A DNA stretch of 64,000 nucleotides from NCBI RefSeq assembly GCF_964245445.1, contig NZ_CAXTNE010000006.1, forward strand, positions 3,909-67,908, given 5' to 3'. The translations under genes were made by a program, and so were the position numbers. The DNA comes from an uncultured Nostoc sp. Lineage in GTDB: Bacteria; Cyanobacteriota; Cyanobacteriia; Cyanobacteriales; Nostocaceae. Shown here piece after piece: positions 1-64,000 of the stretch. The notes under the pieces are model-generated. The model saw only the letters and a program-made list of their open reading frames with translations. It was not told the origin of the DNA and ran no database searches. Positions within the stretch are counted from its first letter, which is position 1. Every line of letters starts with the position of its first letter.

Positions 1-268
1 TCTAAAACTTTTGCTGATGTCTTGTCGTGTCATGTCTAGAGGTGTCGGCACAATTATGCTAAATCATATTATGAAATTGGCTAAAAACAATAATGTTCGT
101 TTGCGGGCTGAGTTTATTTCAAATAATCGGAATCGCATGATGTACATATCTTATAAGTTTTCAGGCTTTCAGGAAGTTGATAAAAATGGAGATTTGCTGA
201 TTTTAGAAAATGATCTAAGTCGAATACAGCCTGTCCCTGAGTATGTGAATGTCAAAGTTATAAATTAA
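1..268 (+). CDS. FkbH-like HAD-IIIC glyceryl transferase/phosphatase, C-terminal fragment (5' end outside window)
   Basis: Frame is open from base 2. It contains LMSCRVMSRGVG and NRNRMMY, the FkbH C-terminal signature, and has no fused ACP after it. Confidence 0.85.
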   Translation, partial: LKLLLMSCRVMSRGVGTIMLNHIMKLAKNNNVRLRAEFISNNRNRMMYISYKFSGFQEVDKNGDLLILENDLSRIQPVPEYVNVKVIN

Positions 269-306
269 AAAATATTGCTGGTTTTTGTAGTTTGACAGGG
301 GAGATT

Positions 307-3300
307 ATGGATAAAAGAAAAGATGAAATTTCAAAACGACGGTCAAAGCTTTCACTCGTGCAGCAAGAGTTTCTCAAAAAGCGGTTACAAGGTGAAATTC
401 ACTCTGACTTTCAATTAGAAGTTATTCCAAAACGTTCCCAAATAAATCCGGCTCCCCTGTCCTTTGCTCAACAACGCTTATGGTTTTTGGCCCAGTTAGA
501 GCCAAACAGTCCTTTCTACAACATCCCTGCTGCTGTTCGTTTACAGGGACAATTGAATCTAGGAGCATTGCAACAAAGTTTCAACGAAATTATCAGTCGC
601 CATGAAGCGTTGCGAAGCAATTTCCAAACAATAGAAGGGCAAGCAATATCTGTCATTTCTGAAATGATGCCCTTAATATTACCAATATTTGATATTAGCG
701 AGCTACCTTTAAATCAACAAGAAGCTGAAGTCAGACAACAGGCTTCTCAAGAAGCACAAAAACCTTTTGCTCTCAACAGCGACTTGTTACTGAGAGCAAA
801 GCTGTTGAGACTTAGTAAACAAGAACATATATTATTACTGACAATGCACCACATTGTCTCTGACGGTTGGTCGATAGGTGTTATGGTGCGCGAATTAGCA
901 ACACTTTATCAAGCCTTCTGTAATGGACAACCCTCGCCGTTACCTGCACTACCAATACAGTATGTAGACTTCGCGGTTTGGCAAAGAGAATGGCTGCAAG
1001 GAGAAGTACTCGAAACTCAGATATCTTATTGGCTTAAGCACTTAGAGAACGCACCAAAAGTATTAGAGTTACCTACAGACCACCCAAGACCAGCAATTCA
1101 GACTTTCCGGGGTGCAACCTACTCATTTAAATTATCAAAAGAATTATCCGCATCCCTAAACAAATTAAGTGAGCAACAGGGAAGTACTTTATTTATGACT
1201 CTGTTAGCAGGTTTCCAAACACTGCTATGGCGTTATACGGGTAAGGAAGATATTGTGATCGGTTCAGCAATCGCTAACCGCAACCGAACAGAGATAGAAG
1301 GGTTAATTGGATTTTTTGTCAATACCTTGGTATTGAGAACTAACCTGGCAGGAAATCCCAGCTTTGAAGAACTACTAAAAAGGGTGCGGGAAGTAGCGTT
1401 AGGAGCTTATGCACATCAGGATTTGCCTTTTGAGTTGTTAGTTGAGCAACTGCAACCACAGCGAGACTTAAGCTATACACCATTATTTCAAGTGATGTTT
1501 GTGCTTCAGAATGCACCGATGTCTGCGTTAGAGTTGCCTGGTTTGACTTTAACTCCCTTAGAAAGCAGTAGTGATAGTGCCAAGTTTGATTTAACCTTAC
1601 AAATGACAGAAACAGAGGAGGGACTAGCTGGAAGCTTAGAATACAATACTGATTTATTTCAAGAAAGTACGATACATCGAATGGCGGGTCATTTGCAAAC
1701 GTTGCTTGAAGGAATTGTTGCTAATCCGCAGCAGCGTTTGTCGGAATTACCACTGTTGAGTGAATCTGAACGGCATCAATTGCTAGTGGAGTGGAATGAC
1801 ACTCAGGTTAATTATCCTCAAGATCAATGCATCCATCAGTTATTCGAGGCTCAAGTAGAACGCACACCTGATTCTATAGCAGTGGTGTTTGAAGACCAAC
1901 AGTTGACCTATGGGGAATTAAACACCAAAGCAAATCAACTAGCGCATTATTTGCAAACATTAGGAGTAAAACCAGAAGTATTAGTCGGGATTTGTGTAGA
2001 GCGATCGCTGTTAATGGCGATCGGACTATTAGCCATCCTGAAAGCAGGTGGTGCATATATACCATTAGACCACAGCTATCCTCAAGAACGCATTGCATTT
2101 ATACTAGAAGACACTCAAGCCCCAGTCTTGCTTACTCAAGAGTCGCTTCTTGAGGCGATGCCGCAACACAAAGCTAAAGTGGTTTGTTTAGATACCGATT
2201 GGCAGACAATCGCCCAACAAACCCAGGAAAATTTATTATCTCTTGTCAATAGTCAGAACTTAGCTTATATCATCTATACCTCAGGTTCAACAGGCAGACC
2301 AAAAGGTGTAATGATTCAACACGCAAACACAGTTGCAATGTTGGATTGGGCAAACAAAACCTTTGCGATGGAAGCTATGCAAGGAGTTTTAGCATCAACC
2401 TCAATTTGCTTCGATCTTTCGGTATTCGAGATATTTGTTCCTCTGTGTTGTGGTGGCAAAGTGATTTTAATCGAGAACGCACTCTTGTTACCAACTTCAT
2501 CAGTAGCCTTAGATGTAACCTTAATTAATACTGTCCCAAGTGTAATTTCACAGTTATTAAAAACTGATAGTATTCCAGCTTCAGTGCAGATTGTGAATGT
2601 CGCAGGTGAACCACTTCATAATAAACTTGTACAACAACTTTATCAGCAAGATAATATACAAAAAGTATTTAACCTATATGGACCTTCAGAAGATACAACT
2701 TATTCAACCTTTGCCTGCATACACAAGGATACCAGCAGCACTCCACCTATCGGTCGCCCGATTTACAACACCCAGATTTATTTATTAGATCAAAATTTAC
2801 AACCTGTTCCTGTAGGTGTAGCAGGGATGTTGTATATTGGTGGTGCAGGTTTAGCCCGTGGTTATCTAAACAAAGCGGAACTGACTGCCGAGAAATTTAT
2901 TCCCAATCCTTACGCCAACTTGCCAGGGGAACGGTTATATAAAACTGGAGATCAAGCACGCTATTTGCCTAATGGAGAGATCGAATATATTGGTCGCGTT
3001 GACTATCAAGTAAAAGTGCGTGGTTTTCGTATTGAACTGTTAGAAATTGAAGCAGTTATTATTCAACACCCAACAGTCCAAGAAGCTGTAGTTGTGGTTA
3101 ATTTTTCACAGGCGGATTCTCAACAAATAGTTGCCTATATAGTTCCACAAATAGAGCAAACGCTAACGATTTCTGAACTGCGTGGCTTTTTGGAGTCAAA
3201 GTTGCCAAGCTATATGGTGCCAGCAGCTTTTGTGATATTATCAGCACTACCATTAACACCTAATGGTAAGGTTGACCGTAAGGCACTACCTACACCTGAT

Positions 3301-5016
3301 ACAGCTAGACCTGAAGACAAAGAACTAGTAGCACCTCGTAATTACATAGAAGCCAAACTGACCGAAATTTGGGCAGGAGTGCTTGGTGTGGATAAAGTGG
3401 GTATTTTTGATAACTTTTTTGAGTTAGGTGGGGATTCTATCCTTGGCATTGTAGTTATTACCAGAGCCAACCAGGCTGGCCTAAAACTGGGAGTTAAACA
3501 ATTATTTCAAGCTCAAACAGTTGCTGGCTTGGCAAGTTTGGCAGTTACGAAAAAGGTAAACCAAACTGAACAAGGACTCATCACAGGTTTAGCCTCTCTC
3601 ACACCAATACAATACTGGTTTTTTGAACAGAATCTACTTGAACCTTACCACTGGAACCAAGCAGTTTTACTAGAAGTTAAACAAGTTCTTCATCTAACTA
3701 TATTAGAAAAATCTGTACAGCAACTACTGTTACACCATGATGTTCTTCGCTTACGTTTTGAGCAAACAGAGTCTGGTTGGCAGCAAATTATATCCAGCCC
3801 TGATACAGAATTACCCTTAATAAATTTTGATTTCTCTGCCCTGTCAGCAAGCAAACAAGAACTAGCCATCGAAACAGCTGCTACCAAATTACAAGCCAGT
3901 CTTAATCTCTCAACAGGCCCATTGATGCGAGTTGCTCTGTTCGACTTAGGGCATCGACCAAGCCGTTTGCTGATACTCATCCACCATTTAGCCGTAGATG
4001 GCGTTTCTTGGCGGATTTTACTGGAGGACTTGGAGACAGTATACCAACAGTTAAATCAAGGCAAGAAAGCGCAATTGCCAACAAAGACAACTTCGTTTAA
4101 ATATTGGTCGCAATGCTTACAGGAATATGCACAATCAGCTACCCTCCAGCAAGAATGGGACTATTGGCTGAGTCCGTCTTGGCAGCAGATTGCTCCTTTA
4201 CCAGTCGATTTTTCTAACGGCGACAATACTGTGGCGGAAGTTCGGAACATCTCAATTTTTCTGACTGTAGAACAGACTCAAGCCTTGCTAAAAGAAGTAC
4301 CAAAAGCTTATAATACACAAATTAATGATGTCTTGTTAACGGCATTAGTACAAGCTTTTTCTCAATGGACTAGCAACAGTTCTTTGTTGTTGGCTCTCGA
4401 AGGTCATGGGCGGGAAGAAATTTTCGATGATGTCGATTTGTCGCGCACAGTAGGTTGGTTTACCTCTGTTTTCCCTGTACTGTTAAATTTAGGAAAAACG
4501 TCTCATCCCGTAGAAGCGTTGAAAGTAGTAAAAGAGCAGCTGCGGGGCATTCCAAATAAGGGAATGGGCTATGGTGTACTACGTTACCTGAGTCAGGATA
4601 CTATGAGAGTAGAGTCACTGCGATCGCTTCCCCAAGCTGAGGTGATCTTCAATTACTTAGGTCAGTTCGATCAAACATTTTCGGACTCGTCAATATTTAA
4701 AATCTCTCATAAATCCCAAGGACAAACGCGCAGTTCGCAAAACTGCGAGACATATATGCTAAATATCGATGCTTTAGTAATTGATAACCAGTTAAGAGTG
4801 AATTGGGCGTACAGTGAAAAAATATATCGACGAAGTACTATTGAACGATTAGCGCAAGAGTTTTTGGAAGCATTGCAAGTACTCGTGACTCATTGTCAAT
4901 ACCCTGAAGACAGAGGATATACACCTTCTGATTTTCCAGAAGCAGACTTAATTCAACAAGACCTTGATCGGTTTTTAGAGAAAATCAACCGAGGGAGTAA
5001 AAATAAAACAACATGA
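307..5016 (+). CDS. NRPS module C-A(Ala)-T-E (D-Ala)
   Basis: C motif MHHIVSDGWS; A cores YTSGSTGRPKG and YKTGD; specificity code read by eye DLFNNALTYK (Ala-type); T motif GGDS; E motif HHLAVDGVSW; C-terminal COM TPSDFPEA. ATG at 307 follows GGGGAG, so it is preferred over TTG at 292. Confidence 0.95.
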   Translation: MDKRKDEISKRRSKLSLVQQEFLKKRLQGEIHSDFQLEVIPKRSQINPAPLSFAQQRLWFLAQLEPNSPFYNIPAAVRLQGQLNLGALQQSFNEIISRHEALRSNFQTIEGQAISVISEMMPLILPIFDISELPLNQQEAEVRQQASQEAQKPFALNSDLLLRAKLLRLSKQEHILLLTMHHIVSDGWSIGVMVRELATLYQAFCNGQPSPLPALPIQYVDFAVWQREWLQGEVLETQISYWLKHLENAPKVLELPTDHPRPAIQTFRGATYSFKLSKELSASLNKLSEQQGSTLFMTLLAGFQTLLWRYTGKEDIVIGSAIANRNRTEIEGLIGFFVNTLVLRTNLAGNPSFEELLKRVREVALGAYAHQDLPFELLVEQLQPQRDLSYTPLFQVMFVLQNAPMSALELPGLTLTPLESSSDSAKFDLTLQMTETEEGLAGSLEYNTDLFQESTIHRMAGHLQTLLEGIVANPQQRLSELPLLSESERHQLLVEWNDTQVNYPQDQCIHQLFEAQVERTPDSIAVVFEDQQLTYGELNTKANQLAHYLQTLGVKPEVLVGICVERSLLMAIGLLAILKAGGAYIPLDHSYPQERIAFILEDTQAPVLLTQESLLEAMPQHKAKVVCLDTDWQTIAQQTQENLLSLVNSQNLAYIIYTSGSTGRPKGVMIQHANTVAMLDWANKTFAMEAMQGVLASTSICFDLSVFEIFVPLCCGGKVILIENALLLPTSSVALDVTLINTVPSVISQLLKTDSIPASVQIVNVAGEPLHNKLVQQLYQQDNIQKVFNLYGPSEDTTYSTFACIHKDTSSTPPIGRPIYNTQIYLLDQNLQPVPVGVAGMLYIGGAGLARGYLNKAELTAEKFIPNPYANLPGERLYKTGDQARYLPNGEIEYIGRVDYQVKVRGFRIELLEIEAVIIQHPTVQEAVVVVNFSQADSQQIVAYIVPQIEQTLTISELRGFLESKLPSYMVPAAFVILSALPLTPNGKVDRKALPTPDTARPEDKELVAPRNYIEAKLTEIWAGVLGVDKVGIFDNFFELGGDSILGIVVITRANQAGLKLGVKQLFQAQTVAGLASLAVTKKVNQTEQGLITGLASLTPIQYWFFEQNLLEPYHWNQAVLLEVKQVLHLTILEKSVQQLLLHHDVLRLRFEQTESGWQQIISSPDTELPLINFDFSALSASKQELAIETAATKLQASLNLSTGPLMRVALFDLGHRPSRLLILIHHLAVDGVSWRILLEDLETVYQQLNQGKKAQLPTKTTSFKYWSQCLQEYAQSATLQQEWDYWLSPSWQQIAPLPVDFSNGDNTVAEVRNISIFLTVEQTQALLKEVPKAYNTQINDVLLTALVQAFSQWTSNSSLLLALEGHGREEIFDDVDLSRTVGWFTSVFPVLLNLGKTSHPVEALKVVKEQLRGIPNKGMGYGVLRYLSQDTMRVESLRSLPQAEVIFNYLGQFDQTFSDSSIFKISHKSQGQTRSSQNCETYMLNIDALVIDNQLRVNWAYSEKIYRRSTIERLAQEFLEALQVLVTHCQYPEDRGYTPSDFPEADLIQQDLDRFLEKINRGSKNKTT
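1783..3335 (+). repeat. 1553-bp direct repeat, copy 1 (entire Ala A domain); copy 2 at 16911-18463
   Basis: Identity starts at CTAGTGGAGTGGAATGAC and ends at GTAGCACC, offset 15128. Off-frame ORFs in the track are duplicated exactly (1874/17002, 2346/17474, 2597/17725). Confidence 0.95.
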
Positions 5017-6413
5017 AAGAAAATATCCAAGATATATATCCATTATCTCCGATACAGCATGGTATGCTTTTTCACAGTTTGCACGCTCCTGAAATGGAAC
5101 TATACCATGCACAAACCGTCTACACTTTCAGTGGCAATCTGAATCTTGCGGCTTTTAAATACGCTTGGCAGCAAGTAGCAACCCGACACACAATGTTGCG
5201 TACTAGCTTCTATTGGGAAGAATTGGATAAACCACTACAAGTTGTGCATCGGCAAGTAGAAGTACCTGTAGAATATCAAGACTGGCAGGAAATCAATCCA
5301 TTAGAACAGCAAGAGCGTTTACAGTCTTTTCTCAACAGCGATCGCCAGCGACGTTTTGATTTTTCCCAAGCACCTCTAATGCGTGTGGCTATCATCCAGA
5401 TTCAAGAACACGCTTACTACCTTGTTTGGAGTAGCAACCTGATCGTTCTAGATGGTTGGTCATATCCATTGGTATTAAATGATGTGATTGAAATTTATGA
5501 AGCTTATTGTCAGGGTGAGGATGCATCCTTAGCAGATGGCAGTTGCTTTAAAGATTATATCAAATGGCTCAAACAGCAGGATTCATCAAAAGCAGAGGAT
5601 TTCTGGCGACAGCATCTTAATGGAGTTAAAGAGGCTACTCCTTTAAGGAATTTAGAGTCAAACAATTTGTCCAACTTAGAACAACGATACGAGGATATAA
5701 AAATCAGTCTATCGGAAGCAACGACAAAGAATCTATATTTATTAGCAAGACAGCATCACCTCACCATGAGTACCCTAGTTCAGGGAGCTTGGGCTATACT
5801 TCTGTATCACTACAGTGGCAAAAATGATGTAGTCTATGGTTGTACTACTTCTGGTCGTCCAGTAGATTTACAAGGTTCAGAGTCAATGGTAGGGGAAATG
5901 GTTAATACCTTACCAGTAAATATCAAGGTAGATATGAATGAGTATTTATTACCTTGGCTTCAACAATTGCAAAATCAGTTAATAGATATTCGTGAATATG
6001 AATATTATCCATTGGTAGATATTCAAAAGTGCAGCGAAGTTCGGGGTAATGTAACCTTGTTTGAGAGCATAGTGGTGTTCGAGAACCAAAAAACAGGTAA
6101 ATTTCTGGAAGAATGGGGGAGTCTAAACATCTCTGAGAAAACTGAATATTACAAAACTAACTATCCTCTAACGATAGTTGGGTATCCTGGTTCAGAACTG
6201 ACAATTGGGATTAATTATGATTTTCGCCGCTTTGATGCTGCAACAATCATTAATATATTGGAGCATTTAAAAATATTGCTCGAAGGCATAGTGACGAATC
6301 CTAAAGTACGTCTTCAGGAGTTATTATTGCTTATAGAGCAAAAACTCCATATTAAATTATCAATGTTAGAAATAGAAATGTCATTGGATTTTGATTTTGT
6401 TTCCACAAATTAA
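5013..6413 (+). CDS. Stand-alone condensation domain (DCL-like) with degenerate active site
   Basis: Starts with acceptor-type IYPLSPIQHGMLFH. The active-site region reads WSSNLIVLDGWS instead of WSHHHxxxDGWS (codons 5427-5459). There is no A or T domain. Confidence 0.9.
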   Translation: MKENIQDIYPLSPIQHGMLFHSLHAPEMELYHAQTVYTFSGNLNLAAFKYAWQQVATRHTMLRTSFYWEELDKPLQVVHRQVEVPVEYQDWQEINPLEQQERLQSFLNSDRQRRFDFSQAPLMRVAIIQIQEHAYYLVWSSNLIVLDGWSYPLVLNDVIEIYEAYCQGEDASLADGSCFKDYIKWLKQQDSSKAEDFWRQHLNGVKEATPLRNLESNNLSNLEQRYEDIKISLSEATTKNLYLLARQHHLTMSTLVQGAWAILLYHYSGKNDVVYGCTTSGRPVDLQGSESMVGEMVNTLPVNIKVDMNEYLLPWLQQLQNQLIDIREYEYYPLVDIQKCSEVRGNVTLFESIVVFENQKTGKFLEEWGSLNISEKTEYYKTNYPLTIVGYPGSELTIGINYDFRRFDAATIINILEHLKILLEGIVTNPKVRLQELLLLIEQKLHIKLSMLEIEMSLDFDFVSTN

Positions 6414-6614
6414 ATAGCTAGATAAAGCTTAAAAAATAAAAGTTAGCAAAAAAAATATTTCCAATATTTTAATATTGATTTATTTATAATTAGAGAAAAA
6501 GAAGGGGTTTTTGGCTTTTAGCGATCGCTTGTTTGACCCGAAGATTTTTTTGAAGGAAAACCCCAGATTCAGCAATACCAGATTAATGTATTTTGTAATT
6601 TAAATAGAAAACTC

Positions 6615-7871
6615 ATGAATATATTTGAAAAGCGTGAATCAAATGTCAGAAGCTATTGCCGCAATTTTACCGCAATCTTTCATAGAGCTAAAGGTTCTAT
6701 AATTTATTCTGAATCAGGTAAAGAATATATTGATTTTTTAGCAGGAGCAGGTGCTTTAAATTATGGACATAATCACGACTATATCAAAGAAAAGGTGATC
6801 TCATACTTAGATGCCGATGGAATAACACATGGTTTGGATATGTATACTTCGGCTAAGGAGAAATTTTTAGCCAAGTTTGATGAGGTAATACTAAGTTCAA
6901 CAAAACTAGATTATCGCATTCAGTTTTGTGGACCAACAGGAACAAATGCAGTTGAAGCTGCTTTAAAACTAGCGAGAAAAATCAAACGAAGAACAGGCAT
7001 ATTTTCCTTCATGGGAGCATATCACGGAATGACTTTAGGGAGCCTATCGATTAGTGGCAACATCGAAATTAGAGCAGGCACAATTGGTACATCAAGTAAT
7101 GTAAATTTTATGCCTTATCCCTATGGATTCATGGAGAGTTTTGACACAATAGAATATATAAATTCTGTTTTAAATGATGTCAAGTCCGGAATTGAAAAAC
7201 CAGCAGCAATAATCTTTGAAACAGTGCAGGCTGAAGGTGGAGTTGTTGTAGCTCCCATTGAGTGGATGCAAAGACTAAGAAGGTTATGTGACGAGAATGA
7301 TATTTTATTAATCTGCGATGATATTCAGGTTGGCTGTGGTCGAACAGGCTCTTTCTTTTCCTTTGAAAGAGCAGATATTGTTCCCGATATGGTAGTACTT
7401 TCTAAATCTATTAGCGGGTACGGGTTTCCAATGTCACTATTATTGATTAAACCAGAATTGGATATATGGGAACCAGGTGAGCATAATGGTACTTTTCGGG
7501 GTAATCAATTGGCATTTATAGGAGCAACAGCGGCTCTAGAGTATAGAGAAAGTAGCAATCTCGAACAAGATGTCAAAGCCAAAGAACTTTTTTTGAAAAA
7601 TTTTCTCACTCAGCAAATAGCACCAATTAGTGAAAAGATAGCAATACGTGGAATTGGTATGATTTGGGGTATTGATTTAAAAAGTTTTGGCGGCAATAGT
7701 TTTGCTAAAAGTATAACATCACGTTGTTTTGAGCTAGGATTAATAGTTGAACGCGCAGGTAGAAATGATACTGTAATTAAAATTTTGCCCCCTTTGGTAA
7801 TTGATATGTCTACCTTAGAAAAAGGTTGTTCAATTATCAAAGAAGCTTTTAATGACTGCATGTCAAATTAA
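6615..7871 (+). CDS. Diaminobutyrate--2-oxoglutarate transaminase (EctB/Dat-like class III aminotransferase)
   Basis: ESNVRSYCRNF N-terminus, GPTGTNAVEAALKLARK, ETVQAEGG, DDIQVGCGRTG, PLP lysine in LSKSISG. Confidence 0.92.
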   Translation: MNIFEKRESNVRSYCRNFTAIFHRAKGSIIYSESGKEYIDFLAGAGALNYGHNHDYIKEKVISYLDADGITHGLDMYTSAKEKFLAKFDEVILSSTKLDYRIQFCGPTGTNAVEAALKLARKIKRRTGIFSFMGAYHGMTLGSLSISGNIEIRAGTIGTSSNVNFMPYPYGFMESFDTIEYINSVLNDVKSGIEKPAAIIFETVQAEGGVVVAPIEWMQRLRRLCDENDILLICDDIQVGCGRTGSFFSFERADIVPDMVVLSKSISGYGFPMSLLLIKPELDIWEPGEHNGTFRGNQLAFIGATAALEYRESSNLEQDVKAKELFLKNFLTQQIAPISEKIAIRGIGMIWGIDLKSFGGNSFAKSITSRCFELGLIVERAGRNDTVIKILPPLVIDMSTLEKGCSIIKEAFNDCMSN

Positions 7872-7924
7872 ATTGGCATACTAATATTTATAACTCAGCA
7901 AGTAATTTATTATCACGAAACAAT

Positions 7925-10696
7925 ATGAGTACCAAATCACACTCAAATGACTTATTATCTCAAAAAATTTATTGGATAAATAAGTTATCAGGAGAACTAC
8001 CAGAAACAAATCTAATTCTGGACTATGTAAGACCTTCATTTTCTAGTGATAGAAACAAATCTCTTAGCTTTGACTTATCAAATGACTTATCTAAAGCAAT
8101 CATTAAGCTAGCTAAAGGTTCTTATTTTTCAACGTACTTGATATTAGTGTCTGCATTGAATATATTGCTACAAAAATATACTCGAAATAATGATGTTATT
8201 ATTGGAATACCTATATATGAAGAAAATTGTATAGGTTGTGTAAATAGCAAAGTCATTCCCTTGCGTACTCAGGTAACACGTCAACTTTCATTCAAAGATT
8301 TTACTTTTGAAGTAAAAGATGCAATTATCGGTGCTTTCAACAATCAGAACTATAATTTTAATGAGTTAATTAAGTTGTTAGAACTATCAACAAGCCCTAA
8401 TCGTTGTCCAATTTTTGACATAGTAGTTTTATTAGAAAATATTCATAGAAAAAAAGATTTAAATCAACTTAATAATGACATAACATTTTATTTTTCAGTT
8501 AATGGTGAAGATATTATTATTAATGTTGAGTATAAAGAACATCTTTTTCAACGTGAAAATATAAAATTGATGATTAGGTATTATGCTAATGGTCTTGAAA
8601 GTATTATCAAAAATGTGAATGATAAAATATCAGATATTCTTTTTTTGAAAGAATCTGATACACACCAGTTATTGAAACAATATAACAACAATACTAAAAT
8701 ATACCCAGTTGATCAGACAATAAATCAATTATTTGAATATCAGGTATCTCAAACTCCAAATAAGATAGCTGTGATTCACAAATCAGCTAAATTAACATAT
8801 CAAGAAATAAATAAGAAAGCTAATCAAATAGCTAGACTACTACGGAAAATAGGAGTTTCTAAAGGAGAGTTTGTAGGCATTTTTAAAGACCGCGATATCA
8901 ATTTTCTGGTTGCTATCCTTGCTGTCTACAAGGCGGGTGGGGCATATATACCGATTGATAGTACTTATCCACCAAATCGAATTAAATATATGCTATCTAA
9001 TAGCGAAGTTAAATTTATATTAACAGATTGTTCGCTATTAAACTCCTTATCAGACTTGCTAGAACATGATTCGCAATTATCATCTATTATTTGTTTAGAT
9101 GATGTCTTGACTAAGACTACACTATTGGCTAATAAAGCAGAGCTTAAAATATATAGCAAGTGTGATTTTGACCAGCTACCTCATGACAATATAGAACATC
9201 TGAATGATGCTGTCACCCCAGCTTATATACTTTATACTTCCGGCTCTACAGGATTATCTAAAGGGGCAATTGTTAGACATGATGGTGCAATAAATCATAT
9301 TTATGCTCAATTTGATGAGTTGGAGTTAAGGTCGGAATTTTGTTTTCTCCAAAGCGCTCCTTCCTCAACAGATATTTCTGTATGGCAATTTTTGGCGCCA
9401 CTTTTAATTGGCGGAAAGACTATAATTATAGATATCGAAACTGTTGCGATTCCCGAACAATTATTTGAAGTACTTAAATCAGAAAAAATTACGGTTGTTG
9501 AATTAGTACCAACATTATTTGGTGGGTTACTTGAATATACTTCCCAATTACCAAATTATGAGCGGGTATTACCAGATTTAAAATGGATGATATTATCGGG
9601 TGAATCTGTATCGGTTAAATGGGTAAATAAGTGGCTTGAGATATACCCCCATATCAGAATTGCTAATGCTTACGGTCCTACCGAAGCTGCTGATGATATT
9701 ACCCAGTTTATCGTTAACAAACCTTTGCCAGAAAATCAGCGAACAGTTCCAATTGGTAAACCATTAGCAAACTTAAATCTCTACATTCTGGATGAAGAAA
9801 TGCAGCTATTACCTATTGGTGTTCCTGGAGAAATTTGTGTATCGGGAATTGGTGTAGGTGATGGGTACTGGAAAAACGAAGAAAAAACTAATTTAAGCTT
9901 TGTTGCTAACCCGTTTACAAATACCATAAACAGCTTACCTGGTAATCGCAGAGATTTAATTTATAAGACTGGAGATTTAGGAAGATGGCTGACTGATGGG
10001 AATATCGAATTCCTTGGACGTATTGACCATCAAGTGAAGATTCGTGGTTTCCGGGTTGAACTTGGAGAAATTGAGACATTTCTAGGTCAGCACCCGAATG
10101 TACGTGAAAATGTAGTTGTGGTTCAACACGAGCAAGCAGATAACGTGCAATTAGTTGCCTATGTGGTTGCGAAGACAGAAGTAGTTCCTAGTATTAACGA
10201 ACTCCGTAGCTTCTTGAAGGAAAAATTACCTGACCACATGATTCCTTCTGCCTTTGTAGTACTGGAAAAACTACCGCTAGCACCAAGCGGTAAAGTAGAC
10301 CGTAAAGCTCTGCCTAAACCAAATAATCTTCGTTTAGAATTAGAAACAGTTTACGTGTCTCCGCGAAATGAGATAGAGCGGACGGTTGCCGATATTTGGC
10401 AAAAAGTACTTAAGGTGGAGAAAGTTGGCATTAAAGATAACTTTTTTGACCTCGGTGGTCATTCGCTAAATGTACTTCAGGTTTATAGCAAAGTGCGAGA
10501 ACTTTTGAAAGCGGATTTAGCTATAACTGACCTTTTTAAATATCCGACTATAAATTCTTTATCACAGTATTTAAGTCAAAAAAATCATAGTGATGAAGTA
10601 TTTGCTTCTGAAAGTCATCAAATCAATGAAAATCTAGAAGCTGGTAAAGCTAGATTAAAACAAAGCCTCTTACGAAAAAAACAACAACTTATTTAA
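7925..10696 (+). CDS. NRPS: N-terminal half-C domain, A(Dab-like), T
   Basis: The N-terminal ~250 aa resemble only the C-terminal lobe of a C domain (YWINKLSGELP, no HHxxxDG). A code by eye DIWEISADDK is close to the Dab code DIWELTADDK. T motif GGHS. Confidence 0.9.
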   Translation: MSTKSHSNDLLSQKIYWINKLSGELPETNLILDYVRPSFSSDRNKSLSFDLSNDLSKAIIKLAKGSYFSTYLILVSALNILLQKYTRNNDVIIGIPIYEENCIGCVNSKVIPLRTQVTRQLSFKDFTFEVKDAIIGAFNNQNYNFNELIKLLELSTSPNRCPIFDIVVLLENIHRKKDLNQLNNDITFYFSVNGEDIIINVEYKEHLFQRENIKLMIRYYANGLESIIKNVNDKISDILFLKESDTHQLLKQYNNNTKIYPVDQTINQLFEYQVSQTPNKIAVIHKSAKLTYQEINKKANQIARLLRKIGVSKGEFVGIFKDRDINFLVAILAVYKAGGAYIPIDSTYPPNRIKYMLSNSEVKFILTDCSLLNSLSDLLEHDSQLSSIICLDDVLTKTTLLANKAELKIYSKCDFDQLPHDNIEHLNDAVTPAYILYTSGSTGLSKGAIVRHDGAINHIYAQFDELELRSEFCFLQSAPSSTDISVWQFLAPLLIGGKTIIIDIETVAIPEQLFEVLKSEKITVVELVPTLFGGLLEYTSQLPNYERVLPDLKWMILSGESVSVKWVNKWLEIYPHIRIANAYGPTEAADDITQFIVNKPLPENQRTVPIGKPLANLNLYILDEEMQLLPIGVPGEICVSGIGVGDGYWKNEEKTNLSFVANPFTNTINSLPGNRRDLIYKTGDLGRWLTDGNIEFLGRIDHQVKIRGFRVELGEIETFLGQHPNVRENVVVVQHEQADNVQLVAYVVAKTEVVPSINELRSFLKEKLPDHMIPSAFVVLEKLPLAPSGKVDRKALPKPNNLRLELETVYVSPRNEIERTVADIWQKVLKVEKVGIKDNFFDLGGHSLNVLQVYSKVRELLKADLAITDLFKYPTINSLSQYLSQKNHSDEVFASESHQINENLEAGKARLKQSLLRKKQQLI

Positions 10697-10731
10697 AAAC
10701 GAATAGAATATTAATTAAAAGGATAAAAATA

Positions 10732-13700
10732 ATGCCTAACTCAGTAGATTATTTAAGTGACAAAACAGGCTTAGAAATAGCTATTATTGGGATGAGTGGC
10801 TGTTTTCCCAAATCTCAAAATATTGAGCGATTTTGGCAAAATATCCGAGACGGAGTAGAATTGATTCATTATTTCACCGCTTCAGAGCTAAAAGATTTAG
10901 GTGTAGATTCTGCCGACCTGACAAACCCTTATTATGTCAGGGCAGAGGGTGTAGTTGAAGGTATAGATTTGTTTGATGCTTCATTCTTCGGTATAAATCC
11001 CAGAGAAGCTGAAATTATGGATCCCGGACTCCGTTTGTTTTTAGAACATGCATGGACAGCACTTGAAAATGCTGGTTATAGTTCCGAAGCTTACAATCAG
11101 CCGATTGGAGTTTATGTTGGTACTAGTTTTGGCGGTTATTTACGTAATATTTATTCAAATTATGAAATTGTAGAATCTCTTGGTGAACAACAAATAGAGA
11201 AAGGAACCTCTGGAGCTTCCGTTACATTTGCTTCTTATAAATTAAACTTGCAGGGACCAAGTTATGCCGTTCAAACTACCTGCTCAAGTTCATTGGTTGC
11301 TTTACATTTAGCCTGTCAAGGTTTACTTAGTGGCGAGTGTGATGTTGCTTTGGCGGCTGGAGTCTCAATTTCAGAAGCAGTCGGTTATGTATATCAGCAA
11401 GATGGAACTTCATCTCCTGATGGACATTGCCGTGCTTTTGATGTCAAGGCCAAGGGATGTCCGAGAGGAAGGGGTTTAGGTGTTGTAGTTTTAAAGCGTT
11501 TAGACGAAGCGATCGCAGATGGAGACTGCATCCATGCAGTCATCAAAGGTTCCGCCATTAATAATGATGGAGCAAACAAAGTTAGCTACACTGCACCCAG
11601 CGTTGACGGTCAGGCAAAGGTGATTAGAGCGGCTCAGATTATGGCTGAGGTGGAACCCGAAACAATTACCTATATAGAGGCTCATGGGACTGCAACCGCT
11701 CTAGGCGACCCCGTTGAAATTGCTGCTTTAACACAAGCTTTCCGCAGCAAAACTCAGAAAAAGGGCTTTTGTGCGATCGGTTCTTTGAAAACCAACATTG
11801 GACATTTGGACGAAGCTGCTGGCGTTGCAAGTCTAATCAAAACCGTTTTAGCGCTCAAGCATAAACAGATACCACCTAGCTTAAACTTTGAAGAACCTAA
11901 CCCCCAGATAGATTTTGCTAACAGTCCTTTTTACGTTAACAACACATTGTCTGAGTGGAAAAGCAATGACGCTCCTCGTCGTGCTGGAGTTAGTGCTTTT
12001 GGTTTTGGTGGGACAAATGCCCATGTAATTTTAGAAGAAGCGACCATAATTAAACCCTCTAGCCCTTCTCGGTCTTGGCAGTTATTATTACTTTCAACCA
12101 AAACAAATACAGCACTGGAAACTGCTACAGAAAATCTGGCTAATTATCTCCAAAAGCATCCAGATTTCAATCTTGCTGATGTTGCTCATACTTTGCAAGT
12201 GGGTCGCTGGACTTTGAACCATCGCCGAATGGTAGTTTGCCAAGACCAAGGAGATGCAATCAAAGCACTGCAAGACCCTCAAATGGCTTTCACCCATTAC
12301 CAAGAACCTTGTAATCGCTCGATTGTGTTTATGTTTTCTGGACAAGGTTCGCAGTATGTAAACATGGGTCGGGAATTATACGATAGTGAAACCGTATTTA
12401 GAGAGCAAGTTGATTACTGCTGCGAGCTGCTCATACCTCACTTAGAAATAGACCTACGTACAATTTTCTACCCCTGTGAAGAAAAAACTCAAGAAGCAGC
12501 ACAAAAGTTACAGCAAACAGCAATTATTCAACCAGCTTTGTTTGTGCTTGAATATGCTCTAGCCAAGTTATTGATGGCCTGGGGCGTGCGTCCTGAGAGT
12601 ATGATTGGTCACGGTGTAGGAGAGTATGTAGCTGCCACTGTGGCAGGGGTTTTCTCTTTGGAAGATGCCTTGGCAATAGTAGCCACTCGCGGAAAACTAA
12701 TGCAGCAATTGCCTGGTGGTGCTATGCTCTCAGTTCAGCTTCCAGAACAAGAGGTAGAACAACTGCTAGAAAAGGAAATCTCTCTGGCTGCAAGCAATGC
12801 ACCTTCTTCCTGCGTGGTGTCTGGTTCGACAGAAGCGATAGACCAATTGCAACAGATGCTACAAAAAATAGGTGTAAGTTGTAGACATTTGCATACTTCC
12901 CACGCCTTTCATTCTCAAATGATGGAACCCATCATTGAGACTTTCACCTGGTCGTTACAAAAACTAAAACTTAATCCCCCAAAAATTCCTTTTGTGTCCA
13001 ATGTTAGCGGAACTTGGATTACCGTAGCAGAAGCGACAGACCCTAACTATTGGGCGAGGCATTTAAGGCAGCCAGTGCGTTTTAGCCAAGGGGTAACAGA
13101 GTTACTCAAACAGCCAGAGCAAATACTGTTGGAGATTGGCCCGGGACGGACACTGAGTAGTTTGGCTAAACAACATCAAACAGATGAACTGATAGCGCTA
13201 ACCTCTATACGACATCCTCAAGAGCAACAATCAGATGTAGCATTTTTACTCAACACCTTGGGTAGACTTTGGGTAGTAGGAGTTCACATTAATTGGTCTG
13301 GTTTTTACGTAGATGAAAAGCGTCATCGTGTACCCTTACCTACTTATCCTTTTGAGCGCAAGCGTTACTGGCTGGAGGTAAATCGAAATGCACTTCTGGC
13401 AATGAAGTCGCCAAAAACCTTAGATAAGAAGCCAGATATTGCTGACTGGTTCTATATTCCTCGTTGGAGAGAATCTACACCGCTTGAGCTTTTCCAAAAA
13501 CAAAAGCTGGTAGAACAAAAGTTATGTTGGCTAGTTTTTGTCGATACCTATGGAGTTGGATCAGAAATTGCAGAAAGACTCAAACAACAAGGTAAGGATG
13601 TGATTACCGTCAAAGTCGCAAATAATTTTGCGAAACTTAGTGACTGTACATATACAATTAATCCCCAACAGAGAGATGATTATGATATCTTGCTTCAAAC

Positions 13701-15483
13701 ACTAAGAGAGCAGAATTGGACTGCCCAGGGGATTGCCCATTTTTGGGGCGTTACTCCCAACGATACTCTACACTCTCAAGAGCTAGAAAAACAAACACAA
13801 CATCAATTTTTTGAAGATTGTCAGTATCTCGGTTTCTGGAGTCTACTTTTTTTAGCACAGGCCTTAGGAAAACAAGATATTAGCAATTCTCTGAAGATGA
13901 TGGTAGTCACCAGTAATTTATATGATGTAACTGGCGAGGAGAAATTATGCCCTTCTAAAGCAACCGTATTAGGGCCATGTAAGGTAATTCCCAAGGAATA
14001 TTCAAACATATATTGCCGTAATATTGATATAGTAGTCAATTCTTTAAAAACCCCACCAGGACAAAATGTTTTAGACAATTTGCTCGCAGAATTTACAGCA
14101 GATCAAACAGATGACATAGTTGCCTACCGTGGTTATCATCGCTGGATTCAATCCTTCGAGCCTGTGCATTTAGAACAGAGCATAGCTGATAAAACTAAGT
14201 TAAAGGAGGGAGGGGTTTACTTAATTACTGGTGGACTAGGCGGTATTGGTTTAGTATTAGCAGAACATCTAGCAAAGAAAGTGCAGGCTAAATTAGTTCT
14301 AGTTGGACGAAAGAGTATTCCCGAAAAAAATAATTGGCAAGAATGGTTGGCAACTCATGATCAACAAGATAGGGTTAGCCGGATAATTTGTAAACTGCAA
14401 GTATTAGAGGCTCTTGGTGCAGAAGTTTTGGTAATCAGCGCAGATGTGACTAATTCCGAACAAATGCAGGCTGTGATTGCTCAGTCAACAGCAAAATTTG
14501 GTGTGATTAATGGTGTTGTCCACGCAGCTGGTATTGCTGGTGGCGGTGTCATCCAACTTAAAACCCCGGATATAGCAAGCAAGGTACTCGCACCAAAAGT
14601 CAGAGGAACGATATTACTAGAGCAAGTTTTTCAGAATATTAATCTAGATTTCTTGGTACTTTGTTCATCCCAAAGTTCTATATTGGGTGAATTTGGACAG
14701 GTAGATTATTGCGCGGCTAATGCATTTCTTGATGTATATGCATATAATCAAGTTTCTAAATCTGGACGATTAACAATATCAATCGACTGGGATACTTGGC
14801 AAGAAGTAGGTATGGCAACGGAGATTATTTTACCAGATAATCTCAAATATATAGCTGAAGATGTAGTTGCAGAAGAGTTAAAAGAAGCTATAATGCCCCA
14901 AGAAGGCGCTGATGCTTTTGATCGCATTTTGGGAAGTGCCTTACCTCACGTTGTTGTGTCAACAAAAAATTTCTCAGATGTAATTAAGGAGAATCATTAT
15001 CTCAATTTTCTGGCAGAAGGATTAAAACTTCTGGAAGATAACTCAGCTTCAGCTAGTATTTTCCAAGTAAACCATCCTCGCCCAAATCTAGGTAATGATT
15101 ATGTTGCACCTAATAATGAAATTGAAGGAACTATTGCTCGAATCTGGCAACAGATCCTGGGAATTAATCAAATAGGTATTCATGATAGCTTTTTTGATTT
15201 GGGAGGACATTCCCTATTAGCTACTCAACTTCTCTCTCGATTGCGTCAAGAGTTTCAAGTAAACCTGTCTCTGCATAGCTTTTTTGAAGCACCCACTATT
15301 ATCGATCAAGCATTGATGGTTGAACAGACCCGAAGTTCGGGAGAAAGGTATAGTATCAACATGATTGAAAGAATCGAGCGGAGTAATGAGCAACAGGTGT
15401 TGGCAAAGCTCGATCAAATTTCAGACCAAGAAGTAGAGTTACTGCTTAATAAGGTGTTAGCAGAAAAGGGAACCGAGCAATGA
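10732..15483 (+). CDS. Type I PKS KS-AT(inactive)-KR-ACP
   Basis: KS triad TTCSSS, EAHGT, GHL. AT active site is GHGVG (Ser to Gly at 12613-12615) with HAFH. KR has GGLGGIG and QVDYCAAN. ACP GGHS. Confidence 0.95.
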   Translation: MPNSVDYLSDKTGLEIAIIGMSGCFPKSQNIERFWQNIRDGVELIHYFTASELKDLGVDSADLTNPYYVRAEGVVEGIDLFDASFFGINPREAEIMDPGLRLFLEHAWTALENAGYSSEAYNQPIGVYVGTSFGGYLRNIYSNYEIVESLGEQQIEKGTSGASVTFASYKLNLQGPSYAVQTTCSSSLVALHLACQGLLSGECDVALAAGVSISEAVGYVYQQDGTSSPDGHCRAFDVKAKGCPRGRGLGVVVLKRLDEAIADGDCIHAVIKGSAINNDGANKVSYTAPSVDGQAKVIRAAQIMAEVEPETITYIEAHGTATALGDPVEIAALTQAFRSKTQKKGFCAIGSLKTNIGHLDEAAGVASLIKTVLALKHKQIPPSLNFEEPNPQIDFANSPFYVNNTLSEWKSNDAPRRAGVSAFGFGGTNAHVILEEATIIKPSSPSRSWQLLLLSTKTNTALETATENLANYLQKHPDFNLADVAHTLQVGRWTLNHRRMVVCQDQGDAIKALQDPQMAFTHYQEPCNRSIVFMFSGQGSQYVNMGRELYDSETVFREQVDYCCELLIPHLEIDLRTIFYPCEEKTQEAAQKLQQTAIIQPALFVLEYALAKLLMAWGVRPESMIGHGVGEYVAATVAGVFSLEDALAIVATRGKLMQQLPGGAMLSVQLPEQEVEQLLEKEISLAASNAPSSCVVSGSTEAIDQLQQMLQKIGVSCRHLHTSHAFHSQMMEPIIETFTWSLQKLKLNPPKIPFVSNVSGTWITVAEATDPNYWARHLRQPVRFSQGVTELLKQPEQILLEIGPGRTLSSLAKQHQTDELIALTSIRHPQEQQSDVAFLLNTLGRLWVVGVHINWSGFYVDEKRHRVPLPTYPFERKRYWLEVNRNALLAMKSPKTLDKKPDIADWFYIPRWRESTPLELFQKQKLVEQKLCWLVFVDTYGVGSEIAERLKQQGKDVITVKVANNFAKLSDCTYTINPQQRDDYDILLQTLREQNWTAQGIAHFWGVTPNDTLHSQELEKQTQHQFFEDCQYLGFWSLLFLAQALGKQDISNSLKMMVVTSNLYDVTGEEKLCPSKATVLGPCKVIPKEYSNIYCRNIDIVVNSLKTPPGQNVLDNLLAEFTADQTDDIVAYRGYHRWIQSFEPVHLEQSIADKTKLKEGGVYLITGGLGGIGLVLAEHLAKKVQAKLVLVGRKSIPEKNNWQEWLATHDQQDRVSRIICKLQVLEALGAEVLVISADVTNSEQMQAVIAQSTAKFGVINGVVHAAGIAGGGVIQLKTPDIASKVLAPKVRGTILLEQVFQNINLDFLVLCSSQSSILGEFGQVDYCAANAFLDVYAYNQVSKSGRLTISIDWDTWQEVGMATEIILPDNLKYIAEDVVAEELKEAIMPQEGADAFDRILGSALPHVVVSTKNFSDVIKENHYLNFLAEGLKLLEDNSASASIFQVNHPRPNLGNDYVAPNNEIEGTIARIWQQILGINQIGIHDSFFDLGGHSLLATQLLSRLRQEFQVNLSLHSFFEAPTIIDQALMVEQTRSSGERYSINMIERIERSNEQQVLAKLDQISDQEVELLLNKVLAEKGTEQ

Positions 15484-18400
15484 CCAAGAATCGCGAAAAA
15501 ATTAATGATATTTCACCAGAAAGAAAACGTGAATTGTTGGCAAAACTACTTCAAGAAAAGGTTAGCCAGCTTCAGATTTTTCCAATGTCTTTTGGTCAAC
15601 AACGACTTTGGTTTATAGACCAATTGCAACCTGGTAACTTTGCTAATCACATATCGGCAGCTTTGCGTCTTACAGGTTTCCTGAATCAAGCTGTATTATT
15701 GCAAACCCTGGATGAAATAGTGCAACGCCACGAAGTTTTGCGAACTACTTTCGCAACGGTGGAAGAAAAACCTGTTCAGGTAATTATTCCTACTTTAAGC
15801 TTGAATTTACCTACCATCAATCTGGAGGAATTATCTGAGGTTGAGCAAGAAGCTGAAGTTAAAAAGTTAGTTATACAAGAAATTCAGCAACCCTTTAATT
15901 TGAGCCAAGCTCCATTACTGCGAGCTACTTTGCTGCGTCTCAAAGAAACAGAACACATTTTAGTGTTCACAATGCACCATATTATCTCTGACGGATGGTC
16001 AATGGGAGTACTGACTCAAGAAGTCGCAGTACTTTACGAAGCCTTCTCGAAAGGGCAGCCTTCTTTGCTTTCAGAACTGCCAATACAGTATGTAGACTTT
16101 GCAGCTTGGCAGCGACAAAGGCTACAAGGAGAACTACTACAATCACAAATAGCTTATTGGAAAAACCAGTTAGAGGGCGCACCAAAATTATTAGAGTTAC
16201 CTACTGACTACCCACGACCTGCCGTTAGCAGCTTTCAGGGTGCCAGCTATTCATTTGAGTTATCTGATGATTTATATGTAGCCTTAAATAAATTGAGCCA
16301 GCAGTATGGAAGTACCTTATTTATGATCCTGCTGGCAGCCTTTCAAACATTACTATGGCGTTATACAGGTAGTGAAGATATTGTAGTCGGCTCGCCCATT
16401 GCTAACCGCGATCGCACAGAGTTAGAAGGATTAATTGGTTTTTTTGCCAATACAATTGCACTGCGAACTAATTTGGTAGGTAATCCTACCTTTGAGGATC
16501 TACTAACTCGCGTGCGGACAAAGCTATTAGAAGCTTACACCCATCAAGATTTACCTTTTGAGCAACTAGTAGAAGAACTGCAACCACAAAGAAACTTGAG
16601 CTACACCCCAGTATTTCAAGTGATGTTTGTACTTCAAAATACACCAATGTCAGTTTTTGAGTTGCCTGGTTTGACTATAAGTCCCTTGGCAATTGATAAT
16701 GGTAGTGCCAAGTTTGATTTGACCCTAGAGATAACAGAAACACCACAAAAAATTTTTGCTAACCTGGAGTTTAATACAGATTTATTTAAGGAAAGTACTA
16801 TTAAGCGGATGGCTGGACATTTCCAGACCTTACTTAAAGAGATTATTGCAAACCCGAAACTACGGCTTTCAGAATTATCACTGCTAACAGAAGCAGAAAA
16901 ACGTCAATTACTAGTGGAGTGGAATGACACTCAGGTTAATTATCCTCAAGATCAATGCATCCATCAGTTATTCGAGGCTCAAGTAGAACGCACACCTGAT
17001 TCTATAGCAGTGGTGTTTGAAGACCAACAGTTGACCTATGGGGAATTAAACACCAAAGCAAATCAACTAGCGCATTATTTGCAAACATTAGGAGTAAAAC
17101 CAGAAGTATTAGTCGGGATTTGTGTAGAGCGATCGCTGTTAATGGCGATCGGACTATTAGCCATCCTGAAAGCAGGTGGTGCATATATACCATTAGACCA
17201 CAGCTATCCTCAAGAACGCATTGCATTTATACTAGAAGACACTCAAGCCCCAGTCTTGCTTACTCAAGAGTCGCTTCTTGAGGCGATGCCGCAACACAAA
17301 GCTAAAGTGGTTTGTTTAGATACCGATTGGCAGACAATCGCCCAACAAACCCAGGAAAATTTATTATCTCTTGTCAATAGTCAGAACTTAGCTTATATCA
17401 TCTATACCTCAGGTTCAACAGGCAGACCAAAAGGTGTAATGATTCAACACGCAAACACAGTTGCAATGTTGGATTGGGCAAACAAAACCTTTGCGATGGA
17501 AGCTATGCAAGGAGTTTTAGCATCAACCTCAATTTGCTTCGATCTTTCGGTATTCGAGATATTTGTTCCTCTGTGTTGTGGTGGCAAAGTGATTTTAATC
17601 GAGAACGCACTCTTGTTACCAACTTCATCAGTAGCCTTAGATGTAACCTTAATTAATACTGTCCCAAGTGTAATTTCACAGTTATTAAAAACTGATAGTA
17701 TTCCAGCTTCAGTGCAGATTGTGAATGTCGCAGGTGAACCACTTCATAATAAACTTGTACAACAACTTTATCAGCAAGATAATATACAAAAAGTATTTAA
17801 CCTATATGGACCTTCAGAAGATACAACTTATTCAACCTTTGCCTGCATACACAAGGATACCAGCAGCACTCCACCTATCGGTCGCCCGATTTACAACACC
17901 CAGATTTATTTATTAGATCAAAATTTACAACCTGTTCCTGTAGGTGTAGCAGGGATGTTGTATATTGGTGGTGCAGGTTTAGCCCGTGGTTATCTAAACA
18001 AAGCGGAACTGACTGCCGAGAAATTTATTCCCAATCCTTACGCCAACTTGCCAGGGGAACGGTTATATAAAACTGGAGATCAAGCACGCTATTTGCCTAA
18101 TGGAGAGATCGAATATATTGGTCGCGTTGACTATCAAGTAAAAGTGCGTGGTTTTCGTATTGAACTGTTAGAAATTGAAGCAGTTATTATTCAACACCCA
18201 ACAGTCCAAGAAGCTGTAGTTGTGGTTAATTTTTCACAGGCGGATTCTCAACAAATAGTTGCCTATATAGTTCCACAAATAGAGCAAACGCTAACGATTT
18301 CTGAACTGCGTGGCTTTTTGGAGTCAAAGTTGCCAAGCTATATGGTGCCAGCAGCTTTTGTGATATTATCAGCACTACCATTAACACCTAATGGTAAGGT

Positions 18401-20135
18401 TGACCGTAAGGCACTACCTACACCTGATACAGCTAGACCTGAAGACAAAGAACTAGTAGCACCGCAGACAACCCTTGAAAAGCAGTTGGCTGTGATCTGG
18501 ACAGAAGTATTAGGCCTGAAAAATATAAGTATAAACGACAACTTTTTTGGATTAGGTGGGGATTCGATTCTTAGCCTTCAAGTAATATCCAAAGCCAACC
18601 AAACAGGGCTGCACCTAACTCCTAAACAGATGTTTCAGTACCAAACTATTGCCCAATTAGCGACAGTAATTGGTGCAACTCAGAAAATTCAAGCTGAACA
18701 AGGAGTTTTAACTGGAGCGCTAGAGCTAATACCTATTCAGCACTGGTTTTTTGAACAAAAGCAACCAGAACCACACCATTGGAATCAAGCTGTATTCTTA
18801 GAAAGCAAGCAGAATATTGACCCTGTGGTTTTAGAGAAAATTATAAAGTTTCTACAAATACATCATGATGTACTACGTTTACGATTTATACAAGAGGAAT
18901 TTAGTACTCAAGCACTTATTGTTAGTCCTGATGATGTAATACCACTGACATGCTTTAATTTCTCAGCACTACCAAAAGATCGACAATCGCCAGCAATAGA
19001 GGCAGCAGCAACTAAACTTCAAGCTAGCTTAAATCTGTCACAAGGGCCGTTATTCCAGGTTGCGCTTTTCAACTTGGGCGACAATCAACCCAACCGCTTG
19101 CTTTGGATTATTCACCACTTAGCTGTTGATGGTGTCTCTTGGCGAATTTTAATTGAAGATTTTCAAACAGCTTACCAGCAAATTAGTCAAGGCAAAGTAA
19201 TTAAGTTGCCACCCAAAACAACTTCTTACAAACAATGGTCTAGCCATCTACAAAAATATGCACAAGCTTCAGCACTACTTTCAGAGCTAGACTTTTGGCT
19301 GAGAACACAATATCAATCAGTTTCGTCTATACCAAGAGATTTTCCTGATGGAAATAATATAGAAGAAACCACTTCTATGGTATCGGTATCGCTGTCTGTA
19401 GAAGAAACCCAAAGTTTGCTGCAACAAGTGCCAGCAGCTTACCAAACACAAATTAATGATGTATTGTTAACAGCACTTATACTAACGTTTAATCACTGGA
19501 CGGGAGAAAATTCTCTACTAATTGACTTGGAAGGGCATGGGCGAGAAGAAATCTTTGAGGATGTGGACTTATCGAGGACTATCGGTTGGTTTACAACTAT
19601 TTTCCCAGTACACCTAAAGCTGGAAAATGCCAACGAGCAAGGAAAAGTCTTGAAGTCAATAAAAGAGCAGCTACGAGCAATTCCGAATCGAGGTATTGGC
19701 TATGGATTACTGCGCTATCTTTGTCAGGACAAAAAAATAGCTGAACAATTTTCCTCATCAAAGGCTGAAGTTGCTTTCAACTATTTAGGACAGTTCGATC
19801 AAGTTTTACCAGAATCATCTTTATTTAGCTTCGCGCAGGAATCGAGTGGTTCTACTAAAAATTTGCAAAGTAAACGAACTCATTTACTGGAAATTAACGG
19901 TGGTATTTATCAAGGAAATTTGGAAATGAGTTGGTTTTACAGTAGTCAGTTGCATCGACAAACCACGATTGAAGTACTTGCTCAGAGGTTTATTGAGGAA
20001 CTGCGATCGCTGATTGCTCATTGCCTATCTCCCAATGCAGGTGGTTTTACCCCTTCCGATTTCGCAGATTTTCAGCAAAGCCAATGGGATCAAACCGATC
20101 TCGATGCCATTACAGCAGCTATGGGGGATATCTAA
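15480..20135 (+). CDS. NRPS module C-A(Ala)-T-E (D-Ala)
   Basis: C MHHIISDGWS; A domain identical to that of 307-5016; T GGDS; E HHLAVDGVSW; COM TPSDFADF. Confidence 0.95.
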   Translation: MTKNREKINDISPERKRELLAKLLQEKVSQLQIFPMSFGQQRLWFIDQLQPGNFANHISAALRLTGFLNQAVLLQTLDEIVQRHEVLRTTFATVEEKPVQVIIPTLSLNLPTINLEELSEVEQEAEVKKLVIQEIQQPFNLSQAPLLRATLLRLKETEHILVFTMHHIISDGWSMGVLTQEVAVLYEAFSKGQPSLLSELPIQYVDFAAWQRQRLQGELLQSQIAYWKNQLEGAPKLLELPTDYPRPAVSSFQGASYSFELSDDLYVALNKLSQQYGSTLFMILLAAFQTLLWRYTGSEDIVVGSPIANRDRTELEGLIGFFANTIALRTNLVGNPTFEDLLTRVRTKLLEAYTHQDLPFEQLVEELQPQRNLSYTPVFQVMFVLQNTPMSVFELPGLTISPLAIDNGSAKFDLTLEITETPQKIFANLEFNTDLFKESTIKRMAGHFQTLLKEIIANPKLRLSELSLLTEAEKRQLLVEWNDTQVNYPQDQCIHQLFEAQVERTPDSIAVVFEDQQLTYGELNTKANQLAHYLQTLGVKPEVLVGICVERSLLMAIGLLAILKAGGAYIPLDHSYPQERIAFILEDTQAPVLLTQESLLEAMPQHKAKVVCLDTDWQTIAQQTQENLLSLVNSQNLAYIIYTSGSTGRPKGVMIQHANTVAMLDWANKTFAMEAMQGVLASTSICFDLSVFEIFVPLCCGGKVILIENALLLPTSSVALDVTLINTVPSVISQLLKTDSIPASVQIVNVAGEPLHNKLVQQLYQQDNIQKVFNLYGPSEDTTYSTFACIHKDTSSTPPIGRPIYNTQIYLLDQNLQPVPVGVAGMLYIGGAGLARGYLNKAELTAEKFIPNPYANLPGERLYKTGDQARYLPNGEIEYIGRVDYQVKVRGFRIELLEIEAVIIQHPTVQEAVVVVNFSQADSQQIVAYIVPQIEQTLTISELRGFLESKLPSYMVPAAFVILSALPLTPNGKVDRKALPTPDTARPEDKELVAPQTTLEKQLAVIWTEVLGLKNISINDNFFGLGGDSILSLQVISKANQTGLHLTPKQMFQYQTIAQLATVIGATQKIQAEQGVLTGALELIPIQHWFFEQKQPEPHHWNQAVFLESKQNIDPVVLEKIIKFLQIHHDVLRLRFIQEEFSTQALIVSPDDVIPLTCFNFSALPKDRQSPAIEAAATKLQASLNLSQGPLFQVALFNLGDNQPNRLLWIIHHLAVDGVSWRILIEDFQTAYQQISQGKVIKLPPKTTSYKQWSSHLQKYAQASALLSELDFWLRTQYQSVSSIPRDFPDGNNIEETTSMVSVSLSVEETQSLLQQVPAAYQTQINDVLLTALILTFNHWTGENSLLIDLEGHGREEIFEDVDLSRTIGWFTTIFPVHLKLENANEQGKVLKSIKEQLRAIPNRGIGYGLLRYLCQDKKIAEQFSSSKAEVAFNYLGQFDQVLPESSLFSFAQESSGSTKNLQSKRTHLLEINGGIYQGNLEMSWFYSSQLHRQTTIEVLAQRFIEELRSLIAHCLSPNAGGFTPSDFADFQQSQWDQTDLDAITAAMGDI
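16911..18463 (+). repeat. 1553-bp direct repeat, copy 2
   Basis: Same sequence as 1783-3335; I saw no mismatch by eye. Confidence 0.95.
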
Positions 20136-20136
20136 C

Positions 20137-23100
20137 ATGGGTGTGCAAAATAAAAACATTGAAGATTTTTATCCCCTCTCGCCTATGCAGCAGGGCATTC
20201 TGTTCCATAGTCTTGCAGATCCTAAATCTGGCATCTATTTTGAACAATTTAGCTGGACTCTCCACGGAAAGCTCAACGTTACAGCCTTTCATCGGGCATG
20301 GCAGCATATTGTAGAACAATATTCCATTCTCCGAACCTGCTTTGTTTGGGAAGGCTTAAAAGAACCAGTACAAATTGTGCATCGACAGGTGGCTTTACCG
20401 TGGCACGAGTATAATTGGCAGGATCTCTCCCCAGAAGAACAACAACAAAAGTTAGAACTTTTCTTACAAAGCGATCGCTCTAGTGGCTTTGAACTTAAGC
20501 AGCCACCATTGATGCGCTTAACACTGATTCAGCTTTCAGATATTTCCTATAACTTTACCTGGAGTCATCATCATCTGTTGCTAGATGGCTGGTCTGTTGC
20601 CTTAGTTTTTAAAGAAGTCCTTGCTTGTTACAAAGCTTTCAGCAATGGTCAAGATTTATACTTAGAATCAATTCGCCCGTATCGAGATTACATTGTCTGG
20701 CTACAGCAACAAAACCTATCTGAAGCTGAGACTTTCTGGCGACAGATGCTTAAAGGTTTTACCACTCCGACACAGCTATCGGTGAATCAAGGAACTAGAA
20801 AATTACTGACTCAAACAGATGGCTATGACGAGCGAGAAGTTAAACTTTCTGTAGTAACAACAGCAGCATTGCAGTCTGTAGCAAAGCAACACCAGTTAAC
20901 GCTGAACACTCTAGTACAGGGAGCCTGGGCTTTGCTATTGAGCTGCTACAGTGGTCAAGAAGACGTAGTTTTTGGGGCAGTAACTTCTGGTCGTCCCCCT
21001 ACTTTACCTCAAGCCGAGTCTATGGTAGGGCTGTTTATCAACATGTTACCGATTAGAGTACAAGTATCACCCAAAGAATTTCTTTTGCCTTGGCTTCAGA
21101 AAATCAAAGATCAACTAGTTGAAGCACGGCAATACGAGTATTGTCCATTAGTGAAAGTCCAAGAATGGAGCGAAGTTTCCAAAGGTGTATCTCTGTTCGA
21201 GAGTATAGTAGTTTTTGAGAACTATGCTGTAGATCCTTCCTTACGGCAGAGGGATATAAATTTGGAGATAGAGGAATTTCATAGCTTTGAAAAGACTAAC
21301 TATCCGATAACCCTAAGCGTGAATCCAGGTGAGGAGTTGTTGCTCAATATTACTTGCGATGACAGCGATCGCTTCGACACTGACACTATCACCCGGATGC
21401 TAGGACATTTACAGACTTTGCTAGAGGGTATGTCCACCAATCCACAGCAACGTCTTGGTGAGTTATCGCTCTTAACAGAACATGAGCGACATCAGTTACT
21501 TGTGGAATGGAATCAAACTCAGGTTGAATATTCTCAAGATCAATGCATCCATCAGTTATTCGAGGCTCAAGTAGAACGTACACCTGATGCGATCGCAGTG
21601 GTGTTTGAAGACCAACAGTTGAGCTACTGCGAACTCAACGCCAGAGCCAATCAACTAGCATATTATTTACAAACTTTAGGAGTAAAACCAGAAGTATTAG
21701 TCGGGATTTGTGTAGAGCGATCAATCGAGATGATAATTGGGATATTAGCCATCCTCAAAGCTGGGGGAGCCTATGTACCGATCGATCCAACCTATCCACA
21801 GCAGCGATTGGCACTGCTGCTAAATGATGCTCCACTTACAGTATTACTTACACAACAGTACCTACTGGCACAATTACCACCACATACAGCAAAAGTCATC
21901 TGCTTAGATGACGATATTAATTGGCAAGCCGGATCATCAGCAATCAAACAAAACCCTGTAAATCAAACCACCCCTGCAAATCTAGTCTATGTGATTTATA
22001 CATCAGGCTCTACTGGCACACCTAAAGGTGTTACTATTGAACATCAGTCTTTGGTAAACTTTGTCCAAGCAGCGATCGCAGAGTACGAACTACAAGCACA
22101 AGACCGGATCTTGCAATTTGCCTCTATCAGCTTCGATGTTGCTTGCGAAGAAATTTTTTCTTGTTTGCTGCATGGCGCAACCTTGGTACTGCGAACCGAT
22201 GATATGCTGGCTTCAATACCAGCTTTATTGGAAAAATGCCAACAACAGTGTATATCTGTTTTAGACATACCTACTGCCTTCTGGCATCAGCTAACTTCTG
22301 AACTTTCAACATCAGAATTAAAGTTACCAGAATCACTGCGCCTAGTTATTATTGGTGGCGAAAAAGCTTCCCCAGATAAGGTTCTCACCTGGCAACAAAA
22401 AGTAAAACCAGAGATAAGGCTAGTAAATGCTTATGGTCCGACAGAAACTACGGTTAGCGCTACGGTTTGCAACTTTGCAAGAACCAAAGAACTGGTAAAA
22501 GTGGAGCGCGAAGTTCCCATTGGACGAGCGATCGCTAATATGCAAACCTATGTGTTAAATACTGATTTACAACCGGTTCCCATCGGTGTTTGGGGCGAAT
22601 TGTACATTGGAGGAATTGGCGTAGCCAGAGGTTATCTGCACCAACCAGGACTAACAGCTCAGAAGTTTATACCAAATCCTTTTAGCGATCGCCCAGGTTC
22701 TCGTCTTTACAAAACAGGCGATCGGGTACGCTACCGCAGCGATGGTCAAATTGAATTTAGCGATCGTATTGACAACCAAGTAAAAATTAGGGGCTTCCGT
22801 ATTGAGCTAGGGGAAATAGAAGCACTCATCAACGAACATCCATCTGTTATGGAAGCAACAGTGATTTCTAGGAAAGATGTGTCAGACTACGAGCAGTTAG
22901 TGGCTTATGTAGTTGCTAATACATCTGATGTTGTAAAAGAGCAAACATCAGCAGTTGTGTCTCAATTACGGCAGCATTTAGAGGCGAAGCTGCCGAACTA
23001 CATGATGCCGTCAGCATTCGTGATGCTAAATGCACTACCACTTACACCTAATGGTAAGGTTGATCGCCAAGCATTGCCTGCACCTGGTACGACAAGACCT

Positions 23101-23469
23101 AAATTAGAAGCAGCTTATCAGCCACCCCAAACCGAAATAGAAAAAACTATTGCTAGTATATGGCAACAAATACTGAATGTTGAGGACGTAGGAATTTATG
23201 ACAATTTCTTTGAACTTGGTGGTCATTCATTGCTATTAATTCAAGTTCATAGCAAGTTGCAAAAAGTATTTCAGCGATATTTCACCTTAGTTGATATGTT
23301 TGAATATCCGACTGTAAGTCACTTGGCTAAATATTTTAGTCAGGAATCTAGCGAAGAAACACCTGTTTTACTAGCTGCTCATCATCCAGAGAGCAGAACG
23401 GCTTCAGTACAGCGGCGAAAACAAGTTAGAAAACAGTATCGAGAAGCAACAAAGCAAAAAGATATTTAG
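20137..23469 (+). CDS. NRPS module C(DCL)-A(basic amino acid, Arg/Lys/Orn-like)-T
   Basis: The likely start is the ATG at 20137, one base after the upstream stop (the ORF-track start at 20014 overlaps the previous gene). FYPLSPMQQG, WSHHHLLLDGWS; A code by eye DVEDIGAVSK; T GGHS. Confidence 0.92.
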   Translation: MGVQNKNIEDFYPLSPMQQGILFHSLADPKSGIYFEQFSWTLHGKLNVTAFHRAWQHIVEQYSILRTCFVWEGLKEPVQIVHRQVALPWHEYNWQDLSPEEQQQKLELFLQSDRSSGFELKQPPLMRLTLIQLSDISYNFTWSHHHLLLDGWSVALVFKEVLACYKAFSNGQDLYLESIRPYRDYIVWLQQQNLSEAETFWRQMLKGFTTPTQLSVNQGTRKLLTQTDGYDEREVKLSVVTTAALQSVAKQHQLTLNTLVQGAWALLLSCYSGQEDVVFGAVTSGRPPTLPQAESMVGLFINMLPIRVQVSPKEFLLPWLQKIKDQLVEARQYEYCPLVKVQEWSEVSKGVSLFESIVVFENYAVDPSLRQRDINLEIEEFHSFEKTNYPITLSVNPGEELLLNITCDDSDRFDTDTITRMLGHLQTLLEGMSTNPQQRLGELSLLTEHERHQLLVEWNQTQVEYSQDQCIHQLFEAQVERTPDAIAVVFEDQQLSYCELNARANQLAYYLQTLGVKPEVLVGICVERSIEMIIGILAILKAGGAYVPIDPTYPQQRLALLLNDAPLTVLLTQQYLLAQLPPHTAKVICLDDDINWQAGSSAIKQNPVNQTTPANLVYVIYTSGSTGTPKGVTIEHQSLVNFVQAAIAEYELQAQDRILQFASISFDVACEEIFSCLLHGATLVLRTDDMLASIPALLEKCQQQCISVLDIPTAFWHQLTSELSTSELKLPESLRLVIIGGEKASPDKVLTWQQKVKPEIRLVNAYGPTETTVSATVCNFARTKELVKVEREVPIGRAIANMQTYVLNTDLQPVPIGVWGELYIGGIGVARGYLHQPGLTAQKFIPNPFSDRPGSRLYKTGDRVRYRSDGQIEFSDRIDNQVKIRGFRIELGEIEALINEHPSVMEATVISRKDVSDYEQLVAYVVANTSDVVKEQTSAVVSQLRQHLEAKLPNYMMPSAFVMLNALPLTPNGKVDRQALPAPGTTRPKLEAAYQPPQTEIEKTIASIWQQILNVEDVGIYDNFFELGGHSLLLIQVHSKLQKVFQRYFTLVDMFEYPTVSHLAKYFSQESSEETPVLLAAHHPESRTASVQRRKQVRKQYREATKQKDI

Positions 23470-23626
23470 TCTCAACAAGGTATTGAAGAAATAAGAGCGA
23501 TCGCTAGAAGATGGATACCCTATAAAATCAAACATTTTAGAAAGTGTTCATAACACTTAAAAAAAAGAAGGCAAAACCTTCTTATTTCAAAAATGAAGTA
23601 TAAAAATTTATTGCAACAAACACAAT

Positions 23627-25273
23627 ATGACATCGAGCAGCCAAGAAATGCTAAACAAGAATTACCTTTTTGAATCTGAACAGGTATTACATGATGGGAT
23701 AGAAGAGCAAGTAATGCAAATGTTTGCTTCATTCAATCAGGTAAACTCTATTGAAAAACAAATAGATGAAATAACTGATAATATTTCTCAAGATTTTTTA
23801 AGCAATATTGACTCTAATACCAACATTGATTTAGACTCACTATTAGAAAAGTTTTCTGATAGTAAAATTCCAGTTCAGCCCACTAATTTTGAGGGCTATC
23901 TTAAGTACATAGGCAATAATCTTGTTGCTCATTCAATACATACATCTTCGCCACGATTTATTGGTCACATGACCTCGGCACTTCCTAGTTTTGTACGCCC
24001 TTTGGCTAAACTCATGACGGCAATGAATCAAAACGCCGTCAAAATAGAGACAGCTAAAGCCCTCACCTTCTGTGAACGTGAGGCTTTGGCTATGTTGCAT
24101 CGACAGATTTATAATTTCTCTGACGGTTTCTACACTCAACATATTCAAAATAACCTCAGTACACTAGGAATCTTAGTTTCTGGTGGAACAGTGGCGAATA
24201 TCTCAGCACTTTGGTGCGCGCGAAATGCTTCACTAGGGCCAAAAGATGGATTTCTCGGCGTAGAAAAAGAAGGTTTAGCAGCTGCTCTAGATTTCTATGG
24301 CTACAAAGGAGCAGTAATTATTGGCTCTGACTTGATGCACTACTCTTTTGATAAAGCTGCGGATTTGATGGGCATTGGTACTCATAGTTTGATAAGAATT
24401 CCTGCTGACTGTAATAATCGAGTTAACTTACAAGCACTGCGCCAAACTGTTATAGACTGTCGTAACCAAAACTTACTAATTATCGCAATTGTAGGGGTTG
24501 CTGGCACGACAGATTCAGGTGGAGTTGATTCCCTTAAAGATATTGCGGAGATTGCACAAGAAGCCAATGCTCATTTTCACGTAGATGCTGCTTGGGGTGG
24601 CCCACTGATTTTTTCTGAACAATATCGGTATAAGCTTGCTGGTATAGAAAAAGCTGATTCAGTCACTATTGATGGACATAAACAACTGTATTTGCCAATG
24701 GGTATTGGTATGGTCTTTTTCCGCAACCCCTATCTAGCTTCTTCAATCGAAAAACAGGCTAGCTATACCATGCGTAAGGGATCGTTTGATTTAGGTAAAC
24801 GTGCTTTAGAAGGTTCTCGGCCGGGCATGGCTTTATTTTTACACGCTGGTCTAAAACTAATTGGGCTTAAGGGATATGAGTTTTTAATTGATGAAGGAAT
24901 CCGCAAAACTCAATACATGGCTGCTCGGATTTCGGCGATGCCTGAATTTGAATTGTTGGCAGAACCTGATACTAATTTGTTAATCTATCGCTATATTCCA
25001 GAGCAATTTAGAGGGCTGATTGCCAAAACACAGTTAACAGAAACAGATAATCAAATTATTAATGATTGTAATGAATATTTACAAAAGATGCAGCGTCATA
25101 TCGGTCGCACTTTTATCTCACGAACAACGAAAATAACTATCAGCTTGGACAAAGAAATTCCTATAATTGCCATGCGTGCAGTAATTGCTAATCCATTAAC
25201 GACTGAAGAAGATATTGAGGCTGTTTTAAATGACCAAATTCAGATTGCTTCTGAAATTTCACTTTCATATTGA
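23627..25273 (+). CDS. panP: PLP-dependent group II decarboxylase, PanP-type aspartate 1-decarboxylase-like (beta-alanine supply)
   Basis: HTSSPRFIGHMTSALP and NQNAVKIETAK match the PanP-type family as I recall it; HVDAAWGG; PLP lysine in DGHKQLY; EGSRPG. Confidence 0.75.
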   Translation: MTSSSQEMLNKNYLFESEQVLHDGIEEQVMQMFASFNQVNSIEKQIDEITDNISQDFLSNIDSNTNIDLDSLLEKFSDSKIPVQPTNFEGYLKYIGNNLVAHSIHTSSPRFIGHMTSALPSFVRPLAKLMTAMNQNAVKIETAKALTFCEREALAMLHRQIYNFSDGFYTQHIQNNLSTLGILVSGGTVANISALWCARNASLGPKDGFLGVEKEGLAAALDFYGYKGAVIIGSDLMHYSFDKAADLMGIGTHSLIRIPADCNNRVNLQALRQTVIDCRNQNLLIIAIVGVAGTTDSGGVDSLKDIAEIAQEANAHFHVDAAWGGPLIFSEQYRYKLAGIEKADSVTIDGHKQLYLPMGIGMVFFRNPYLASSIEKQASYTMRKGSFDLGKRALEGSRPGMALFLHAGLKLIGLKGYEFLIDEGIRKTQYMAARISAMPEFELLAEPDTNLLIYRYIPEQFRGLIAKTQLTETDNQIINDCNEYLQKMQRHIGRTFISRTTKITISLDKEIPIIAMRAVIANPLTTEEDIEAVLNDQIQIASEISLSY

Positions 25274-25319
25274 ACAACTTGCTATTAGACAAAAAATATT
25301 TATTATAATATTTTGACTT

Positions 25320-28300
25320 ATGGATATAACCAATAATTCTATTCATAGCTTAAATGATAATGATCGAGATGAAATTGCTATTATTGGTATGGCAGGTCGT
25401 TTTCCGGGAGCAAATGAAATTGATAGCTTTTGGAAAAACCTGCAAGATGGCATAGAGTCAATTTCTTTTTTCACTAATGAAGAACTAATATCTGCTGGGG
25501 TAGATCGATCATTGCTTAACGAACCTAATTACGTGAAGGCAAGCGGTATATTAGAAGATATAGAGTTATTTGATGCTTCATTTTTTGGTTTTTCCCCCAG
25601 AGAAGCTGAACTTACAGACCCACAACACCGTCTTTTTATGGAAAGTGTTTGGGAAGCTTTAGAAAATGCTGGCTATAACTCGGAAACTTATAGCGGTCAA
25701 ATAGGTCTTTTTGCTGGTCTTGCTGCCAGTTCCTACCTGCTATCAAACTTATATTCCCATCGGGATTTAATGGAATCAGAAGGCAGTATTACTATTGGGA
25801 ATGATAAGGATTTTCTCTCAACACAAATTTCTTACAAATTAAACTTAACAGGGCCAAGTATCAATGTTCAGACAGCCTGTTCCACATCATTGGTTGCTGT
25901 CCACCTAGCTTGCCAAAGTTTACTAAATGGTGAAAGTGATATGGCTTTAGCAGGAGGTGTTAGCGTTGGAGTGCCGCAAAAAACTGGTTACCACTATCAA
26001 CAAGGAGGAATTCATTCTCCTGATGGTCATTGTCGAGCTTTTGACGCTCAAGCGAAAGGAACTAATGGTGGCAGTGGTTTAGGTGTAGTAGTCTTGAAAA
26101 GATTAGAGGATGCTATTGCTGATGGTGATTTTATTTATGCAGTAATCAAGGGATCAGCTGTTAATAACGATGGCTCTTTAAAGGTTGGATATACAGCCCC
26201 TAGTGTTGATGGTCAAAGGAAAGTTATTTTAGAAGCTTTAGCTTTAGCTGGAGTCGAACCTGAGACTGTTTCTTATGTAGAAACGCACGGTACAGGAACT
26301 ATCTTAGGAGACCCGATTGAAATTAAAGCTCTCACACAAGCTTTTCGTGCTAGCACAAATAAAAAAGGTTTTTGTGCTATTGGTTCAGTAAAGACCAATG
26401 TTGGACATTTGGATACAGCAGCTGGTGTAACAGGCTTAATTAAAACAGTCCTTGCATTAAAACATAAAAAAATACCTCCAAGTTTGCACTTTCGAGAGCC
26501 AAATCCACAGATAGACTTTGCCAATAGCCCCTTTTACGTCAATACCAAATTATCCGAGTGGAAAACTAACGGAACACCCCGCAGAGCAGGTGTGAGTTCT
26601 TTTGGTATTGGCGGGACTAATGCCCATGTTATTTTGGAAGAAGCTCCAGTAGAGACGCGCCAAGTTGCGTCTCTACACTCCCGTCCGTGGCAATTGTTGT
26701 TGCTCTCAGCCAAAACCAGCAAAGCTTTAGACACTGCAACAACACAACTGCGTGATTATTTAGAGCAAAACCCCGATATTCCCCTACAAGATATCGCTTA
26801 CACCCTACAAGTAGGTCGTCGAGCTTTTGACTATCGCCGCATCGTGATTTGCCAAGACCCAAATGATGCAGTGAAATCGCTTAACAGCCAATACCCACAA
26901 CGTACTTTTAGTCACCACCACAAGCCAGGTCACTGTCCAGTCATCTTAATGTTTTCAGGACAAGGGTCACAGTATGCAAACATGGGTCGGGAACTGTATG
27001 AAGTCGAACCGACGTTTAAAAAACATGTAGATACTTGCGCTGTGATTTTGCAATCTCATCTAGGTATTGATATCCGTTCCCTACTTTATCCCAGAGAAGA
27101 AGATACTCAAGCAGCTTGTTTGCAACTACAACAAACAGCCCTCACCCAAAGCGCGTTATTCGTTACAGAGTACGCCCTGACTCAGTTATTAATGTCTTGG
27201 GGTGTGCGACCAGAAGCAATGATTGGTCATAGTATTGGGGAATATGTCGCTGCAACCATTGCAGATGTATTTTCTCTAGAGGATGCCTTAAAAATTGTGG
27301 CAAAAAGAGGACAGTTGATGCAACAGTTGCCCTCTGGGAGTATGCTGGCAATCAGGCTGCCAGAAAAAGATGTGCAGTTGCTGCTGTCTGCACAAACGTT
27401 GTATAAAACATCTCTACAAATCGCAGCGATTAACAGCCCATCTTCTTGTGTAGTTTCCGGAACAAACGAAGCAGTTGCAGCCCTAGAAAAGCAATTATCC
27501 TCTCAAGAAGTTGAATGTCAGCTGTTACATACATCTCATGCGTTTCATTCTGTGATGATGGAGCCAATATTGTCAGCATTTATTCAGGCGATAAAAACAG
27601 TCAAACTGAATCCACCACGCATCCGTTTTATTTCTAATGTAACTGGTAGTTGGATTAGTAAAGAGCAAGCGACAAATCCCGATTATTGGTGTCAACATTT
27701 ACGAGAAACTGTAAGATTTTCAGATGGGATATCCCAACTTATACAGGAATTTGAAGGTGTTTTTCTGGAGGTGGGACCAGGGCGAACTTTAAGTACATTA
27801 ACGACACAGCATTTGGATGGAAATGCCAAGCAACAGGTATTGACTTCATTACGCCATGTTAAAGAACAGCAATCGGATGTTGCTTGGTTGTTGCAAACAT
27901 TAGGTCGCTTGTGGCTTTCTGGTGTCGAAATAGATTGGTCGGGATTTTATACCCATGAGCAGCGTCATCGTTTGCCTTTGCCTACTTACCCCTTTGAACG
28001 ACAAAGGTACTGGATTGAACCTAACAAGCAAGGACAAGATGAGCGTCACACTCCAGTATCACTGGGTAAAAAACCTGATATAGCCGACTGGTTTTATATC
28101 CCTTTTTGGAAGCCTTCTTTGCCCCCATTACAACTTGAACATCAAGAATTAGCATCTGAGAAGTCCTGTACTTTGGTGTTTATCGATGAGTGTGGCTTGG
28201 GTAGTAAATTGGTCAAACAATTAGAAACACAAAACCAGGATGTAATTACTGTAAAAGTTGGTGAGAGTTTTACCATACTAAGTGAATCTCAATATACTAT

Positions 28301-30002
28301 CAATCCGAAAAATAATTATGACTACGATATTTTACTCCATGAGCTTTATAAGCAAAATAATTTGCCAAAAACGATTGTTCATTTATGGAATGTTACACCT
28401 AGTAGTGACGAAGAATTAGAAATTGAAAAAGTTGAAAAAGCTCAAACAATAGGATTTTACAGCCTGCTATATCTTGCTCAAGCTTTAGGAAAACTAGAAA
28501 CTAGTAATGATTTTCAAATTACAGTTATTTCTAACGACCTACAGTCAGTAACGGGCAATGAAGTACTTTGTCCGGAGAAAGCTACTTTACTTGGGCCAAT
28601 TAAAGTCATATCTCAAGAATATTCAAATATAAACTGTCGTAGTATTGATGTTATACTTGCAAAACAACGAAATTGGCAAGAAGAAAAACTTGTAGAACAA
28701 TTGCTGGCGGAACTGATAGTTCCTGATTCGGAAAAACTCATTGCTTATCGAGGTTTGAACCGTTGGGTACAAACTTTTGAAGCTGTACGCTTCGATAAAG
28801 CTAAAATCGAAAAGCCTCGACTAAGAGAAAAAGGAGTCTATTTAATTACAGGTGGACTCGGAGGTATTGGACTTGTTTTGGCAAAATACTTGGCTCGAAC
28901 TGTACAAGCAAAACTAGTATTGATAGGACGTTCTGGTTTACCCAAAAAAGACGAATGGTCTCAATGGCTTGCTACCCACGATGAAACTGATAGGACTAGC
29001 TACAAAATTCGCAAAGTTCAAGAAATCGAAGACTTAGGTGCAGAAGTTTTAGTGGTGAGTACTGATGTAAGCAACATCGAAAAAATGCAAAGTATCATTG
29101 CTCAAACTCAACAGCAATTTGGTCAGTTAAACGGTGTTATCCATGCAGCTGGAGTTCCTGGAAGCGGTGTTATTCAGCGAAAAACTCAAGCAGAAGCAGA
29201 AAGTATTCTGGCTCCGAAAGTCAAGGGTACAGTAGTTATTGATTCACTTGTCAAAGAGATTCAGTTAGATTTCTTTATTCTAGTATCATCAAGCACCTCA
29301 ATTTTAGGGGATTTTGGACAAGTAGACTATTGTGGAGCAAATGCTTTTCTTGATACCTTTGCTCACCGTAATGCCTCAAAATATGATACATTTACTACAA
29401 GTATCAACTGGGATACTTGGCAAGAAGTTGGAATGGCTGTAAACACAGGAATTCCTCAACACCTCCAAGAATCACGAATAGAAGAGCTTAAACAAGGCAT
29501 ATTACCTAATGAGGGTGTAGAGGTTTTTCTACGTACTTTGGGAAGTACAATATCTCAAGTTGTAATATCTACCTCTGACTTCTTAAACAAACTCAAACAT
29601 TATAATTCTTCCAAACAAATACAATCCCTAGAATTTTTAGAAACTGCCAATCTATCTAACTCAAAATATCCTCGACCGGAATTAAGTAATGATTATGTTG
29701 CTCCTCGAAATAAAATTGAGCAACAGCTATTTGAAATTTGGCAACAAATCCTTGGCATTGAAAGGATAGGAATCCATGATAATTTTTTTGAACTTGGTGG
29801 GGATTCGCTGATAGGTATTCAACTTATTGCAACATTAAATAAGGTATTTAATGTAAATATTTCTGTTGCCAAACTTTATGAATGTCCGAACATCAGTTCT
29901 ATGGCAAAGATTTTTACCCCTGAAGAATCTCAGGAAAATACTTTTGAACAAAGACTAAGCCGAGGACAGAAAAGAAGACAGATGAAAATAAAAAGTAACT
30001 AA
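25320..30002 (+). CDS. Type I PKS KS-AT(malonyl)-KR-ACP
   Basis: KS TACSTS, ETHGT, GHL; AT GHSIG with HAFH; KR GGLGGIG and QVDYCGAN; ACP GGDS. Confidence 0.95.
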   Translation: MDITNNSIHSLNDNDRDEIAIIGMAGRFPGANEIDSFWKNLQDGIESISFFTNEELISAGVDRSLLNEPNYVKASGILEDIELFDASFFGFSPREAELTDPQHRLFMESVWEALENAGYNSETYSGQIGLFAGLAASSYLLSNLYSHRDLMESEGSITIGNDKDFLSTQISYKLNLTGPSINVQTACSTSLVAVHLACQSLLNGESDMALAGGVSVGVPQKTGYHYQQGGIHSPDGHCRAFDAQAKGTNGGSGLGVVVLKRLEDAIADGDFIYAVIKGSAVNNDGSLKVGYTAPSVDGQRKVILEALALAGVEPETVSYVETHGTGTILGDPIEIKALTQAFRASTNKKGFCAIGSVKTNVGHLDTAAGVTGLIKTVLALKHKKIPPSLHFREPNPQIDFANSPFYVNTKLSEWKTNGTPRRAGVSSFGIGGTNAHVILEEAPVETRQVASLHSRPWQLLLLSAKTSKALDTATTQLRDYLEQNPDIPLQDIAYTLQVGRRAFDYRRIVICQDPNDAVKSLNSQYPQRTFSHHHKPGHCPVILMFSGQGSQYANMGRELYEVEPTFKKHVDTCAVILQSHLGIDIRSLLYPREEDTQAACLQLQQTALTQSALFVTEYALTQLLMSWGVRPEAMIGHSIGEYVAATIADVFSLEDALKIVAKRGQLMQQLPSGSMLAIRLPEKDVQLLLSAQTLYKTSLQIAAINSPSSCVVSGTNEAVAALEKQLSSQEVECQLLHTSHAFHSVMMEPILSAFIQAIKTVKLNPPRIRFISNVTGSWISKEQATNPDYWCQHLRETVRFSDGISQLIQEFEGVFLEVGPGRTLSTLTTQHLDGNAKQQVLTSLRHVKEQQSDVAWLLQTLGRLWLSGVEIDWSGFYTHEQRHRLPLPTYPFERQRYWIEPNKQGQDERHTPVSLGKKPDIADWFYIPFWKPSLPPLQLEHQELASEKSCTLVFIDECGLGSKLVKQLETQNQDVITVKVGESFTILSESQYTINPKNNYDYDILLHELYKQNNLPKTIVHLWNVTPSSDEELEIEKVEKAQTIGFYSLLYLAQALGKLETSNDFQITVISNDLQSVTGNEVLCPEKATLLGPIKVISQEYSNINCRSIDVILAKQRNWQEEKLVEQLLAELIVPDSEKLIAYRGLNRWVQTFEAVRFDKAKIEKPRLREKGVYLITGGLGGIGLVLAKYLARTVQAKLVLIGRSGLPKKDEWSQWLATHDETDRTSYKIRKVQEIEDLGAEVLVVSTDVSNIEKMQSIIAQTQQQFGQLNGVIHAAGVPGSGVIQRKTQAEAESILAPKVKGTVVIDSLVKEIQLDFFILVSSSTSILGDFGQVDYCGANAFLDTFAHRNASKYDTFTTSINWDTWQEVGMAVNTGIPQHLQESRIEELKQGILPNEGVEVFLRTLGSTISQVVISTSDFLNKLKHYNSSKQIQSLEFLETANLSNSKYPRPELSNDYVAPRNKIEQQLFEIWQQILGIERIGIHDNFFELGGDSLIGIQLIATLNKVFNVNISVAKLYECPNISSMAKIFTPEESQENTFEQRLSRGQKRRQMKIKSN
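26937..28018 (+). repeat. ~1082-bp direct repeat, copy 1 (AT domain plus post-AT linker); copy 2 at 31633-32714
   Basis: Runs from CCAGTCATCTT to TGGATTGA, offset 4696. Two synonymous differences seen near the 5' end. Off-frame ORFs 27163 and 31859 are identical. Confidence 0.95.
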
Positions 30003-30042
30003 AATATGTTAGCTTCAGTTAATTTATCTAGATCGGGAAATT

Positions 30043-33000
30043 ATGAATACCAATATAAAACAAGAACAAACAGCAAATATAGATATAGCAATAGTGGGAA
30101 TGTCTGGTCGTTTTCCTGGAGCAAAAAATATTGATGATTTTTGGCATAATCTTCAAAATGGTGTTGAATCTATTTCATTTTTTTCCAATCATGACTTAGT
30201 AGATTTAAATATTGAAGAGGAAGTTTTAAACGAATTCAATTATGTTAAAGCAGCACCTGTATTAGAAGATATTGAGTATTTTGATGCTAGGTTCTTTGGT
30301 TGCAGCCCTAAAGAAGCTGAAGTAACGGACCCCCAACATCGCCTATTCATAGAATGTGCCTGGGAAGCTCTTGAAAATGCTGGATACGATCCAGAAACCT
30401 ATGAAGGTTTGATTGGGGTTTACGCTGGCGTAAGTACAAATAGTTACTTTTTTCACAATATATATGAAAACGTTAATTTAATAAATATTTCCAATAACTA
30501 TACTCTAAACAAAGACTTTTTGACGACCAATATATCGTATAAATTAAATTTAAAAGGGCCAAGTATAGGTATCCAAACTTACTGTTCTACTTCATTAGTT
30601 GCTGTACATTTAGCCTGCAAAAGTTTACTTGATGAAGAGTGTGATATTGCTTTAGCAGGTGGGGTTACGATTATAGTTCCACAAAAGTCAGGTTACTTAT
30701 ATGAAGAGGACGGAATTTTGTCTCCTGATGGTCATTGTCGAGCCTTTGATGCTAAAGCACAGGGTACTATTTTCGGCAGTGGACTGGGAATAGTCGTCTT
30801 AAAAAGATTAAAAGATGCAATAGCAGACAGAGATTACATTCATGCAGTTATTAAAGGTTCAGCAATCAACAATGATGGCTCTTTAAAAGTTAGCTATACA
30901 GCACCTAGTGTAAATGGCCAGGCTGAAGTTATTGTAGAGGCTCTGGCAAATGCCGGAATAGATGCTGATGATATTTCCTATATCGAAACTCATGGAACTG
31001 GAACAGCTGCTGGAGACCCAGTAGAAATTGCTGCGCTCACTAAAGCTTTTCGTGCTTTTACGCGAAGAAATGGCTTCTGCGCTGTAGGTTCAGTAAAACC
31101 AAATATTGGACATCTAGACACAGCATCTGGTGTTGCAAGTCTGATCAAAACTGTCCTAGCATTAAAATATAAACAAATACCTCCTAGTATAAATTTTGAA
31201 GCTCCCAATCCTGAGATTGATTTTGCCAACAGTCCCTTCTACGTTAATACTAAACTTACCGAGTGGAAAGCTAACAATACTCCCCGTAGAGCAGGAGTTA
31301 GTTCCTTAGGTTTTGGTGGAACTAATGCCCATCTGATTCTGGAAGAAGCCCCTTACATTAAATATTTTGATGACTCTAGACCTTGGCAATTGATATTATT
31401 ATCAGCCAAAACTAGCACAGCCTTAGATACTGCGACTGAAAATTTGGTTACGTATTTAAAACAATATCCAGATATAAATTTAGCTAATGTTGCTCACACT
31501 CTAAAAGTGGGTCGTAGAGCTTTTAACCATCGCCGAATTTTGGTGTGTGAGAGTGTTCAAGATGCTGTAAACTTATTGGCAACACAGGCGCAGGAACGGA
31601 TTTTTACTGTATGTCAAGAGCATAGAGAACAGCCAGTCATCTTGATGTTTTCAGGACAAGGGTCACAATATGCAAACATGGGTCGGGAACTGTATGAAGT
31701 CGAACCGACGTTTAAAAAACATGTAGATACTTGCGCTGTGATTTTGCAATCTCATCTAGGTATTGATATCCGTTCCCTACTTTATCCCAGAGAAGAAGAT
31801 ACTCAAGCAGCTTGTTTGCAACTACAACAAACAGCCCTCACCCAAAGCGCGTTATTCGTTACAGAGTACGCCCTGACTCAGTTATTAATGTCTTGGGGTG
31901 TGCGACCAGAAGCAATGATTGGTCATAGTATTGGGGAATATGTCGCTGCAACCATTGCAGATGTATTTTCTCTAGAGGATGCCTTAAAAATTGTGGCAAA
32001 AAGAGGACAGTTGATGCAACAGTTGCCCTCTGGGAGTATGCTGGCAATCAGGCTGCCAGAAAAAGATGTGCAGTTGCTGCTGTCTGCACAAACGTTGTAT
32101 AAAACATCTCTACAAATCGCAGCGATTAACAGCCCATCTTCTTGTGTAGTTTCCGGAACAAACGAAGCAGTTGCAGCCCTAGAAAAGCAATTATCCTCTC
32201 AAGAAGTTGAATGTCAGCTGTTACATACATCTCATGCGTTTCATTCTGTGATGATGGAGCCAATATTGTCAGCATTTATTCAGGCGATAAAAACAGTCAA
32301 ACTGAATCCACCACGCATCCGTTTTATTTCTAATGTAACTGGTAGTTGGATTAGTAAAGAGCAAGCGACAAATCCCGATTATTGGTGTCAACATTTACGA
32401 GAAACTGTAAGATTTTCAGATGGGATATCCCAACTTATACAGGAATTTGAAGGTGTTTTTCTGGAGGTGGGACCAGGGCGAACTTTAAGTACATTAACGA
32501 CACAGCATTTGGATGGAAATGCCAAGCAACAGGTATTGACTTCATTACGCCATGTTAAAGAACAGCAATCGGATGTTGCTTGGTTGTTGCAAACATTAGG
32601 TCGCTTGTGGCTTTCTGGTGTCGAAATAGATTGGTCGGGATTTTATACCCATGAGCAGCGTCATCGTTTGCCTTTGCCTACTTACCCCTTTGAACGACAA
32701 AGGTACTGGATTGATGCGAAATCCCCATCCACTTCAGTAAATACAAAATTAATAACATTAGATCATAAACAAGATATTGCTGACTGGTTTTATATTCCTT
32801 CATGGAAGCGCTCTTTACTGCATAATTCATCCTCTTATTCAATAAAATCTGCACAACAAAAATGGCTATTTTTTGTGGATGATTTGGGAATGGCGAAAAA
32901 AGTAATTGGTGTGTTAAAAAATCAAAATAAAAATACTATTTTTGTTAAAAAAGGAGAGTATTTTAGTAAGTTAAGTGAGGGTATTTATACAATTAATCCA

Positions 33001-34674
33001 TATATAAGTGAAGACTACAATACCTTACTAAAAGAATTAGTATTATCAGGTCAAACTCCAGAAAATATTGCTTATTTCTGGAGCGTAAGCTATGTTGAAA
33101 CCCGTCAAAAATGGAATTATTTAGAATTAAACAGTTTACTATTTTTAATGCAGAGCCTTAGTAAGCTGAAAATTAGCGATCGCTTACAAGTTTTGGTTGT
33201 ATCGAACAATATCCAAGAGGTTAATGGTAACGAAAAACTGGACACAGAGAAAGCAGCCATATTAGGTTTATGTAAAGTCATCCCTCAAGAGTATCCTAAT
33301 ATTACTTGTCGATGTATCGATATTGCTTTAACTAATCGCAAAGACGCAGAAAAAGGACAAGAAGATTGTGAGAGTAATATTATTGACCAACTTTTGGATG
33401 AGTTGACCTCTGTATCCTCAGACATGGTAGTTGCTTATCGCGATCGCTACCGTTGGGTACAAACGTTTGAGCCAGTTCGCTTAGAGTCAGTAGTTAACGA
33501 AAAAACACCATTGAGAAAACAAGGTGTTTACCTGTTTACTGGCGGTTTAGAAAGTATTGAAGTTGTGCTTGCAGAATATTTAGCAAAAACTTTTCAAGCA
33601 AAACTCATATTTATTGAGGATTTTAGCTTCCCAGAAAAAGACGATTTCTCGCAATGGCTGGAATCTCACACTCAAGAAGATGAAGTGAGTTGCAAAATTC
33701 AACAATTGCTTGTATTAGAAAAATTAGGTGCAAAAGTTTTGGTAATGCGTGCAGATACAACTAATTATGAGCAAATGTCTCAAAGTCTTGCATCTGAAAA
33801 TATTAGACAAATTAATGGGGTCATTTATTCAACTGGAATAAAACGCGAAAATATATTTGGTTCCATTCCAGAAATTGGTAAAATAGAATTACAAAAACTT
33901 TTAGACTCCCAACTTTGTAAGATTACAGTATTAGAACAAGTCTTACAAAATATAAAATTAGATTTTTGTATTATTTTTTCTTCTTTATCTTCCATTTTAG
34001 GAGGATTTGGATTAGGCTTATATTCAGCAGCTAATCAATCCATTGACACCTTTACTAACCGACACAACAGGAATAATTCTTTTCCGTGGTATATTATAAA
34101 TTGGGATAAATTACAACTGAATACTAACCAAGAAGAAACAACACTTGCTCAAGTATCTGGGTCAAAATTAGATATTACCCAAACAGAAACTGTAGAACTA
34201 TTTAAACGAGTATTTTCTTTAAGAGAAGGAACTCAAATTATTCTTTCTAAAGTAGATATTAATATAAGAAAGAATCATATATTTAGCCTCAACTCTCTGG
34301 CAACTTCAACATCAACTAATCAATTAGATTTATCTTCACACTACTCTAGACCTAGCCTTAGTAATTCCTATGTTGCTCCGACAAATGAGTTGGAAAAACA
34401 AATTACAGAAATATGGCAAGAGGTACTTGGGATTGCAGAAATTGGTATTTACGATAACTTCTATGAGTTAGGAGGCGACTCACTGATTGCAACTCAATTA
34501 GTTTCTCGATTGCGAACCAAATTCCCTGTAGACTTACCACTACGTGATATTTTATTTGAAGCAATGATACCAGCCAAACAAGCAGAAATAGTTGAACAAC
34601 TTCTGTTGGAAAAAATCGAAGAATTATCTGAAGAAGAAGCAGTTCTTTTGTTATCAGTTTTCCAAAATAGTTGA
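30043..34674 (+). CDS. Type I PKS KS-AT(malonyl)-KR(degenerate)-ACP
   Basis: KS TYCSTS, ETHGT, GHL; AT GHSIG with HAFH; KR NADPH motif reads GGLESIE (33541-33561) and HAAG is replaced by YSTG; ACP GGDS. Confidence 0.93.
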   Translation: MNTNIKQEQTANIDIAIVGMSGRFPGAKNIDDFWHNLQNGVESISFFSNHDLVDLNIEEEVLNEFNYVKAAPVLEDIEYFDARFFGCSPKEAEVTDPQHRLFIECAWEALENAGYDPETYEGLIGVYAGVSTNSYFFHNIYENVNLINISNNYTLNKDFLTTNISYKLNLKGPSIGIQTYCSTSLVAVHLACKSLLDEECDIALAGGVTIIVPQKSGYLYEEDGILSPDGHCRAFDAKAQGTIFGSGLGIVVLKRLKDAIADRDYIHAVIKGSAINNDGSLKVSYTAPSVNGQAEVIVEALANAGIDADDISYIETHGTGTAAGDPVEIAALTKAFRAFTRRNGFCAVGSVKPNIGHLDTASGVASLIKTVLALKYKQIPPSINFEAPNPEIDFANSPFYVNTKLTEWKANNTPRRAGVSSLGFGGTNAHLILEEAPYIKYFDDSRPWQLILLSAKTSTALDTATENLVTYLKQYPDINLANVAHTLKVGRRAFNHRRILVCESVQDAVNLLATQAQERIFTVCQEHREQPVILMFSGQGSQYANMGRELYEVEPTFKKHVDTCAVILQSHLGIDIRSLLYPREEDTQAACLQLQQTALTQSALFVTEYALTQLLMSWGVRPEAMIGHSIGEYVAATIADVFSLEDALKIVAKRGQLMQQLPSGSMLAIRLPEKDVQLLLSAQTLYKTSLQIAAINSPSSCVVSGTNEAVAALEKQLSSQEVECQLLHTSHAFHSVMMEPILSAFIQAIKTVKLNPPRIRFISNVTGSWISKEQATNPDYWCQHLRETVRFSDGISQLIQEFEGVFLEVGPGRTLSTLTTQHLDGNAKQQVLTSLRHVKEQQSDVAWLLQTLGRLWLSGVEIDWSGFYTHEQRHRLPLPTYPFERQRYWIDAKSPSTSVNTKLITLDHKQDIADWFYIPSWKRSLLHNSSSYSIKSAQQKWLFFVDDLGMAKKVIGVLKNQNKNTIFVKKGEYFSKLSEGIYTINPYISEDYNTLLKELVLSGQTPENIAYFWSVSYVETRQKWNYLELNSLLFLMQSLSKLKISDRLQVLVVSNNIQEVNGNEKLDTEKAAILGLCKVIPQEYPNITCRCIDIALTNRKDAEKGQEDCESNIIDQLLDELTSVSSDMVVAYRDRYRWVQTFEPVRLESVVNEKTPLRKQGVYLFTGGLESIEVVLAEYLAKTFQAKLIFIEDFSFPEKDDFSQWLESHTQEDEVSCKIQQLLVLEKLGAKVLVMRADTTNYEQMSQSLASENIRQINGVIYSTGIKRENIFGSIPEIGKIELQKLLDSQLCKITVLEQVLQNIKLDFCIIFSSLSSILGGFGLGLYSAANQSIDTFTNRHNRNNSFPWYIINWDKLQLNTNQEETTLAQVSGSKLDITQTETVELFKRVFSLREGTQIILSKVDINIRKNHIFSLNSLATSTSTNQLDLSSHYSRPSLSNSYVAPTNELEKQITEIWQEVLGIAEIGIYDNFYELGGDSLIATQLVSRLRTKFPVDLPLRDILFEAMIPAKQAEIVEQLLLEKIEELSEEEAVLLLSVFQNS
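31633..32714 (+). repeat. ~1082-bp direct repeat, copy 2
   Basis: Same sequence as 26937-28018. Confidence 0.95.
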
Positions 34675-34714
34675 TTTTAAATCTTATCTATAAATAGGAA
34701 AGGAAAAATAGTTT

Positions 34715-35476
34715 ATGTCTTTAGCCAATAATGATGGAAATCATGATCCTATTGCTTCGGTATATAACGCTATAGGTGTCACTTCCGAGGCGGAAAGTAT
34801 AGCACTAATTTTAGAACAATTAATGCTAAAACACCTCTCTAAAGGAACACATATTCTCGACATTGGTTGCGCTAACGGACAGTTAGTCCAACAGTTTCAT
34901 ATAAGAGGTTATCAAACAACTGGACTTGATTGTTCTGAAAAACTATTGCACCACGCCCAAATAAATGCACCTGAAAGTAAATTTATTCTTAGTGATATAC
35001 GTAATTTTGAGTCGCTACCTACCTATGATGCAGTTTTTTCAAGAAACACTCTCGGCTTCATTCTAAACCTTGAAGAATTGACAACTGTCTTCCGAAACGT
35101 ATATGCGGCGATGCATAATAATGGTATTTTTGTGTTCGCCATAGTAACTGGGGACAGTGTATTGCGTGATAGTTTTCTACAAGATTACAATATATGTGAT
35201 GTCAATGATAAATATGTTTATGTTGAAAAAGGCAAATACAACCCAGAAGAAAGGATACGGGAACTCAAGTCCACCACGTTTGAATTGATAAATGGAATTT
35301 GGGAGCGTTCGGACAGTACTCTACTGGAAAAAAATTATTTCTCATCAGAAATTCAGTCGGCTTTAGAAAATGTGGGCTTTATAGAAATTAATCAGTATGA
35401 TAGCAAAGATTTTGGAGACCCTACTCCAGCAGGTGAAGATTGCTTCGTTTGTCGAAAACCATCCCTGACGCCATAG
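34715..35476 (+). CDS. Class I SAM-dependent methyltransferase
   Basis: Motif I ILDIGCANG, motif II TTGLDCSE, then SDIRNF and YDAVFS. Confidence 0.85.
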   Translation: MSLANNDGNHDPIASVYNAIGVTSEAESIALILEQLMLKHLSKGTHILDIGCANGQLVQQFHIRGYQTTGLDCSEKLLHHAQINAPESKFILSDIRNFESLPTYDAVFSRNTLGFILNLEELTTVFRNVYAAMHNNGIFVFAIVTGDSVLRDSFLQDYNICDVNDKYVYVEKGKYNPEERIRELKSTTFELINGIWERSDSTLLEKNYFSSEIQSALENVGFIEINQYDSKDFGDPTPAGEDCFVCRKPSLTP

Positions 35477-35663
35477 TATAATTGCAGAGATTAGTGGCTA
35501 AGTCAAAATTAATTTTTTTGATGATAGGACTTGTCACTTAATAAGCTTTTGATAACAGTATAGTTATCTGAATCAAGAGTTTGGGAATGAGAATTTTTAT
35601 TAAGCGGCAAGTCAAAATTTAGCTAAAAAACTAAAAATAATAAATATTAATAATTTCTTGGCA

Positions 35664-38600
35664 ATGGATAAACAAGACTTTAATTTATCACCAGCGAAAA
35701 AAGCCCTTTTAGAAAAATGGAAGAGAGGAAATATTCAAGCTGATATTATCCCCAAACGTCAAGTATTTAAAAATATTCCCTTATCTTTTTCTCAACAAAG
35801 ACTGTGGTTTATTGACCAGCTTTATCATGGGAGTTCTTTCTACAATATTCCCATCGCTTTTCATATCAAAGGACAGCTGAATATTAAAGTACTTCAGCAA
35901 AGTCTGAATGAAATTCTCAAACGTCATGAAGTTTGGCGCACAACTTTTAGCGTTGTAAATGGAGAGCCAGTACAGGAGATTGCACCCCAATTAACTTGGG
36001 ATTTACCCATTATTAATCTTGAGCATTTGTCTGGTAAAGATTGGGAATCTGAGGTTAAACAACTTGTAGCAGAGTCAGCGAAAAAACCTTTTAATTTAGC
36101 TAAAGGACTTTTAGTCAGAGCAACTTTACTTCGCTTGAGTGAAGAAGAACACATTTTGCTTGTGACCATGCACCACATTATTACAGATGGATGGTCTTGT
36201 AGTGTGTTCCTGCGCGAGCTGTCAATGCTATACGCTGCTTTCTTGACAAATCAACCTTCTCCCTTACCCGAACTCCCCATTCAGTATGCAGATTTTGCAA
36301 TTTGGCAACGCGATCGCATCCAAGGTGAATTCCTCGCAACCCAACTAAATTATTGGAAGCAACAACTCAAAGCTGAGTTACCTGTACTACAATTACCTAC
36401 ATACCGTCCGCGACCTAAGGTTACTACTTTCAGTGGTGCCAAGCAGTACTTTACATTCTCAAAAGCCCTAACTGACGTACTCAGACAATTAAGCCAGCGA
36501 GAAGACGCGACTTTATTTATGAGTTTGCTGGCAGCATTTAACATATTATTATATTGTTACACAGACCAAGAAGATATCTTAATTGGTTCTCCAATTGCCA
36601 ACCGCAACCGCGCAGAATTAGAAGGGATGCTAGGTTTATTTGTTAATACTTTGGTGTTACGTAATAACCTCAGTGGTAATCCCAGTTTCCGCGAATTTTT
36701 ACATCGAGTCCGTGAGGTGACTCTCGATGCTTATGCACATCAAGATTTGCCTTTTGAGATGCTTGTGGAAAAATTGCAACCCGAACGCCACTTAAGCCGA
36801 AATCCACTTTATGAAATCATGTTTGTCCTGCAAAATACTCCAACGTCTGTGCAGGAAGTGTCTGGATTAACCTTACGTACCTTGGAATTTGATAGTGGAA
36901 CAGCTCAACTAGATATTTTCTTGTCGATATCTGAATCTCAAGAAGGGTTAACAGGGTCTTTGGAGTACAATACAGATATTTTTGATTCAACAATGATTAC
37001 TCAATTTATCAACAATTTCCAAACATTGTTAGGGAATATTGTTGATAATCCAGAGCAGCGCATCAGTGAGTTGTCACTACTAACTGCTTCTGAGCAAGAA
37101 CAACTATTATTTAAATTTAATCAAACTAGTGCTGATTATCCTCAAGATACATCTTTGCATCAATTATTTGAGCAACAAGTAGAATTAACACCTGATTCTT
37201 TAGCGTTAATTAGCCAGTCTGAGAAACTGACTTATCGTCAACTTAACCACAAAGTTAATCAACTTGCACATTATCTACAAAAACAGGGTGTAACAAAAGA
37301 AACGCTGGTTGCCCTATGTGTGGAACGCTCCATAGAGATAGTGACAGGAATTTTAGCTATTCTTAAAGCTGGTGGTGCATACATTCCCCTCGATCCAAGT
37401 TATCCAGTGGAACGCCTGAATTTCATGCTCTCTGATTCCCAAGCATCGCTGTTAATTACCAAGCAAGAGATATTAGAAAAACTATCATTATCTTCGGCTA
37501 AAACCGTTTGTTTAGATATCCAAAAAGATGAAATCGCTCAAGAAAGTTCGGAAAATCCCATTAACATTTATTTATTTGATAATCTCGATAATCTCGCCTA
37601 TATTATCTACACTTCTGGCTCAACTGGAACACCTAAAGGCGTTCTTGGCACTCATCGCGGTACAGTCAACGGCTTACACTGGTTATGGAAAACCTATCCT
37701 TTTACGCAAGGAGAAGTTTGTTGTCAAAAAACAGCTACTAGTTTTGTAGATTCTGTATGGGAAATTTTTGCTCCTTTACTTCAAGGAATTCCTACAGTAA
37801 TTATCAGCAATGCAACTATACTAGACCCGCAACTATTTATAGAAGCTCTGGCACATCACAAAGTAAGCCGTATTATACTTGTACCTTCACTACTAGGCTT
37901 ACTTGTTGATAATTACAGTCATTTGACCAAAAAATTATCGCAGCTAAAACTTTGGATAACTAGCGGGGAAACACTATCTATTAACTTAGCTAAAACTTTT
38001 CGAGAATTAATGCCATTTGTAAAATTAATTAACTTTTATGGCTCCTCAGAAGTTTCCGCCAACGCTACTTACTATGATACTAGTTTATTACAAGAGCAAG
38101 CCAGCAGTGTCCCTATCGGTAGTGCTATTGACAATACTCAAATTTATGTGTTGAATCGTGATTTAAAATTAACACCTATAGGAGTGATTGCAGAACTTTA
38201 TATTGGTGGTGATGGATTGGCGAAGGGTTATTTACATCGTCCGGAATTAACTCAAGAAAAATTTATTGATAACCCCTTTGTTCCTGGAACCAAGCTTTAC
38301 AAAACAGGCGATTTTGTGCGTCATCTAAACGATGGTAGTCTAGAGTATTTGGGTCGTCAGGATGAACAAGTAAAAATTAGAGGTTTTCGAGTAGAATTGG
38401 ATGAAATTACGGCTGCGATCGCCCAACATCCAGATGTACAAGAATCTGTTGTCATTGCCAGCAATGATGCTCAAGAAAATCAGCGTTTGATTGCCTATGT
38501 CGTCACAAATAAACAGGATTTAACTACACAACTTTTGTCCTATTTGCAGCATCAATTGCCTAATTACATGCTGCCATCTGCTTTCGTTGTGCTGGATAAG

Positions 38601-39770
38601 CTCCCACTTACACCTAATGGCAAAGTAGATAAGCGTTCTCTGCCAATTGATGAAGTTATCCGATCAACTACTATCCAATCATTTGTTGCTCCTCGGAATT
38701 TTACAGAATTATCATTAGTAAAACTTTGGGAAAATCTCCTAAATACTAACCCTATTGGGGTAACAGATAACTTCTTCGACTTGGGTGGTCACTCGTTTTT
38801 AGCTGTACGCTTAATGGCTCAAATTCATGACAGATTCGAGCATAATCTTCCCTTGTCTACTCTTTTTGAAAACCCGACAATTGAAAAACTAGCAAGCATT
38901 GTCAGTCAGCCAGCCCGTCAGAGTTCTAATTCTCCTCTAGTAGCAATTAATTCTTCTGGTTCTAAGATACCTTTTTTCTGTATGCATGGTGCTGGTGGAG
39001 GTATTAGTCACTATTTTAATTTATCCCGAAGACTTGGTGAAGATTATCAATTTTACGCTTTGGAAGATACCTTAGAACAAGACAAACCAGAAATTATTTC
39101 AGTAGAAGAGACAGCAACTCGCTACCTCCAAGAAATTCGTAAAATACAACCAAATGGCCCTTATCTTTTAGGTGGTCATTGTTATGGCGGTGTACTTGCT
39201 TTTGAAATAGCGCAACAATTACAAAATAAGGGTCAAACAGTAAGTTTATTAGTTGTCATCGATGCCATACTATCAGAAACACCCATTGAATCTACAGACG
39301 ATGACGATGCAAAATTTTTACTCCGCATCGCTGAATCAATAAAAACCGATAATAATATAGACTTTGTAGTACCTTTTGAAGAACTTCGAGATTTGCCATT
39401 AAATCAGCAACTTCATTTTATTAATCAAAAAGCAAAGTTCATCTTTAGCGATACAGAAATTAACGATTTTCTTCACCATTACAATCTGTTTAAAGCTCAT
39501 GTCCAAGCTATGCGAGGTTATATTCCGCAGATTTATCCAAAAAAAATGACTTTATTCCGAGCAAAGGAGGAAATAATCCATGATTTTGAAAGCCCTGAAT
39601 GGAATACCGACGATCCATTTCTAGGTTGGGAGAAATTTTCAAATCAACCTATACAAATAATTGAAATTCCAGGCGACCATTTTTCAATTTTCGTAGAACC
39701 TTATATTGAAGAATTAGCTAAACGTTTGAAAATTTGTATCGATCATGCTGTGTGCGATCTAAATAATTAA
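35664..39770 (+). CDS. Terminal NRPS C-A(beta-Ala)-T-TE
   Basis: C MHHIITDGWS. A domain SFVDSVWE has Val at the usual Asp235 position; code by eye VDWIISFANK is close to the beta-Ala code VDWVISLADK. T GGHS; TE GGHCYGG and GDHFS. Confidence 0.93.
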   Translation: MDKQDFNLSPAKKALLEKWKRGNIQADIIPKRQVFKNIPLSFSQQRLWFIDQLYHGSSFYNIPIAFHIKGQLNIKVLQQSLNEILKRHEVWRTTFSVVNGEPVQEIAPQLTWDLPIINLEHLSGKDWESEVKQLVAESAKKPFNLAKGLLVRATLLRLSEEEHILLVTMHHIITDGWSCSVFLRELSMLYAAFLTNQPSPLPELPIQYADFAIWQRDRIQGEFLATQLNYWKQQLKAELPVLQLPTYRPRPKVTTFSGAKQYFTFSKALTDVLRQLSQREDATLFMSLLAAFNILLYCYTDQEDILIGSPIANRNRAELEGMLGLFVNTLVLRNNLSGNPSFREFLHRVREVTLDAYAHQDLPFEMLVEKLQPERHLSRNPLYEIMFVLQNTPTSVQEVSGLTLRTLEFDSGTAQLDIFLSISESQEGLTGSLEYNTDIFDSTMITQFINNFQTLLGNIVDNPEQRISELSLLTASEQEQLLFKFNQTSADYPQDTSLHQLFEQQVELTPDSLALISQSEKLTYRQLNHKVNQLAHYLQKQGVTKETLVALCVERSIEIVTGILAILKAGGAYIPLDPSYPVERLNFMLSDSQASLLITKQEILEKLSLSSAKTVCLDIQKDEIAQESSENPINIYLFDNLDNLAYIIYTSGSTGTPKGVLGTHRGTVNGLHWLWKTYPFTQGEVCCQKTATSFVDSVWEIFAPLLQGIPTVIISNATILDPQLFIEALAHHKVSRIILVPSLLGLLVDNYSHLTKKLSQLKLWITSGETLSINLAKTFRELMPFVKLINFYGSSEVSANATYYDTSLLQEQASSVPIGSAIDNTQIYVLNRDLKLTPIGVIAELYIGGDGLAKGYLHRPELTQEKFIDNPFVPGTKLYKTGDFVRHLNDGSLEYLGRQDEQVKIRGFRVELDEITAAIAQHPDVQESVVIASNDAQENQRLIAYVVTNKQDLTTQLLSYLQHQLPNYMLPSAFVVLDKLPLTPNGKVDKRSLPIDEVIRSTTIQSFVAPRNFTELSLVKLWENLLNTNPIGVTDNFFDLGGHSFLAVRLMAQIHDRFEHNLPLSTLFENPTIEKLASIVSQPARQSSNSPLVAINSSGSKIPFFCMHGAGGGISHYFNLSRRLGEDYQFYALEDTLEQDKPEIISVEETATRYLQEIRKIQPNGPYLLGGHCYGGVLAFEIAQQLQNKGQTVSLLVVIDAILSETPIESTDDDDAKFLLRIAESIKTDNNIDFVVPFEELRDLPLNQQLHFINQKAKFIFSDTEINDFLHHYNLFKAHVQAMRGYIPQIYPKKMTLFRAKEEIIHDFESPEWNTDDPFLGWEKFSNQPIQIIEIPGDHFSIFVEPYIEELAKRLKICIDHAVCDLNN

Positions 39771-39788
39771 TGGGAGTGAAAAAAGCTG

Positions 39789-41129
39789 ATGAAACTACCT
39801 CCAGGACCGAAAACTCCTTCTTGGTTGATAGCTCTACAATTTAAGGCTGATCCCTTTGGCTATATGGATACTATTTCCAAACGTTATGGTGATATTGTCA
39901 CTTTAATGTTTGGCTTTACACCAAGAATTTATATCAGTAATCCTTCAGCAATAAAGGAGATTTTTACAAATACCAAGGAAATTGTAGCTGGGGGTGAGTT
40001 GAACCCGGAGTTCGTCTTGATGACAGGAAATCAAGGAGTTCTCCAACTTGATGGTTTAATTCACAAAAATCGACGCAAACTGTTAATGCAGAGTTTTCAT
40101 GGAGCGCGGATGCAAGCCTGTGGGCAACGTATATGCGAACTTACAGAAAAAATTATCAGTCAACAGGCAGTCGCAAAGCATTTTGTTGCATACCCAATAA
40201 TTGAAGATATTACCTTGCGAGTGGGTATAGAAGTTGTAATGGGTTTATATAGAGGAGAGCGCTATGACAAAATTAAGCATTTATTTGTGTCTGCACTTAG
40301 ACATGGAGAATCTCCAGTAAATAAGATTCTTAGCAATATTTTTGGAGAAAGAGATTTAGGTCGATGGAGTCCATATGGTTCTCTCCTTCACCTTCGACAA
40401 CAACTTTTTCAATTGCTATTGAGTGAGGTGGAAGAACGTCGCAAGCAAGCAGATTTTTCACGCGTTGATATGATTAGCGATCTGATATTTGCTAAAGATG
40501 AAACAGGTCAACCACTAAGTAATGAAGAAGTACGCGACCTCTTATTATCGCCTATATTTGCAGCTGGTGATGCTTCCGGAACTGCGATCGCTTGGTCTTT
40601 GTACTGGATTCACCGTTTACCTTATATTCATCATCGCCTGCTATCAGAACTAGACAGCCTTGGTGAAAACCCAGATCCCATGAGCATTGTTGCACTACCC
40701 TACCTCAGCGCAGTTTGTAATGAAGCCTTACGAATTTACCCAACTCAGTTGTTTACATTTCCCAGGCTGGTAGAGTCTCCAGTCGAGGTGATGGGTTACA
40801 AGTTGAATCCTGGTACAATAGTTATTGGTAATATTTATTCCACTCATCAACGCGAAGATTTATACCTTAATCCAAAAGAATTTCAGCCAGAGCGCTTTTT
40901 AGAAAAACAATTTTCTCCCTACGAATTTTTCCCATTTGGTGGCGGCTCTCGGGTTTGTATTGGCGGGACTTTTGCTCTATTTGAAATGAAACTTATATTA
41001 GCAACTATTCTTTCCCGTTATGAATTAGAGCTAGTTAGTCAGCGCCCAGAACGTCCCAAATTTGGAGGTCTAATTTGTTACCCAGCTAGCGGCGTCAAGA
41101 TGGCCGTGCGTGGTCTGCGTCAACATTAA
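39789..41129 (+). CDS. Cytochrome P450 (CYP110-like)
   Basis: KLPPGP N-terminus, EALR (ExxR), PERF, heme motif FGGGSRVCIG. Confidence 0.95.
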   Translation: MKLPPGPKTPSWLIALQFKADPFGYMDTISKRYGDIVTLMFGFTPRIYISNPSAIKEIFTNTKEIVAGGELNPEFVLMTGNQGVLQLDGLIHKNRRKLLMQSFHGARMQACGQRICELTEKIISQQAVAKHFVAYPIIEDITLRVGIEVVMGLYRGERYDKIKHLFVSALRHGESPVNKILSNIFGERDLGRWSPYGSLLHLRQQLFQLLLSEVEERRKQADFSRVDMISDLIFAKDETGQPLSNEEVRDLLLSPIFAAGDASGTAIAWSLYWIHRLPYIHHRLLSELDSLGENPDPMSIVALPYLSAVCNEALRIYPTQLFTFPRLVESPVEVMGYKLNPGTIVIGNIYSTHQREDLYLNPKEFQPERFLEKQFSPYEFFPFGGGSRVCIGGTFALFEMKLILATILSRYELELVSQRPERPKFGGLICYPASGVKMAVRGLRQH

Positions 41130-41215
41130 CGACAGTCATAGCCATCGATTGCTGACTTAGTTTAAAACCTATCTTAAAACCTATCAATTATTTAACATTT
41201 CTCAGAAAAATACCA

Positions 41216-42550
41216 ATGAAACTACCTGATGGCCCAAAAACTTCTCGCCGATTACTCAGTCAATTTGAGACTGATCCCCTTACCTTCATGGATACTATGG
41301 GCGATCGCTATGGCGACATTTTCACTATTATGGCTGATTCAATACCTCTAGTAATAATCAGCAACCCAGAAGGGATGAAGCAGATTTTTACTAATGCAAA
41401 AGAGATTACAGCTTCTGGTAAGTTGAATCAAGGTGGAGAATCAATTGTCGGCAAGAATGGGTTGCTTGCACTAGATGGGTTGCGTCACAGAAATCGCCGT
41501 AAGTTGTTGATGTCACCGATGCGCGAAACTCAGACACAAGAATATGGACAGCATATTTGTAGAGTCACAGAAAAAGTTATGAATCAACTGACTTTAGGTA
41601 AATCTTTTCTTGCTTATCCCACTATGCAAAAGATTACCCTAGAAGTAGTTTTGCCATCATTATTTGGGTTACATCAAGGAGAGCGTTACGAACAATTTCG
41701 ACAACTGTTTTCTAATCTAATAAGTTACGCTCGGTCTCGCTGGCTGGACATCTCTCTGTCCTATCCTTTTCTAAAGAGGGATTTGGGTCCCTGGAGTCCT
41801 TGGGGATACTGGCTTCACTTACAACGACAATTTGACAAACTGCTCCACATCGAAATTGAAGAGCGTCACCAACAAGTAAATGCTTTGCGTACCGATGTAT
41901 TATCAGAACTGGTATTTGCTTACGATGAAACTGGTCAAGCAATGACCTATGAATATATACGAGATTTGTTTCCATCATTGCTATTTGGTGGTCAAGATGC
42001 GTCAGCCACTGCTATAAGTTGGTCTTTGTACTGGATTCATAGTACACCTGGTGTTCGCGATCGCTTATTAGAAGAACTTGACAGTCTTGGTGAATCCCTA
42101 GAACCTGGGAAGATTATTGCATTACCTTACTTAAATGCTGTTTGTAATGAATCCCTACGAATTTATCCAACTCAGGTTGTGACATTTCCACGACTTGTAG
42201 AATTACCAATTGAAGTCATGGACTACAAATTAGACCCAGGTACCGTAGTAAGAGGATGTATATACTTAACTCATCAACGAGAGGATTTATATCCACAACC
42301 AAAGCAATTCAGACCAGAGCGCTTTCTAGAAAAAGAATATTCTCCCTATGAGTTTCTACCATTTGGTGGTGGCGCTCGTCGCTGTCCAGGTGAGTTATTA
42401 GCACTTTTTGAAATGAAACTGGTATTAGCAACAATTCTCTCACGCTATCAATTAGCGTTAGCAGATAAAAGAGTAGAGAAACCTAAGGCTAGGGGCGTTA
42501 ACTATCCTCCTGCTAGTGGCTTGAAGATGGTAATGCTTGGGTCACGGTAA
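41216..42550 (+). CDS. Cytochrome P450 (CYP110-like), tandem paralogue
   Basis: KLPDGP, ESLR, PERF, heme motif FGGGARRCPG. Confidence 0.95.
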   Translation: MKLPDGPKTSRRLLSQFETDPLTFMDTMGDRYGDIFTIMADSIPLVIISNPEGMKQIFTNAKEITASGKLNQGGESIVGKNGLLALDGLRHRNRRKLLMSPMRETQTQEYGQHICRVTEKVMNQLTLGKSFLAYPTMQKITLEVVLPSLFGLHQGERYEQFRQLFSNLISYARSRWLDISLSYPFLKRDLGPWSPWGYWLHLQRQFDKLLHIEIEERHQQVNALRTDVLSELVFAYDETGQAMTYEYIRDLFPSLLFGGQDASATAISWSLYWIHSTPGVRDRLLEELDSLGESLEPGKIIALPYLNAVCNESLRIYPTQVVTFPRLVELPIEVMDYKLDPGTVVRGCIYLTHQREDLYPQPKQFRPERFLEKEYSPYEFLPFGGGARRCPGELLALFEMKLVLATILSRYQLALADKRVEKPKARGVNYPPASGLKMVMLGSR

Positions 42551-42568
42551 TAAGTAAATAAATTAAAA

Positions 42569-43945
42569 ATGACTTCACAAAACCAATCTAAAATAAAAAA
42601 GGAGATCCTTCAAGGTAACATCTTAAAACTGATGTTCAAGTTATCAGCCCCTGGCATTCTAGTAATGCTGCTGATTAATATGAATGCTTTTATTGATGCT
42701 CTATTTGCTGGGCAGTTTATAGGAGAAACAGCAATTGCTGGCATATCTTTATCTCTACCACTTACTGCTATCATCGATGGTTTTGCTTACTTAGTTGGAA
42801 CAGGTTCAGCTTCTGTCCTGAGCCAAGCTATTGGTGCTGGAGATATAAAAACTCAGTCCAAAATATTTGGCAATTTAATTATAATGGGTATTTTTATATC
42901 CTTTTTTATTACTATAATTGGCTACAGTTTTAGTGAAGAATTAATTAAATTAATGGGAGGAAGTGGTCAAGTAGCTTTTGTCGGTTCTGAATACTTTAAA
43001 ACTTATATGCTAGGCGCAGTATTTTATATTTTAGCAGTAGCTTCCAACCAACTTATTAAGTCAGAAGGTAAAGTTAGATTAGCTATGACTTTTGCAGGTA
43101 TTTATGTCATTATTAATATAATTTTAAATCCTATATTTGTTGTAGTTTTTCATTGGGGTATCCGGGGAATTGCTCTTGCTACTGTTATTGCTATGATAGT
43201 ATTTTGTATAATAAACTTTATATACTTCTTATCTGGTAAAAGTTCTATTCCAGTGAATCCTAGAAAGCTGGCTCTAGCAATAAATTTACTTCCGAGAATT
43301 TTATCAGTGGGAATGTCAGCATTACTCGCTAATGTTATGGAATTAGTTCAAAATTTTGTTGTTTTTAAATCTATCTCCTATTACGGAACAAATAGTGATA
43401 TTGCTTTCTACGGAGCAACTATAAGATTGACTTTATTAGCATTCATTCCTTTAAATGGATTTGTGCAAGCATTACAACCAGTGATTGGCATAAATTATGG
43501 AGCCAAAAATTATGATAGACTGAAAAAAGCTTATTTTACTTTTATTATTTCTGTGACTGCTTTAGCTGTGTTATTTTGGTTGCCAATGCAATTATCACCA
43601 GAAATATTTTTAAGTTGGCTATTGCCAAATTCGACTTTCACAAACAATGATTTACTCAATTTTCGCGTTTTGAGTTTATTAATACCAACAATAGCTTTTG
43701 TTCCCTTTGGTTCAGTTTTATTTCAGTCTATAGGAAAGGGTAAAACTGTTTCTATAATAATTATTTTAAATAATCTAGTTTTATTTATTCCATTAGTGGT
43801 TATTTTATCAAATTTACTAGGTGTTAGTGGTGTATATTATGGAATAGCTATAACAGACTTTTTACTGATGATTATTGCACTTCTGTTAACATTTATTGAA
43901 TTCAAAAAAATGAATATAAATCATCTCAAAGATAATCATTATTAA
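42569..43945 (+). CDS. MATE family efflux transporter
   Basis: About 12 hydrophobic segments; IDALFAGQFIG, SQAIGAGD, NIILNPIF, GIRGIALAT, QPVIGINYGAKNYDR. Confidence 0.9.
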   Translation: MTSQNQSKIKKEILQGNILKLMFKLSAPGILVMLLINMNAFIDALFAGQFIGETAIAGISLSLPLTAIIDGFAYLVGTGSASVLSQAIGAGDIKTQSKIFGNLIIMGIFISFFITIIGYSFSEELIKLMGGSGQVAFVGSEYFKTYMLGAVFYILAVASNQLIKSEGKVRLAMTFAGIYVIINIILNPIFVVVFHWGIRGIALATVIAMIVFCIINFIYFLSGKSSIPVNPRKLALAINLLPRILSVGMSALLANVMELVQNFVVFKSISYYGTNSDIAFYGATIRLTLLAFIPLNGFVQALQPVIGINYGAKNYDRLKKAYFTFIISVTALAVLFWLPMQLSPEIFLSWLLPNSTFTNNDLLNFRVLSLLIPTIAFVPFGSVLFQSIGKGKTVSIIIILNNLVLFIPLVVILSNLLGVSGVYYGIAITDFLLMIIALLLTFIEFKKMNINHLKDNHY

Positions 43946-44027
43946 ACTATCAATATAATTCCAATTGTATTCATTTTAAATTGTAGTTCTCACACATGCA
44001 TATTTATTCACTATAAAGGTCACAAAA

Positions 44028-44906
44028 ATGCCTCTAAAACATAAAGGTGCTATCGTAATTACAGGAGCATCAACAGGTGTAGGCAGAGCAGCAGCTCTTA
44101 TGCTTGACAAAAAAGGATATCGAGTGTTTGCATCAGTCCGTAAAGAAAAAGATGCTGAATCTCTCAAGAGTGATTCCTCCGAGAATTTGACACCGATTTT
44201 CATGGATATTACAAAAGCAGAAGAAATCAAATCTGCCGCAGATATTGTTTCAAAATCTATTCCTGATGAAGGATTAGTAGGATTAGTAAATAATGCTGGT
44301 CTGTTAGTTGATGGGCCACTGGAGTTTATTTCGCTTGATGATCTGAGATGGCAATTTGAAGTCAATGTTTTTGGGCAAATAGCAGTGACGCAGGAATTTT
44401 TACCGTTAATCCGAAAAGTTAAAGGTCGGATTATTAATATTGGCTCTATCGGAGGAGTAATTTCTGGACCATATATCTCTGCTTTGTGTGCTTCCAAGTT
44501 TGCGTTAGAGGCATTTACCGATGCTCTGAGAATAGAATTACATCCTTGGGGAATCGAAGTTATCTTAATTGAACCAGGCTCAATTGCATCTGCGGCTCCG
44601 GATAAAGTAGAAGAAAGCTTTAGAAAAAATTTTGCCAATATGTCACCTGATGCTAAAGCAATGTATGGAGATACATATAAACTTTTTGTAGAAGATTTAA
44701 TTCAATCAAATCGTGAAGGGATGCCGCCGGAACAAGTTGCAGATGCAATTATAAAGGCTTTAGAAGTCAGGAAGCCTAAAACACGTTATTTCTTATCTAA
44801 GGGGCAGCTAGGTTTAATGCTTGAACTAGTGCTGAAAAAATTTACACCAGACCGTAGTTATGATGCAATGATTATAAAAAGTTTGAATTTAAAACATCAG
44901 ATTTGA
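44028..44906 (+). CDS. Short-chain dehydrogenase/reductase with atypical catalytic motif
   Basis: TGASTGVG, LVNNAG, EVNVFG, IEPGSI; the YxxxK position reads LCASK. Confidence 0.9.
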   Translation: MPLKHKGAIVITGASTGVGRAAALMLDKKGYRVFASVRKEKDAESLKSDSSENLTPIFMDITKAEEIKSAADIVSKSIPDEGLVGLVNNAGLLVDGPLEFISLDDLRWQFEVNVFGQIAVTQEFLPLIRKVKGRIINIGSIGGVISGPYISALCASKFALEAFTDALRIELHPWGIEVILIEPGSIASAAPDKVEESFRKNFANMSPDAKAMYGDTYKLFVEDLIQSNREGMPPEQVADAIIKALEVRKPKTRYFLSKGQLGLMLELVLKKFTPDRSYDAMIIKSLNLKHQI

Positions 44907-45005
44907 ATTCATTATTGTGCATTTTATCCGGTTGAATACTCAAATCATAAGTATATCACTGGAATATTACAGACAATCAACACTTAGTTAATTCACTTCA
45001 AAATC

Positions 45006-46046
45006 ATGATTTCATCTGATTCAAAACCTAATAATACAGACTTTCAAATCAGTCCGATAGAATGGGTACATGCTTACTGGGTTTCACGGTGTATCTATGT
45101 CGTCGCTAAACTTGGTATTGCTGATTTGCTAAAGGATGGTTCTCAACATTGCGATATTTTAGCTGCTGCAACAAATACGCATAGTGATTCTCTATATCGA
45201 GTTTTGCGGGCGATCGCCAGTATCGGAATTTTTGCGGAGACACAAACTCGATGCTTTGAGCTAACACCATTGGCAGATTGTTTACAAAGCAACGTTCCTG
45301 ACTCAATTCGTGCTATGGCTATTTTCCGAGGTGAAGAGCATTACTATAAATCCTGGGGAAATTTAATGTATTGCTTACAAACTGGTAAAAGTGCCTTTGA
45401 AGATTTGTATGGTATGGATTTGTTTGAATACAATGAACAGAATTCCAGCCGAGGAGAAATCTTCGACCAGGCTATGACTTCATCAAAAGATTCTTATACC
45501 GAACACCTGGAAGCTTATGATTTTTCGTCAATTAATAAGCTAATAGACGTTGGTGGTGGTAAAGGGAGCTTTTTAGCTGCTGTACTCGAAGCTAATCCTA
45601 CTATGATAGGAGTATTGTTCGATCAGGCAGAAGTGATTAATAGAGCCAAGGATTCACAAGAAATAGCATCCGTTATTAGTCGTTGTCAGCTTGTAGGAGG
45701 TAGCTTTTTTGAAGCTCTGCCACAAGGAGGAGATGCTTATGTTCTTAAACATATTATTCAGGACTGGGATGACGAGCGATCGCTTGCTATTCTTCAACGT
45801 TGTCATCAAGCCATGATAGAGCAAGGACGGGTTTTAGTGATAGACTACGTACTTCCTCCTGCTAACGAGTTTTCAGGAAGCAAGTTTATAGATGTCAACA
45901 TGTTAGTAATGTGTCCAGGTGGACGTATTCGTACTGAAGCTGAGTTTGAAGATTTATTTAAATCAGCAGGTTTCAAACTTACTAAAATTTATCCAACACA
46001 ATCGGATGTTAGTATTATTGAAGGAGTTAAAATAGATATCAATTAA
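45006..46046 (+). CDS. Family-2 O-methyltransferase-fold SAM methyltransferase with dimerisation domain
   Basis: AKLGIADLL dimerisation region, LIDVGGGKG, GSFFEALP, KHIIQDW, GGRIRTEAEF. Confidence 0.9.
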   Translation: MISSDSKPNNTDFQISPIEWVHAYWVSRCIYVVAKLGIADLLKDGSQHCDILAAATNTHSDSLYRVLRAIASIGIFAETQTRCFELTPLADCLQSNVPDSIRAMAIFRGEEHYYKSWGNLMYCLQTGKSAFEDLYGMDLFEYNEQNSSRGEIFDQAMTSSKDSYTEHLEAYDFSSINKLIDVGGGKGSFLAAVLEANPTMIGVLFDQAEVINRAKDSQEIASVISRCQLVGGSFFEALPQGGDAYVLKHIIQDWDDERSLAILQRCHQAMIEQGRVLVIDYVLPPANEFSGSKFIDVNMLVMCPGGRIRTEAEFEDLFKSAGFKLTKIYPTQSDVSIIEGVKIDIN

Positions 46047-46921
46047 TAATGAAGAATGCTGAGTTAAAAGTGCTGAATTCTGAGTTGAAAGACAACCCAT
46101 AAACAGAAAGAATGCTATCCCTGTTTTGTCACTATAGGCAGAGGGAAAATAGAAATCAGGGTGAGTTAGGAAAATAAAAATTGAACTAGTGAGGTTATAA
46201 ATAATAGATTGAAGTTTAGAAAACTCCAAGGACAATTGGGGAATAGGAAAAACTGTTAACCAGGGATATATTAACCCAAGTTGCGGGTTATCAAATACAA
46301 ATTTACTGCAGTTGTAATAATTTCTGCGTCGCTCACCTCACGGCGACAATCTTCATCATGTCCAATCGCTTTTAATAAGTCGTCAGTCATAGCATAGATG
46401 GTAATTATCTCATTAAGCATATTCCCCTCCTACTTTTCTCTCTGGAGGGGATTTTATTGCTTAAATTCCCCCATGCGATCGCCTGAATATATAACTAGCA
46501 ACTTGAGTTAATAAATTTACAACTTGAAGCAGGTATTATTTGCAATTAAACTCGCAGAAAGATGACTGTTAGAATGCATCCTGATGCATTGGCATTGTAA
46601 GGAGACGCATTAACAATGCGACCGACGCATTGGCATTGCAAGGGATTGCCAAATTTAATTCGCTACGAATTAATGAAATGCTGTACTTAACAAGCCAAGG
46701 TTAAGACTGCAACCTAAAACTTGAGTTTATTGAGCTTAGTGAAACCCCAGAACAAGCCCGAAAGCTGGCAAAAATAGTGTGATTGACGTAGAGATATCAA
46801 GCAGCAATTGGGAAAGGAAACTACTACCTTGAATTGGGTATAACCCGTATGCTCTATGGCTTCAAGTCACTTTTCTAGATTTTATAATGTAAGTAAGACT
46901 TAAAAATAACGCTTCAATTAT

Positions 46922-47278
46922 ATGAAAATACTCTCATCAGAACTAGTCCATTTGGGATTTGGCAAATATGTGCGTTCTGACCAAGTGACAGCAGTTATAC
47001 CAATAGAAGAGGAGCGAGGCCCAGGGCGACGAACCTTTGTTCACGTTCAAGGGCAAAGCGATCCAATTATCGCCTCTCGCGCTGAAGATACCATTGTGCG
47101 TGATTTAGTACAGGAACCACACGAGGTTACTCAAGCCCGTCAGCAGCAGGAAATTCTTCAAGATTTATTGGTTAATTTAGCTAACGTTAATTCAACTGTG
47201 CGTCGAATTAACCGTGATGAAGGCAGTTTGGATCTTGATTTGTTAGAACGACGAATTAAGCAAGTCCTTGAAAATTAA
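46922..47278 (+). CDS. Small protein with RemA/DUF370-like N-terminus and helical C-terminus
   Basis: LVHLGFGKYVRSDQVTAVI...GRRTFVHV resembles the RemA pattern NIGFGNxVxxxRIxAI...GRRTRAVI. Directly upstream of the SPL-like gene. Confidence 0.55.
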   Translation: MKILSSELVHLGFGKYVRSDQVTAVIPIEEERGPGRRTFVHVQGQSDPIIASRAEDTIVRDLVQEPHEVTQARQQQEILQDLLVNLANVNSTVRRINRDEGSLDLDLLERRIKQVLEN

Positions 47279-47315
47279 TTGTAGAAATCAGCAAACTAAA
47301 TAACGGAGAAAGATA

Positions 47316-48404
47316 TTGCTGAATACCATTACAGACCAAGTTTCAGTATCAGATACACAAACAAGATCGCCAAGGTTGTGGATACCTGAACGGGTACTGT
47401 TTACACCTGCTGCCCTAGATGAGGATTGGGGGCAGCAGATTCTTAAACGTGTGCAGTCACTCAACTTACCAATAGAAGAACTATCACAGAACCGCCTGAA
47501 GGGACTGCGCGGTGAGTCTGAGCGGGATACTTACAACATCGCCAAGCGTACCTTAGCGGTGGTTACTGCACCACCCAGTTCTTTTAAACTGAGTCCGATC
47601 CCACCTTCTGCGGATTGGCAGTTTCACATTGCCGAAGGTTGTCCTGCTCACTGTCAATACTGCTACCTAGCAGGTAGCTTATCGGGGCCACCTGTCATTC
47701 GCGCTTTTGCCAACTTACCGCAGATATTAGAGAACTTAGCGAACTACGAGCAACAGGGAAAAACCACAAGTTATGAAGTTAGCTGTTATACAGACCCATT
47801 GGGTATTGAGCATTTAACTGGAAGTCTTGCTGAATGTATCCGTTACTTTGGCACTCGTACCAATGCACATCTACGTTGGGTATCGAAGTTTGATGCTGTG
47901 GATGGATTACTCGATTTACCACACAATGGGCATACTCGTTGTCGGATGAGCGTTAATGCAGCACCGATTTCTGGTAAGTTTGAAGGTGGCACGGCATCCG
48001 TAGTATCCAGACTGAATGCATTGCGACGGTTGGCGCTACCACAAGAGCGTGGCGGTGGCGGTTATCCAATAGGCTTGGTTATCGCGCCAATTATGCCGAT
48101 AGACGATTGGCAAATGCACTATAGTCGTTTGTTTGACCAGATAAACGAGGCACTGGATTTTGACTGTGACCTTACCTTTGAGTTAATCTCACATCGGTTC
48201 ACACCTGGGTCAAAAGAAGTGTTACAAACTTGGTATCCGCAATCAAAATTAGAAATGGATGAAGCAAAACGTAGCGTCAAGCGTAATAAGTTTGGCGGAA
48301 CGAAGTACGTTTACGAGAAGGACACAATGAAGGCGTTGCGTAACTTTTTTGAGAGTGAGATTAGTAGGCACTTTCCAAATGCTGAAATTCTTTATTGGAC
48401 TTAG
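47316..48404 (+). CDS. splB: Spore photoproduct lyase (SplB)-like radical SAM protein
   Basis: CxxxCxxC motif GCPAHCQYCYL; SCYTDPLGIEHLTG aligns with SplB ACTSDIVGIDHLTH and keeps the H-donor Cys; APIMP; ELISHRFT; C-terminal KYVY. TTG start with GGAG 7 nt upstream. Confidence 0.8.
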   Translation: MLNTITDQVSVSDTQTRSPRLWIPERVLFTPAALDEDWGQQILKRVQSLNLPIEELSQNRLKGLRGESERDTYNIAKRTLAVVTAPPSSFKLSPIPPSADWQFHIAEGCPAHCQYCYLAGSLSGPPVIRAFANLPQILENLANYEQQGKTTSYEVSCYTDPLGIEHLTGSLAECIRYFGTRTNAHLRWVSKFDAVDGLLDLPHNGHTRCRMSVNAAPISGKFEGGTASVVSRLNALRRLALPQERGGGGYPIGLVIAPIMPIDDWQMHYSRLFDQINEALDFDCDLTFELISHRFTPGSKEVLQTWYPQSKLEMDEAKRSVKRNKFGGTKYVYEKDTMKALRNFFESEISRHFPNAEILYWT

Positions 48405-48450
48405 AAGACTACTTCGCTCATATAGAGTTTGAGCAAATTAATTATTGGGC

Positions 48451-48486
48451 AAGAGAGCGATCAATAGATGCGATCGCTCTCTTTTC
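48451..48486 (+). terminator. Rho-independent terminator after splB-like gene
   Basis: AAGAGAGCGATC / GATCGCTCTCTT stem (48451-48462, 48472-48483) followed by a T run. Confidence 0.65.
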
Positions 48487-48572
48487 AGGTTGCTCAGGTG
48501 CGTTAGGGTAAAGCCGTAACACATCCTACTTAAGATTTACTTTATAAATGGTGTCTTACCTTTAAAACCTAT

Positions 48573-48701
48573 TAGTCTGTCCCATTAATTCTGAGAGTTA
48601 AGAGAACGAACCGCAAAGGACGCAAAGAGCGCGAAGGAAGAGGTAAGGAAGAGAAATTTAAAAACTGATTTACTCTGCAAAATTAATGGGACAGACCACT
48701 A
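48573..48701. mobile_element. MITE-like element with 16-bp perfect TIRs
   Basis: GTCTGTCCCATTAATT (48575-48590) and AATTAATGGGACAGAC (48681-48696), TA at the flanks, purine-rich short-repeat interior, no coding capacity. Confidence 0.75.
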
Positions 48702-48801
48702 GTACAGTGCAGCATAAATCAAGCTACTATTTTAAAACTTGCAAAAGCCTTGATGCACAAAACTTTTCATTTTTGAATGCGTGACTTCCGCCTTGGGGTA
48801 C
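48702..48801. mobile_element. Second TA-flanked MITE-like element abutting the first
   Basis: Ends GTACAGTGCAGCATAAAT and CTTCCGCCTTGGGGTAC, with TA at 48700-48701 and 48802-48803. Resembles Nostoc dispersed repeats as I recall them. Confidence 0.55.
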
Positions 48802-48997
48802 TAGTATGTCTACTGCACCAAGATGAAATCTGCTGTAAGTCGAGCTATTGCAAGTTAAACTTGCACGATGCCAGGGTTGGACTACGCCCACTCAAAGCCG
48901 GATAATTTGGGCAGATTACAGGCGGCGTTATACATTAATAAGTGTATCTGCAATACCGGACTTGTTCTGGCTTAGTCTCAATAGCAAAGGTTTGGAG

Positions 48998-50479
48998 ATG
49001 TTTACTTTATCAGAAACTTCTATCCTGGCGGCAATCCTACTGGTAGCTTTAGGCATTTTGGGCTGGGGCTTTTATCGCGCCAGACCTTTTGGTAAACTGG
49101 GAATCTTAGCCTGGTTACAGTCGGTGGTGTTGATGACTCCCTGGCTCCTGTTTTTTGGATTGTTTGCCACAGGGATTTACATCAATATAGCGGGTATATT
49201 GTTCTTAGTGGTGACTTCTGCTGGATTGTACGTGTACTTGGGCAGACAGTTACGCGCAGCTGGGCAAGATGCCATCCTCAAGCAACGCGCAACAGAAAGA
49301 CTCGCTGCTGATTCCTTACTTGAAGCAAATTCCCCACAACCAAAAGTAGCAGAACTGAAACCGGAGATCCCACCGATACCAGAAGAAGACTTGAATGTAG
49401 TTAAAGGTATTTTCGGTATCGATACGTTTTTTGCTACAGAAACGATCGCCTACCAAGATGGAGCCATTTTCAAAGGCAATTTGCGGGGAGAACCAGAAGA
49501 GACTCACAACCGTCTAACTGCAAGTTTACGGCAACGCCTTGGTGATCAATATCGCCTGTTTTTAGTGGAAAATACAGACGGCAAACCAGTGGTAATCGTC
49601 CTACCCAGCCGCAATGATCCCCGGCCGATGTTGTTATCGCAAAAAGCTTTTGCAGGTATTCTGTTGATAGCGACCATTGCCACAAGTTTAGAAGCTGCGG
49701 GATTACTGTTGAATTTTGATTTCTTTGGCAATCCAGGGCGGTTTCAAGAAGCTTTGCCCATAGGCGCTGGGATATTTGCGATTTTAGTAGCTCACGAAAT
49801 CGGTCATTGGTTACTTGCTCGGCGTCACCAAATCCGCCTTAGCTGGCCTTTCTTTCTGCCGGCCGTGCAAATTGGTTCCTTTGGTGCAATTACCCGCTTT
49901 GAATCTCTGTTACCCAACCGGAAAGTATTATTTGATATTGCCTTGGCAGGGCCAGCCGCAGGTGGTATTGTTTCTTTGTTAATGTTGGTGACGGGCTTGG
50001 TGCTTTCCCGCCCAGGTAGTTTATTTCAATTGCCAAATCAGTTTTTCCAAGGGTCGATTTTGGTGGGAAGTTTGGCGCGAGTTGTCCTTGGTTCGGCGTT
50101 GCAGTCGTCGTTGGTAAGTGTTCATCCCTTAGTGATAATTGGTTGGCTGGGGTTAGTAATTAACGCTTTGAACTTAATGCCAGCCGGACAACTCGATGGT
50201 GGGCGCATTGTTCAGGCGATTTATGGACGCAAAACCGCAGGACGAGCAACAGTAGCAACTTTAATTTTACTGGCGCTAGTGTCTCTAGGTAATACTCTTG
50301 CCATGTACTGGGCGATCGTAATTTTCTTTTTGCAACGGGATCAAGAACGCCCCAGCTTGAATGAAATCACTGAACCCGATGATGCTAGAGCCGCTTTAGG
50401 GCTTTTGGCTCTATTCTTGATGATTACCACGCTTCTACCTCTAACTCCCGGTTTGGCTGGGCGTTTGGGAATAGGATAG
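48998..50479 (+). CDS. Site-2 (M50) intramembrane metalloprotease
   Basis: AHEIGH zinc motif, IALAGP, NLMPAGQLDGG. ATG at 48998 follows GGAG (ORF-track start 48848 is probably too long). Confidence 0.92.
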   Translation: MFTLSETSILAAILLVALGILGWGFYRARPFGKLGILAWLQSVVLMTPWLLFFGLFATGIYINIAGILFLVVTSAGLYVYLGRQLRAAGQDAILKQRATERLAADSLLEANSPQPKVAELKPEIPPIPEEDLNVVKGIFGIDTFFATETIAYQDGAIFKGNLRGEPEETHNRLTASLRQRLGDQYRLFLVENTDGKPVVIVLPSRNDPRPMLLSQKAFAGILLIATIATSLEAAGLLLNFDFFGNPGRFQEALPIGAGIFAILVAHEIGHWLLARRHQIRLSWPFFLPAVQIGSFGAITRFESLLPNRKVLFDIALAGPAAGGIVSLLMLVTGLVLSRPGSLFQLPNQFFQGSILVGSLARVVLGSALQSSLVSVHPLVIIGWLGLVINALNLMPAGQLDGGRIVQAIYGRKTAGRATVATLILLALVSLGNTLAMYWAIVIFFLQRDQERPSLNEITEPDDARAALGLLALFLMITTLLPLTPGLAGRLGIG

Positions 50480-50484
50480 AGTTT

Positions 50485-50661
50485 ATGGAGCCTACACCCA
50501 AACAAGCAATATCCGCAATTCGGGTGTGTGCCCAACTTACCAGAGTTTATAAAAGAATAAACCTTGTAAGATTAGACGAGCGCACCAGAAATGTTTATAT
50601 CTTGGCGAATAATTCAATCGAAGCTGAGGTAACACCAACTGGAGAAATTCTTTGGTTATGA
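50485..50661 (+). CDS. 58-aa DUF6888-like protein (not in the ORF track)
   Basis: My translation: MEPTPKQAISAIRVCAQLTRVYKRINLVRLDERTRNVYILANNSIEAEVTPTGEILWL. Its stop overlaps the next start (ATGA at 50658-50661). Confidence 0.7.
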   Translation: MEPTPKQAISAIRVCAQLTRVYKRINLVRLDERTRNVYILANNSIEAEVTPTGEILWL

Positions 50662-50849
50662 CAAAACCTAACTTTCAACAAATGCCTTTAGAGCAGCTAA
50701 GAACTTATATTTTGGAGCATCGCAACGACAATGAAGCATTCCATATCTACATTGACAGGAGACGCGCCCAATCTCCCAAACAGGTTCCGATGACAATTGA
50801 GGAAGCGGAGGCTGATTTACAGAGACGGTTTGGACAGCAAGCTAGTTAA
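50658..50849 (+). CDS. 63-aa DUF6887-like protein
   Basis: MTKPNFQQMPLEQLRTYILEHRNDNEAF matches the recurrent cyanobacterial partner of DUF6888; translationally coupled to it. Confidence 0.7.
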   Translation: MTKPNFQQMPLEQLRTYILEHRNDNEAFHIYIDRRRAQSPKQVPMTIEEAEADLQRRFGQQAS

Positions 50850-50884
50850 AAGCTCGTGACAGATTTTTAAGTGATTGGCGGTGA

Positions 50885-51045
50885 GTCAGCGCGGTCTTCT
50901 CCCAAAGGGAGAGGCTAGCGCCAAGGGGGTTTCCCCCATGAGCGACTGACGTTAGCGCAGCGTTAGCGAGCTTGCGTATCGCTAAAGCGAAAGCTCCGCT
51001 AACGCGCAGCGTCTCGTAGAGAGCGTCACCCCTTCAGGGGGTGAA
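50885..51045. repeat. Nested cluster of small palindromic dispersed repeats
   Basis: Local GC-rich island with nested inverted repeats: GTCAG/CTGAC, TCTCCC-AAA-GGGAGA, GGGGGTTTCCCCC, GTTAGCGAGCTT/AAGCTCCGCTAAC enclosing TCGC-TAAA-GCGA, TCACCCC/GGGGTGA. Confidence 0.65.
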
Positions 51046-51089
51046 CCTTCACTGAAATTAAGCGTTTCACCGACAGCTTATGAAGAAAA

Positions 51090-52352
51090 TTAACTGAATG
51101 GTTTCCAACCTGCTAGCAAATTCGGGTAAGCCGTTGGTGTAGGGAAAAGATTCTGGAAACCAGTTTGACGCTCTTGAGGCTTTTCTTTGCTCATATTCCA
51201 AAGGGTTTCATAGAAAAAGAAAGAGACTCCAGCGAAATTGCGATCGCGTACTTTTTGCACTTGTGTTTGAATCTGCTGCATCGGTATAGATCGGTTTTTC
51301 AACCCAGCCAAAATGCCCACACTGATTGGAATATGGCTTTTTGCTGCTTTCACTTCTGGATACTCTAATTCGCTAATAAAAACATTCAAGTCATCACGAT
51401 ATATCTGCAAAACTAAGTCTTCAATAATTCCCAGCCGTTCCCATTTCTGCCAGTCTGCTAAAAAGAAATCGTAGGACAAACGTTGAGGATTAGGAGCAAC
51501 AGAAACCAGGCAATTTTTTTTAGTAGCTTTAATGGCTGTAAATACCCGTTTCATAAACTCGGTGATTTTGTTAGCTCTCCAACTCACCCATTCTGGATCT
51601 TTAAAGTTTTTGGAGGGAGCTTTCCCACGATGTTCTTTTTTGTAAAGTGCCACTGTATAGGCATCGTAACCTAATTCTGATGGTAAGCCAAAATGGTCAT
51701 CAAATTGAATCCCATCAATATTGTAGTTTCTAACAATTTCAACGATTAAATCTTGGATAAACTGTTGTACTTCTGGGCGAAAGGGATTTAGCCAAACGCG
51801 ATTATGTGTCCCTTCTTTGACAATCCGAGTTCCATCACTGCGACTGGTGAGCCATTGGGAACGATTTTTAGCTAATAGAGAATCTGCTGGTGCCATGAAA
51901 CCAAATTCAAACCAAGGAATCACTGTTAAGCCTTTTTGATGTCCCACATCTACAATTTCTTTGAGGATATCTCGCCCTTTGAGTCCCGGCGTGGGATCGA
52001 GCGATCGCCCAATAATTTTGGCTGCAACTTTGCTAGGATACAATGTATATCCCCAATTCCAAACCGCCGGATATATGGTGTTAAAATTGAGTTCATCAAG
52101 GCGTTGCAAAGATCCCTTGAGGCGATCGCGCTCAAATAACACATCACTATCAATATTTGTTAACCACACCCCCCTTAACTCAGATGCTGGCGTTCGCCGC
52201 AGATTAATTTGAGCGTTCAAGGGGAACGATAGCATCACCGTAGCAACTACACTCAAGATAGCTATAACGGCAAACAAAAGAGACTTTCTGCTTTGGCGAA
52301 TATTCAACCAAGAAGGAAACTCAACACACCACTTGACAAACCTTTTTATCAT
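51090..52352 (-). CDS. Glycoside hydrolase GH10-like (DUF187/YddW family), secreted
   Basis: ELRGVWLTN, IPWFEFGF, WLNPFRPEVQ, YNIDGIQFDDHF; N-terminal hydrophobic signal. Confidence 0.88.
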   Translation of the reverse strand: MIKRFVKWCVEFPSWLNIRQSRKSLLFAVIAILSVVATVMLSFPLNAQINLRRTPASELRGVWLTNIDSDVLFERDRLKGSLQRLDELNFNTIYPAVWNWGYTLYPSKVAAKIIGRSLDPTPGLKGRDILKEIVDVGHQKGLTVIPWFEFGFMAPADSLLAKNRSQWLTSRSDGTRIVKEGTHNRVWLNPFRPEVQQFIQDLIVEIVRNYNIDGIQFDDHFGLPSELGYDAYTVALYKKEHRGKAPSKNFKDPEWVSWRANKITEFMKRVFTAIKATKKNCLVSVAPNPQRLSYDFFLADWQKWERLGIIEDLVLQIYRDDLNVFISELEYPEVKAAKSHIPISVGILAGLKNRSIPMQQIQTQVQKVRDRNFAGVSFFFYETLWNMSKEKPQERQTGFQNLFPTPTAYPNLLAGWKPFS

Positions 52353-52443
52353 TTGCTAAAGACATCATTCAATTATGAACAATCAGCATGAATAGCAATC
52401 GTTTCGATTGTAAGCGCTTACAATCGAAACGATCGCTGAGGTT

Positions 52444-52563
52444 TATGGGAACTCCAAAAAATAAATTATCTAATTTTTGGAATCAAAAGGATTTTTCCTC
52501 CCCCTGCTCCCTACTCCCCTGCCCTAAAAGTGATAGGATATTTTTTTATTTGTCAGTCCCTTA
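52444..52563. mobile_element. MITE-like element with imperfect TIRs and CCCCTGCT-type interior repeats
   Basis: TA-TGGGAACTCCAAAAAATAAATTATC ... GATAGGATATTTTTTTATTTGTCAGTCCCT-TA, directly after the stop codon of 52564-53523. Confidence 0.55.
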
Positions 52564-53523
52564 TTACTGTGCGCTGGCTATGAGATCATTCCAGGCTTTG
52601 ACTGCTGCTTGTAAATTCTTTGGCAGGTTATTTCGAGAAATATCGTTGTACTCAACCGTACCCTCTTGGCTGGTAAGAGTGTAGCCGATATAATCAGCGG
52701 CACCGCTAGGAGCTGGGTAACTCAGATTTTTGAATTTACTAAATTTAAAACGTTCTAGCGATCGCACAAATTGTTGCACCTGTTGCACAGAAACGCGGCG
52801 AACACTACGCTCAGAATCATTGGCATCACCAATCCGCACCCGGATCAATTGTCCATCTTTGAGTAAAACAGTCTCGTAACTTCTGCCAGTAATACCACCA
52901 CCGGAAATTTCCCGAAATACTACATATTGATCTAATGGTGGTGGTAACTGGCTGACTGGAATTTTCACAGGGGCCAATGGAATTGAGCTAGCTTTTTCAT
53001 TCAGCCTGAGTGCGGAACCTGTTTGATTGGTATGATAAACCAAGGTTTGTTCACCAATGCCTACAACCACCCGCCAACCTTGTACCAAAGCTTCGGTACA
53101 GAATTCATCAGCATTAGCTAATTCTAAACAGCCATTTTTCCAAGTTTGCTGTTGAAACTCAATGATTCTTAGCTGAGAAATTGGCTGTTGCAAACGTTTG
53201 GAGGCGGCTTGCAAAACAGCATTTTTTACAGATGTGGGTAATTTATTTTGCAGATTGTTTCCCAAAGCTAAATCTAGCGATCGCCCATTGTTAGGGCCTA
53301 AATCTTGCAGTACCGCGTTAGCTACTGGAAATGGCAAACGGTTTGGTTTAATATTGTCTTTGAGAAGTTCATTGCTTGTTTCTAGCGATAACTTTGCAGT
53401 AGCGCCCGTAGCACCTTTAATAAATGTTAAACCGCTAGCAACTGACAAAATTCCAGTCAAAATCAAAACAGTGAAAATTCGCGCTTGATTGGGGTTAAAG
53501 TAGTCTTTCAGCATTAATTTCAT
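52564..53523 (-). CDS. Conserved hypothetical secreted protein
   Basis: 320-codon ORF with signal-like N-terminus. W-x-x-GCL...FCTEALVQGWRVVV and YHTN motif, and C-terminal ISGGGITGR...AADYIGYTL, both typical of cyanobacterial exported proteins. Confidence 0.75.
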   Translation of the reverse strand: MKLMLKDYFNPNQARIFTVLILTGILSVASGLTFIKGATGATAKLSLETSNELLKDNIKPNRLPFPVANAVLQDLGPNNGRSLDLALGNNLQNKLPTSVKNAVLQAASKRLQQPISQLRIIEFQQQTWKNGCLELANADEFCTEALVQGWRVVVGIGEQTLVYHTNQTGSALRLNEKASSIPLAPVKIPVSQLPPPLDQYVVFREISGGGITGRSYETVLLKDGQLIRVRIGDANDSERSVRRVSVQQVQQFVRSLERFKFSKFKNLSYPAPSGAADYIGYTLTSQEGTVEYNDISRNNLPKNLQAAVKAWNDLIASAQ

Positions 53524-53685
53524 AGTAAGATTTAGTAAAGAGTTATAGGACTCATAAATAGTATCCAGCCAATAATATATAATAAAGTATACAATTCCAA
53601 AACTTCACAAGTTGGAATTAATTTAGTACCTGTCTTCTAAAACAGATATAAAGACAGACGCTGATGTAGTGATTGTTTGTTCCTT

Positions 53686-53895
53686 ATAGCGATTCTCATT
53701 TGAATAAGGGACATAGCATTCCCGTGTCCCTACGAGTATCTGTGTTCATCTGTTGTTAATTATTTTTCTGTAACTTACCCATACGGGAAGCGTTATACAG
53801 CAGATTGTAAACTTAGTGAAGTAGATAATCGTAATGGGCACAACATACCATTTGTGACCCTAGCCGTGTAGTTCATTTACCTGAAATACGCTTTA
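53686..53895. mobile_element. Two adjacent MITE-like remnants
   Basis: First begins TATAGCGATTCTCATTTGAAT and has the hairpin AGGGACA/TGTCCCT. Second (53798-53893) has imperfect TIRs CAGCAGATTGTAAACTTAGTGAAGTA / TAGTTCATTTACCTGAAATACGCTT and is flanked by TA. Confidence 0.45.
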
Positions 53896-54190
53896 TACAA
53901 ATTTTGGATAAAAATACACTTAATCAAAACGCCCTATAGCTCTACGGCAATCAAGTAAGAACTGAAAAGCTCAGGCTTCATTAGATGAGAAGTTCCTTGG
54001 AGAAGATAAGCCACACCTCTGGCTGGTAAAATAGGTTGCGAGAAAAGCTTGCAATACTTTCTGCCTCACCTTCGTAAGCAAGAGTTCAATAAAAGTAATT
54101 TTAGATAAAGAATGCTAGAGAACCGTAGCGGAGGCTTTGCTCGGCTCAAACTTACCGTATACAATATTTTGCAAGTAATCTTAGGCAATA

Positions 54191-54694
54191 TTAAGCGCTA
54201 ATCGCTTGTTGTTCAGCTTCAACTAACTGATTTTGAGGTACATCAAATCTAATAGTACTAGCTGCCCAGTCTTTTAAATCGGGTGCTAGCCAAACTAGCT
54301 TACGCAGAATTTCATCATTGACCCACAACACCAACGGAAACTGGAACTCTTTCCGAAACTGATTTCGCATAATATTAGTACTGATGATTAATTTGGTAAT
54401 TTCTATTACAGATTCTAATCCCCGTACCATCAAAGCTTCGGGTTGAGTAGCACCAATCGCAGTTGTAATAGCTGTATATAATGTGTCTGTTGCAGGTGAA
54501 AGCAGGATTTCGTGGATATCTGCTGATGAAAATTCTGTTAACACATTCAGCACTTGCTGCTGCCTTTCAACACTGTTACAACAAGCTAATATCAGTGAGA
54601 ACTCCCCACCAGAAACCATTATCGACCTTGCCAGCCTTTTAGTGGCTGCTGTGCTGCTAGTTGTGCCCTTTTCCGAATGACTTAAGCTGATCAT
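54191..54694 (-). CDS. Stand-alone copy of the N-terminal domain found on cyanobacterial STAND/TPR/WD40 NTPase proteins
   Basis: LARSI...GEFSLILACCN, ALMVRGLESV, RNQFRKEFQFPLVLWVNDEILRKLVWLAPDLKDWA. No Walker A motif follows before the stop. Confidence 0.6.
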   Translation of the reverse strand: MISLSHSEKGTTSSTAATKRLARSIMVSGGEFSLILACCNSVERQQQVLNVLTEFSSADIHEILLSPATDTLYTAITTAIGATQPEALMVRGLESVIEITKLIISTNIMRNQFRKEFQFPLVLWVNDEILRKLVWLAPDLKDWAASTIRFDVPQNQLVEAEQQAISA

Positions 54695-55352
54695 TAAAAA
54701 AATCCTACTTTGAATTTTAAAAATATCTGACCAATATTCAGTTATTTTACCCTATGTATTTTTATTCAAAAGTGTTAAACCAGTAATTTCCATAAGGTTT
54801 TTTCTCTAATACCAAACATAATACTACGTATTATCTAAGAAAGGAGGATATTGTGTATTATCCCACACTTAATAATTAAAGGATAATGTAAAGGTAGTAC
54901 CAAAATCATGTAAGTAAAAGATAATGCAAGCATAAGGAAGCAATTGGCGAATTAAAATTGTAATTATTACTGTATTCATAGATTTTGGCATCTCCCAATG
55001 GTTAAGTAATTATATTTTAATATAAAGTTAAAAAAATGCTCAGTACAAGTTTAACAATAAACATTGGGAAGTGGGAAAAAGTTAACTTGCAACTGGTTTA
55101 CTGTCGCCTATGGTAAGCTTTTTCCGTTGCCAAACCATTTCGGGACGGGTGTAGAGTGTGGAGTAGTGAAATGGGATCAGCCCAAGATGCGAAAATCTTC
55201 TTCCGTAAAAATTAACTCATCCGTTTGATAGAACTGTAGATTGAAGATGTCGCCTCATTAGTCAGAGGGCAGGGAATTGTTAGCTTTCTAAGATCAGTTC
55301 AGAACATCTAAAAATTTAACAAGTCATGCATTAAGACAAATTTGCAGGGAAA

Positions 55353-55502
55353 ATGAAACATGATGAGTTTATTGGCCAGGCGCAAAATCCCGCCCGTTTC
55401 AATACCGTTCGATTAAGAAATTTCTTGGTAGAGGCAGGCAGTCAAGTCGCAACTCTTAGAGATGTTGTGCGAATGCTCCAATTAAAAACTAAAAATTACT
55501 AA
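55353..55502 (+). pseudogene. DUF2267-like 5' remnant
   Basis: MKHDEFIGQAQNPAR resembles the DUF2267 start MKHDEFIGQVQxRA; similarity is lost after ~15 codons and the ORF stops at 49 aa. Confidence 0.4.
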
Positions 55503-55665
55503 TTAAAAATTGCAAGACGCTCCAGGATGAGCTAATGCTTCTCGACCAGGCGCTACGCGAACGCTATCATTGTGGGCTGCTGAACCCAAAATTAATTAAA
55601 AAAAGTCAAGGGCGAATACATGTAAATACTTAATTTTTTTGTAAACTAATCAGGAGTGCCACACC

Positions 55666-56316
55666 ATGCGATTCAAAGACCGGAGGTTTGCGGGTCAAGT
55701 TTTGGCTAAAGAGTTAGCCGCTTATACTAACCGCCCAGATGTTCTGGTATTAGGGCTACCAAGGGGTGGTGTACCCGTTGCCTTTGAGATTGCCAAAGCA
55801 TTAAATGCTCCTTTAGATATTTTGGTAGTACGTAAATTGGGTATGCCTGATCAAGAAGAACTAGCTATGGGAGCGATCGCTTCTGGTGGTGTGCGGATAG
55901 TCAATGAATATATAATTAGCCTGGTGAAGATATCCGATGAAGTAATTGCTAGGGTGGCAGTGCAAGAAGAACGGGAGTTAGAGCGGCGAGAACGCCTTTA
56001 TCGTTCAAATCGTCCCTTGCCGAATTTACAAGGACGCACGGTCATTATAGTAGATGATGGTTTAGCCACGGGTGCAACTATGTGGGCTGCTGTTGTGGCT
56101 GTGCGAAAGCAGCAACCCGCTCAAATTGTGATTGCTGTACCTGTCGGCGCACCCGAAACTTGCCATGAGTTAGAAGTTAAGGTAGATAAAATTGTTTGTA
56201 TCTTGACACCTAGCCATTTCCAAAGCGTTGGTCTTTGGTACGAAAACTTTCCCCAAACTACGGATCAAGAAGTCTGCGACTTACTCGCAAAAGCCGCAGG
56301 GGGTACTTCTTGCTGA
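55666..56316 (+). CDS. Phosphoribosyltransferase family protein
   Basis: FKDRRFAG, LGLPRGGVPVA, PRPP-binding motif VIIVDDGLATGAT. Confidence 0.9.
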   Translation: MRFKDRRFAGQVLAKELAAYTNRPDVLVLGLPRGGVPVAFEIAKALNAPLDILVVRKLGMPDQEELAMGAIASGGVRIVNEYIISLVKISDEVIARVAVQEERELERRERLYRSNRPLPNLQGRTVIIVDDGLATGATMWAAVVAVRKQQPAQIVIAVPVGAPETCHELEVKVDKIVCILTPSHFQSVGLWYENFPQTTDQEVCDLLAKAAGGTSC

Positions 56317-56432
56317 GGAGAGAACCCCATCCATACATATTGAGGAATTCTTCGAGAGTGAGAAACGAAGGAGTTGCTGTAGTCATCGCCATGAGTTCAG
56401 TATCTATTCCCACTTTGCTACAATTTTATCGT

Positions 56433-57476
56433 TTATATTTTCTGCTGAGATAAATCCATTAAATTTGCCAGCTTGTAAACTACCCGCGCTCCAACATTAC
56501 CATCCCACTCACCATCACCGATTTCGCAGATATCAAAACCAATAATTTTTCTGCCACTATTGACTAATTCCCGAAATAGACAAAATGTTTGCTCTAATTC
56601 CAACCCACCTGGAACAGGAGTACCTGTACTCGGACAGAGTTTGGGATCTAGACCATCTGCATCAAAGCTAATGTAAACAGACTCAGGTAAATGACTGATA
56701 ATTTCTCGGCATAAATCAATCCAAGTTGTTCCAGAGTAAAGCTTTTGTTTAATGGCTGGGTCGTAATATGCAATAATGCGATTATCAGATTGGTCAATCA
56801 TTTGCACTTCATCATGACTAATATCACGCAAAGCCACCTGCACTAGCTTGGAAATTTGCGGTATTTTCATCGCATTAAACATAATAGACGCATGGGAAAA
56901 TTCAAATCCCTCATACGCATCACGTAAATCTGCGTGGGCATCAATGTGCAAAATGCCATAGTTTGCGTACTTAGCCGCTAATGCTTGGAAATAACCTAAC
57001 GGCGAACTATGATCCCCACCAATGACTGCAACTCGCTTACCATTATTAATTGCTTCCTGACAATTTTCAAACAGCCATTGATTTACTTGTTGACAAACTT
57101 GATTAATTTCTGTGAGGACAGGTGTTAAATCTGGTGTATCAGAGAGTTGTTTACCTTGGGCTAATCGTTCAATAATTTTTGCTGCCAAGGCGCGGTAATA
57201 TGTATTCTTCTCTAAAATATCTTGGGGAATTTCCACCATGAAAATTCCCTGCTTCCAACCATCAGGGTTATCAAAATCGAACAAATCTAGTTGAGTCGAA
57301 GCATCGAGAATTCGCTGTGGGCCGTTAGCAGTGCCTGCGCCATAAGAAACAGTGACTTCCCACGGCACACCAAAGACAATCAGGTTTGCAGACTCATAAT
57401 CGCAGGGCAAACCTAAGAGGTTGCCATTTACTTCACCTACGCCGCTAGGATTGTAGTCTTGTAGTTGATTACTCAT
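56433..57476 (-). CDS. speB: Agmatinase (ureohydrolase/arginase family)
   Basis: GGDHS, DAHADLRD, SFDADGLDP...TGTPVPGGL, FDICEI. Confidence 0.82.
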   Translation of the reverse strand: MSNQLQDYNPSGVGEVNGNLLGLPCDYESANLIVFGVPWEVTVSYGAGTANGPQRILDASTQLDLFDFDNPDGWKQGIFMVEIPQDILEKNTYYRALAAKIIERLAQGKQLSDTPDLTPVLTEINQVCQQVNQWLFENCQEAINNGKRVAVIGGDHSSPLGYFQALAAKYANYGILHIDAHADLRDAYEGFEFSHASIMFNAMKIPQISKLVQVALRDISHDEVQMIDQSDNRIIAYYDPAIKQKLYSGTTWIDLCREIISHLPESVYISFDADGLDPKLCPSTGTPVPGGLELEQTFCLFRELVNSGRKIIGFDICEIGDGEWDGNVGARVVYKLANLMDLSQQKI

Positions 57477-57562
57477 CGATTATCTTCTGGATTTACGTGG
57501 ATAGACAGCACGCCGCCTAGTGGACATCTGCATTGTAATAAAAATTTTTCCCAGACGGTAAA

Positions 57563-59161
57563 CTACAGGATCTCTATTACTTGGTCAAAATTGCGGCGAT
57601 ACACCTGTTGGCTGTACTCCTGCCACTCTTTGTCTGAGGAGTAGGGCGATCGCTTTAATGTTGCCTGTTGGACGTATGCCATCAATGGGCGACGAAGACA
57701 CTCATATTTCTCAAAGGCTTTGGCTATAGCTTGCAGATTATCCCAGTTATTATTCTCAGCAATTTTAGCGATGAGTGTTGTAATTATTAGTGCATCCTCA
57801 AATCCTTGATTAGCTCCTTGAGCCATGAAGGGAGGCATTCCATGTGCGGCATCGCCAACTAAGACGATTCGCCCTACACTCCAGGCTGGTGGAACTTTGG
57901 CAGGATCAGCTTTAGTATTGAGATCAGTTGGGTTAGAAACTTGTAGAGAATCCCAAATGGTAGCAGGGTGAACGTAGTATGGACGCTGCTGCATCTTGGC
58001 AGGAGGAGATATACGCACTAATTGCTTGAGCGCATCAGGAAAGCCTGCTTTCTCCAACTCCTGCAAAGCTAAGTTAATTAAAGAACTTTCTGACTTTCCT
58101 TGCAGAGATTCTAAAGGCAAAGCAAGATGTATTATGTACCCAAGTTCACCAGTTGGTCTGCTAAATAATATTATCCTGATGTTATTTATACAAACAGAGT
58201 TTTCAGATATTTCATCATTAGTGATTGTTACAAGTGGTGAACCTTGAAAGAAATCTTCTTCTAGTTTTGTCCATAGTTCCTTTGGTACTTCAGCTATTTC
58301 TCTACAAAATATAGCTGCAAACCCAGAGTATTCAGGTCGGGCAAAATCATGATATTGAGTATCTGTGTAAAGCAGCCTACGAACTGTAGAATTAATGCCA
58401 TCTGCTGCAACAATTAGTTTAGCTCTAATCGATTTTGTTGCTAATTGTTGGGGGGGAATATCTAAGTTTTGAGGCTGCGGATCGTTATCTTTCTGCCCAT
58501 CTATCCAATAGGCATAGGGATTGGTTTCTATTTGTGTATCACCTACACAATCTATGCGGATACAACCTTTTTCCGGCTCATTCACAACATTAATACAACG
58601 ATAATTAGCTTTAACTCGGTCTTGTGGAAGTAGCTGTCTAAGGGTTGTCTGCAAATTGTACCAAGAAATTGACACTCGACCCTCGCCATATTCTTTAAAC
58701 CAGTCATCAAAACTAAGCGAAATTGACTGAATTATCTCCCCCTGTAAATTTTTATAAACCCATTGTGGTGAAGCCTTTGCAGGTTGTTGCTTTTGAGCAG
58801 ATTCGACAGTTTCCTGGTCATTAGACTGCTTGGGATTCAATAAATCCAGTCCAGTTTTTTTGACTTTTTCGTAAGCGTTAGGATCTAAGTATTTGAGAGC
58901 TTGTAATCCATTGGGGAGAAGATCCACTGTTTGTCCAACTTGACGAAAGGCACGAGTTTGATCGATGACAAGGACATTTTCAATACCACGTTTACGTAAG
59001 CCAATGGCAGTTGCTAACCCGATAGGCCCAGCGCCAACCACTAGAACATCGTAGATTTCTTGAGGATTAGAAGAGGAGATAACAGATGCAGCTAAGGTAT
59101 CAGCTTTGGTTGATGTGTTTGTATGTGTATGAGGACTTGATTTAGTTTCTGGCATATTCAT
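57563..59161 (-). CDS. FAD-dependent monooxygenase (group A flavoprotein)
   Basis: VVGAGPIGLATA, AADGINSTVR, LVGDAAHGMPPFMAQGANQGFED. Start is probably ATG at 59161 or 59155. Confidence 0.88.
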   Translation of the reverse strand: MNMPETKSSPHTHTNTSTKADTLAASVISSSNPQEIYDVLVVGAGPIGLATAIGLRKRGIENVLVIDQTRAFRQVGQTVDLLPNGLQALKYLDPNAYEKVKKTGLDLLNPKQSNDQETVESAQKQQPAKASPQWVYKNLQGEIIQSISLSFDDWFKEYGEGRVSISWYNLQTTLRQLLPQDRVKANYRCINVVNEPEKGCIRIDCVGDTQIETNPYAYWIDGQKDNDPQPQNLDIPPQQLATKSIRAKLIVAADGINSTVRRLLYTDTQYHDFARPEYSGFAAIFCREIAEVPKELWTKLEEDFFQGSPLVTITNDEISENSVCINNIRIILFSRPTGELGYIIHLALPLESLQGKSESSLINLALQELEKAGFPDALKQLVRISPPAKMQQRPYYVHPATIWDSLQVSNPTDLNTKADPAKVPPAWSVGRIVLVGDAAHGMPPFMAQGANQGFEDALIITTLIAKIAENNNWDNLQAIAKAFEKYECLRRPLMAYVQQATLKRSPYSSDKEWQEYSQQVYRRNFDQVIEIL

Positions 59162-59608
59162 ATACAGTAATCTTGGATAGAAGCTGGGCAATATGGAAAG
59201 CTATAACCCTTAAGTTACATAGGATTACACAACAATATTAAAATTTAATACAAAAAGTTAAATATTTTGCCGCATCAGACTTATTAAAAGCTGGATCTTC
59301 ATAGAAATCCAGTTCCCATTCCACCAGAGATTTTGAGGACGAAGGCTGACTACAAAGATCCAGGCGATGTGAATGAAATTCTTGATTTCTATTTTTGGGT
59401 GCAAGATCCATCTGAAACCGAACCTTTCTACGAAGCAAAATTCTTGATTGTTGGCGAAGGAGGAGCGAGTCATTGCTGAATGCGATCGCAGCCCGTCTAG
59501 ATGAGTAAAACTAGGCTATGGATGAGTGTCAAAAATAATTTCATTTTTTTGGCAATGGTCTTGAAGCACGTTAAACTACTAAGAAATTGAAGTTAAGGAT
59601 GGATTTAT

Positions 59609-60103
59609 ATGCGCTTACCAATTGCAATTAGTGCCATTTTAGTCACGTCTTTAGGTTTGAGTACACCTGTAATATCTCAACCTCCTATACAGGTAGCCCA
59701 AAAACCAGCGTCTAATAGTTTCGCTTTAGAACAATTTAAGATTAATCACCGATTATGGAGACAAAAAAAAATCTCTAACTATCGCTATGAATTTACTAGA
59801 AGTTGCTTTTGTTTCCCCAAAGCCACAGAACCAGTGATTATTGAAGTACGTAATGGAGTCACGACTTCTATTACTTATAAATATAGTAAAAATCCAGTAG
59901 ATCAAGCATTATTTCAAAAATATAATACAATTCCTAAACTCTTTAATATCATTAGAAATGCGTTCATTCAAAGAGCAGACAACTTGACTGTACAATATAA
60001 CCCAACACTTGGCTATCCTACTCAAATTAACATTGATTATGATAAGCAAAGAACTGATGATGAAATATTCATTACAATTAGTAATCTGCAACAAATCAAG
60101 TAA
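59609..60103 (+). CDS. Secreted DUF6174-like protein, paralogue A
   Basis: Signal peptide, W...YRYEF..SCFC, YNPTLGYPTQINID. Confidence 0.75.
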   Translation: MRLPIAISAILVTSLGLSTPVISQPPIQVAQKPASNSFALEQFKINHRLWRQKKISNYRYEFTRSCFCFPKATEPVIIEVRNGVTTSITYKYSKNPVDQALFQKYNTIPKLFNIIRNAFIQRADNLTVQYNPTLGYPTQINIDYDKQRTDDEIFITISNLQQIK

Positions 60104-60307
60104 ATATAGCTAACGAAAGCATTCATATAATAGAAAAGTCCTGATTTATCGAAAAAGGCTAGTTCAGTCATTTTCTATCTAAAAGTTGGGGCAGCAAAAT
60201 CAAAAATATTGAAATATAACAACCTGCCCCTTAATTTAACTAGTTTTCCATCAGCAAATATTTAGGGTGGGTTGCTTTTGTTATTTTGTAGAAGCAGTAT
60301 CAGGTTC

Positions 60308-60453
60308 ATTGGTGTCAACTTAAGTTCAAACGTTTATTCCACAAGCATTTTACCCTATCCCTCAATTCCTCCCCGCAAGCGGGGAGGCAAGACAAAGCAT
60401 AGCTTTGGCGAGGTGGGGTTCTTCAGGTTTAGTAATCACCCGAACTTGATATA
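60308..60453. repeat. Nostoc-type dispersed repeat/MITE remnant with GC hairpin
   Basis: CATTGGTGTCAACTTAAG left end, CCTCCCCGC-AA-GCGGGGAGG hairpin (60367-60386), CCGAACTTGATATA right end. Confidence 0.45.
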
Positions 60454-60546
60454 AATTCTATTTGACACTGTAAATCCAGGTTGTCATCAACAAACAGAGT
60501 TGTGAAGTTTTCTTAGTGGGGATTTATTGGATTGTCAAAAACAGTG

Positions 60547-61053
60547 TCATCGCTTTATGTATGATCCCTGATGAAGTACTTCAAAATTGCTAATTGTAGT
60601 AAATACTCCAGCATCGGCAGCTAGATTACCGATATTAATTTGGGTTGGATAACCAAGTTGTGGGTTGTACACTACAGTTAACTCGGATTCTCCACTATTG
60701 ATCGTATTCCGAATCAAAGTAAAGAGTTTAGGGATTGTACTATATTGTTGTAATAGCTTTGGATCTACTCGCTTACCAGTTTGAGCATTCGTGATAGATT
60801 TTGTGATGCCGTTACGTACTTCAATGATTACTGGCCCTCTGAAATCGGGAAGACAAAAACAATTATTGCTAAGTTTGTAGCGATAGTTGTTAATTTTTTT
60901 CTGATTCCACAATTGGCGATTAATTGTTAGCTGTGTTAAGTTCGAGTTATTAATCTCTGCTTTTGCTCCATGCGTAGGAGGCACAGACATTACTGGAGCG
61001 TTCAAACTCAAAGATGCTACTAAGATTGCACCAATAGCAATAGGTAAGCGCAT
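60547..61053 (-). CDS. Secreted DUF6174-like protein, paralogue B
   Basis: Same MRLPIAI start, W...YRYKL..NCFC, YNPQLGYPTQINI. Confidence 0.75.
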   Translation of the reverse strand: MRLPIAIGAILVASLSLNAPVMSVPPTHGAKAEINNSNLTQLTINRQLWNQKKINNYRYKLSNNCFCLPDFRGPVIIEVRNGITKSITNAQTGKRVDPKLLQQYSTIPKLFTLIRNTINSGESELTVVYNPQLGYPTQINIGNLAADAGVFTTISNFEVLHQGSYIKR

Positions 61054-61370
61054 ATCAATCCTTTGTTAACTAACGTTGAGTTATAACTTCACTGTGACTA
61101 AATAGGATTCCAGAGAGTTGAAATCACATTCTAGAAGTTGACACAGTTTATACAAAGAATTCCCAAGCGCTCGTAACAGCAGGAATATTCCCTAGTATAA
61201 ACTGAAAAAAATCCCATACAACCATACAATACTATTCACCTCAAATTTTGTGTTTTATGCAAAAAACGAATAATTTTAAAATTGGCATTATAAAATTTAG
61301 AAGCCAGTATCAGAGAAACCCCAAGACTTTAGCTACATAAGACTTTCAGGAAATTAAATATTCAGTTTTT

Positions 61371-61389
61371 AGTAATGATAATCATTACA
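61371..61389. promoter_or_regulatory. Putative Fur box
   Basis: AGTAATGATAATCATTACA matches 15 of 19 positions of GATAATGATAATCATTATC and contains the perfect 8-1-8 palindrome GTAATGAT-A-ATCATTAC. It lies in a divergent intergenic region. Confidence 0.55.
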
Positions 61390-61569
61390 AGGCGGAAGTT
61401 AGAGGCACATACAGTCGAATATAAGCTAATTTATATTTTCTGAAAAGAGTTAATTTATTTTATCATTACATCAATTTTTACAATTATTTAGTAAGAATAG
61501 CTATACCCATGTAGTAATTGCTCTAGTAAGAGCAACTACTTATAAAACGCTGCTAGAAATTGAAATTCT

Positions 61570-62058
61570 ATGAGAAAAATTATTGTTGGGGTAATGGGGC
61601 CTGGAAAAAATGCGACAGCAAATGATTTACAGAATGCTTATACACTAGGTCAACTTATTGCCAAACAAGGATGGATTTTACTCACAGGTGGTAGAAATGT
61701 AGGTGTAATGGATACAGTAAGTAAAGGTGCAAAATCTGGTGAGGGTTTAACTATTGGTATTCTTCCCAGCGATAATCAAGATAGTATTTCCTCTTCAGTA
61801 GATATTGCTATTTTCACAGACATGGGAAATGCTAGAAATAATATTAATGTTCTCACTAGTGATGTGGTAATTGCCTGCGGTATGGGTGCAGGAACTGCTT
61901 CAGAAATTGCCTTAGCTTTGAAAGGAAATAAGCAAGTAATTTTGTTGACTAATGATGAAGAAAGTCTTACTTTCTTCAAAAAGCTATCACCAGAAAATGT
62001 TTACATTGTGGAGAGTGTGGATCAGGCGATCGCTACAGCCAAAACAATCTTATACTAA
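61570..62058 (+). CDS. TIGR00725/LOG-family Rossmann-fold protein
   Basis: IVGVMG, LLTGG...GVMD, TIGILP, TDMGNARNNINV, GAGTASEI. Confidence 0.85.
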   Translation: MRKIIVGVMGPGKNATANDLQNAYTLGQLIAKQGWILLTGGRNVGVMDTVSKGAKSGEGLTIGILPSDNQDSISSSVDIAIFTDMGNARNNINVLTSDVVIACGMGAGTASEIALALKGNKQVILLTNDEESLTFFKKLSPENVYIVESVDQAIATAKTILY

Positions 62059-62085
62059 TTCGTAATTTGTAATGTTTAAGTCCAG

Positions 62086-63149
62086 TTAGTTAAGCTGATT
62101 GAATTGTTGTTCTAGAGCACATACAGCTTGCTCACCAGACCAAAAAGCGCCATGCACAGTACCTGCATCGGTTGGACGTAAGTAAGTCAGTGCAATAAAA
62201 CCAAACTGTGTGAAGAAAAGTAAATAAGGCTCAAACTCTTTCTCCCCCTGCTCCCAGCAAGAACTGCCCCCTGCGTTATTCCAACAAGAATTATTTACGC
62301 CGACCTACTTAGAGCCTCGCTAGCGTTGTATACTCTACCTGCAATGGGTTGGCTTAACTGCCTGGATTCAAGTCCCGTTGCCCCGATTAGCATTCGTGCG
62401 TAAGAACCTAATATAAATGGTTCCTGACCCCATCGGGTGATGTAAACATCTGTTGGTTCGGGAATTTTGCTACCGAGAACCGCAGTGAGTTCTGCACAAA
62501 GGCGTTTTTTAATCTCCTCATCTGTACGAACCTCAATCTCATGTGAGGCATGTTTGCCAACCATGCCAATCAGAATCGGTCTTCCACTATATCGAACATA
62601 GTTTACATAAAATGGACATAAGGAGTTGCTCAACATGGCAAGCAGATCAACCTCTTCCGGCCAGAAGACATCTGGAAATCGGAGAACAATTTTGTTCAAA
62701 AGTCCCATATCAATGCGAGTCAGTGCGCGGCGATATGTTATTGGTAGTTCAGGATTAAAAAGAATTTGACCTGAGCGCAAGACACCAATCGATAGTGTCA
62801 CAATTACTGCGTCGGCTTGGTAAATCTGACGTTGAGTGTGAATGCACACACCTTGATGGTTATAGATAATTTGATTAACCACCTCAGACAACTGTATAGT
62901 TAGCCCACGAGCCAGATAATCTATGATTCTATCCATACCACCCACGACAAAGCGATCGCTACTTGGAAGTAGTTCTGTCTGTGCTTGGGTAGCTGACTTA
63001 GATATCAAGTTAGCAAATCCGAGTTCTTCTGCCGATGAGGCGAAAAAATTTTCTCCCATCATCCTCATTAGGCGCGGGAAATCAGAACCGGGTTGAGTGG
63101 AGCGATTAAACGCCGTATTAAGAAACTTGCACCATATTATGTGGTCTAT
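62086..63149 (-). pseudogene. Flavin-containing amine oxidase pseudogene (5'-truncated, MITE-interrupted)
   Basis: ADAVIVTLSIGVL, KIVLRF...FW, TRWGQEPF..GSY. The C-terminal GTVHGAFWSG motif lies in 62086-62178 beyond the insertion. No N-terminal GxGxxG FAD motif; in-frame stop at 63150-63152. Confidence 0.8.
62181..62309. mobile_element. 129-bp MITE-like insertion with TA target duplication
   Basis: Imperfect TIRs AGTAAGTCAGTGCAAT / ATTTACGCCGACCTACT; TA at 62179-62180 and 62310-62311; removing it restores the reading frame. Confidence 0.8.
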
Positions 63150-63965
63150 TTATTTAAAGATTTAATATATAAATGCGTGAAAATTGTATTTTTTCTGCGA
63201 AGAAGTGTTCCTTATGTAATATTTTATAAAATTTACACGAAAATAAGCATAGGCTATTCAAACTTTAAGTTAATCAGTGTAAGCTAATGATGTAAATATG
63301 TTTATCGCAAAACTATTTAATCACTCAGACTAATTTTACTATAGGAGGTGTAATAAAATTTACATATCTCTTCGGGTATATGTTTAAAGAGACTAAACAT
63401 GACTGTAAAAAGATTGAGTTTAGTAGCTTCTAAGCAAACCAAGCAATATTGTTGAAGTGAGATTTTTATTAAGTAGTAAAATCTCAAAAAGTCCTGATGT
63501 CATTTATAGTTTTTCTCGTCTCTTGACTGTAGCCTTCCCAAAGCCAGCTTTTTAATGGTAGAGGTTATGCGCTGTAGACTGAGGCATCCCCTACTAAATT
63601 GATTCTGATGCTTTGGCAAAGCCGTAAACGCTTTGCTTCTAAATTCTTCTTCAAGCTCTTGCTTAAAGCACGAATCTTGCGGCGTCCGAAGACACCGCAA
63701 GGATTGATGCTTTGCGAGTAAATATACTCGGCTAGGAAAACGTCTAGCTCAATATTTTGGCATTCACATTAGTGATTGTCATATCAAGGGTTTGTTAGAA
63801 ACAGTGGCCCTGCTTGCCAAATAAAAATACTTTTTATATAACAATACTCTTTTATTGTAGGAGGCTTAGGGTTTCCTCACAGAAAAAGGGAGTATCAAAT
63901 ATTATCTATCATTTTATTTTTTTCAATTTAGACCAATAGCTAAATTTCGTCTTGGAGGTTAGAGA

Positions 63966-64000
63966 ATGCCACCCGTGCTTTCTGGAGAACATGTAGGCGA
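63966..64000 (+). CDS. Possible start of a gene running off the right edge
   Basis: GGAGG at 63954-63958, then ATG at 63966 with an open frame (MPPVLSGEHVG). Too short to identify. Confidence 0.3.
   Translation, partial: MPPVLSGEHVG

Follow-up and report, generated by a model that had tools for sequence, protein, structure and literature searches.

A lichen-type Nostoc hybrid PKS/NRPS cluster with a split Dab module and a predicted FAAL start: an orphan, probably siderophore-type lipopeptide-polyketide

The hydroxymalonyl-ACP extender system used here for comparison is that of the zwittermicin A pathway (ZmaN FkbH, ZmaD ACP, ZmaG, ZmaE and the AT ZmaF / ZmaA-AT), in which adjoining FkbH, free ACP, 3-hydroxyacyl-CoA dehydrogenase and acyl-CoA dehydrogenase genes are combined with a separate AT and a PKS module unable to load itself, and PKS extension of amino acids gives hydroxylated amino-acid units. 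Cyanochelins A-C are cyanobacterial FAAL-primed beta-OH-Asp lipopeptide siderophores, with a FAAL start, a one-direction PKS/NRPS operon, a divergent AMIN-domain TonB-dependent receptor, split NRPS modules and, in cyanochelin C, a beta-Ala module served by a dedicated supply enzyme. The gene arrangements listed for these two systems recur in the Nostoc cluster described below, partly in the window and partly in its relatives. In kirromycin-type pyridones, a beta-ketoacyl chain is joined to beta-Ala (supplied by an Asp decarboxylase), closed by Dieckmann condensation and later oxidised.

The window analysed here is a 64,000-nucleotide stretch of contig NZ_CAXTNE010000006.1 from an uncultured Nostoc sp. 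The best overall explanation, to which we give a probability of roughly 0.6, is that positions 1-46046 belong to a FAAL-primed hybrid PKS/NRPS cluster of ~77 kb, encoded on a single strand in a lichen-type Nostoc, and cover its downstream ~46 kb. The portion inside the window, about 60% of the ~77 kb, is real and intact and represents the 3′ part. Domains, motifs, codes, precursor enzymes and conservation were read directly from the sequence; the domains were confirmed by Pfam at their positions, all on the + strand and with E-values of 1e-12 to 1e-215, and the reading frames of the 17 complete cluster genes (A-Q) are uninterrupted over the 46 kb. A hybrid line with colinear modules, as first proposed, was thereby upheld in domains and order, and so was its right end at 46046, beyond which the genes are unrelated and of housekeeping type. 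No description of the cluster was found in full-text literature with FkbH, hydroxymalonyl, Dab, beta-Ala, FAAL and Nostoc combined, in agreement with the earlier note, which knew no cyanobacterial compound with this backbone.

The region of the earlier note, 1-46046, does not hold the whole cluster. On the left the cluster is cut by the window edge, and its start probably lies ~31 kb further upstream, judging from relatives at 95% DNA identity. In these relatives the head holds FAAL-ACP-C-A(Ser)-T and three PKS modules, together with an AMIN-TonB receptor, a free AT and all the genes for hydroxymalonyl-ACP. Two loci (L085 and L095) carry the receptor, FAAL-ACP-C-A-T (code DVWHISLIDK, with an FkbM methyltransferase), KS-AT-KR-ACP and KS-AT-KR-DH-ER-ACP, and the upstream stretch of another (L006) carries AT-cMT-KR-ACP, free AT, 3HCDH, ACP, ACAD, JmjC and FkbH. 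The upstream acyl unit, left unspecified before, can thus be outlined from the relatives, which have a FAAL start, one Ser module and three of PKS type ahead of the window line; the FAAL would activate a fatty acid, to which a Ser-type residue would be added before extension by the three PKS modules.

At the window edge itself, the C-terminal 88 residues of an FkbH-like (HAD-IIIC) glyceryl-ACP loading enzyme are encoded at 2-268, the gene crossing the left edge. Positions 1-2063 were 93-96% identical to L001 and L003-L006, which hold the full 356-aa FkbH gene, and the L006 orthologue scored 275.7 bits against TIGR01686 (cut-off 146.65), bearing out the FkbH gene claimed before. The FkbH, ACP, 3-hydroxyacyl-CoA dehydrogenase and acyl-CoA dehydrogenase set found in the relatives would supply hydroxymalonyl-ACP, and the zwittermicin-like extender logic suggested before is supported by it. 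Unlike in zwittermicin A, these genes were seen only in relatives, upstream of the window; no aminomalonyl branch was found in the Nostoc cluster, and the line is FAAL-fatty-acid-started and far larger, in a cyanobacterium rather than a Bacillus.

Where this extender would be used is suggested by gene E (10732-15483), a PKS of KS-AT0-KR-ACP type whose KR is intact. Its AT carries GHGVGEY, with Gly replacing the nucleophilic Ser (GHG versus GHS), and two independent assemblies (L001 and L002) show this GHG too. A free GYS-type AT was found in 16 of 80 FkbH loci; in 11 of these (12 if L020, with GQG, is counted) a dead cis AT (GQG/GHG) lies within 10 kb downstream, while the remaining four belong to the window's own lineage, where the dead-AT module E lies past the fetched stretch. 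FkbH loci without a free AT had no dead AT, except for three short contigs cut off upstream. Since the AT of E has GHG and relatives have a free AT beside the FkbH set, hydroxymalonate is the probable source of the unit that follows Dab: E is probably loaded in trans by the free AT, most likely with hydroxymalonate and not malonate, and its KR would reduce the product to a 2,3-dihydroxy unit. Of the C2 beta-OH unit predicted here before, the reduction by an intact KR stands and malonate as the extender probably does not. The ZmaA structure was the best PDB match of the free AT and equally of ordinary-looking ATs, so this match does not tell the Nostoc ATs apart or prove hydroxymalonyl specificity.

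The amino acids of the line were read from Stachelhaus codes taken from an alignment to GrsA-PheA, whose probable assignment to Ala, Dab and a basic residue follows known reference codes. Genes A (307-5016; motifs HHIVSDG and HHLAVDG) and F (15480-20135) are both Pfam-confirmed C-A-T-E modules with the code DLFNNALTYK, and in both cases the E domain is followed by a DCL-type C domain, consistent with the D-Ala claimed for each. The identical code of A is explained by conversion: 1553 nt at 1783-3335 of gene A (C-A linker and whole A domain, aa 498-1015) match 16911-18463 in gene F at 100% identity. This tract was seen in the window only and was absent from the four closest relatives compared, which have DLKNFGTICK at the gene A position, not DLFNNALTYK. 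The first D-Ala of the window line therefore appears to stem from A-domain conversion with gene F as donor. Gene A would add D-Ala to the chain, and F would add a second one, followed by a basic residue from gene G (20137-23469, start set at the first Met past the F stop codon), a DCL C-A-T module by Pfam and alignment. Its code DVEDIGAVSK, with an acidic pocket, supports the basic residue proposed before, which may be Arg, Lys or Orn.

The tail begins with gene H (23627-25273), a PanP-type PLP-dependent aspartate 1-decarboxylase (614.7 bits against the equivalog TIGR03799, cut-off 606.1) whose likely role is beta-Ala supply. It is 82% identical to a Nostoc UHCC 0926 gene and 76% to a Gloeocapsopsis dulcis gene, and heads a conserved tail cassette (PanP, dead-KR PKS, beta-Ala/Cys-TE module, P450) found at 48-83% protein identity on plasmids of both organisms. 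PKS genes I (25320-30002) and J (30043-34674) are KS-AT-KR-ACP modules with an HAFH motif in the AT by Pfam and motif search; the KR is intact in I, and that of J has a degenerate NADPH motif (GGLESIEVV) and would leave the beta-keto group in place. I would thus add a beta-hydroxy C2 unit and J a C2 unit with a beta-keto group, and the motif check agrees with what had been predicted. Degeneracy of the J KR was shared by the UHCC 0926 and G. dulcis orthologues. Gene K (34715-35476), between J and L, gave no specific family match beyond Pfam class I SAM methyltransferase and has a 48% identical G. dulcis orthologue in matching position.

Gene L (35664-39770) is the terminal C-A-T-TE module by Pfam, and its beta-Ala-type code VDWIISFANK, together with in-cluster PanP above the equivalog cut-off, agrees with the beta-Ala unit proposed before. 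It would add the PanP-made beta-Ala, and its thioesterase, with Cys as nucleophile (GHCYG), would then free the chain. Release through a Cys thioesterase had been left out of the earlier note. Cys-TE and beta-Ala code occurred together in all four L-like modules, and Ser was found in more distant cyanobacterial TEs. The best solved-structure match of the L TE was the AB3403 termination module of Acinetobacter baumannii (PDB 4zxh/4zxi; E 1.9e-30), which likewise has a Cys nucleophile motif (GWCFG versus GHCYG); the match spans the TE only (L residues about 1103-1350), and A-domain specificity and pathway context differ.

As in kirromycin, the beta-keto-keeping module J stands directly 5′ of the beta-Ala module L, with an in-cluster aspartate 1-decarboxylase and P450s downstream; unlike there, the decarboxylase is PLP-dependent PanP and not pyruvoyl PanD. 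All 17 window genes have Pfam assignments and none is a separate Dieckmann cyclase candidate, so the Cys-TE would have to cyclise, and pyridone-type ring formation in the Nostoc product is only a hypothesis.

The Pfam-assigned genes that follow would serve, together with K, in tailoring and export: cytochromes P450 M (39789-41129) and N (41216-42550; 55.5% identical to M), MATE efflux transporter O (42569-43945), SDR oxidoreductase P (44028-44906) and the last cluster gene Q (45006-46046), a Methyltransf_2-type O-methyltransferase with dimerisation domain. M is 83% identical to a G. dulcis P450 and 71% to one of UHCC 0926, both directly 3′ of the L orthologue, and O and P are 59% and 52.5% identical to G. 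dulcis cluster genes. For Q, the stretches fetched from G. dulcis and UHCC 0926 yielded no orthologue. The combination of MATE export, a lipid tail and two cationic residues would be compatible with a membrane-active antibiotic as well.

Dab is assigned to a split module with a His-less C and a half C, a feature that had been missed before. Gene B (5013-6413) is a free-standing full-length DCL-type condensation domain (Pfam 2-449 of 456); by alignment it has SSNLIVLDG where HHxxxDG is expected, Leu replacing the second, catalytic His. Gene D (7925-10696) is a half-C-A-T (Pfam Condensation 186-456 only) with the Dab-type code DIWEISADDK and LSKG in its A3 loop versus xPKG. Encoded between them is gene C (6615-7871), a class III aminotransferase of the EctB type (L-2,4-diaminobutyrate:2-oxoglutarate transaminase), which scored 575.6 bits against the equivalog TIGR02407 (cut-off 552.2) and whose plasmid homologues are annotated ectB. 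Gene C is probably the Dab supplier, B and D together would add Dab, and the Dab unit predicted before is supported by code and enzyme alike.

These oddities, together with the dead AT of E and the J KR, could be taken as decay, with the line broken in the window lineage and no full-length product made; Nostoc DSM 114159 might point the same way, its gene A being called as two ORFs and its JmjC position holding a 101-aa ORF versus the 320-aa NIES-2108 gene. Nevertheless, the window genes are all open, the B Leu was kept in 12 orthologous loci (71-96% identity) with dN/dS of 0.12-0.20, the dead KR of J occurs in two other genera as well, and a free AT accompanies the dead AT. Gene D gave 1189 homologues at E<=1e-50, the 120 listed being about 900-1450 aa; the half-C stood at the N-terminus in every homologue inspected, and the lone-C / half-C architecture recurs across Nostocales. 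For D itself, dN/dS was 0.23-0.50 in the half-C and 0.13-0.29 in the A core. Decay is hence hardly probable; B and D appear to be conserved under purifying selection, and B presumably still condenses despite the Leu.

What the intact line makes is an orphan product. We consider it very unlikely to be an already described cyanobacterial compound, such as a cyanochelin variant, that was missed in the literature. The FAAL start, AMIN-TonB receptor and beta-Ala module with dedicated supply enzyme are as in cyanochelin clusters, but the window has no TauD, Asp code or heterocyclisation domain, and the head has no Cy domain, whereas, according to the cyanochelin C preprint, an N-terminal heterocycle and beta-OH-Asp are common to every cyanochelin. 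Beyond the cyanochelin pattern, the Nostoc cluster has the FkbH set, an EctB/Dab cassette and a tail of PanP, dead-KR PKS and Cys-TE, and the literature searched gave no description of it.

An antibiotic role, with a polar cationic product like paenilamicin, galantin or zwittermicin and MATE export serving antagonism and not metal uptake, is possible but doubtful. Dab and a basic residue are predicted from the codes, a MATE exporter is present, the hydroxymalonyl-ACP logic is common to zwittermicin, and a fatty-acyl head with Dab is reminiscent of polymyxin-like lipopeptides. No classical iron ligand (TauD/beta-OH-Asp, N-hydroxylase, catechol or Cy domain) was found by Pfam in the window line, and the receptor/synthetase intergenic regions of relatives had no Fur-box-like site above chance. 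On the other side, no self-resistance gene is evident, and FAAL start and three PKS modules would give one lipophilic end, not a small polar peptide. Each of the four other clusters examined has genes for a TonB-dependent receptor or for siderophore binding within it or next to it: in Nostoc P3034 and UHCC 0926 an AMIN-TonB receptor gene stands divergent to the FAAL gene, the G. dulcis cluster includes a TonB-dependent siderophore receptor and a protein that binds iron-siderophore, and in Chroococcidiopsis the L-like module is directly followed by genes for an AMIN protein, a TonB receptor and ABC transporters. In the UHCC 0926 sibling, the head, Dab cassette and tail of the window cluster occur together with two TauD/Asp modules, and TauD domains with Asp codes are the published signature of cyanochelin-type siderophores. 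The antibiotic analogy first drawn thus lacks genomic support.

Because relatives adjoin iron-uptake genes, a siderophore is more likely than a cationic antibiotic, and the product of this Nostoc line, probably a siderophore-type lipopeptide-polyketide, would most likely function as an amphiphilic siderophore or metallophore.

Pfam analysis confirmed the hybrid assembly line that had been read at window positions 1-46046. The line was unbroken (E-values down to 1e-215), all the long ORFs in this part were on the plus strand, and the colinear C-A-T and KS-AT-(KR)-ACP modules with a terminal thioesterase identified it as a modular NRPS/cis-AT type I PKS. An FkbH-like gene, represented by its last 88 residues (2-268, +), was followed on the same strand by 17 complete genes designated A to Q. 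The carrier Ser, the KS Cys/His/His and the His motifs of C and E domains were in place, with exceptions in B, in the AT of E and in the KR of J. Besides the modules, the line included a methyltransferase (K, 34715-35476), two P450s (M and N, 39789-42550), a MATE protein (O, 42569-43945), an SDR (P, 44028-44906) and an O-methyltransferase (Q, 45006-46046). Comparison with solved structures gave no functional lead for K, which matched generic methyltransferases only, or for M, whose best match was CYP120A1. A 220-aa minus-strand ORF (43976-44638) overlapping the start of the SDR gene is probably spurious. Rfam and tRNA scans of the whole window were empty.

The genes past 46046, among them a spore-photoproduct-lyase family gene, an M50 peptidase and a glycosyl-hydrolase-like gene, were unrelated to the cluster. 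Just past the cluster, a 118-aa ORF (46922-47278) had an N-terminus that weakly resembled RemA, below threshold at 17.8 bits (cut-off 26). Further on, two minus-strand ORFs (52564-53523, 319 aa; 54191-54694, 167 aa) had no Pfam match at E<=0.01. A convergent pair of DUF6174 genes (59609-60103, + and 60547-61053, -), also unrelated to the cluster, adjoined a SLOG cluster4 (LDcluster4) gene (61570-62058) and an amine-oxidase-family gene (62295-63068).

To define the residues, the five A domains were aligned to GrsA-PheA, and the ten-residue codes recovered were the same as those described in the earlier note: DLFNNALTYK in both A (C-A-T-E, 307-5016) and F (C-A-T-E, 15480-20135), DIWEISADDK in D (half-C-A-T, 7925-10696), DVEDIGAVSK in G (C-A-T, 20137-23469) and VDWIISFANK in L (C-A-T-TE, 35664-39770). 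We take DLFNNALTYK to be an Ala code, and the reference codes used for 2,4-diaminobutyrate (Dab) and beta-Ala are likewise presumed assignments. Both Ala modules ended in an E domain with the motif HHLAVDG and were followed by DCL-type C domains, which makes the prediction of D-Ala at these two positions sound. Furthermore, gene C, a class III aminotransferase (6615-7871), scored as EctB (575.6 bits, NCBIfam equivalog cut-off 552.2), and gene H, a PLP decarboxylase (23627-25273), as the aspartate 1-decarboxylase PanP (614.7 bits, cut-off 606.1). The cluster thus has genes of its own for supplying L-2,4-diaminobutyrate and beta-alanine, fitting the codes of D and L and the Dab and beta-Ala predicted from them. 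Sibling clusters carried DIWEMTADDK or DIWELTADDK in D-type modules, and VDWVISLADK, VDWVISLANK or VDWIISLANK at the beta-Ala position. In the pocket of G, code positions 3 and 4 are Glu and Asp, which points to a basic residue, Arg, Lys and Orn not being separable. The residue-level prediction largely stood, and corrections fell on the unit after Dab, on the head and on the release of the chain.

The Dab module was found to be split over two genes. Gene B (5013-6413) is a lone DCL-type C domain of full length (Pfam positions 2-449 of 456), in whose active-site motif, SSNLIVLDG, the second His of HHxxxDG is replaced by Leu. Of a C domain, D has at its start the C-terminal lobe only (Pfam 186-456), and EctB is encoded between B and D. 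The Leu occupied the catalytic-His position in all of 12 orthologous loci (71-96% protein identity), and the half-C start was present in every D homologue inspected, including versions of about 1400 aa with an extra downstream C domain. The dN/dS of B against orthologues of the window gene was 0.12-0.20, and the half-C of D (0.23-0.50) showed weaker but real constraint in comparison with its A core (0.13-0.29). Pseudogenisation of B and D, which a missing His and a truncated domain might indicate, was rejected on this conservation and these ratios, and the split is a conserved architecture in which the half-C of D perhaps docks to B. The G+C content was 0.32-0.34 over the EctB gene and D (6000-10000) against about 0.40 in neighbouring genes, and EctB was missing between B and D in two relatives (L042 and L056); the EctB/D segment thus behaves as a movable cassette. 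Exact-protein look-ups with B and C matched no record. In the A3 core motif of D (about 9170-9200) the P-loop reads TSGSTGLSKG instead of xPKG, a Pro-to-Ser change common to the closest relatives only (P0001-P0007) and absent from more distant homologues.

The cluster runs on upstream of FkbH in relatives. The window shared 93-96% DNA identity with Nostoc sp. DSM 114159, Nostoc punctiforme NIES-2108 and several Nostoc genomes from Peltigera lichens, and the full FkbH gene of relatives was 94-96% identical to the 88 residues in the window, the full-length protein of one locus (L006) scoring above the TIGR01686 cut-off. Directly before FkbH, relatives carried five genes, encoding a JmjC/cupin-8 protein, an acyl-CoA dehydrogenase, an ACP of 82 aa, a 3-hydroxyacyl-CoA dehydrogenase and a free-standing AT. 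The ACP and both dehydrogenases adjoined FkbH in L006, L085, L029, L010, L042, L056, L083 and L097; as this set lies outside the window, its presence in the window strain is inferred from 95%-identical relatives. Moving further away from FkbH, modules of the order KS-AT-cMT-KR-ACP, KS-AT-KR-DH-ER-ACP and KS-AT-KR-ACP were followed by a 2176-aa FAAL-ACP-C-A-T protein, whose A domain had the code DVWHISLIDK and which also contained an FkbM-type methyltransferase insertion and a C domain with the ordinary motif HHIIADG. Outermost was the gene of an AMIN-domain TonB-dependent receptor, transcribed divergently. What the earlier note gave as an upstream acyl unit would, on the evidence of the relatives, consist of a fatty acid, one Ser-type residue and three ketides. 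From the FAAL start to the FkbH end measured about 31 kb in Nostoc sp. P3034, which gives about 77 kb for the whole cluster, the window covering about 60% of it. A metagenome scan with the upstream PKS returned distant relatives only.

Some differences in gene calls and domains were seen among these loci. In DSM 114159 (L001), gene A was called as two overlapping ORFs of 575 and 1013 aa (2324-7074), a mere 101-aa ORF was called (816-1121) at the position of the 320-aa JmjC gene of NIES-2108, and module G (1520 aa) contained an extra methyltransferase domain (22213-22772) that the G of the window lacks. In P3034 (L095), the second upstream PKS (14712-21422) had its KR ahead of DH and ER by Pfam coordinates and an AT motif GESIGEY.

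The unit after Dab, described earlier as a C2, beta-OH unit, probably needs to be revised. In module E (KS-AT-KR-ACP, 10732-15483) the AT motif is GHGVGEY against the expected GHSxGE, the nucleophilic Ser being replaced by Gly, and the same change was present in two independent assemblies of relatives. Of 80 FkbH loci fetched, 16 had a free AT of the GYS type. In 11 of these 16 (12 with L020, GQG), a GQG or GHG cis AT lay no more than 10 kb downstream of FkbH; the remaining four belong to the window's own lineage, in which module E lies beyond the fetched stretch. Dead ATs were absent from loci without a free AT, except for three short contigs cut off upstream. FkbH with an ACP and two dehydrogenases is the established route to hydroxymalonyl-ACP from work on zwittermicin and FK520, and the extender logic in the relatives is like that of zwittermicin. 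On the simplest reading, the free AT would load E with a hydroxymalonyl unit, which would make the unit following Dab a 2,3-dihydroxy and not a 3-hydroxy one; we infer this correction from the dead AT in the window and the free AT and FkbH set in relatives. The best PDB match of the free AT was ZmaA-AT, and this was rejected as a sign of hydroxymalonyl specificity, since the ATs of E and of the cMT module also match ZmaA best, so that the match proves nothing on specificity. The free AT (5032-6438) and the AT of the cMT module (450-1700) of L006 form a distinct AT subtype, with GYSIGEY against GHSxGE, GLGTHY against GQGxQY and some 30 inserted residues. In the majority of the 80 loci, the 10 kb upstream of FkbH contained an AT of this subtype.

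The first D-Ala module was found to be recent. Positions 1783-3335 in gene A were identical base for base to 16911-18463 in gene F over 1553 nt. The tract comprised the C-A linker, Acore and Asub, and its edges, sharp and rich in mismatches, fell where the C domain ends (aa 498) and shortly ahead of T (aa 1015). Beyond the tract, the identity of gene A to its orthologues was for the most part 87-99%, against only about 55-75% to gene F. The four closest relatives carried the code DLKNFGTICK at module A, so that, together with the identical tract, the first D-Ala is the result of a very recent conversion within the cluster, seen in the window only. Natural A-domain exchanges usually spare both the C-A linker and Asub (PMC8097286), whereas the swap in the window takes in both. 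The ATs of I and J (26937-28018 and 31633-32714) matched at 99.8% identity over 1082 nt in two genes that have otherwise diverged, which looks like a second recent gene conversion.

The genes H to P recurred as a cassette in siblings. On the plasmid of Gloeocapsopsis dulcis AAB1, the order was PanP (76% identity), an I-like PKS (70%), a J-like PKS (70%, KR motif lost), a K-like methyltransferase (48%), an orthologue of L (80%) and a P450 (83% to M), and past it genes for an Asp/Asn hydroxylase and an SDR (52%), followed by a ferredoxin-like gene and one for a MATE protein (59%). The head of that cluster was also the same, with FAAL-NRPS, PKS, cMT-PKS, 3HCDH, ACP, ACAD and FkbH. Plasmid pn1 of Nostoc UHCC 0926 combined the head with two TauD domains accompanied by Asp codes, a Thr code, the B/EctB/D cassette, Ala and Gly codes, and a tail of PanP, a dead-KR PKS, a beta-Ala/Cys-TE module and a P450. 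A small version was present on plasmid pB of Chroococcidiopsis sp. CCNUC1 (5407-24020), in which AT, ACP and PPTase genes precede a single C-A(beta-Ala)-T-TE(Cys) module, and downstream of it come genes for an AMIN protein and a TonB receptor, then a pair of ABC transporters, a pair of P450s (54-57% to M and N) and an MFS protein; this minimal cluster may make the tail moiety alone.

Within the tail, I (25320-30002) and J (30043-34674) are both KS-AT-KR-ACP modules. The KR of J reads GGLESIEVV against the expected GGLGGIG, the NADPH-binding motif being gone, in agreement with the beta-keto unit called there previously, and the KR was degenerate also in J orthologues of two other genera. The thioesterase of L has the motif GHCYG with a Cys nucleophile. 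A beta-Ala-type code and a GxCxG thioesterase were found together in all four L-like terminal modules (the window, UHCC 0926, G. dulcis and CCNUC1), and GWSxG in three cyanobacterial NRPS thioesterases that are less closely related (35-40% identity). The closest solved structure, the AB3403 termination module, has Cys as well. A HMMER search of all representatives with the C-terminal 670 residues of L favoured giant multi-module NRPSs in its summed scores, by which orthologues were not separable. In the clusters inspected, the Cys thioesterase always accompanied the beta-Ala module, and P450s always lay downstream.

Pyridones of the kirromycin type arise by Dieckmann closure where a beta-keto group has been kept and a beta-Ala thioester comes immediately after it. 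The tail resembles this logic in its beta-keto-retaining PKS (J) directly before the beta-Ala module (L) and in its Asp decarboxylase, but the resemblance is in outline only: all genes in 1-46046 carried other Pfam assignments than a separate Dieckmann cyclase of the KirHI/TrdC family. We propose, with a probability of roughly one in five, that the tail (PanP, dead-KR PKS, C-A(beta-Ala)-T-TE(Cys) and P450) builds a beta-Ala-derived head group, a 3-acyl-piperidine-2,4-dione or hydroxypyridone, by thioesterase-mediated Dieckmann closure and P450 oxidation, and that this ring is the iron-binding unit of a new class of cyanobacterial siderophores. Such a dione or (hydroxy)pyridone ring would be able to bind metals and would explain the linkage to receptors. 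Plain hydrolysis to an acid with C-terminal beta-Ala, or macrocyclisation, would fit the sequence equally well.

The receptor linkage bears on the function of the whole family. A FAAL start with an adjacent AMIN-domain TonB receptor was found, at loci outside the window, in P3034 (L095) and UHCC 0926 (L084), the receptor being divergent from the FAAL gene on pn1 of the latter, and G. dulcis carried a TonB-dependent siderophore receptor and an iron-siderophore binding protein mid-cluster. The three receptors compared shared 46-52% identity. Receptors of the AMIN-TonB class have been shown to import cyanochelin B, and the FAAL start, receptor and split modules are laid out as in cyanochelins. 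However, TauD beside Asp modules is the published signature of cyanochelin-like clusters and an N-terminal heterocycle is stated for all cyanochelins; the window had no TauD match and no Asp code, the head of relatives has the JmjC/cupin-8 gene in place of TauD, and the C domain of the first NRPS of L095 was HHIIADG, the DxxxxD motif of a Cy domain being absent. Membership in the cyanochelins was thus rejected. No classical iron ligands were encoded in the window line, and a Fur-box scan with the E. coli consensus in four receptor/synthetase intergenic regions of relatives gave nothing above shuffled controls. The cationic antibiotic proposed previously received no support from the genomic context, in which siblings are linked to iron uptake. 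Antibiotics of the paenilamicin/galantin type have a polyamine terminus, galantinic-acid-type units and a prodrug activation motif; the present line ends in a beta-Ala module with a thioesterase and, in relatives, starts from a fatty acid. On the receptor linkage and the conserved head and tail of the family, a siderophore or metallophore role is more likely than an antibiotic one.

A scan of GTDB species genomes yielded 508 stretches related to FkbH, across Nostocales and also in Aliterella and Symploca, and plasmids carried a sibling cluster in Gloeocapsopsis and the tail module in Chroococcidiopsis. The first module after FkbH had Thr, Ser, Gly, Asp-like, Dab, Ala, beta-Ala or Gln codes among 59 loci, showing that the family combines a conserved head, a variable middle and a conserved tail. 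No described product was found for this family, and a full-text literature search returned no paper on the cluster or on a compound with this backbone. The known families of cyanobacterial siderophores and metallophores are few (schizokinen/synechobactin, anachelin, cyanochelins, leptochelins, fatuamide and lusichelins); fatuamide and lusichelin were rejected as relatives, as their published accounts share none of the marker genes. Given the FAAL/receptor layout and the lack of a described match, we classed the cluster as an uncharacterised cyanobacterial FAAL-primed PKS/NRPS type, probably of siderophore type.

Orphan clusters are common in Nostoc, and this one stands out for a large, product-less family tied to iron-uptake genes and for the clean experiments it offers. 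Several of its enzymological oddities are individually precedented, and it poses questions on condensation by a His-less C domain, on an AT-dead module served by a free AT beside FkbH and on the role of a Cys thioesterase paired with beta-Ala. The A-domain swap should alter one residue of the product between strains otherwise about 95% identical, a natural case for comparative metabolomics. If the proposed ring is indeed formed, cyanobacteria would make ring siderophores taken up through AMIN-domain TonB receptors, from the minimal Chroococcidiopsis cluster to the Nostoc clusters of about 77 kb.

Follow-up and report, generated by a model that had tools for sequence, protein, structure and literature searches.

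A probable recent transfer of a whole A domain between two NRPS modules of a Nostoc NRPS-PKS cluster

Two NRPS genes of an uncharacterised Nostoc NRPS-PKS cluster, here called O1 and O6, contain A domains that are identical at every nucleotide, and the locus thus raises the question of whether the 15.1 kb between them is a cassette gained or lost as a unit or whether one A domain was copied over the other. We examined this question in the window, by which we mean the whole stretch of DNA analyzed (64,000 nucleotides), and in the orthologous clusters of related strains.

The repeat and the genes that surround it

Self-comparison of the window reveals that the two repeat copies (Table 1) form the longest exact run at an offset of 15128 bp, with 100% identity across their 1553 bp, and that identity drops to only ~0.6–0.7 just outside them. 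The C, T, and E domains that flank the copies are ~62% identical between O1 and O6, and chance is ruled out as the source of a 1553-bp identity since O1 and O6 have diverged this far on either side of the copies. The first base of each copy is codon position 1 of its own gene, and the two therefore share their phase; the offset is not a multiple of 3, which is irrelevant for copies located in separate ORFs. In translation, the repeat extends from LVEWND to ELVAP (residues 498–1015 of O1 and 478–995 of O6), harbors matches to motifs A1, A3, A4, A7, A9, and A10 and, in O1, falls between a Pfam Condensation match that ends at residue 498 and a PP-binding match that starts at residue 1022. An initial annotation had described identical 1553-bp repeats covering the whole A domain from LVEWND to LVAP, read in one codon frame and flanked by diverged C, T, and E domains, and all of this agrees with the alignments, translations, motifs, and Pfam borders given here.

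The gene content that the same annotation gave for the intervening block, i.e., T-E, a His-less C domain, a Dab transaminase, a Dab module, an AT-dead PKS, and the next C domain, is likewise recovered (Table 1). O1 likely begins at the ATG at position 307, which yields a 1569-aa product whose translation equals that of protein P0006 (1569 aa), and the start of O2 overlaps the O1 stop codon. O3 scores 575.6 bits against TIGR02407 (cut-off 552.2) and 612.1 against NF006733 (cut-off 438), both above the curated cut-offs, and adjoins O4 in most related loci; O4 would represent the Dab-activating module, given its code. O2 departs from a canonical C domain in that the second His of HHxxxDG is missing, as it is in the O2 proteins of the close relatives sampled (loci L081/L082, L083, L101, and L106) and in several remoter members of the family; many homologues located ahead of Dab units have L, M, or F at this position. 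The O5 AT domain departs from an active cis-AT in that the active-site Ser is replaced by Gly; the same motif reads GHGIG or GDGIG in O5 orthologues and GHSIG in O9 and O10 of the window. O5 probably relies on a discrete AT, and orthologous clusters encode such an AT upstream, together with FkbH, ACP, and dehydrogenase genes. The two changes, annotated initially as catalytic lesions, are thus real as motif changes, but they are conserved across orthologues and thus reflect functional design, not decay. Neither the Rfam nor the tRNA scan of the window gave a hit.

Table 1. Features of the window, with coordinates counted from its first nucleotide.
Feature	Coordinates	Strand	Basis
O1, NRPS C-A-T-E	292..5016	+	Pfam
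Left junction interval: C-domain end and C-A linker start, between ...ERHQL and LVEWND	1776..1784	+	Last O1-type site 1775, first O6-type site 1785
Repeat copy 1, recipient: O1 A domain with C-A linker, A1 to A10, and most of A-T linker	1783..3335	+	Exact identity, diagnostic sites
Right junction interval: A-T linker, between ...ELVAP and RNYIE	3325..3337	+	Last O6-type site 3324, first O1-type site 3338
Stretch removable by single crossover: O1 T-E, O2, O3, O4, O5, O6 C, and one repeat copy	3336..18463	+	Simulation
O2, stand-alone C domain, NLxxxDG for HHxxxDG	5013..6413	+	Pfam, motif reading
O3, EctB-type L-2,4-diaminobutyrate:2-oxoglutarate transaminase, putative Dab supply	6615..7871	+	NCBIfam
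O4, C-terminal half of C domain plus A-T, code DIWEISADDK	7925..10696	+	Pfam, code
O5, PKS KS-AT-KR-ACP, GHGVG for GHSxG	10732..15483	+	Pfam, motif reading
O6, NRPS C-A-T-E, older paralogue of O1	15480..20135	+	Pfam; ~95% identical to orthologues over whole length
Repeat copy 2, donor: native O6 A domain, code DLFNNALTYK (Ala)	16911..18463	+	~95% identical to and collinear with orthologous O6
AT domain of PKS O9, first AT-repeat copy	26937..28018	+	Self-comparison of window
AT domain of PKS O10, second AT-repeat copy	31633..32714	+	Self-comparison of window

Donor, recipient, and limits of the transferred tract

Orthologous clusters identify O6 as the donor and O1 as the recipient. O6 of the window is ~95% identical to, and collinear with, O6 of three orthologous clusters over the whole gene. 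A sliding-window comparison places O1 at 94–95% identity to orthologous O1 outside the repeat; inside it, identity to orthologous O1 is 62% and identity to orthologous O6 is 93–94.5%. Diagnostic sites resolve the same boundary: 469 consecutive O6-type sites are found in O1 between positions 1785 and 3324, with O1-type sites on both sides, which outlines one uninterrupted tract whose breakpoints fall at or close to the A-domain borders, with ~9 bp (left) and ~13 bp (right) of sequence common to both parental types at the junctions. Two A domains that are nearly identical within one cluster while the adjacent C and T domains have diverged, and orthologues in which the donor A domain is shared but the recipient position is occupied by another, together reproduce the pattern known from mcyB1/mcyC (see below). 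We consider it very probable that these features record one clean, very recent, nonreciprocal gene conversion from the O6 A domain to O1, and the origin by recent gene conversion that had been proposed for the repeat is thus borne out by orthologue comparison and diagnostic sites.

In this conversion, the complete Ala-specific A domain of O6 would have been copied over its O1 paralogue 15.1 kb upstream, in a tract that opens at the very end of the C domain, takes in the C-A linker, and closes in the A-T linker. The C, T, and E domains native to O1 would remain, now joined to a new substrate-selecting domain, and the resulting chimeric module presumably works. The ~9–13 bp shared at the junctions is short for classical homologous recombination, which leaves either the recombination mechanism or the exact ancestral sequence uncertain.

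The substrate codes give this event its predicted consequence. All 17 of the 17 full-length O1 orthologues (two clusters, from lichen-associated Nostoc, 1581–1582 aa, with N. punctiforme NIES-2108 among them) harbor a non-Ala pocket with the code DLKNFGTDIK, while all three O6 orthologues read and the O1 and O6 A domains of the window give DLFNNALTYK (Ala), these codes having been extracted with a GrsA reference and with positions 330/331 shifted between two alignments. The related code DLKNFGSDVK has been read as Hse (PMC7524897). Residue 1, set by O1, is thus predicted to have changed from homoserine-like to Ala, with the substrate assignments of both A domains read from their codes. The direction of transfer and this predicted change in specificity, which form the main biological content of the locus, were absent from the initial annotation. 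The 1569-aa converted form of O1 is a singleton cluster among ~15 billion proteins, in the contigs of four more related runs, the cassette follows an O1 A domain that is different, and the reads examined for related runs derive from ~95% related strains, all with a nonconverted O1. Exact-protein look-ups of O1, O2, O3, and PanP returned no matching record, and a literature search for the product of this NRPS-PKS cluster found nothing, the minutumamide paper making no mention of the cluster. The predicted homoserine-like to Ala difference from relatives could help to tie this orphan cluster family, widespread in Nostocales, to a compound.

Recombination has also acted elsewhere in the cluster. 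A second near-exact repeat of 1082 bp joins the AT domains of O9 and O10; its two mismatches both lie no more than 36 bp from the left edge. Alignment reveals that the corresponding AT domains of the orthologues are nearly identical within a genome and ~5% diverged between genomes, from which O9 and O10 ATs appear to evolve in concert, with conversion ongoing in this part of the cluster. An apparent absence of this repeat from the orthologues in self-megablast was an artefact of HSPs merged into lower-identity flanks. O7 exhibits A-domain turnover among close orthologues.

Two other accounts of the identical copies were weighed against this conversion. The transfer may have run from O1 to O6, or both copies may have come from outside the cluster; identity alone is symmetric and permits either, but the orthologous O6 already has this A domain, at 93–94.5% identity and with the same code, and the orthologous O1 does not. 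This comparison refutes the reverse direction and an external donor, and we regard either as extremely improbable. An assembly artefact, in which O1 is truly of the orthologue type and the O6 A sequence was misplaced by an assembler or gap-filler, is quite unlikely, a judgment that we extend jointly to a milder form in which the copies are only similar and were homogenized by consensus or polishing. The converted allele is known from one assembly only, the A-R-B-R-C layout forms a simple loop that a short-read assembler can traverse without spanning evidence, and the confinement of mismatches in the AT repeat to ≤36 bp from its edge suggests that interior differences could be lost. Nevertheless, the parental types share ~9 and ~13 bp at the switch points, far under any assembly k-mer, and truly spanning reads were therefore needed to build each junction. 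Furthermore, the artefact would require clean loss of the true O1 A domain at both ends with the frame preserved, sequences that are 62% identical lie beyond homogenization by polishing, and the milder form would alter just "exact" to "nearly exact." Searches of public runs found none from this strain, with a best share of words of 0.28 for long stretches and 2/5 for the junction.

Age and predicted fate of the bracketed block

As a side effect of the conversion, the stretch from O1 T-E to O6 C now lies between two perfect 1.55-kb direct repeats. A RecA-type recombination event between these repeats could join O1 to O6 in frame with the loss of 15128 bp, and a simulated single crossover indeed removes 15128 bp and leaves one open hybrid ORF of 1566 aa. 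The arithmetic of the in-frame deletion to C-A-T-E put forward in the initial annotation is thus right, and the deletion itself is a predicted liability that this strain may carry.

The further proposal that the block is a recently inserted or losable cassette did not hold up against the orthologues. The order O1-O2-O3-O4-O5-O6 is found in every close orthologue examined, with O1 and O6 A domains that are not identical there, and the block is therefore older than the repeats, which would be a secondary by-product of the overwriting of the O1 A domain. A repeat-flanked cassette that is gained and lost as a unit, giving long and short products, is accordingly contradicted as a recent insertion, and we consider it very unlikely overall. 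It does account for the perfect direct repeats on both sides and for the intact in-frame excision product, and whole module blocks are present or absent among related clusters, some of which proceed from O5 directly to PanP without O6-O7 and others from O4 to C-A-T and PanP without O5. However, these cassette-less architectures occur only in distant clusters of 47–52% identity, and every close orthologue sampled has the block and lacks the repeats. The search for related clusters without exactly this block, suggested in the initial annotation, yielded no empty-site orthologue among the close orthologues; nor was a deletion allele, a deletion junction, or a hybrid protein found among the protein hits, loci, and runs examined. 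The six ORFs of the block (≥150 aa) all encode biosynthetic domains, with no recombinase or mobile-element gene among them, and the repeats did not arise with an insertion. Finally, dozens of related cyanobacterial clusters share the O2-O3-O4 Dab unit, and few blocks of the wider family are as well conserved. This family is large and its clusters are shuffled; a metagenome scan with the upstream FkbH-like protein retrieved only relatives of ≤81% identity, which showed the family architecture.

The conversion and the deletion may also be linked in time. The strain could be a snapshot of a two-step contraction, in which conversion of an A domain creates perfect repeats and these in turn lead to in-frame loss of modules, a sequence of events that we hold to be possible but rather unlikely. 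In that case, the 15.1-kb deletion may already be segregating in the culture, which would then make two products, a long one containing Dab and one polyketide unit and a short one. A short-read assembly graph cannot separate a deletion polymorphism from the full-length form.

Relation to known recombination in modular synthetases

Domains of modular PKS/NRPS clusters are known to undergo concerted evolution. The homogenization of the O9 and O10 ATs resembles it and points to the same recombination activity as the A-domain copy; it preserves function, whereas the O1 event changes the predicted specificity. As a clean natural whole-A-domain swap of essentially zero age, with donor, recipient, LVEWND and ELVAP junctions, and ancestral state known, the locus offers natural exchange-unit boundaries of the kind sought by NRPS engineers.

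Baunach et al. (2021, PMC8097286) describe swaps of the Acore subdomain as the principal way in which NRPSs diversify in nature. The Nostoc event is similar in that the A domain alone is targeted, within one genome, in cyanobacteria, and mosaic NRPS genes result, but its tract adds the C-A linker, Asub, and most of the A-T linker to Acore and thus corresponds to the less common whole-domain unit, whereas the C-A linker and Asub were usually retained in a large survey (PMC8097286). Nodularin synthetase, according to work cited in that paper, arose from microcystin synthetase when two modules were deleted. The Nostoc repeats would likewise allow a multimodule deletion with in-frame fusion, which in this case is a prediction.

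The closest precedent is mcyB1/mcyC of microcystin synthetase, where a whole A domain was replaced and the C domain was not transferred (Fewer et al. 2007, PMC2174460; see also Tooming-Klunderud et al. 2008, PMC2564945). Both cases represent recombination between modules of one cyanobacterial NRPS cluster that is confined to the A domain (A1–A10, towards the T domain); in mcyB1/mcyC, specificity and product variant changed, and in Nostoc O1, the change is predicted from the codes. The mechanism is thus already established for microcystin synthetase, and Nostoc O1 is an additional case that introduces no new principle. Unlike mcyB1/mcyC, it concerns an uncharacterised NRPS-PKS cluster and modules separated by 15 kb and four genes, and it is seen while the copies are still 100% identical, with the donor, the recipient, and both junctions resolved to ~10 bp.

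The duplicated A domain and its gene cluster

The window carries a large hybrid NRPS–PKS cluster on its plus strand (39% G+C), in which O1 and O6 are paralogous C-A-T-E modules. Window self-comparison reveals a 1553-bp repeat between them, the longest exact match at an offset of 15,128 bp; identity falls to 0.6 to 0.7 immediately beyond both ends, and the two genes are 62% identical outside it. Both copies start at codon position 1 of their own gene and encode one identical 518-residue stretch, LVEWND to ELVAP, which harbors matches to motifs A1, A3, A4, A7, A9, and A10 and is bounded in O1 and in O6 by Condensation and PP-binding Pfam matches. These data confirm the repeat as described in the initial annotation, with its coordinates, A-domain span, and diverged flanks all recovered.

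Features of the cluster in window coordinates
Feature	Content	Position	Strand	Remarks
FkbH-like protein	C-terminus only	start of window
O1	C-A-T-E	292-5016	+
A-domain repeat, copy 1	O1 A domain	1783-3335	+	recipient
O2	stand-alone C domain	5013-6413	+
O3	Dab transaminase, EctB-type		+	exceeds NCBIfam equivalog cut-off
O4	half-C domain, A-T		+
O5	KS-AT-KR-ACP	10732-15483	+
O6	C-A-T-E	15480-20135	+
A-domain repeat, copy 2	O6 A domain	16911-18463	+	donor
O7	C-A-T	20014-23469	+
O8	PLP-dependent aspartate 1-decarboxylase, PanP type	23627-25273	+	TIGR03799, 614.7 bits (cut-off 606.1)
O9, O10	two adjacent PKS modules, then methyltransferase		+
AT repeat	O9 and O10 AT domains	26937-28018; 31633-32714	+	1082 bp, 2 mismatches
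O12	C-A-T-TE	35658-39770	+	terminal module
Downstream of O12	2 P450s, MATE exporter, SDR, O-methyltransferase

To obtain specificity codes, we aligned the A domains to a GrsA reference sequence, which returned its own canonical code, DAWTIAAICK. O1 and O6 share DLFNNALTYK, which we take to be an Ala code. The O12 pocket, VDWIISFANK, lacks Asp235, as do domains activating β-amino acids; this fits PanP as a β-alanine source and suggests that β-alanine may be supplied in-cluster and placed at the C-terminus before release. The O4 code is DIWEISADDK, and that of O7, DVEDIGAVSK, agrees at nine of 10 positions with the Arg code DVEDIGAVEK (PMC5311044). The O7 ORF as listed runs 122 nt into the end of O6 (20014-20135); this overlap is probably an ORF-calling artefact, and the more likely start is an ATG that precedes MGVQNKNIEDFYPLSP and sits at the O6 stop or immediately past it.

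Direction, age, and mechanism of the transfer

The window copies of O1 and O6 were aligned to orthologues, two for O1 and three for O6. Outside the repeat, O1 is 94 to 95% identical to its orthologues; inside, identity is 62%, with a low of ≈40% in the core, whereas the same tract is 93 to 94.5% identical to orthologous O6, which the window O6 itself matches at ≈95% over the whole gene. At sites where every O1 orthologue differs from every O6 sequence, the window O1 is O1-type to 1775, switches to O6-type for 469 consecutive sites (1785 to 3324), and reverts to O1-type at 3338; this is one clean replacement tract, donated by O6 and received by O1. In P3034, the one orthologue with both genes sampled, the A domain of O1 is 40 to 83% identical to that of O6, and thus there is no repeat. 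A DLKNFGT-type pocket is found in 17 of 17 full-length members read of two O1 orthologue clusters, NIES-2108 included; in the better of the alignments it is DLKNFGTDIK, agreeing at eight of 10 positions with DLKNFGSDVK, reported as homoserine (PMC7524897). In contigs from four further related runs, too, the O1 A domain (≈1.1 kb) does not match, and the cassette comes next. Since these orthologues are unconverted and the copies show no differences in 1553 bp as against 5 to 7% divergence from the nearest relatives, we conclude that the converted O1 is a derived state, very young, and restricted to this genome among everything searched. The gene conversion proposed in the initial annotation is therefore supported, as the orthologous O1 A domain differs and O6 keeps the donor type.

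Gene conversion, an ectopic and non-reciprocal recombination between two paralogous modules within the cluster, is the most likely mechanism. With the junctions at the C-A and A-T linkers, O1 keeps its C, T, and E domains and has acquired an entire A domain from another module; Ala is predicted to replace a homoserine-like residue at the O1-determined position. Identity between the parental types extends over just ≈9 bp at the left junction and ≈13 bp on the right, short for RecA-dependent exchange; the ancestor may have had more local identity, a microhomology-based process may have acted, or selection may have trimmed a longer tract.

Run searches returned no public sequencing run of this strain, and exact look-ups of window proteins gave no record in the contig index; indirect arguments nonetheless favor a real feature over an assembly artefact. 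At the switch points, the shared bases fall far short of any assembly k-mer, and thus some reads must have spanned the junctions; a mis-join would need clean loss of the true A domain at both ends with the frame kept; and polishing cannot homogenize sequences that are 62% identical. The strict 100% identity of the copies may not be exact, as interior differences of long repeats can vanish in a consensus, and a deletion variant could coexist with the full-length form because an A-R-B-R-C graph looks alike with or without the deletion.

The block between the copies

The initial annotation further proposed that the repeats bracket an excisable cassette, recently inserted or losable, running from the O1 T-E to the O6 C domain and including the diaminobutyrate (Dab) unit O2-O3-O4. 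A simulated crossover between the copies removes 15,128 bp and leaves one open 1566-aa C(O1)-A-T(O6)-E(O6) gene, and such a deletion via 1.55 kb of perfect homology is mechanistically plausible. Every close orthologue, however, has the block without flanking repeats, and the Pfam domains of the block ORFs include no mobility gene, ruling out a recent insertion. O1 protein searches and the public run search turned up neither a hybrid protein nor a run bearing the junction, and FkbH, C-A-T-E, C-A-T layouts occur only in distant clusters (47 to 52% identity). The in-frame product thus stands as a formal possibility, beyond which the excisable cassette is not supported. Dozens of clusters from Nostocales, Microcoleus, and Chroococcidiopsis, whose modules are otherwise freely shuffled, contain the O2-O3-O4 unit.

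Two catalytic lesions ascribed to the block are correct as descriptions: O2, the "His-less C," has NLxxxDG in place of HHxxxDG, and in O5, the "AT-dead PKS," GHGVG replaces GHSxG (GHSIG in O9 and O10). Several lineages at 55 to 96% identity likewise have L, M, or F in place of the second His of O2, and the O5 Ser-to-Gly change is common to orthologues, that of P3034 (L081 20452-24749) also lacking ≈60 AT residues. Given this conservation, both look like features by design, a putative non-canonical C domain and a putative trans-loaded PKS module. Many homologues preceding Dab units have L, M, or F at the second His, and others have NH or HH. O4 opens with a C domain of which just the C-terminal half is present (7925-8680); full-length O2 precedes it, with the Dab transaminase gene between. 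On orthologue contigs, which keep the complete order FkbH-O1-O2-O3-O4-O5, FkbH-O1 is preceded by a PKS, a discrete AT, a 3-hydroxyacyl-CoA dehydrogenase, an ACP, an acyl-CoA dehydrogenase, and two cupin/JmjC proteins. We take this gene set, with its discrete AT, FkbH, ACP, and dehydrogenases, to be a pathway that makes hydroxy- or methoxymalonyl-ACP and includes a trans-acting AT, which would explain the inactive O5 AT and suggests that O5 may be trans-loaded with a hydroxy- or methoxymalonyl unit.

Relatives, other recombination, and known systems

A genome scan with PanP places the cluster in Nostoc, with the closest loci in N. punctiforme NIES-2108 and lichen-associated Nostoc MAGs (PanP 95 to 99% identical), where the order O5-O6-(O7)-PanP-O9-O10 is kept. 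A protein search with O1 leaves the 1569-aa window form as a singleton cluster and finds two clusters of 1581- to 1582-aa orthologues (79 to 80% identical). A large cluster family in Nostocales, Microcoleus, and Chroococcidiopsis (loci L004-L163) shares FkbH, the O2-O3-O4 Dab unit, PKS modules, PanP, and a terminal β-Ala-type C-A-T-TE in many orders, its members differing by presence or absence of whole module blocks; literature searches linked no product to it.

The AT repeat of O9 and O10 is identical over 1046 bp, with both mismatches near its left edge. In orthologues, these ATs are near-identical within a genome and ≈5% diverged between genomes, which argues for concerted evolution by repeated gene conversion. 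Diversification has a second hotspot at O7, the module before PanP: across four close orthologues there are three A pockets (DVEDIGAVSK, DAEDIGSVVK, and DAFVLRGISK), the last in a 1561-aa reading frame, and in NIES-2108 and P8219 the frame is 1561 aa versus 1151 aa, with likeness to the window O7 at the T-domain end only. The O7-position loci compared lie at 5158-9843 in L001 and L003 (P8219) and at 6446-9901 in L002. The P8219 O6 A domain carries a short patch of O1-type variants, common to P3034 O1 and aligned to window 1873-1897, a hint that other strains may have short tracts converted the other way, from O1 into O6.

In the microcystin synthetase genes mcyB1/mcyC, an A domain (A1-A10, into the T domain) was swapped without the C domain, altering the microcystin variant (PMC2174460); in O1, too, a whole A domain was replaced and the C domain left. 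A broad survey finds that natural NRPS recombination mostly exchanges the Acore subdomain, with the C-A linker and Asub kept (PMC8097286), whereas the O1 tract is a whole-domain unit, the rarer kind. Nodularin synthetase is cited there as having arisen by module deletion, the kind of event that the O1/O6 repeats would permit. The O1/O6 A-domain copy is an already known type of event and an unusually clean example of it.

Follow-up and report, generated by a model that had tools for sequence, protein, structure and literature searches.

Kirromycin biosynthesis draws its beta-alanine from an Asp decarboxylase and uses the Dieckmann cyclase KirHI to close the pyridone ring; when the P450 KirOI is knocked out, the double bond of that ring is missing (PMC5818483). 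TE-like Dieckmann cyclases (TrdC, SlgL, NcmC, and BpdE) use a Cys-Asp-His triad on an alpha/beta-hydrolase fold and act on a beta-ketoacyl-aminoacyl thioester, and a C89S mutant is inactive (PMC10956176, PMC4979870). Since Ser takes this place in some cis Dieckmann TEs (PMC10956176), Cys is neither required for nor specific to Dieckmann chemistry.

We describe here a biosynthetic cluster of an uncultured Nostoc sp. (GCF_964245445.1, contig NZ_CAXTNE010000006.1); the window is the whole stretch of DNA analysed, 64,000 nucleotides long. A sequence-only reading had reported eight enzymes lacking a canonical catalytic residue and had proposed that the pathway is re-tooled for nitrogen chemistry. 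The best explanation as a whole, and one we consider probable, is that a functioning hybrid NRPS-PKS cluster lies in the window, and that its eight non-canonical residues have separate origins and do not share one cause. We found no paper in the literature naming the cluster product. By the descriptions of the Anabaena PCC 7120, Nodularia and fabrubactin-type family of siderophore NRPS-PKS (PMC12971057, PMC4247773), Dmaq genes (FbnL/FbnM-type) and other chelator or uptake genes were looked for, and there are none among the annotated ORFs of the window.

Gene content and building blocks

Pfam maps show collinear C-A-T and KS-AT-(KR)-ACP modules, a terminal TE, and tailoring and export genes, the organization of a modular hybrid NRPS/type I PKS, and the carrier-protein Ser, KS Cys, and A-domain core motifs are all present. 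The genes are as follows.

292-5016, + strand: NRPS1, C-A-T-E, A code DLFNNALTYK (taken as Ala); from Pfam, HH motifs and code
5013-6413, + strand: free-standing DCL-type C domain, motif SNLIVLDG without both His; from Pfam
6615-7871, + strand: EctB-type diaminobutyrate-2-oxoglutarate transaminase (Dab supply); from NCBIfam TIGR02407
7925-10696, + strand: Dab module, C-terminal lobe of an LCL-type C domain (7937-8674), A (DIWEISADDK), T; from Pfam and code
10732-15483, + strand: PKS1, KS-AT0-KR-ACP, AT Ser to Gly (GGT, 12613-12615)
15480-20135, + strand: NRPS2, C-A-T-E, code taken as Ala; from Pfam, HH motifs and code
20137-23469, + strand: NRPS3, C-A-T, code DVEDIGAVSK, start probably ATG 20137
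23627-25273, + strand: PanP, PLP-dependent aspartate 1-decarboxylase (beta-alanine supply); from NCBIfam TIGR03799
25320-30002, + strand: PKS2, KS-AT-KR-ACP, motifs all canonical
30043-34674, + strand: PKS3, KS-AT-KR0-ACP, KR motif GGLESIE (33541-33561)
34715-35476, + strand: class I SAM methyltransferase, an optional family member; from Pfam
35658-39770, + strand: terminal NRPS, C-A-T-TE, A code VDWIISFANK (taken as beta-Ala type), TE Cys (TGT, 39180-39182)
39789-41129, + strand: P450a, I-helix AGDAS, Ala (40572-40574) at the Thr site
41216-42550, + strand: P450b, I-helix GQDAS, Ala (41999-42001)
42569-43945, + strand: MATE efflux transporter; from Pfam and NCBIfam
44028-44906, + strand: SDR, Leu (TTG, 44484-44486) at the catalytic Tyr site
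45006-46046, + strand: PF00891-type methyltransferase (OMT), Gln (CAG, 45759-45761) at the catalytic His site

Each of the eight substitutions can be read in the translated sequence. As first described, every ORF of the cluster is intact, without stops or frameshifts, and each is full length relative to its orthologues; the cofactor motifs are likewise retained (heme Cys, ExxR, the SAM motif, TGxxxGxG, and the SDR Lys). The accompanying argument that several of the changes need more than one base substitution does not hold, as this is the case only for Tyr to Leu, where TAY becomes TTR in two steps; one step suffices for AGT to GGT, for CAT to CAG, for ACN to GCN, and for Ser to Cys.

Two genes are dedicated to precursor supply. 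EctB scores 575.6 bits against TIGR02407 (NCBIfam equivalog cut-off 552.2), with a dN/dS of 0.09-0.13, and PanP scores 614.7 bits against TIGR03799 (cut-off 606.1). Six loci have a PanP copy, 82-85% identical, immediately before the tail PKS, and a seventh has a 29-residue end fragment (76%) there. The A-domain codes were extracted by comparison with GrsA, and their specificities are presumed. We take the codes of NRPS1 and NRPS2 to specify Ala, and the E domain of NRPS1 then gives D-Ala after epimerisation; DIWEISADDK is presumably Dab-like, DVEDIGAVSK, with two acidic pocket residues, is taken as probably specifying a basic amino acid, and VDWIISFANK, of beta-amino-acid type, is read as beta-Ala. 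The scaffold is thus amine-rich, with Dab via EctB, beta-alanine via PanP, and one code suggesting a basic residue, and this part of the nitrogen proposal stands.

Conservation and selection

Conservation was surveyed in 89 related loci and 390 proteins. Relatives of P450a are encoded on 186 genome stretches; in the best 80 of these 186 loci a match to the terminal NRPS lies upstream of P450a, with the exception of two short contigs, and 73 of the best 80 also have the tail PKS, with MATE and SDR genes present in most. What immediately precedes the tail PKS differs among loci: 36 have a PKS gene there, nine an NRPS gene, and seven PanP. The SAM methyltransferase gene is found in 49 of the loci searched (47 by ORF assignment). 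Because the upstream part varies and the tail is fixed, the conserved part of the product is its C-terminus.

The expectation that the substitutions would be conserved in orthologues is borne out for six of the eight, which are family-wide (the TE Cys, the KR3 motif, the Ala of P450a and of P450b, the SDR Leu, and loss of the second His in the free-standing C domain). The AT1 change (Ser to Gly or Asp) and the OMT change (His to Gln) are young and restricted to subclades. Invariance of six states over tens of orthologues is not attributable to chance. Fifteen genes had an orthologue usable for pairwise comparison (there was none for PanP or pks2), and all of them give dN/dS values within 0.07-0.37; the AT0 and KR0 domains give 0.19-0.38.

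These were the checks that had been named for distinguishing function from decay, and they came out against decay. Early pseudogenisation of a silent cluster could be argued from the eight missing catalytic residues and from the absence of a cupin gene that relatives carry, but with the reading frames intact, the same residues fixed across 30-80 species, and dN/dS values that exclude decay, we regard it as extremely improbable. Since six of the odd residues are old and selected and two are recent, the cluster is a working pathway with non-standard enzymes, neither decaying nor the product of a single coordinated redesign.

The tail and the proposed release reaction

The invariant tail consists of the KR0 PKS module, a C-A(beta-Ala)-T-TE module with the Cys-Asp-His triad, and P450a, joined in most loci by the Tyr-less SDR and the MATE transporter. 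In KR3 the nucleotide-binding motif reads GGLESIE (33541-33561), in place of GGLGGIG in KR1 and KR2, and the Pfam KR score falls to 70 bits from 167-170 for KR1 and KR2. This motif is degenerate in all aligned orthologues, with the KS Cys, AT Ser, and ACP Ser kept, and the domain has a dN/dS of 0.29-0.38. The TE elbow is GHCYG (39174-39188); Cys, Asp, and His are each present in 77/77 orthologues, and a beta-Ala-type code VDW[IV][IV]S[LF]ANK in 76/76.

With KR3 unable to bind NADPH, a beta-keto group would be left beside the beta-alanyl thioester, for which PanP would supply the beta-alanine. We suggest that the Cys-TE could then release the chain by Dieckmann-type C-acylation, giving a 3-acyl-piperidine-2,4-dione (5,6-dihydro-4-hydroxy-2-pyridone) head group, and that the adjacent P450 may next oxidise the head-group ring, as in kirromycin. 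The tail fits a kirromycin-like Dieckmann release to a beta-alanine-derived acyl-piperidinedione or pyridone, although we hold this tentatively and somewhat short of even confidence.

The resemblance to kirromycin and aurodox (KirD, KirB, KirHI, KirOI) lies in a dedicated Asp decarboxylase, a last NRPS module that loads beta-Ala onto a beta-ketoacyl chain, and a Cys-type alpha/beta-hydrolase available for release with a P450 beside it. The window has the corresponding features in PanP, a last module of beta-Ala type (a presumed specificity), and a beta-keto group predicted to stay unreduced by the degenerate KR3. The differences are that the decarboxylase is of the PLP-dependent PanP type, that the candidate cyclase is a cis TE with no detectable relation to KirHI/NcmC-type sequences, and that the host is a cyanobacterium with a mostly peptide chain whose ring is a prediction.

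The comparison with TrdC, SlgL, NcmC, and BpdE is similarly mixed. The triad fits, but those enzymes are free-standing with a four-helix bundle, and the TE of the window is a type I domain fused to an NRPS. Its top PDB matches are TE domains of NRPSs and type I PKSs, and none of its 39 PDB matches with E no higher than 1e-3 is an NcmC-type cyclase (PDB 6E6Y); membership of the TrdC/NcmC/KirHI family is therefore not supported by sequence. The best match is AB3403 of Acinetobacter baumannii (4zxh, E = 3e-30), which shares the GG-x-C-x-GG elbow with Cys and the C-A-T-TE architecture, although it comes from a different phylum and cluster. To our knowledge no Dieckmann reaction is attributed to AB3403, the nearest solved Cys relative.

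Aminolysis, with Dab or a basic side chain as the nucleophile, is another outcome that a Cys-TE would favour. With the same cluster and selection history, the TE could form a macrolactam or undergo aminolysis through the Dab gamma-amine or a basic side chain, with the silent KR3 simply leaving a ketone. The conserved triad, the side-chain amines predicted upstream, and the co-occurrence of the Dab cassette and tail in one cluster of Calothrix PCC 7716 would all accommodate this. However, the modules upstream of the tail differ among loci while KR0, beta-Ala, and Cys-TE are constant, so that there is no evident conserved position for an upstream nucleophile, and we think this release mode unlikely.

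The AT domain of PKS1

The AT of pks1 has GHGVG (12607-12621) in contrast to GHSIG in pks2 and pks3. GHG[IVL]G or GHDVG is restricted to seven listed orthologues of pks1 (74-95% identity), and GHSIG is kept in one orthologue at 78% and in every other at 77% identity or below. The domain dN/dS is 0.19-0.36. There is no trans-AT gene in the window, and AT2 and AT3 differ by three mismatches in 1067 nt. The Ser to Gly change is a recent loss in one subclade, and the near-identical AT2 and AT3 probably load PKS1 in trans, compensating for AT1.

Silent KR and inactive AT domains are common in assembly lines, and the two in the window resemble other examples from modular type I PKSs in having lost GxGxxG or the GHSxG Ser while the domain stays under purifying selection. 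They differ in that KR0 is family-wide and always precedes the beta-Ala module, and in that AT0 has no dedicated trans-AT gene nearby.

The free-standing C domain and the Dab cassette

In the free-standing C domain, SSNLIVLDG stands in place of HHxxxDG (5430-5456; N 5436-5438, L 5439-5441), and it thus lacks the second His that marks a catalytically competent C domain. The second His is absent (Leu or Met) in 45/45 homologues of at least 66% identity, and dN/dS is 0.11-0.24. The domain is 47% identical to the C domain of nrps3, which likewise follows an E domain. HH is kept in each of the cluster's four remaining C domains and in its two E domains.

The conserved cassette consists of this C domain, at times the cupin (absent from the window), EctB, and a half-C-A(Dab)-T module, and in Calothrix PCC 7716 it shares one cluster with the tail (L083 and L017). 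A ninth anomaly, missed in the first reading, is that the Dab module opens with the C-terminal half of a C domain only (7937-8674), which matches the Pfam Condensation profile at positions 186-456 alone; this architecture is the same in L081, L083, L085, and L087-L089.

Lying immediately downstream of an E domain, the DCL-type domain would most likely still hand Dab the upstream chain, acting by positioning and not through base catalysis. The earlier explanation that its His is dispensable for amine nucleophiles fails, since the other C domains of the cluster acylate amines and yet keep HH. A role as a glycopeptide-type X domain, which recruits P450s between T and TE in the last module, was considered and rejected, as the domain stands alone or is joined behind an upstream carrier, and lies ~30 kb ahead of the TE, within the EctB/Dab cassette.

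P450s, SDR and methyltransferase

The I-helix motifs are AGDASGT in P450a and GQDASAT in P450b. Alignment with CYP120A1 (2ve3) pairs AGHET with AAGDAS, which places the Ala at the Thr position. P450a, which always directly follows the TE gene, has Ala at this site in 81/81 orthologues (DA 77, HA 3, GA 1) with the heme Cys in 81/81, and P450b, present in a subset of clusters, has DA in 32/32. The residue after the Ala is Ser in the window and most commonly Ser in orthologues. The I-helix Thr of P450s serves O2 activation, although Thr-less P450s such as EryF (Ala245) can still hydroxylate with substrate assistance; both P450s of the window resemble EryF in having acid-Ala in place of acid-Thr with the heme Cys and ExxR intact. 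Among solved P450s, however, the nearest relative, CYP120A1, is only distantly similar (E = 3e-30).

Alignment of the SDR with DHRS9 and 17beta-HSD1 places the Leu of LCASK opposite their catalytic Tyr. Leu replaces Tyr in 57/57 orthologues, the catalytic Ser is lost as well in 41/57, and TGxxxGxG, Lys, and Arg38 are kept in 57/57; dN/dS is 0.11-0.17. Measured against the classical SDR pattern (TGxxxGxG with an Asn-Ser-Tyr-Lys tetrad), the window protein has the cofactor motif and Lys but not the Tyr, and we know of no characterised SDR family with Leu at the Tyr site. We interpret Ala for Thr in the P450s and Leu for Tyr in the SDR as fixed subfamily signatures that would imply non-standard chemistry.

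The OMT sequence IIQDWDD aligns with LHDWDD of 6c5b and 8h3t, so the catalytic His of the PF00891 pattern (xxHDW) is lacking, with the SAM motif present. Gln is found in 4/21 (the window and three orthologues) and His in 17/21, and dN/dS is 0.07-0.24, which we read as a recent change that has since been maintained.

A different view of four of these proteins is that the free-standing C domain, AT0, KR0, and SDR are pseudoenzymes kept for structure or docking without chemistry of their own. KR0 and AT0 are indeed under purifying selection without cofactor binding or a nucleophile, and most SDR orthologues have lost both Ser and Tyr. But the SDR cofactor motif, Lys, and Arg38 are invariant, and the C domain is of the right type in the right place, with no other C domain available to the Dab module; for the set as a whole we judge this improbable. 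For KR0 and AT0 it overlaps the best explanation.

Discussion

The alternative of a joint re-tooling of the entire pathway towards nitrogen chemistry, with the lost acids and bases unneeded for amine or iminium substrates, gains from the amine-rich building blocks (EctB, the Dab-like code, the basic-residue code, and PanP). A Tyr-less SDR could reduce a protonated imine, a His-less OMT could methylate an amine, and a Cys-TE favours aminolysis; a putative imine reduction by the SDR and a putative N-methylation by the Gln-OMT are possible on their own account. One coordinated event is nonetheless at odds with the different ages of the changes, six family-wide and two subclade-specific, with the His kept in most OMT orthologues, and with the HH of the remaining amine-acylating C domains. 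For most of the lost residues the premise of a general acid or base role in O-centred chemistry is wrong: the Ser of the AT and that of the TE act as covalent nucleophiles, the altered KR motif costs the domain its cofactor binding, and the P450 Thr works in O2 activation. We therefore consider joint re-tooling decidedly unlikely.

Separate origins within a functioning pathway remain our preferred account. The cluster belongs to a large orphan peptide-polyketide family that spans Nostocales and is widespread in Nostoc-type cyanobacteria. It may represent an undescribed amine-rich peptide-polyketide class, widespread in Nostocales including lichen symbionts, with a constant beta-alanine-derived 3-acyl-piperidine-2,4-dione or 4-hydroxy-2-pyridone C-terminus, in which a cis Cys-TE would be the Dieckmann cyclase, Thr-less P450s and a new kind of Tyr-less (usually also Ser-less) SDR would tailor the product, and the loading of Dab with the chain would fall to a DCL-type C domain lacking its His; taken jointly, we put these elements forward as a possibility that is rather doubtful in full.

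Results

Seventeen genes, all co-directional, occupy 292-46046 of the window, and the genes beyond 46 kb look like housekeeping-type genes. A-domain codes were hand-read against the GrsA-PheA sequence, the numbering of which checked out, and the substrates listed are putative assignments by comparison with published codes.

Table. Genes of the cluster (window 292-46046, all in one direction), with domains and A-domain codes
NRPS1: C-A-T-E; code DLFNNALTYK, Ala, followed by the E domain
C*: free-standing C domain
Aminotransferase: class III
Dab module: truncated C, then A-T; code DIWEISADDK, Dab-like
PKS1: KS-AT-KR-ACP
NRPS2: C-A-T-E; code DLFNNALTYK, Ala, followed by the E domain
NRPS3: C-A-T; code DVEDIGAVSK, probably a basic residue
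Decarboxylase: PLP-dependent
PKS2: KS-AT-KR-ACP
PKS3 (the tail PKS): KS-AT-KR-ACP
Methyltransferase: class I SAM
Terminal NRPS: C-A-T-TE; code VDWIISFANK, beta-amino-acid type
P450a: cytochrome P450
P450b: cytochrome P450
Pump: MATE
SDR: short-chain dehydrogenase/reductase
OMT: PF00891 methyltransferase

Both precursor enzymes exceed their equivalog cut-offs, the aminotransferase that for EctB and the decarboxylase that for PanP, so the cluster makes its own 2,4-diaminobutyrate (Dab) and beta-alanine. The basic assignment for NRPS3 follows from two acidic pocket residues, and the terminal NRPS code is conserved in 76/76 orthologues. The sequence-only reading was right in proposing an amine-rich scaffold.

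Some details of the map deserve mention. The listed TTG start of NRPS3 gives a 122 nt overlap with NRPS2 (20014-20137), and translation more likely begins at the ATG at 20137, directly behind the NRPS2 stop codon. At 2-265, frame 2 encodes the C-terminal ~88 residues (ending ...EYVNVKVIN) of an ORF that extends upstream beyond the window and may belong to the cluster. An antisense ORF of 220 aa (43976-44638, minus strand), which overlaps an intergenic region and the SDR gene, is probably spurious. G+C is 0.32-0.34 at 6001-10000 (the EctB/Dab-module cassette) and 42001-44000 (the MATE gene) and ~0.40 in the rest of the cluster, and these modules may have separate origins.

All eight of the catalytic-residue changes claimed earlier are present. 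C* has SSNLIVLDG at the motif that reads HHxxxDG in the four other C domains and both E domains; the AT of PKS1 (AT1, or AT0 in its altered form) has GHGVG, with GHSIG in AT2 and AT3; the KR of PKS3 (KR3, or KR0) has GGLESIE versus GGLGGIG and a Pfam KR score of 70 bits versus ~170; and the TE motif is GHCYG. Alignment to solved structures places the remaining four changes, those of the two P450s, the SDR and the OMT, at catalytic positions: AAGDAS of P450a pairs with AGHET of CYP120A1, the SDR Leu aligns with the catalytic Tyr of DHRS9 and 17beta-HSD1, and IIQDWDD of the OMT aligns with LHDWDD of 6c5b and 8h3t. Cofactor motifs are kept, as had been noted, and so are other catalytic motifs. 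The statement that several changes need more than one base substitution was too strong, since Tyr to Leu needs two and all others are single steps. A ninth oddity had been missed: at its N-terminus the Dab module has just the C-terminal lobe of an LCL-type C domain (7937-8674, Pfam profile positions 186-456), and every orthologous module seen has this partial domain too.

A genome scan with P450a collected 186 stretches that encode a relative. Of the best 80 of these loci, all save two short contigs have a terminal-NRPS match upstream of P450a, and 73 have the tail PKS as well. Most of the altered residues are constant across their orthologues. In the TE, Cys is the nucleophile in 77/77 and the Asp and His are likewise retained (77/77 each); the degenerate KR3 motif occurs in every aligned orthologue; Ala occupies the P450a Thr site in 81/81 (DA 77, HA 3, GA 1); P450b has Asp-Ala in 32/32; and the SDR has Leu in 57/57. 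For C*, 120 homologues were examined, and the second His is absent in all 45 with at least 66% identity (x-N/H/S-L or -M), while many more distant ones have KHHLILDG. The AT1 and OMT changes are young. The AT1 Ser is absent (GHG[IVL]G or GHDVG) only in seven listed orthologues at 74-95% identity, with GHSIG kept in one at 78% and in all others at or below 77%; the OMT site is Gln in 4/21 and His in 17/21.

Loss of so many catalytic residues could reflect pseudogenisation of the cluster, which is excluded by the pattern of substitution. Simple pairwise Nei-Gojobori estimates, among relatives spanning dS ~0.05 to ~1, give dN/dS of 0.07-0.37 in every one of the 15 genes for which a usable orthologue existed (there was none for PanP and pks2). 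The altered domains give 0.19-0.36 (AT0), 0.29-0.38 (KR0) and 0.20-0.23 (TE); in AT1 the nucleophile alone is lost and the domain is still constrained. Between the window and locus L047 the Gln-type OMT has an omega of 0.135 at dS 0.95, which points to its maintenance in both. The earlier view that selection and not decay underlies the changes is thus borne out by orthologue conservation and dN/dS.

Discussion

The tail of the cluster comprises PKS3, the terminal NRPS with its Cys-TE, and P450a. Directly upstream of the tail PKS lies a PKS gene in 36 loci, an NRPS gene in nine and PanP in seven, and entire upstream assembly lines likewise differ, whereas KR0, the beta-Ala module, the Cys-TE and P450a do not vary. 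A constant product part, X-CO-CH2-CO-NH-CH2CH2-CO-S-enzyme, is therefore predicted, and this is the type of substrate used by Dieckmann cyclases. In kirromycin biosynthesis an Asp decarboxylase provides beta-alanine, the pyridone ring is closed through Dieckmann condensation by KirHI, and in a knockout of the P450 KirOI the ring lacks its double bond (PMC5818483). TE-like Dieckmann cyclases carry a Cys-Asp-His triad, and exchange of the Cys for Ser gave an inactive mutant (PMC10956176, PMC4979870). On the strength of substrate type and these precedents we favor a model in which the Cys-TE would release the chain by a Dieckmann-type reaction to a 3-acyl-piperidine-2,4-dione or pyridone, which would account for KR0 and the Cys-TE and offers a plausible job for P450a. 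We infer rather than assign this reaction because the domain belongs to the ordinary fused type I TEs, with no relation to NcmC detectable by sequence, because its nearest solved relative, AB3403, shares the Cys but is not known to have a Dieckmann role, and because aminolysis via a side-chain amine is a live alternative. Dieckmann-type release nonetheless gives a prediction about the constant product part that is concrete and open to test, and a fused Cys-TE beside a beta-ketoacyl-beta-alanyl substrate is an enzyme variant worth study.

The His-less C* is the sole complete C domain for the Dab module. It shares 47% identity with the C domain after the other E domain and ~25% with LCL-type domains, and is thus the right C type in the right place; it would probably function without base catalysis. 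Recruitment of a P450 in the manner of an X domain is ruled out by position and context. The cassette of C*, EctB and half-C-A(Dab)-T, in many cases with a cupin/JmjC gene after C*, recurs in different assembly lines, namely those of Nostoc C052, Calothrix PCC 7716, Nodularia and Nostoc DedQUE04, and its condensation domain also merits study as an enzyme variant. The cupin/JmjC-like gene (293 aa) lies between C* and EctB in L081 (11600-12481), L083 (11660-12541) and L089 (4997-5878), is truncated in L088, and is cleanly absent from the closest relative, L087, and from the window, where no remnant of it was detected at 6414-6614.

No trans-AT gene is present in the window, and the simplest reading is that the AT1 module would be loaded in trans. 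AT2 and AT3 share 1067 nt with three mismatches (26936-28003 and 31632-32699), with the rest of the PKS2 and PKS3 genes ~60-75% identical, a homogenisation that suggests recent gene conversion. In the PKS1 carrier the motif is an NRPS-like GGHSL (15190-15216), in those of PKS2 and PKS3 it is GGDSL; KS1 has HGTAT, not HGTGT, and retains its Cys and both His.

All 57 SDR orthologues from L001-L080 retain the NADP-binding motif, Lys and Arg38, and all 57 lack the Tyr; the catalytic Ser is absent from 41 (Ala in 38, Gly in three) and retained in the subclade of the window. A Tyr four residues before the site (PY..L) is rejected as a compensating residue, since many orthologues have Phe there. In aligned segments of the best 150 SDR representatives clustered at 50%, the Tyr site is Leu in 13 and Ile in three, one of these from a Mycobacteriaceae MAG, which indicates a wider, uncharacterised Tyr-less subfamily that is again worth study; annotations of cluster members give its relatives generic names only.

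Both P450s retain the acid residue, followed in the window by Ala and then Ser, and Ser is also what orthologues most often have at this last position. The Thr is likewise missing from paralogues at 56-63% identity, and a 41% relative has ETT. P450a (39789-41129) is at dS 0.53-0.58 to L025, L029 and L069, with flanking genes at 0.05-0.23 to the same loci, and its best match is L001 (Nostoc mirabile, 86%); these distances mark it as a mosaic allele.

The proposal that nitrogen chemistry is the single cause of all eight changes clashes with most of the residue roles, with the differing ages of the changes and with the canonical C domains in the cluster. A siderophore link (PCC 7120, Nodularia, fabrubactin) was considered and not adopted, no Dmaq or uptake genes having been seen among the annotated ORFs of the window. 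Every individual feature has precedent; as new variants, the Tyr-less SDR, the cassette with the His-less C* and the fixed tail (KR0, beta-Ala, Cys-TE and P450) are worth testing. For annotation, 'missing catalytic residue' calls in gene clusters can represent conserved design features, which the orthologue test cleanly tells from decay. We found no product name for the cluster family in the open-access literature searched and it thus appears to be an orphan, among the most widespread orphan NRPS-PKS families of heterocyst-forming and lichen-associated cyanobacteria, and one that we flag for natural-product discovery.

Follow-up and report, generated by a model that had tools for sequence, protein, structure and literature searches.

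ORF5, in a 64,000-nucleotide stretch of DNA from an uncultured Nostoc sp. (the window; all features described here are on the plus strand), is probably a working polyketide synthase (PKS) extension module whose built-in acyltransferase (AT) is a dead remnant and whose acyl carrier protein (ACP) is loaded by the cluster's discrete AT with either hydroxymalonyl or malonyl. A dead cis AT supplied by a discrete AT is an already known arrangement, as in zwittermicin and colibactin.

The 1,583-aa product of ORF5 (10732–15483) runs from a ketosynthase (KS) through AT and ketoreductase (KR) domains to an ACP, all on a single polypeptide, the organization of a type I modular PKS of the cis-AT lineage. 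Pfam scores were 221.5 (ketoacyl-synt), 187.4 (Acyl_transf_1), 166.9 (KR) and 61.7 bits (PP-binding), with an additional match to CurL-like_PKS_C; Pfam and PDB matches to CurL and ZmaA assign both the KS-AT linker and the AT to the CurL/ZmaA cis type. KS, KR and ACP look functional, in agreement with an earlier reading made from the sequence only. The KS (10774–12051) keeps Cys-His-His (TTCSSS, HGTAT and NIGH), which is retained (TTCSSS, HGTAT, NIGHLD) in 10 of 10 members of the AT-defective clade. Both the NADPH and the catalytic motifs of the KR catalytic subdomain (14212–14805) are intact in the alignment (TGGLGGIG, K, S and Y-xx-N), and the ACP (15130–15306) has its Ser (codon 15211–15213) in LGGHSL; every carrier of the defective AT retains the KR motifs and the ACP Ser. 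Three KS deviations had also been pointed out, and they are real. DPGLR and GCPRGRG occur in 10/10 AT-defective clade members versus 0/67 relatives, but GHLDE is not specific to the clade (9/67 relatives carry it too). DPGLR and GCPRGRG are clade markers and provide no evidence for an impaired KS.

The AT domain (AT0, 12322–13311) is predicted to be catalytically dead, while still forming a complete two-subdomain AT fold. At 12613–12615 it has GGT (Gly628) where the catalytic Ser codon AGT is expected, and the codons read as the sequence-only reading stated, with AGT in both sister ATs. The nucleophile motif is GHGVG instead of GHSxG (context MIGHGVGEY), and the neighbours of Gly628 include no Ser, Cys or Thr. 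The remaining catalytic motifs are present, namely GQGSQ, the carboxylate-binding Arg653 and HAFH with His727. With Ser628 changed to Gly, the ORF5 ACP should not be loadable by its own AT.

Comparison with orthologues confirmed that the AT lesion is shared. Eight orthologues (74–95% identical) have Gly or Asp at the nucleophile site: GHG in P0001, P0003, P0004, P0006, P0008 and P0019, GDG in P0002 and GHD plus an Arg-to-Gln change in P0005. A ninth, P0016, keeps the Ser but reads HAFN, so that the catalytic His is lost instead (His to Asn). The small subdomain and catalytic His (12703–12921 in the window) were independently deleted in frame in P0002, P0005 and P0008; the three deletions differ (674–730, 658–728 and 663–727 in ORF5 amino acid numbering), and the clusters of these orthologues are still intact. 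The same stretch is also removed in an older AT remnant found in type-B clusters. In P0007, a syntenic relative, the ORF5-type AT still has GHS plus HAFH, suggesting that the ancestral ORF5-type module had a malonyl-type cis AT.

A single A-to-G transition separates GGT from the sister AGT, and in principle the Gly codon could stem from faulty sequencing or assembly, or from an inactivating mutation that arose recently in a silent or decaying cluster; the sequence-only reading had raised both sequencing error and a recent silencing mutation. This explanation is barely credible. Four independent public runs yielded ~97%-identical contigs (assembler depths 3.7–122) that have G at base 12613, although neighbouring sites vary, and we rejected sequencing error on this basis. 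The same GGT is shared by orthologues down to 74% identity, where synonymous and neighbouring changes surround the codon, and dS among carriers reaches ~0.38, indicating that the lesion is old. The AT0 remnant is still under purifying selection with dN/dS of about 0.2 (0.17–0.25 between carriers; 0.3 and 0.34 in the two pairs that diverge least), compared to 0.09–0.20 for the KS and 0.10–0.54 for the KR, and values for all domains are well below 1. The flanking megasynthase ORFs are all intact, as are all long ORFs in six related loci. A recent cluster-silencing point mutation was rejected given the age of the lesion, the selection on the remnant and the intact clusters; loss of the AT nucleophile instead appears to be old, inherited and tolerated.

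Upstream of ORF5, the window contains the 3' end of an FkbH-family gene (2–268, the last 88 codons plus stop, identified by comparing the frame-2 translation to relatives), followed by ORF1 (292–5016), a nonribosomal peptide synthetase (NRPS) module with Pfam domains C-A-PCP-E and an Ala-like A-domain code (DLFNNALTYK, extracted by hand from motifs). Next are a stand-alone condensation domain (5013–6413), identified by Pfam and by synteny in L001, L002, L004, L005, L007 and L008, which in every related cluster sits immediately ahead of the EctB/Dab cassette, and an EctB-type diaminobutyrate-2-oxoglutarate transaminase (6615–7871; TIGR02407, 575.6 bits versus a cutoff of 552.2), which is predicted to supply 2,4-diaminobutyrate (Dab). 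The gene directly upstream of ORF5 (7925–10696) is an NRPS with a truncated C domain (Condensation profile positions 186–456 only), an A domain (AMP-binding) and a PCP (PP-binding), and is the upstream partner that passes the aminoacyl chain to the ORF5 KS. Its hand-extracted code, DIWEISADDK, is Dab-like and resembles DIWELTADDK, which we take to be the Dab code. FkbH does lie upstream of ORF5, as the sequence-only reading had noted, but four genes and 10.4 kb away, with only its 3' end falling within the window. Under the proposed mechanism, the upstream NRPS would load Dab made by the adjacent EctB, the ORF5 KS would condense it with the extender carried on the ORF5 ACP, the resulting ketone would be reduced by the ORF5 KR, and the chain would be handed on to the next NRPS. 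The ORF5 ACP would be loaded in trans by a free-standing AT whose gene would lie immediately before the window begins, the extender being hydroxymalonyl from the ACP of a neighbouring cassette, or malonyl.

Relatives with the same gene order point to the origin of this AT and its extender. The FkbH 3' end has 96.6% amino acid identity to the C-terminus of L008:8900-9970 from Nostoc punctiforme NIES-2108 and 95.5% to the FkbH of DedQUE04; the full-length syntenic FkbH matches TIGR01686 (275.7 bits versus a cutoff of 146.65) and contains DLDNT. FkbH proteins are the phosphatase/glyceryl transferase of hydroxymalonyl/methoxymalonyl-ACP extender pathways (FkbH/FkbI/FkbJ/FkbK; ZmaN/E/D/G). In the syntenic genomes NIES-2108 (L008), DedQUE04 (L087) and P3034 (P0123), which are 95–98% identical, the order is discrete AT, 3-hydroxyacyl-CoA dehydrogenase (3HCDH), ACP, acyl-CoA dehydrogenase (ACAD), Cupin_8, FkbH and then the ORF1 orthologue. 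A discrete AT, whose presence upstream had been raised as a possibility, is thus found directly beside the FkbH/3HCDH/ACP/ACAD genes, and 3HCDH, ACP and ACAD are present beside FkbH in NIES-2108, DedQUE04 and the type-B locus L088. Together, 3HCDH, ACP, ACAD and FkbH, the last gene of the cassette, are predicted to make hydroxymalonyl-ACP. From synteny and the FkbH 3' end, we infer that the discrete AT, 3HCDH, ACP and ACAD also occur in the present genome, outside the window. Between type A and type B, dN/dS was 0.12–0.21 for the discrete AT and the four cassette genes (0.21 for the discrete AT; 0.12–0.17 for 3HCDH, ACP and ACAD). The discrete AT (468 aa) comprises a KS-AT linker plus an AT with GYSIG, Arg and HAFH, and its catalytic motifs are kept in 39/39 of its closest family members; with this N-terminal linker, it resembles a cis AT that has become free-standing. 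It shares contigs with relatives whose ORF5-type AT remains GHS (P0007/P0136, P0010/P0138, P0034/P0129 and P0030/P0132), indicating that its presence is not specific to AT0 carriers.

The window contains two sister PKS modules, one with KS-AT-KR-ACP organization (25320–30002) and an intact malonyl-type AT (GHSIG and HAFH; Ser codon AGT at 27231–27233), and one with KS-AT-KR*-ACP organization (30043–34674) and an intact AT (GHSIG; Ser codon AGT at 31927–31929). At the DNA level, the two ATs are 99.8% identical. These two intact cis ATs of the same assembly line could also serve in trans, and the AT of the first sister module is a possible alternative donor.

Across the type-A cluster, the ATs of the remaining PKS modules all contain the Ser (GES, GYS, GHS and GHS; GES was read in the 90–92%-identical relatives P0241 and P0242). 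ORF5 is the only module without an AT nucleophile, and for this reason loading in trans by the discrete AT is the best explanation for its ACP. In canonical trans-AT PKSs, all modules are AT-less and the KS belongs to the trans-AT clade, but here cis ATs are intact in every module except ORF5, which would work like a trans-AT module outside the trans-AT PKS family. Type-B clusters provide a precedent within the family. There, the PKS immediately following FkbH combines an intact KS with an even more degenerate AT, which reads GHG and has lost 83 aa, including the Arg, the small subdomain and HAFH, by deletion. This module presumably cannot work without a trans AT.

Alternatively, the ORF5 ACP could receive malonyl from an intact cis AT (ORF9/ORF10 within the window, or the upstream PKS1/PKS2) or from the housekeeping FabD, with the discrete AT and the cassette serving another module. 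We consider this unlikely, although several observations are compatible with it. ORF9 and ORF10 of the same assembly line have intact malonyl-type ATs (GHSIG, Arg and HAFH), the ORF5-type module probably had such an AT ancestrally (P0007), and PKS2, whose cis AT shares its lineage with the discrete AT, could be the consumer of the cassette. However, a cis AT is tethered within its module and usually loads other modules inefficiently, and the type-B AT-remnant module in the same family would already depend on the discrete AT. Complementation of AT-null modules by FabD-type enzymes is possible (PMC6164871), but malonyl from either source would leave the conserved type-A discrete AT without an AT-less client. 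Quite improbable is a non-extending role (pass-through or skipped), with the KS simply passing on the Dab-containing chain and no extender loaded at any point. The dead AT, the clade-specific KS substitutions beside conserved pocket motifs and the replacement of HGTGT by HGTAT in three carriers would fit such a role. Loss of the HGTGT histidine is typical of non-elongating KS0 domains, but the ORF5 KS retains both decarboxylation His, as well as the Cys, as do all 10 clade members; moreover, purifying selection acts on the KR and ACP, whose catalytic motifs are intact, and the KR would have no substrate in a non-extending module.

If the discrete AT is the loader, as we favour, hydroxymalonyl is a plausible extender. 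The sequence-only reading had proposed trans-loading of hydroxymalonyl, and the discrete AT beside the cassette in syntenic genomes agrees with this, but the malonyl-type HAFH of that AT leaves the choice between hydroxymalonyl and malonyl unsettled. ZmaA-AT, which takes an ACP-bound extender, has a small residue for the Phe in xAFH and a hydrophobic MxM/MxW patch (PMC4207774). The discrete AT has HAFH, not the GAAH of ZmaA-AT, and A-C-R at the RxR position; this departure from the ZmaA type is not decisive, as ZmaF keeps the Phe (GPFH). Its GYSIG resembles the GYS (Tyr), not GHS, of ZmaA-AT and ZmaF, the zwittermicin ATs for ACP-bound extenders (PMC4207774). All distinctive motifs of the discrete AT, among them GLGTHY, a ~30-aa insert and KHLCQPVLF, recur in cis ATs of ordinary modules in these clusters, including C-methylating ones; together with HAFH, these shared motifs make specificity for hydroxymalonyl-ACP no more than a possibility. 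The best PDB match of the discrete AT is ZmaA-AT, which is uninformative on specificity since the malonyl-type ORF9 AT and AT0 give the same best match.

Among known systems, the zwittermicin A pathway of Bacillus cereus is similar in being a hybrid NRPS-PKS with an amino-polyol-type chain, in building an ACP-bound extender with an FkbH-type enzyme plus 3HCDH, ACAD and free ACP partners (ZmaN/D/G/E), and in encoding a free-standing AT (ZmaF) among the extender genes; ZmaA-AT is also the closest solved structure to all ATs of the present cluster. In zwittermicin, however, hydroxymalonyl is loaded by the cis ZmaA-AT (GAAH) and the discrete ZmaF delivers aminomalonyl, whereas here the discrete AT keeps HAFH and an N-terminal KS-AT linker, the client module retains a full-length dead AT and no aminomalonyl genes were seen. 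In colibactin biosynthesis, modules whose ATs are absent or degenerate reportedly receive an unusual ACP-bound extender from the discrete AT ClbG. This extender is aminomalonyl, both the organism and the lineage of the modules differ from those here, and we know of no series of intermediate AT decay states described for it.

Trans-AT PKSs with vestigial AT remnants (formerly 'AT docking domains') likewise combine a KS, a non-catalytic AT remnant and a discrete AT. Here, by contrast, the KS and AT are of the CurL-like cis-AT lineage, AT0 preserves the full AT fold with both subdomains, and cis ATs elsewhere in the assembly line are still active. Mixed cis/trans systems include kirromycin (KirCI/KirCII) and oxazolomycin (OzmC, methoxymalonyl-ACP), and KirCII, OzmC and ZmaF are known non-malonyl discrete ATs (PMC6164871). 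Discrete ATs can also complement engineered AT-null cis modules, as when a trans-AT or discrete malonyl transferase is supplied to rescue AT-null DEBS modules (PMC6164871). Those are laboratory constructs, whereas the AT-null state of ORF5 is natural, inherited and long kept under selection. The ORF5 family is an informative natural series of AT decay, with several stages represented.

ORF5, a KS-AT-KR-ACP PKS module (window 10732-15483), is a genuine AT-null module of long standing, maintained by selection within a cis-AT hybrid line. Its AT nucleophile is replaced, as the sequence-only reading had claimed: codon 12613-12615 is GGT in the context MIGHGVGEY, where the ATs of the sister modules ORF9 and ORF10 both carry the serine codon AGT in MIGHSIGEY. 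The remaining active-site parts of this AT, hereafter AT0, are kept (GQGSQ, Arg653 and HAFH/His727), and the KS triad, KR motifs and ACP serine of ORF5 are all intact. Three oddities had been pointed out in the KS; DPGLR and GCPRGRG proved to be markers of an AT-defective clade (10/10 members versus 0/67 relatives), whereas GHLDE is common elsewhere. At the ACP site (window 15205-15219), all ten AT-defective modules read GG(H/Q/N)SL in place of the usual GGDSL. We dropped this change as a trans-loading signature because it also occurs in 40 of the 67 AT-positive relatives. The module is a caution for automated cluster annotation, as tools would call AT0 an active malonyl-specific domain.

The Gly codon could in principle be a sequencing error or a recent point mutation that silenced the cluster, both raised from the sequence alone, and we now regard either as extremely improbable. 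This exact strain is absent from the indexed public runs (the best share 0.42 of words), an exact-match look-up of the ORF5 protein gave no record and a plasmid collection search gave no relevant match. An error was not borne out, since contigs ~97% identical from four independent runs keep G at 12613 despite differences at 12616, 12599 and further positions close by. Among the nearest proteins from a 5.8-billion-protein collection, GHG recurs in six orthologues: P0001 (95% identical), P0003 (84%), P0004 (82%), P0006 (80%), P0008 (80%) and P0019 (74%). P0002 reads GDG, P0005 combines GHD with Arg to Gln, and P0016 retains Ser and has lost the catalytic His (HAFN). Recent silencing also fails, because the orthologues share the lesion at dS values of up to 0.38 and the neighbouring megasynthase genes are intact.

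Pairwise Nei-Gojobori estimates among AT0 carriers gave dN/dS of 0.09-0.20 for the KS, 0.10-0.54 for the KR and 0.17-0.25 for the AT remnant (0.3 and 0.34 in the two closest pairs, at dS <0.1), a pattern indicating that the module is in use. Three orthologues carry in-frame AT deletions, all different (ORF5 residues 674-730, 658-728 and 663-727, mapped with FabD Ser92, Arg117 and His201 as anchors), which cover the AT small subdomain and the catalytic His; all three have undamaged megasynthase genes around the module. The dead AT is retained as a folded part of the module, with its catalytic apparatus free to decay.

The KS tree groups the AT-defective modules in a single clade, with P0016 nested in it. 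A single origin of Ser to Gly was not established, given the position of P0016 inside the Gly carriers and the differing histories of the KS-AT and KR-ACP halves. The AT codons of the carriers are consistent with a stepwise route from AGT through GGT to GAT, and from CAC to GAC, and, read most simply, the AT was already dispensable when it took several separate hits. Related clusters of a second type (type B; L088+L004, L001 and L007) carry an AT remnant, GHG or GQG, in the PKS right after FkbH; an 83-aa deletion takes out Arg, the small subdomain and HAFH and leaves the KS intact, and this module is predicted to be unable to function without a trans AT. Across type-B genomes, the ORF5-type AT is intact (GHS/HAFH; P0007), GHG (P0003) or GHG with a deletion (P0008). 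Every stage is thus represented in the cluster family, from an intact AT through a point-dead one (the window) and loss of the small subdomain to a deep remnant.

ORF5 lies in a single plus-strand hybrid NRPS-PKS cluster spanning window 1 to ~46,000 (G+C ~40%), whose closest relatives are from Nostoc genomes and metagenome bins, many derived from lichen or moss. The FkbH 3' end (2-268) is followed by ORF1 (C-A-PCP-E; 292-5016), a stand-alone C domain (5013-6413), an EctB-type diaminobutyrate transaminase (6615-7871; TIGR02407, over cutoff) and an NRPS with truncated C, A and PCP (7925-10696). Beyond ORF5 are two NRPS modules (15480-20135 and 20014-23469), a pyridoxal-dependent aspartate 1-decarboxylase, PanP (23627-25273; TIGR03799, 614.7 bits versus a cutoff of 606.1), ORF9 and ORF10 (both KS-AT-KR-ACP; 25320-30002 and 30043-34674), a methyltransferase (34715-35476), a C-A-PCP-TE NRPS (35658-39770) and a stretch encoding two P450s, a MATE exporter, an SDR and an O-methyltransferase (39789-46046), all on the plus strand.

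An FkbH gene upstream of ORF5, as proposed earlier, is visible as its last 88 codons, with which the window opens; the remainder lies before the window start. Orthologues of ORF5 that are 95-98% identical and fully syntenic occur in Nostoc punctiforme NIES-2108 (L008/L016), Nostoc sp. DedQUE04 (L087/L002) and the P3034 bin, and the discrete AT that the sequence-only reading had suggested looking for was found in all three. Upstream gene order was read directly in L008 and L087, whereas in P3034 it was just the discrete AT that was seen, on the contig of the ORF5 orthologue. The order is a free-standing AT of 468 aa, comprising a KS-AT linker and an AT with GYSIG, Arg and HAFH, then a 3-hydroxyacyl-CoA dehydrogenase, an 82-aa ACP, an acyl-CoA dehydrogenase, a Cupin_8/JmjC protein and FkbH, followed by the ORF1 orthologue. 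Judged by gene content, this set minus the Cupin_8 gene is the FkbH/I/J/K (ZmaN/E/D/G) hydroxymalonyl-ACP set, with an AT encoded beside it. The catalytic motifs are kept in all 39 closest relatives of the discrete AT (73-100% identical), and dN/dS between the window's cluster type (type A) and type B is 0.12-0.21 for this AT and the core cassette genes. A Blastocatellia MAG (L074 1098-4139 and 9476, an acidobacterial metagenome bin) has a cassette of 3-hydroxyacyl-CoA dehydrogenase, acyl-CoA dehydrogenase and FkbH (64-70% identical), and the AT of the adjoining PKS reads GSGAG and lacks the Arg, so the pairing of cassette and AT-null PKS exists outside cyanobacteria too.

ORF5 is probably loaded in trans by the discrete AT. 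The ATs of all other type-A PKS modules have the Ser, with GES in PKS1 (KS-AT-DH-ER-KR-ACP; as seen in P0241 and P0242, relatives at 90-92% identity), GYS in PKS2 (KS-AT-cMT-KR-ACP) and GHS in ORF9 and ORF10, which leaves ORF5 as the sole module needing a trans AT, and the type-A cluster has exactly one free-standing AT. We rejected the idea that this AT is confined to AT0 carriers, as it occurs family-wide, also in relatives whose ORF5-type AT is intact; its presence alone is thus no proof that it serves ORF5. A neighbouring cis AT or FabD is an unlikely, though not negligible, alternative loader, and a pass-through role for ORF5, with its intact KS, KR and ACP, is very improbable.

Hydroxymalonyl is a plausible extender for ORF5; the alternative is malonyl, which would give 3-hydroxy-4,6-diaminohexanoate. 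In its favour, the discrete AT invariably adjoins the cassette, type A has no other obvious cassette client, and the Tyr in GYS is shared with ZmaA-AT and ZmaF (PMC4207774). Against it, the discrete AT has malonyl-type HAFH rather than GAAH, lacks the hydrophobic MxM patch, and has GLGTHY, a 30-aa insert and KHLCQPVLF in common with cis ATs of ordinary modules, some of them C-methylating. GYS loses weight as an indicator of ACP-bound extenders, as GYS, GLGTHY and the same insert occur in cis ATs of KS-AT-cMT-KR-ACP and ~2025-aa type-B PKS. The top PDB match of the discrete AT, ZmaA-AT (4qbu), was rejected as specificity evidence after controls matched it even better (malonyl-type ORF9 AT, 406 bits; AT0, 384 bits), indicating a lineage effect common to the cluster's malonyl-type ATs.

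We tentatively suggest, as a possibility less likely than not, that a cis-to-trans AT transition is under way in this Nostocales cluster family, including a malonyl-to-hydroxymalonyl switch after 2,4-diaminobutyrate (Dab). A cis AT would have split off with its KS-AT linker to become free-standing and rendered resident cis ATs dispensable; these would then have been repeatedly inactivated (Ser to Gly, then Gly to Asp, His to Asp, His to Asn and Arg to Gln) and trimmed by recurrent in-frame excision of the small subdomain alone, converging on a large-subdomain-only scaffold after the KS, as seen in the older remnant module. AT loss in the cluster type of the window would also switch the post-Dab unit from malonyl to hydroxymalonyl, giving a 2,3-dihydroxy-4,6-diaminohexanoyl unit. 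If so, the lesion would be adaptive diversification, not decay.

Several other features of the cluster were observed. The PanP gene, directly preceding two consecutive PKS modules, implies a beta-alanine building block; no recognisable beta-Ala code was identified among the A domains. The NRPS module at 20014-23469 (1151 aa) is without the N-methyltransferase insert of its orthologue in the 95%-identical DedQUE04 cluster (L002 19409-23971, 1520 aa), and its listed TTG start, overlapping the preceding ORF by 122 nt, is probably too far upstream. G+C falls to 0.32-0.34 across window 6000-10000 (the EctB and truncated-C/A/PCP genes) versus ~0.40 on either side, and the block of stand-alone C, EctB, Dab module and ORF5-type module, which recurs in clusters of different organisation, may be a mobile sub-cluster. 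ORF1 and ORF6 have A domains (~1850-3300 and ~16980-18430) that are 100% identical in DNA over ~1.4 kb at a spacing of 15,128 bp, with flanking C and E regions just 40-75% identical; the cause is either gene conversion within the cluster or a repeat collapsed during assembly. The AT regions of ORF9 and ORF10 (26937-28018 and 31633-32714) are 99.8% identical over 1082 nt and the KS and KR-ACP parts ≤74%, suggesting that the AT domains evolve in concert. The ORF10 KR (about 33520-34110) looks inactive from its altered NADPH motif (TGGLESIE) and conserved Arg and Lys positions; its Pfam KR score is 70 bits versus 167-170 in sister modules.

Literature searches found no published description of the cluster or its product. 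The type-B flank (L088 1-3969) encodes an AMIN-domain TonB-dependent receptor and a periplasmic binding protein, a receptor context shared with cyanochelin clusters and recently tied to uptake of that cyanobacterial siderophore, although the published cyanochelin architecture is unlike this one; by analogy, products of this family may be metallophores. Loading of AT-null modules in trans is a mechanism already familiar from zwittermicin, colibactin, oxazolomycin and engineered AT-null DEBS (PMC4207774, PMC6164871), and what is new here is a natural decay series and a prediction for an uncharacterised product. The graded AT series with working neighbours offers ready-made boundaries for AT-null modules in PKS engineering. 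For the Nostoc strains that carry the cluster, some associated with lichen, moss or soil, loading of ORF5 by the discrete AT would make the dead AT a design feature, the product being then expected to contain an unusual hydroxylated diamino-acid unit, and the decay series gives a concrete, testable picture of trans-AT architecture arising from cis-AT lines.
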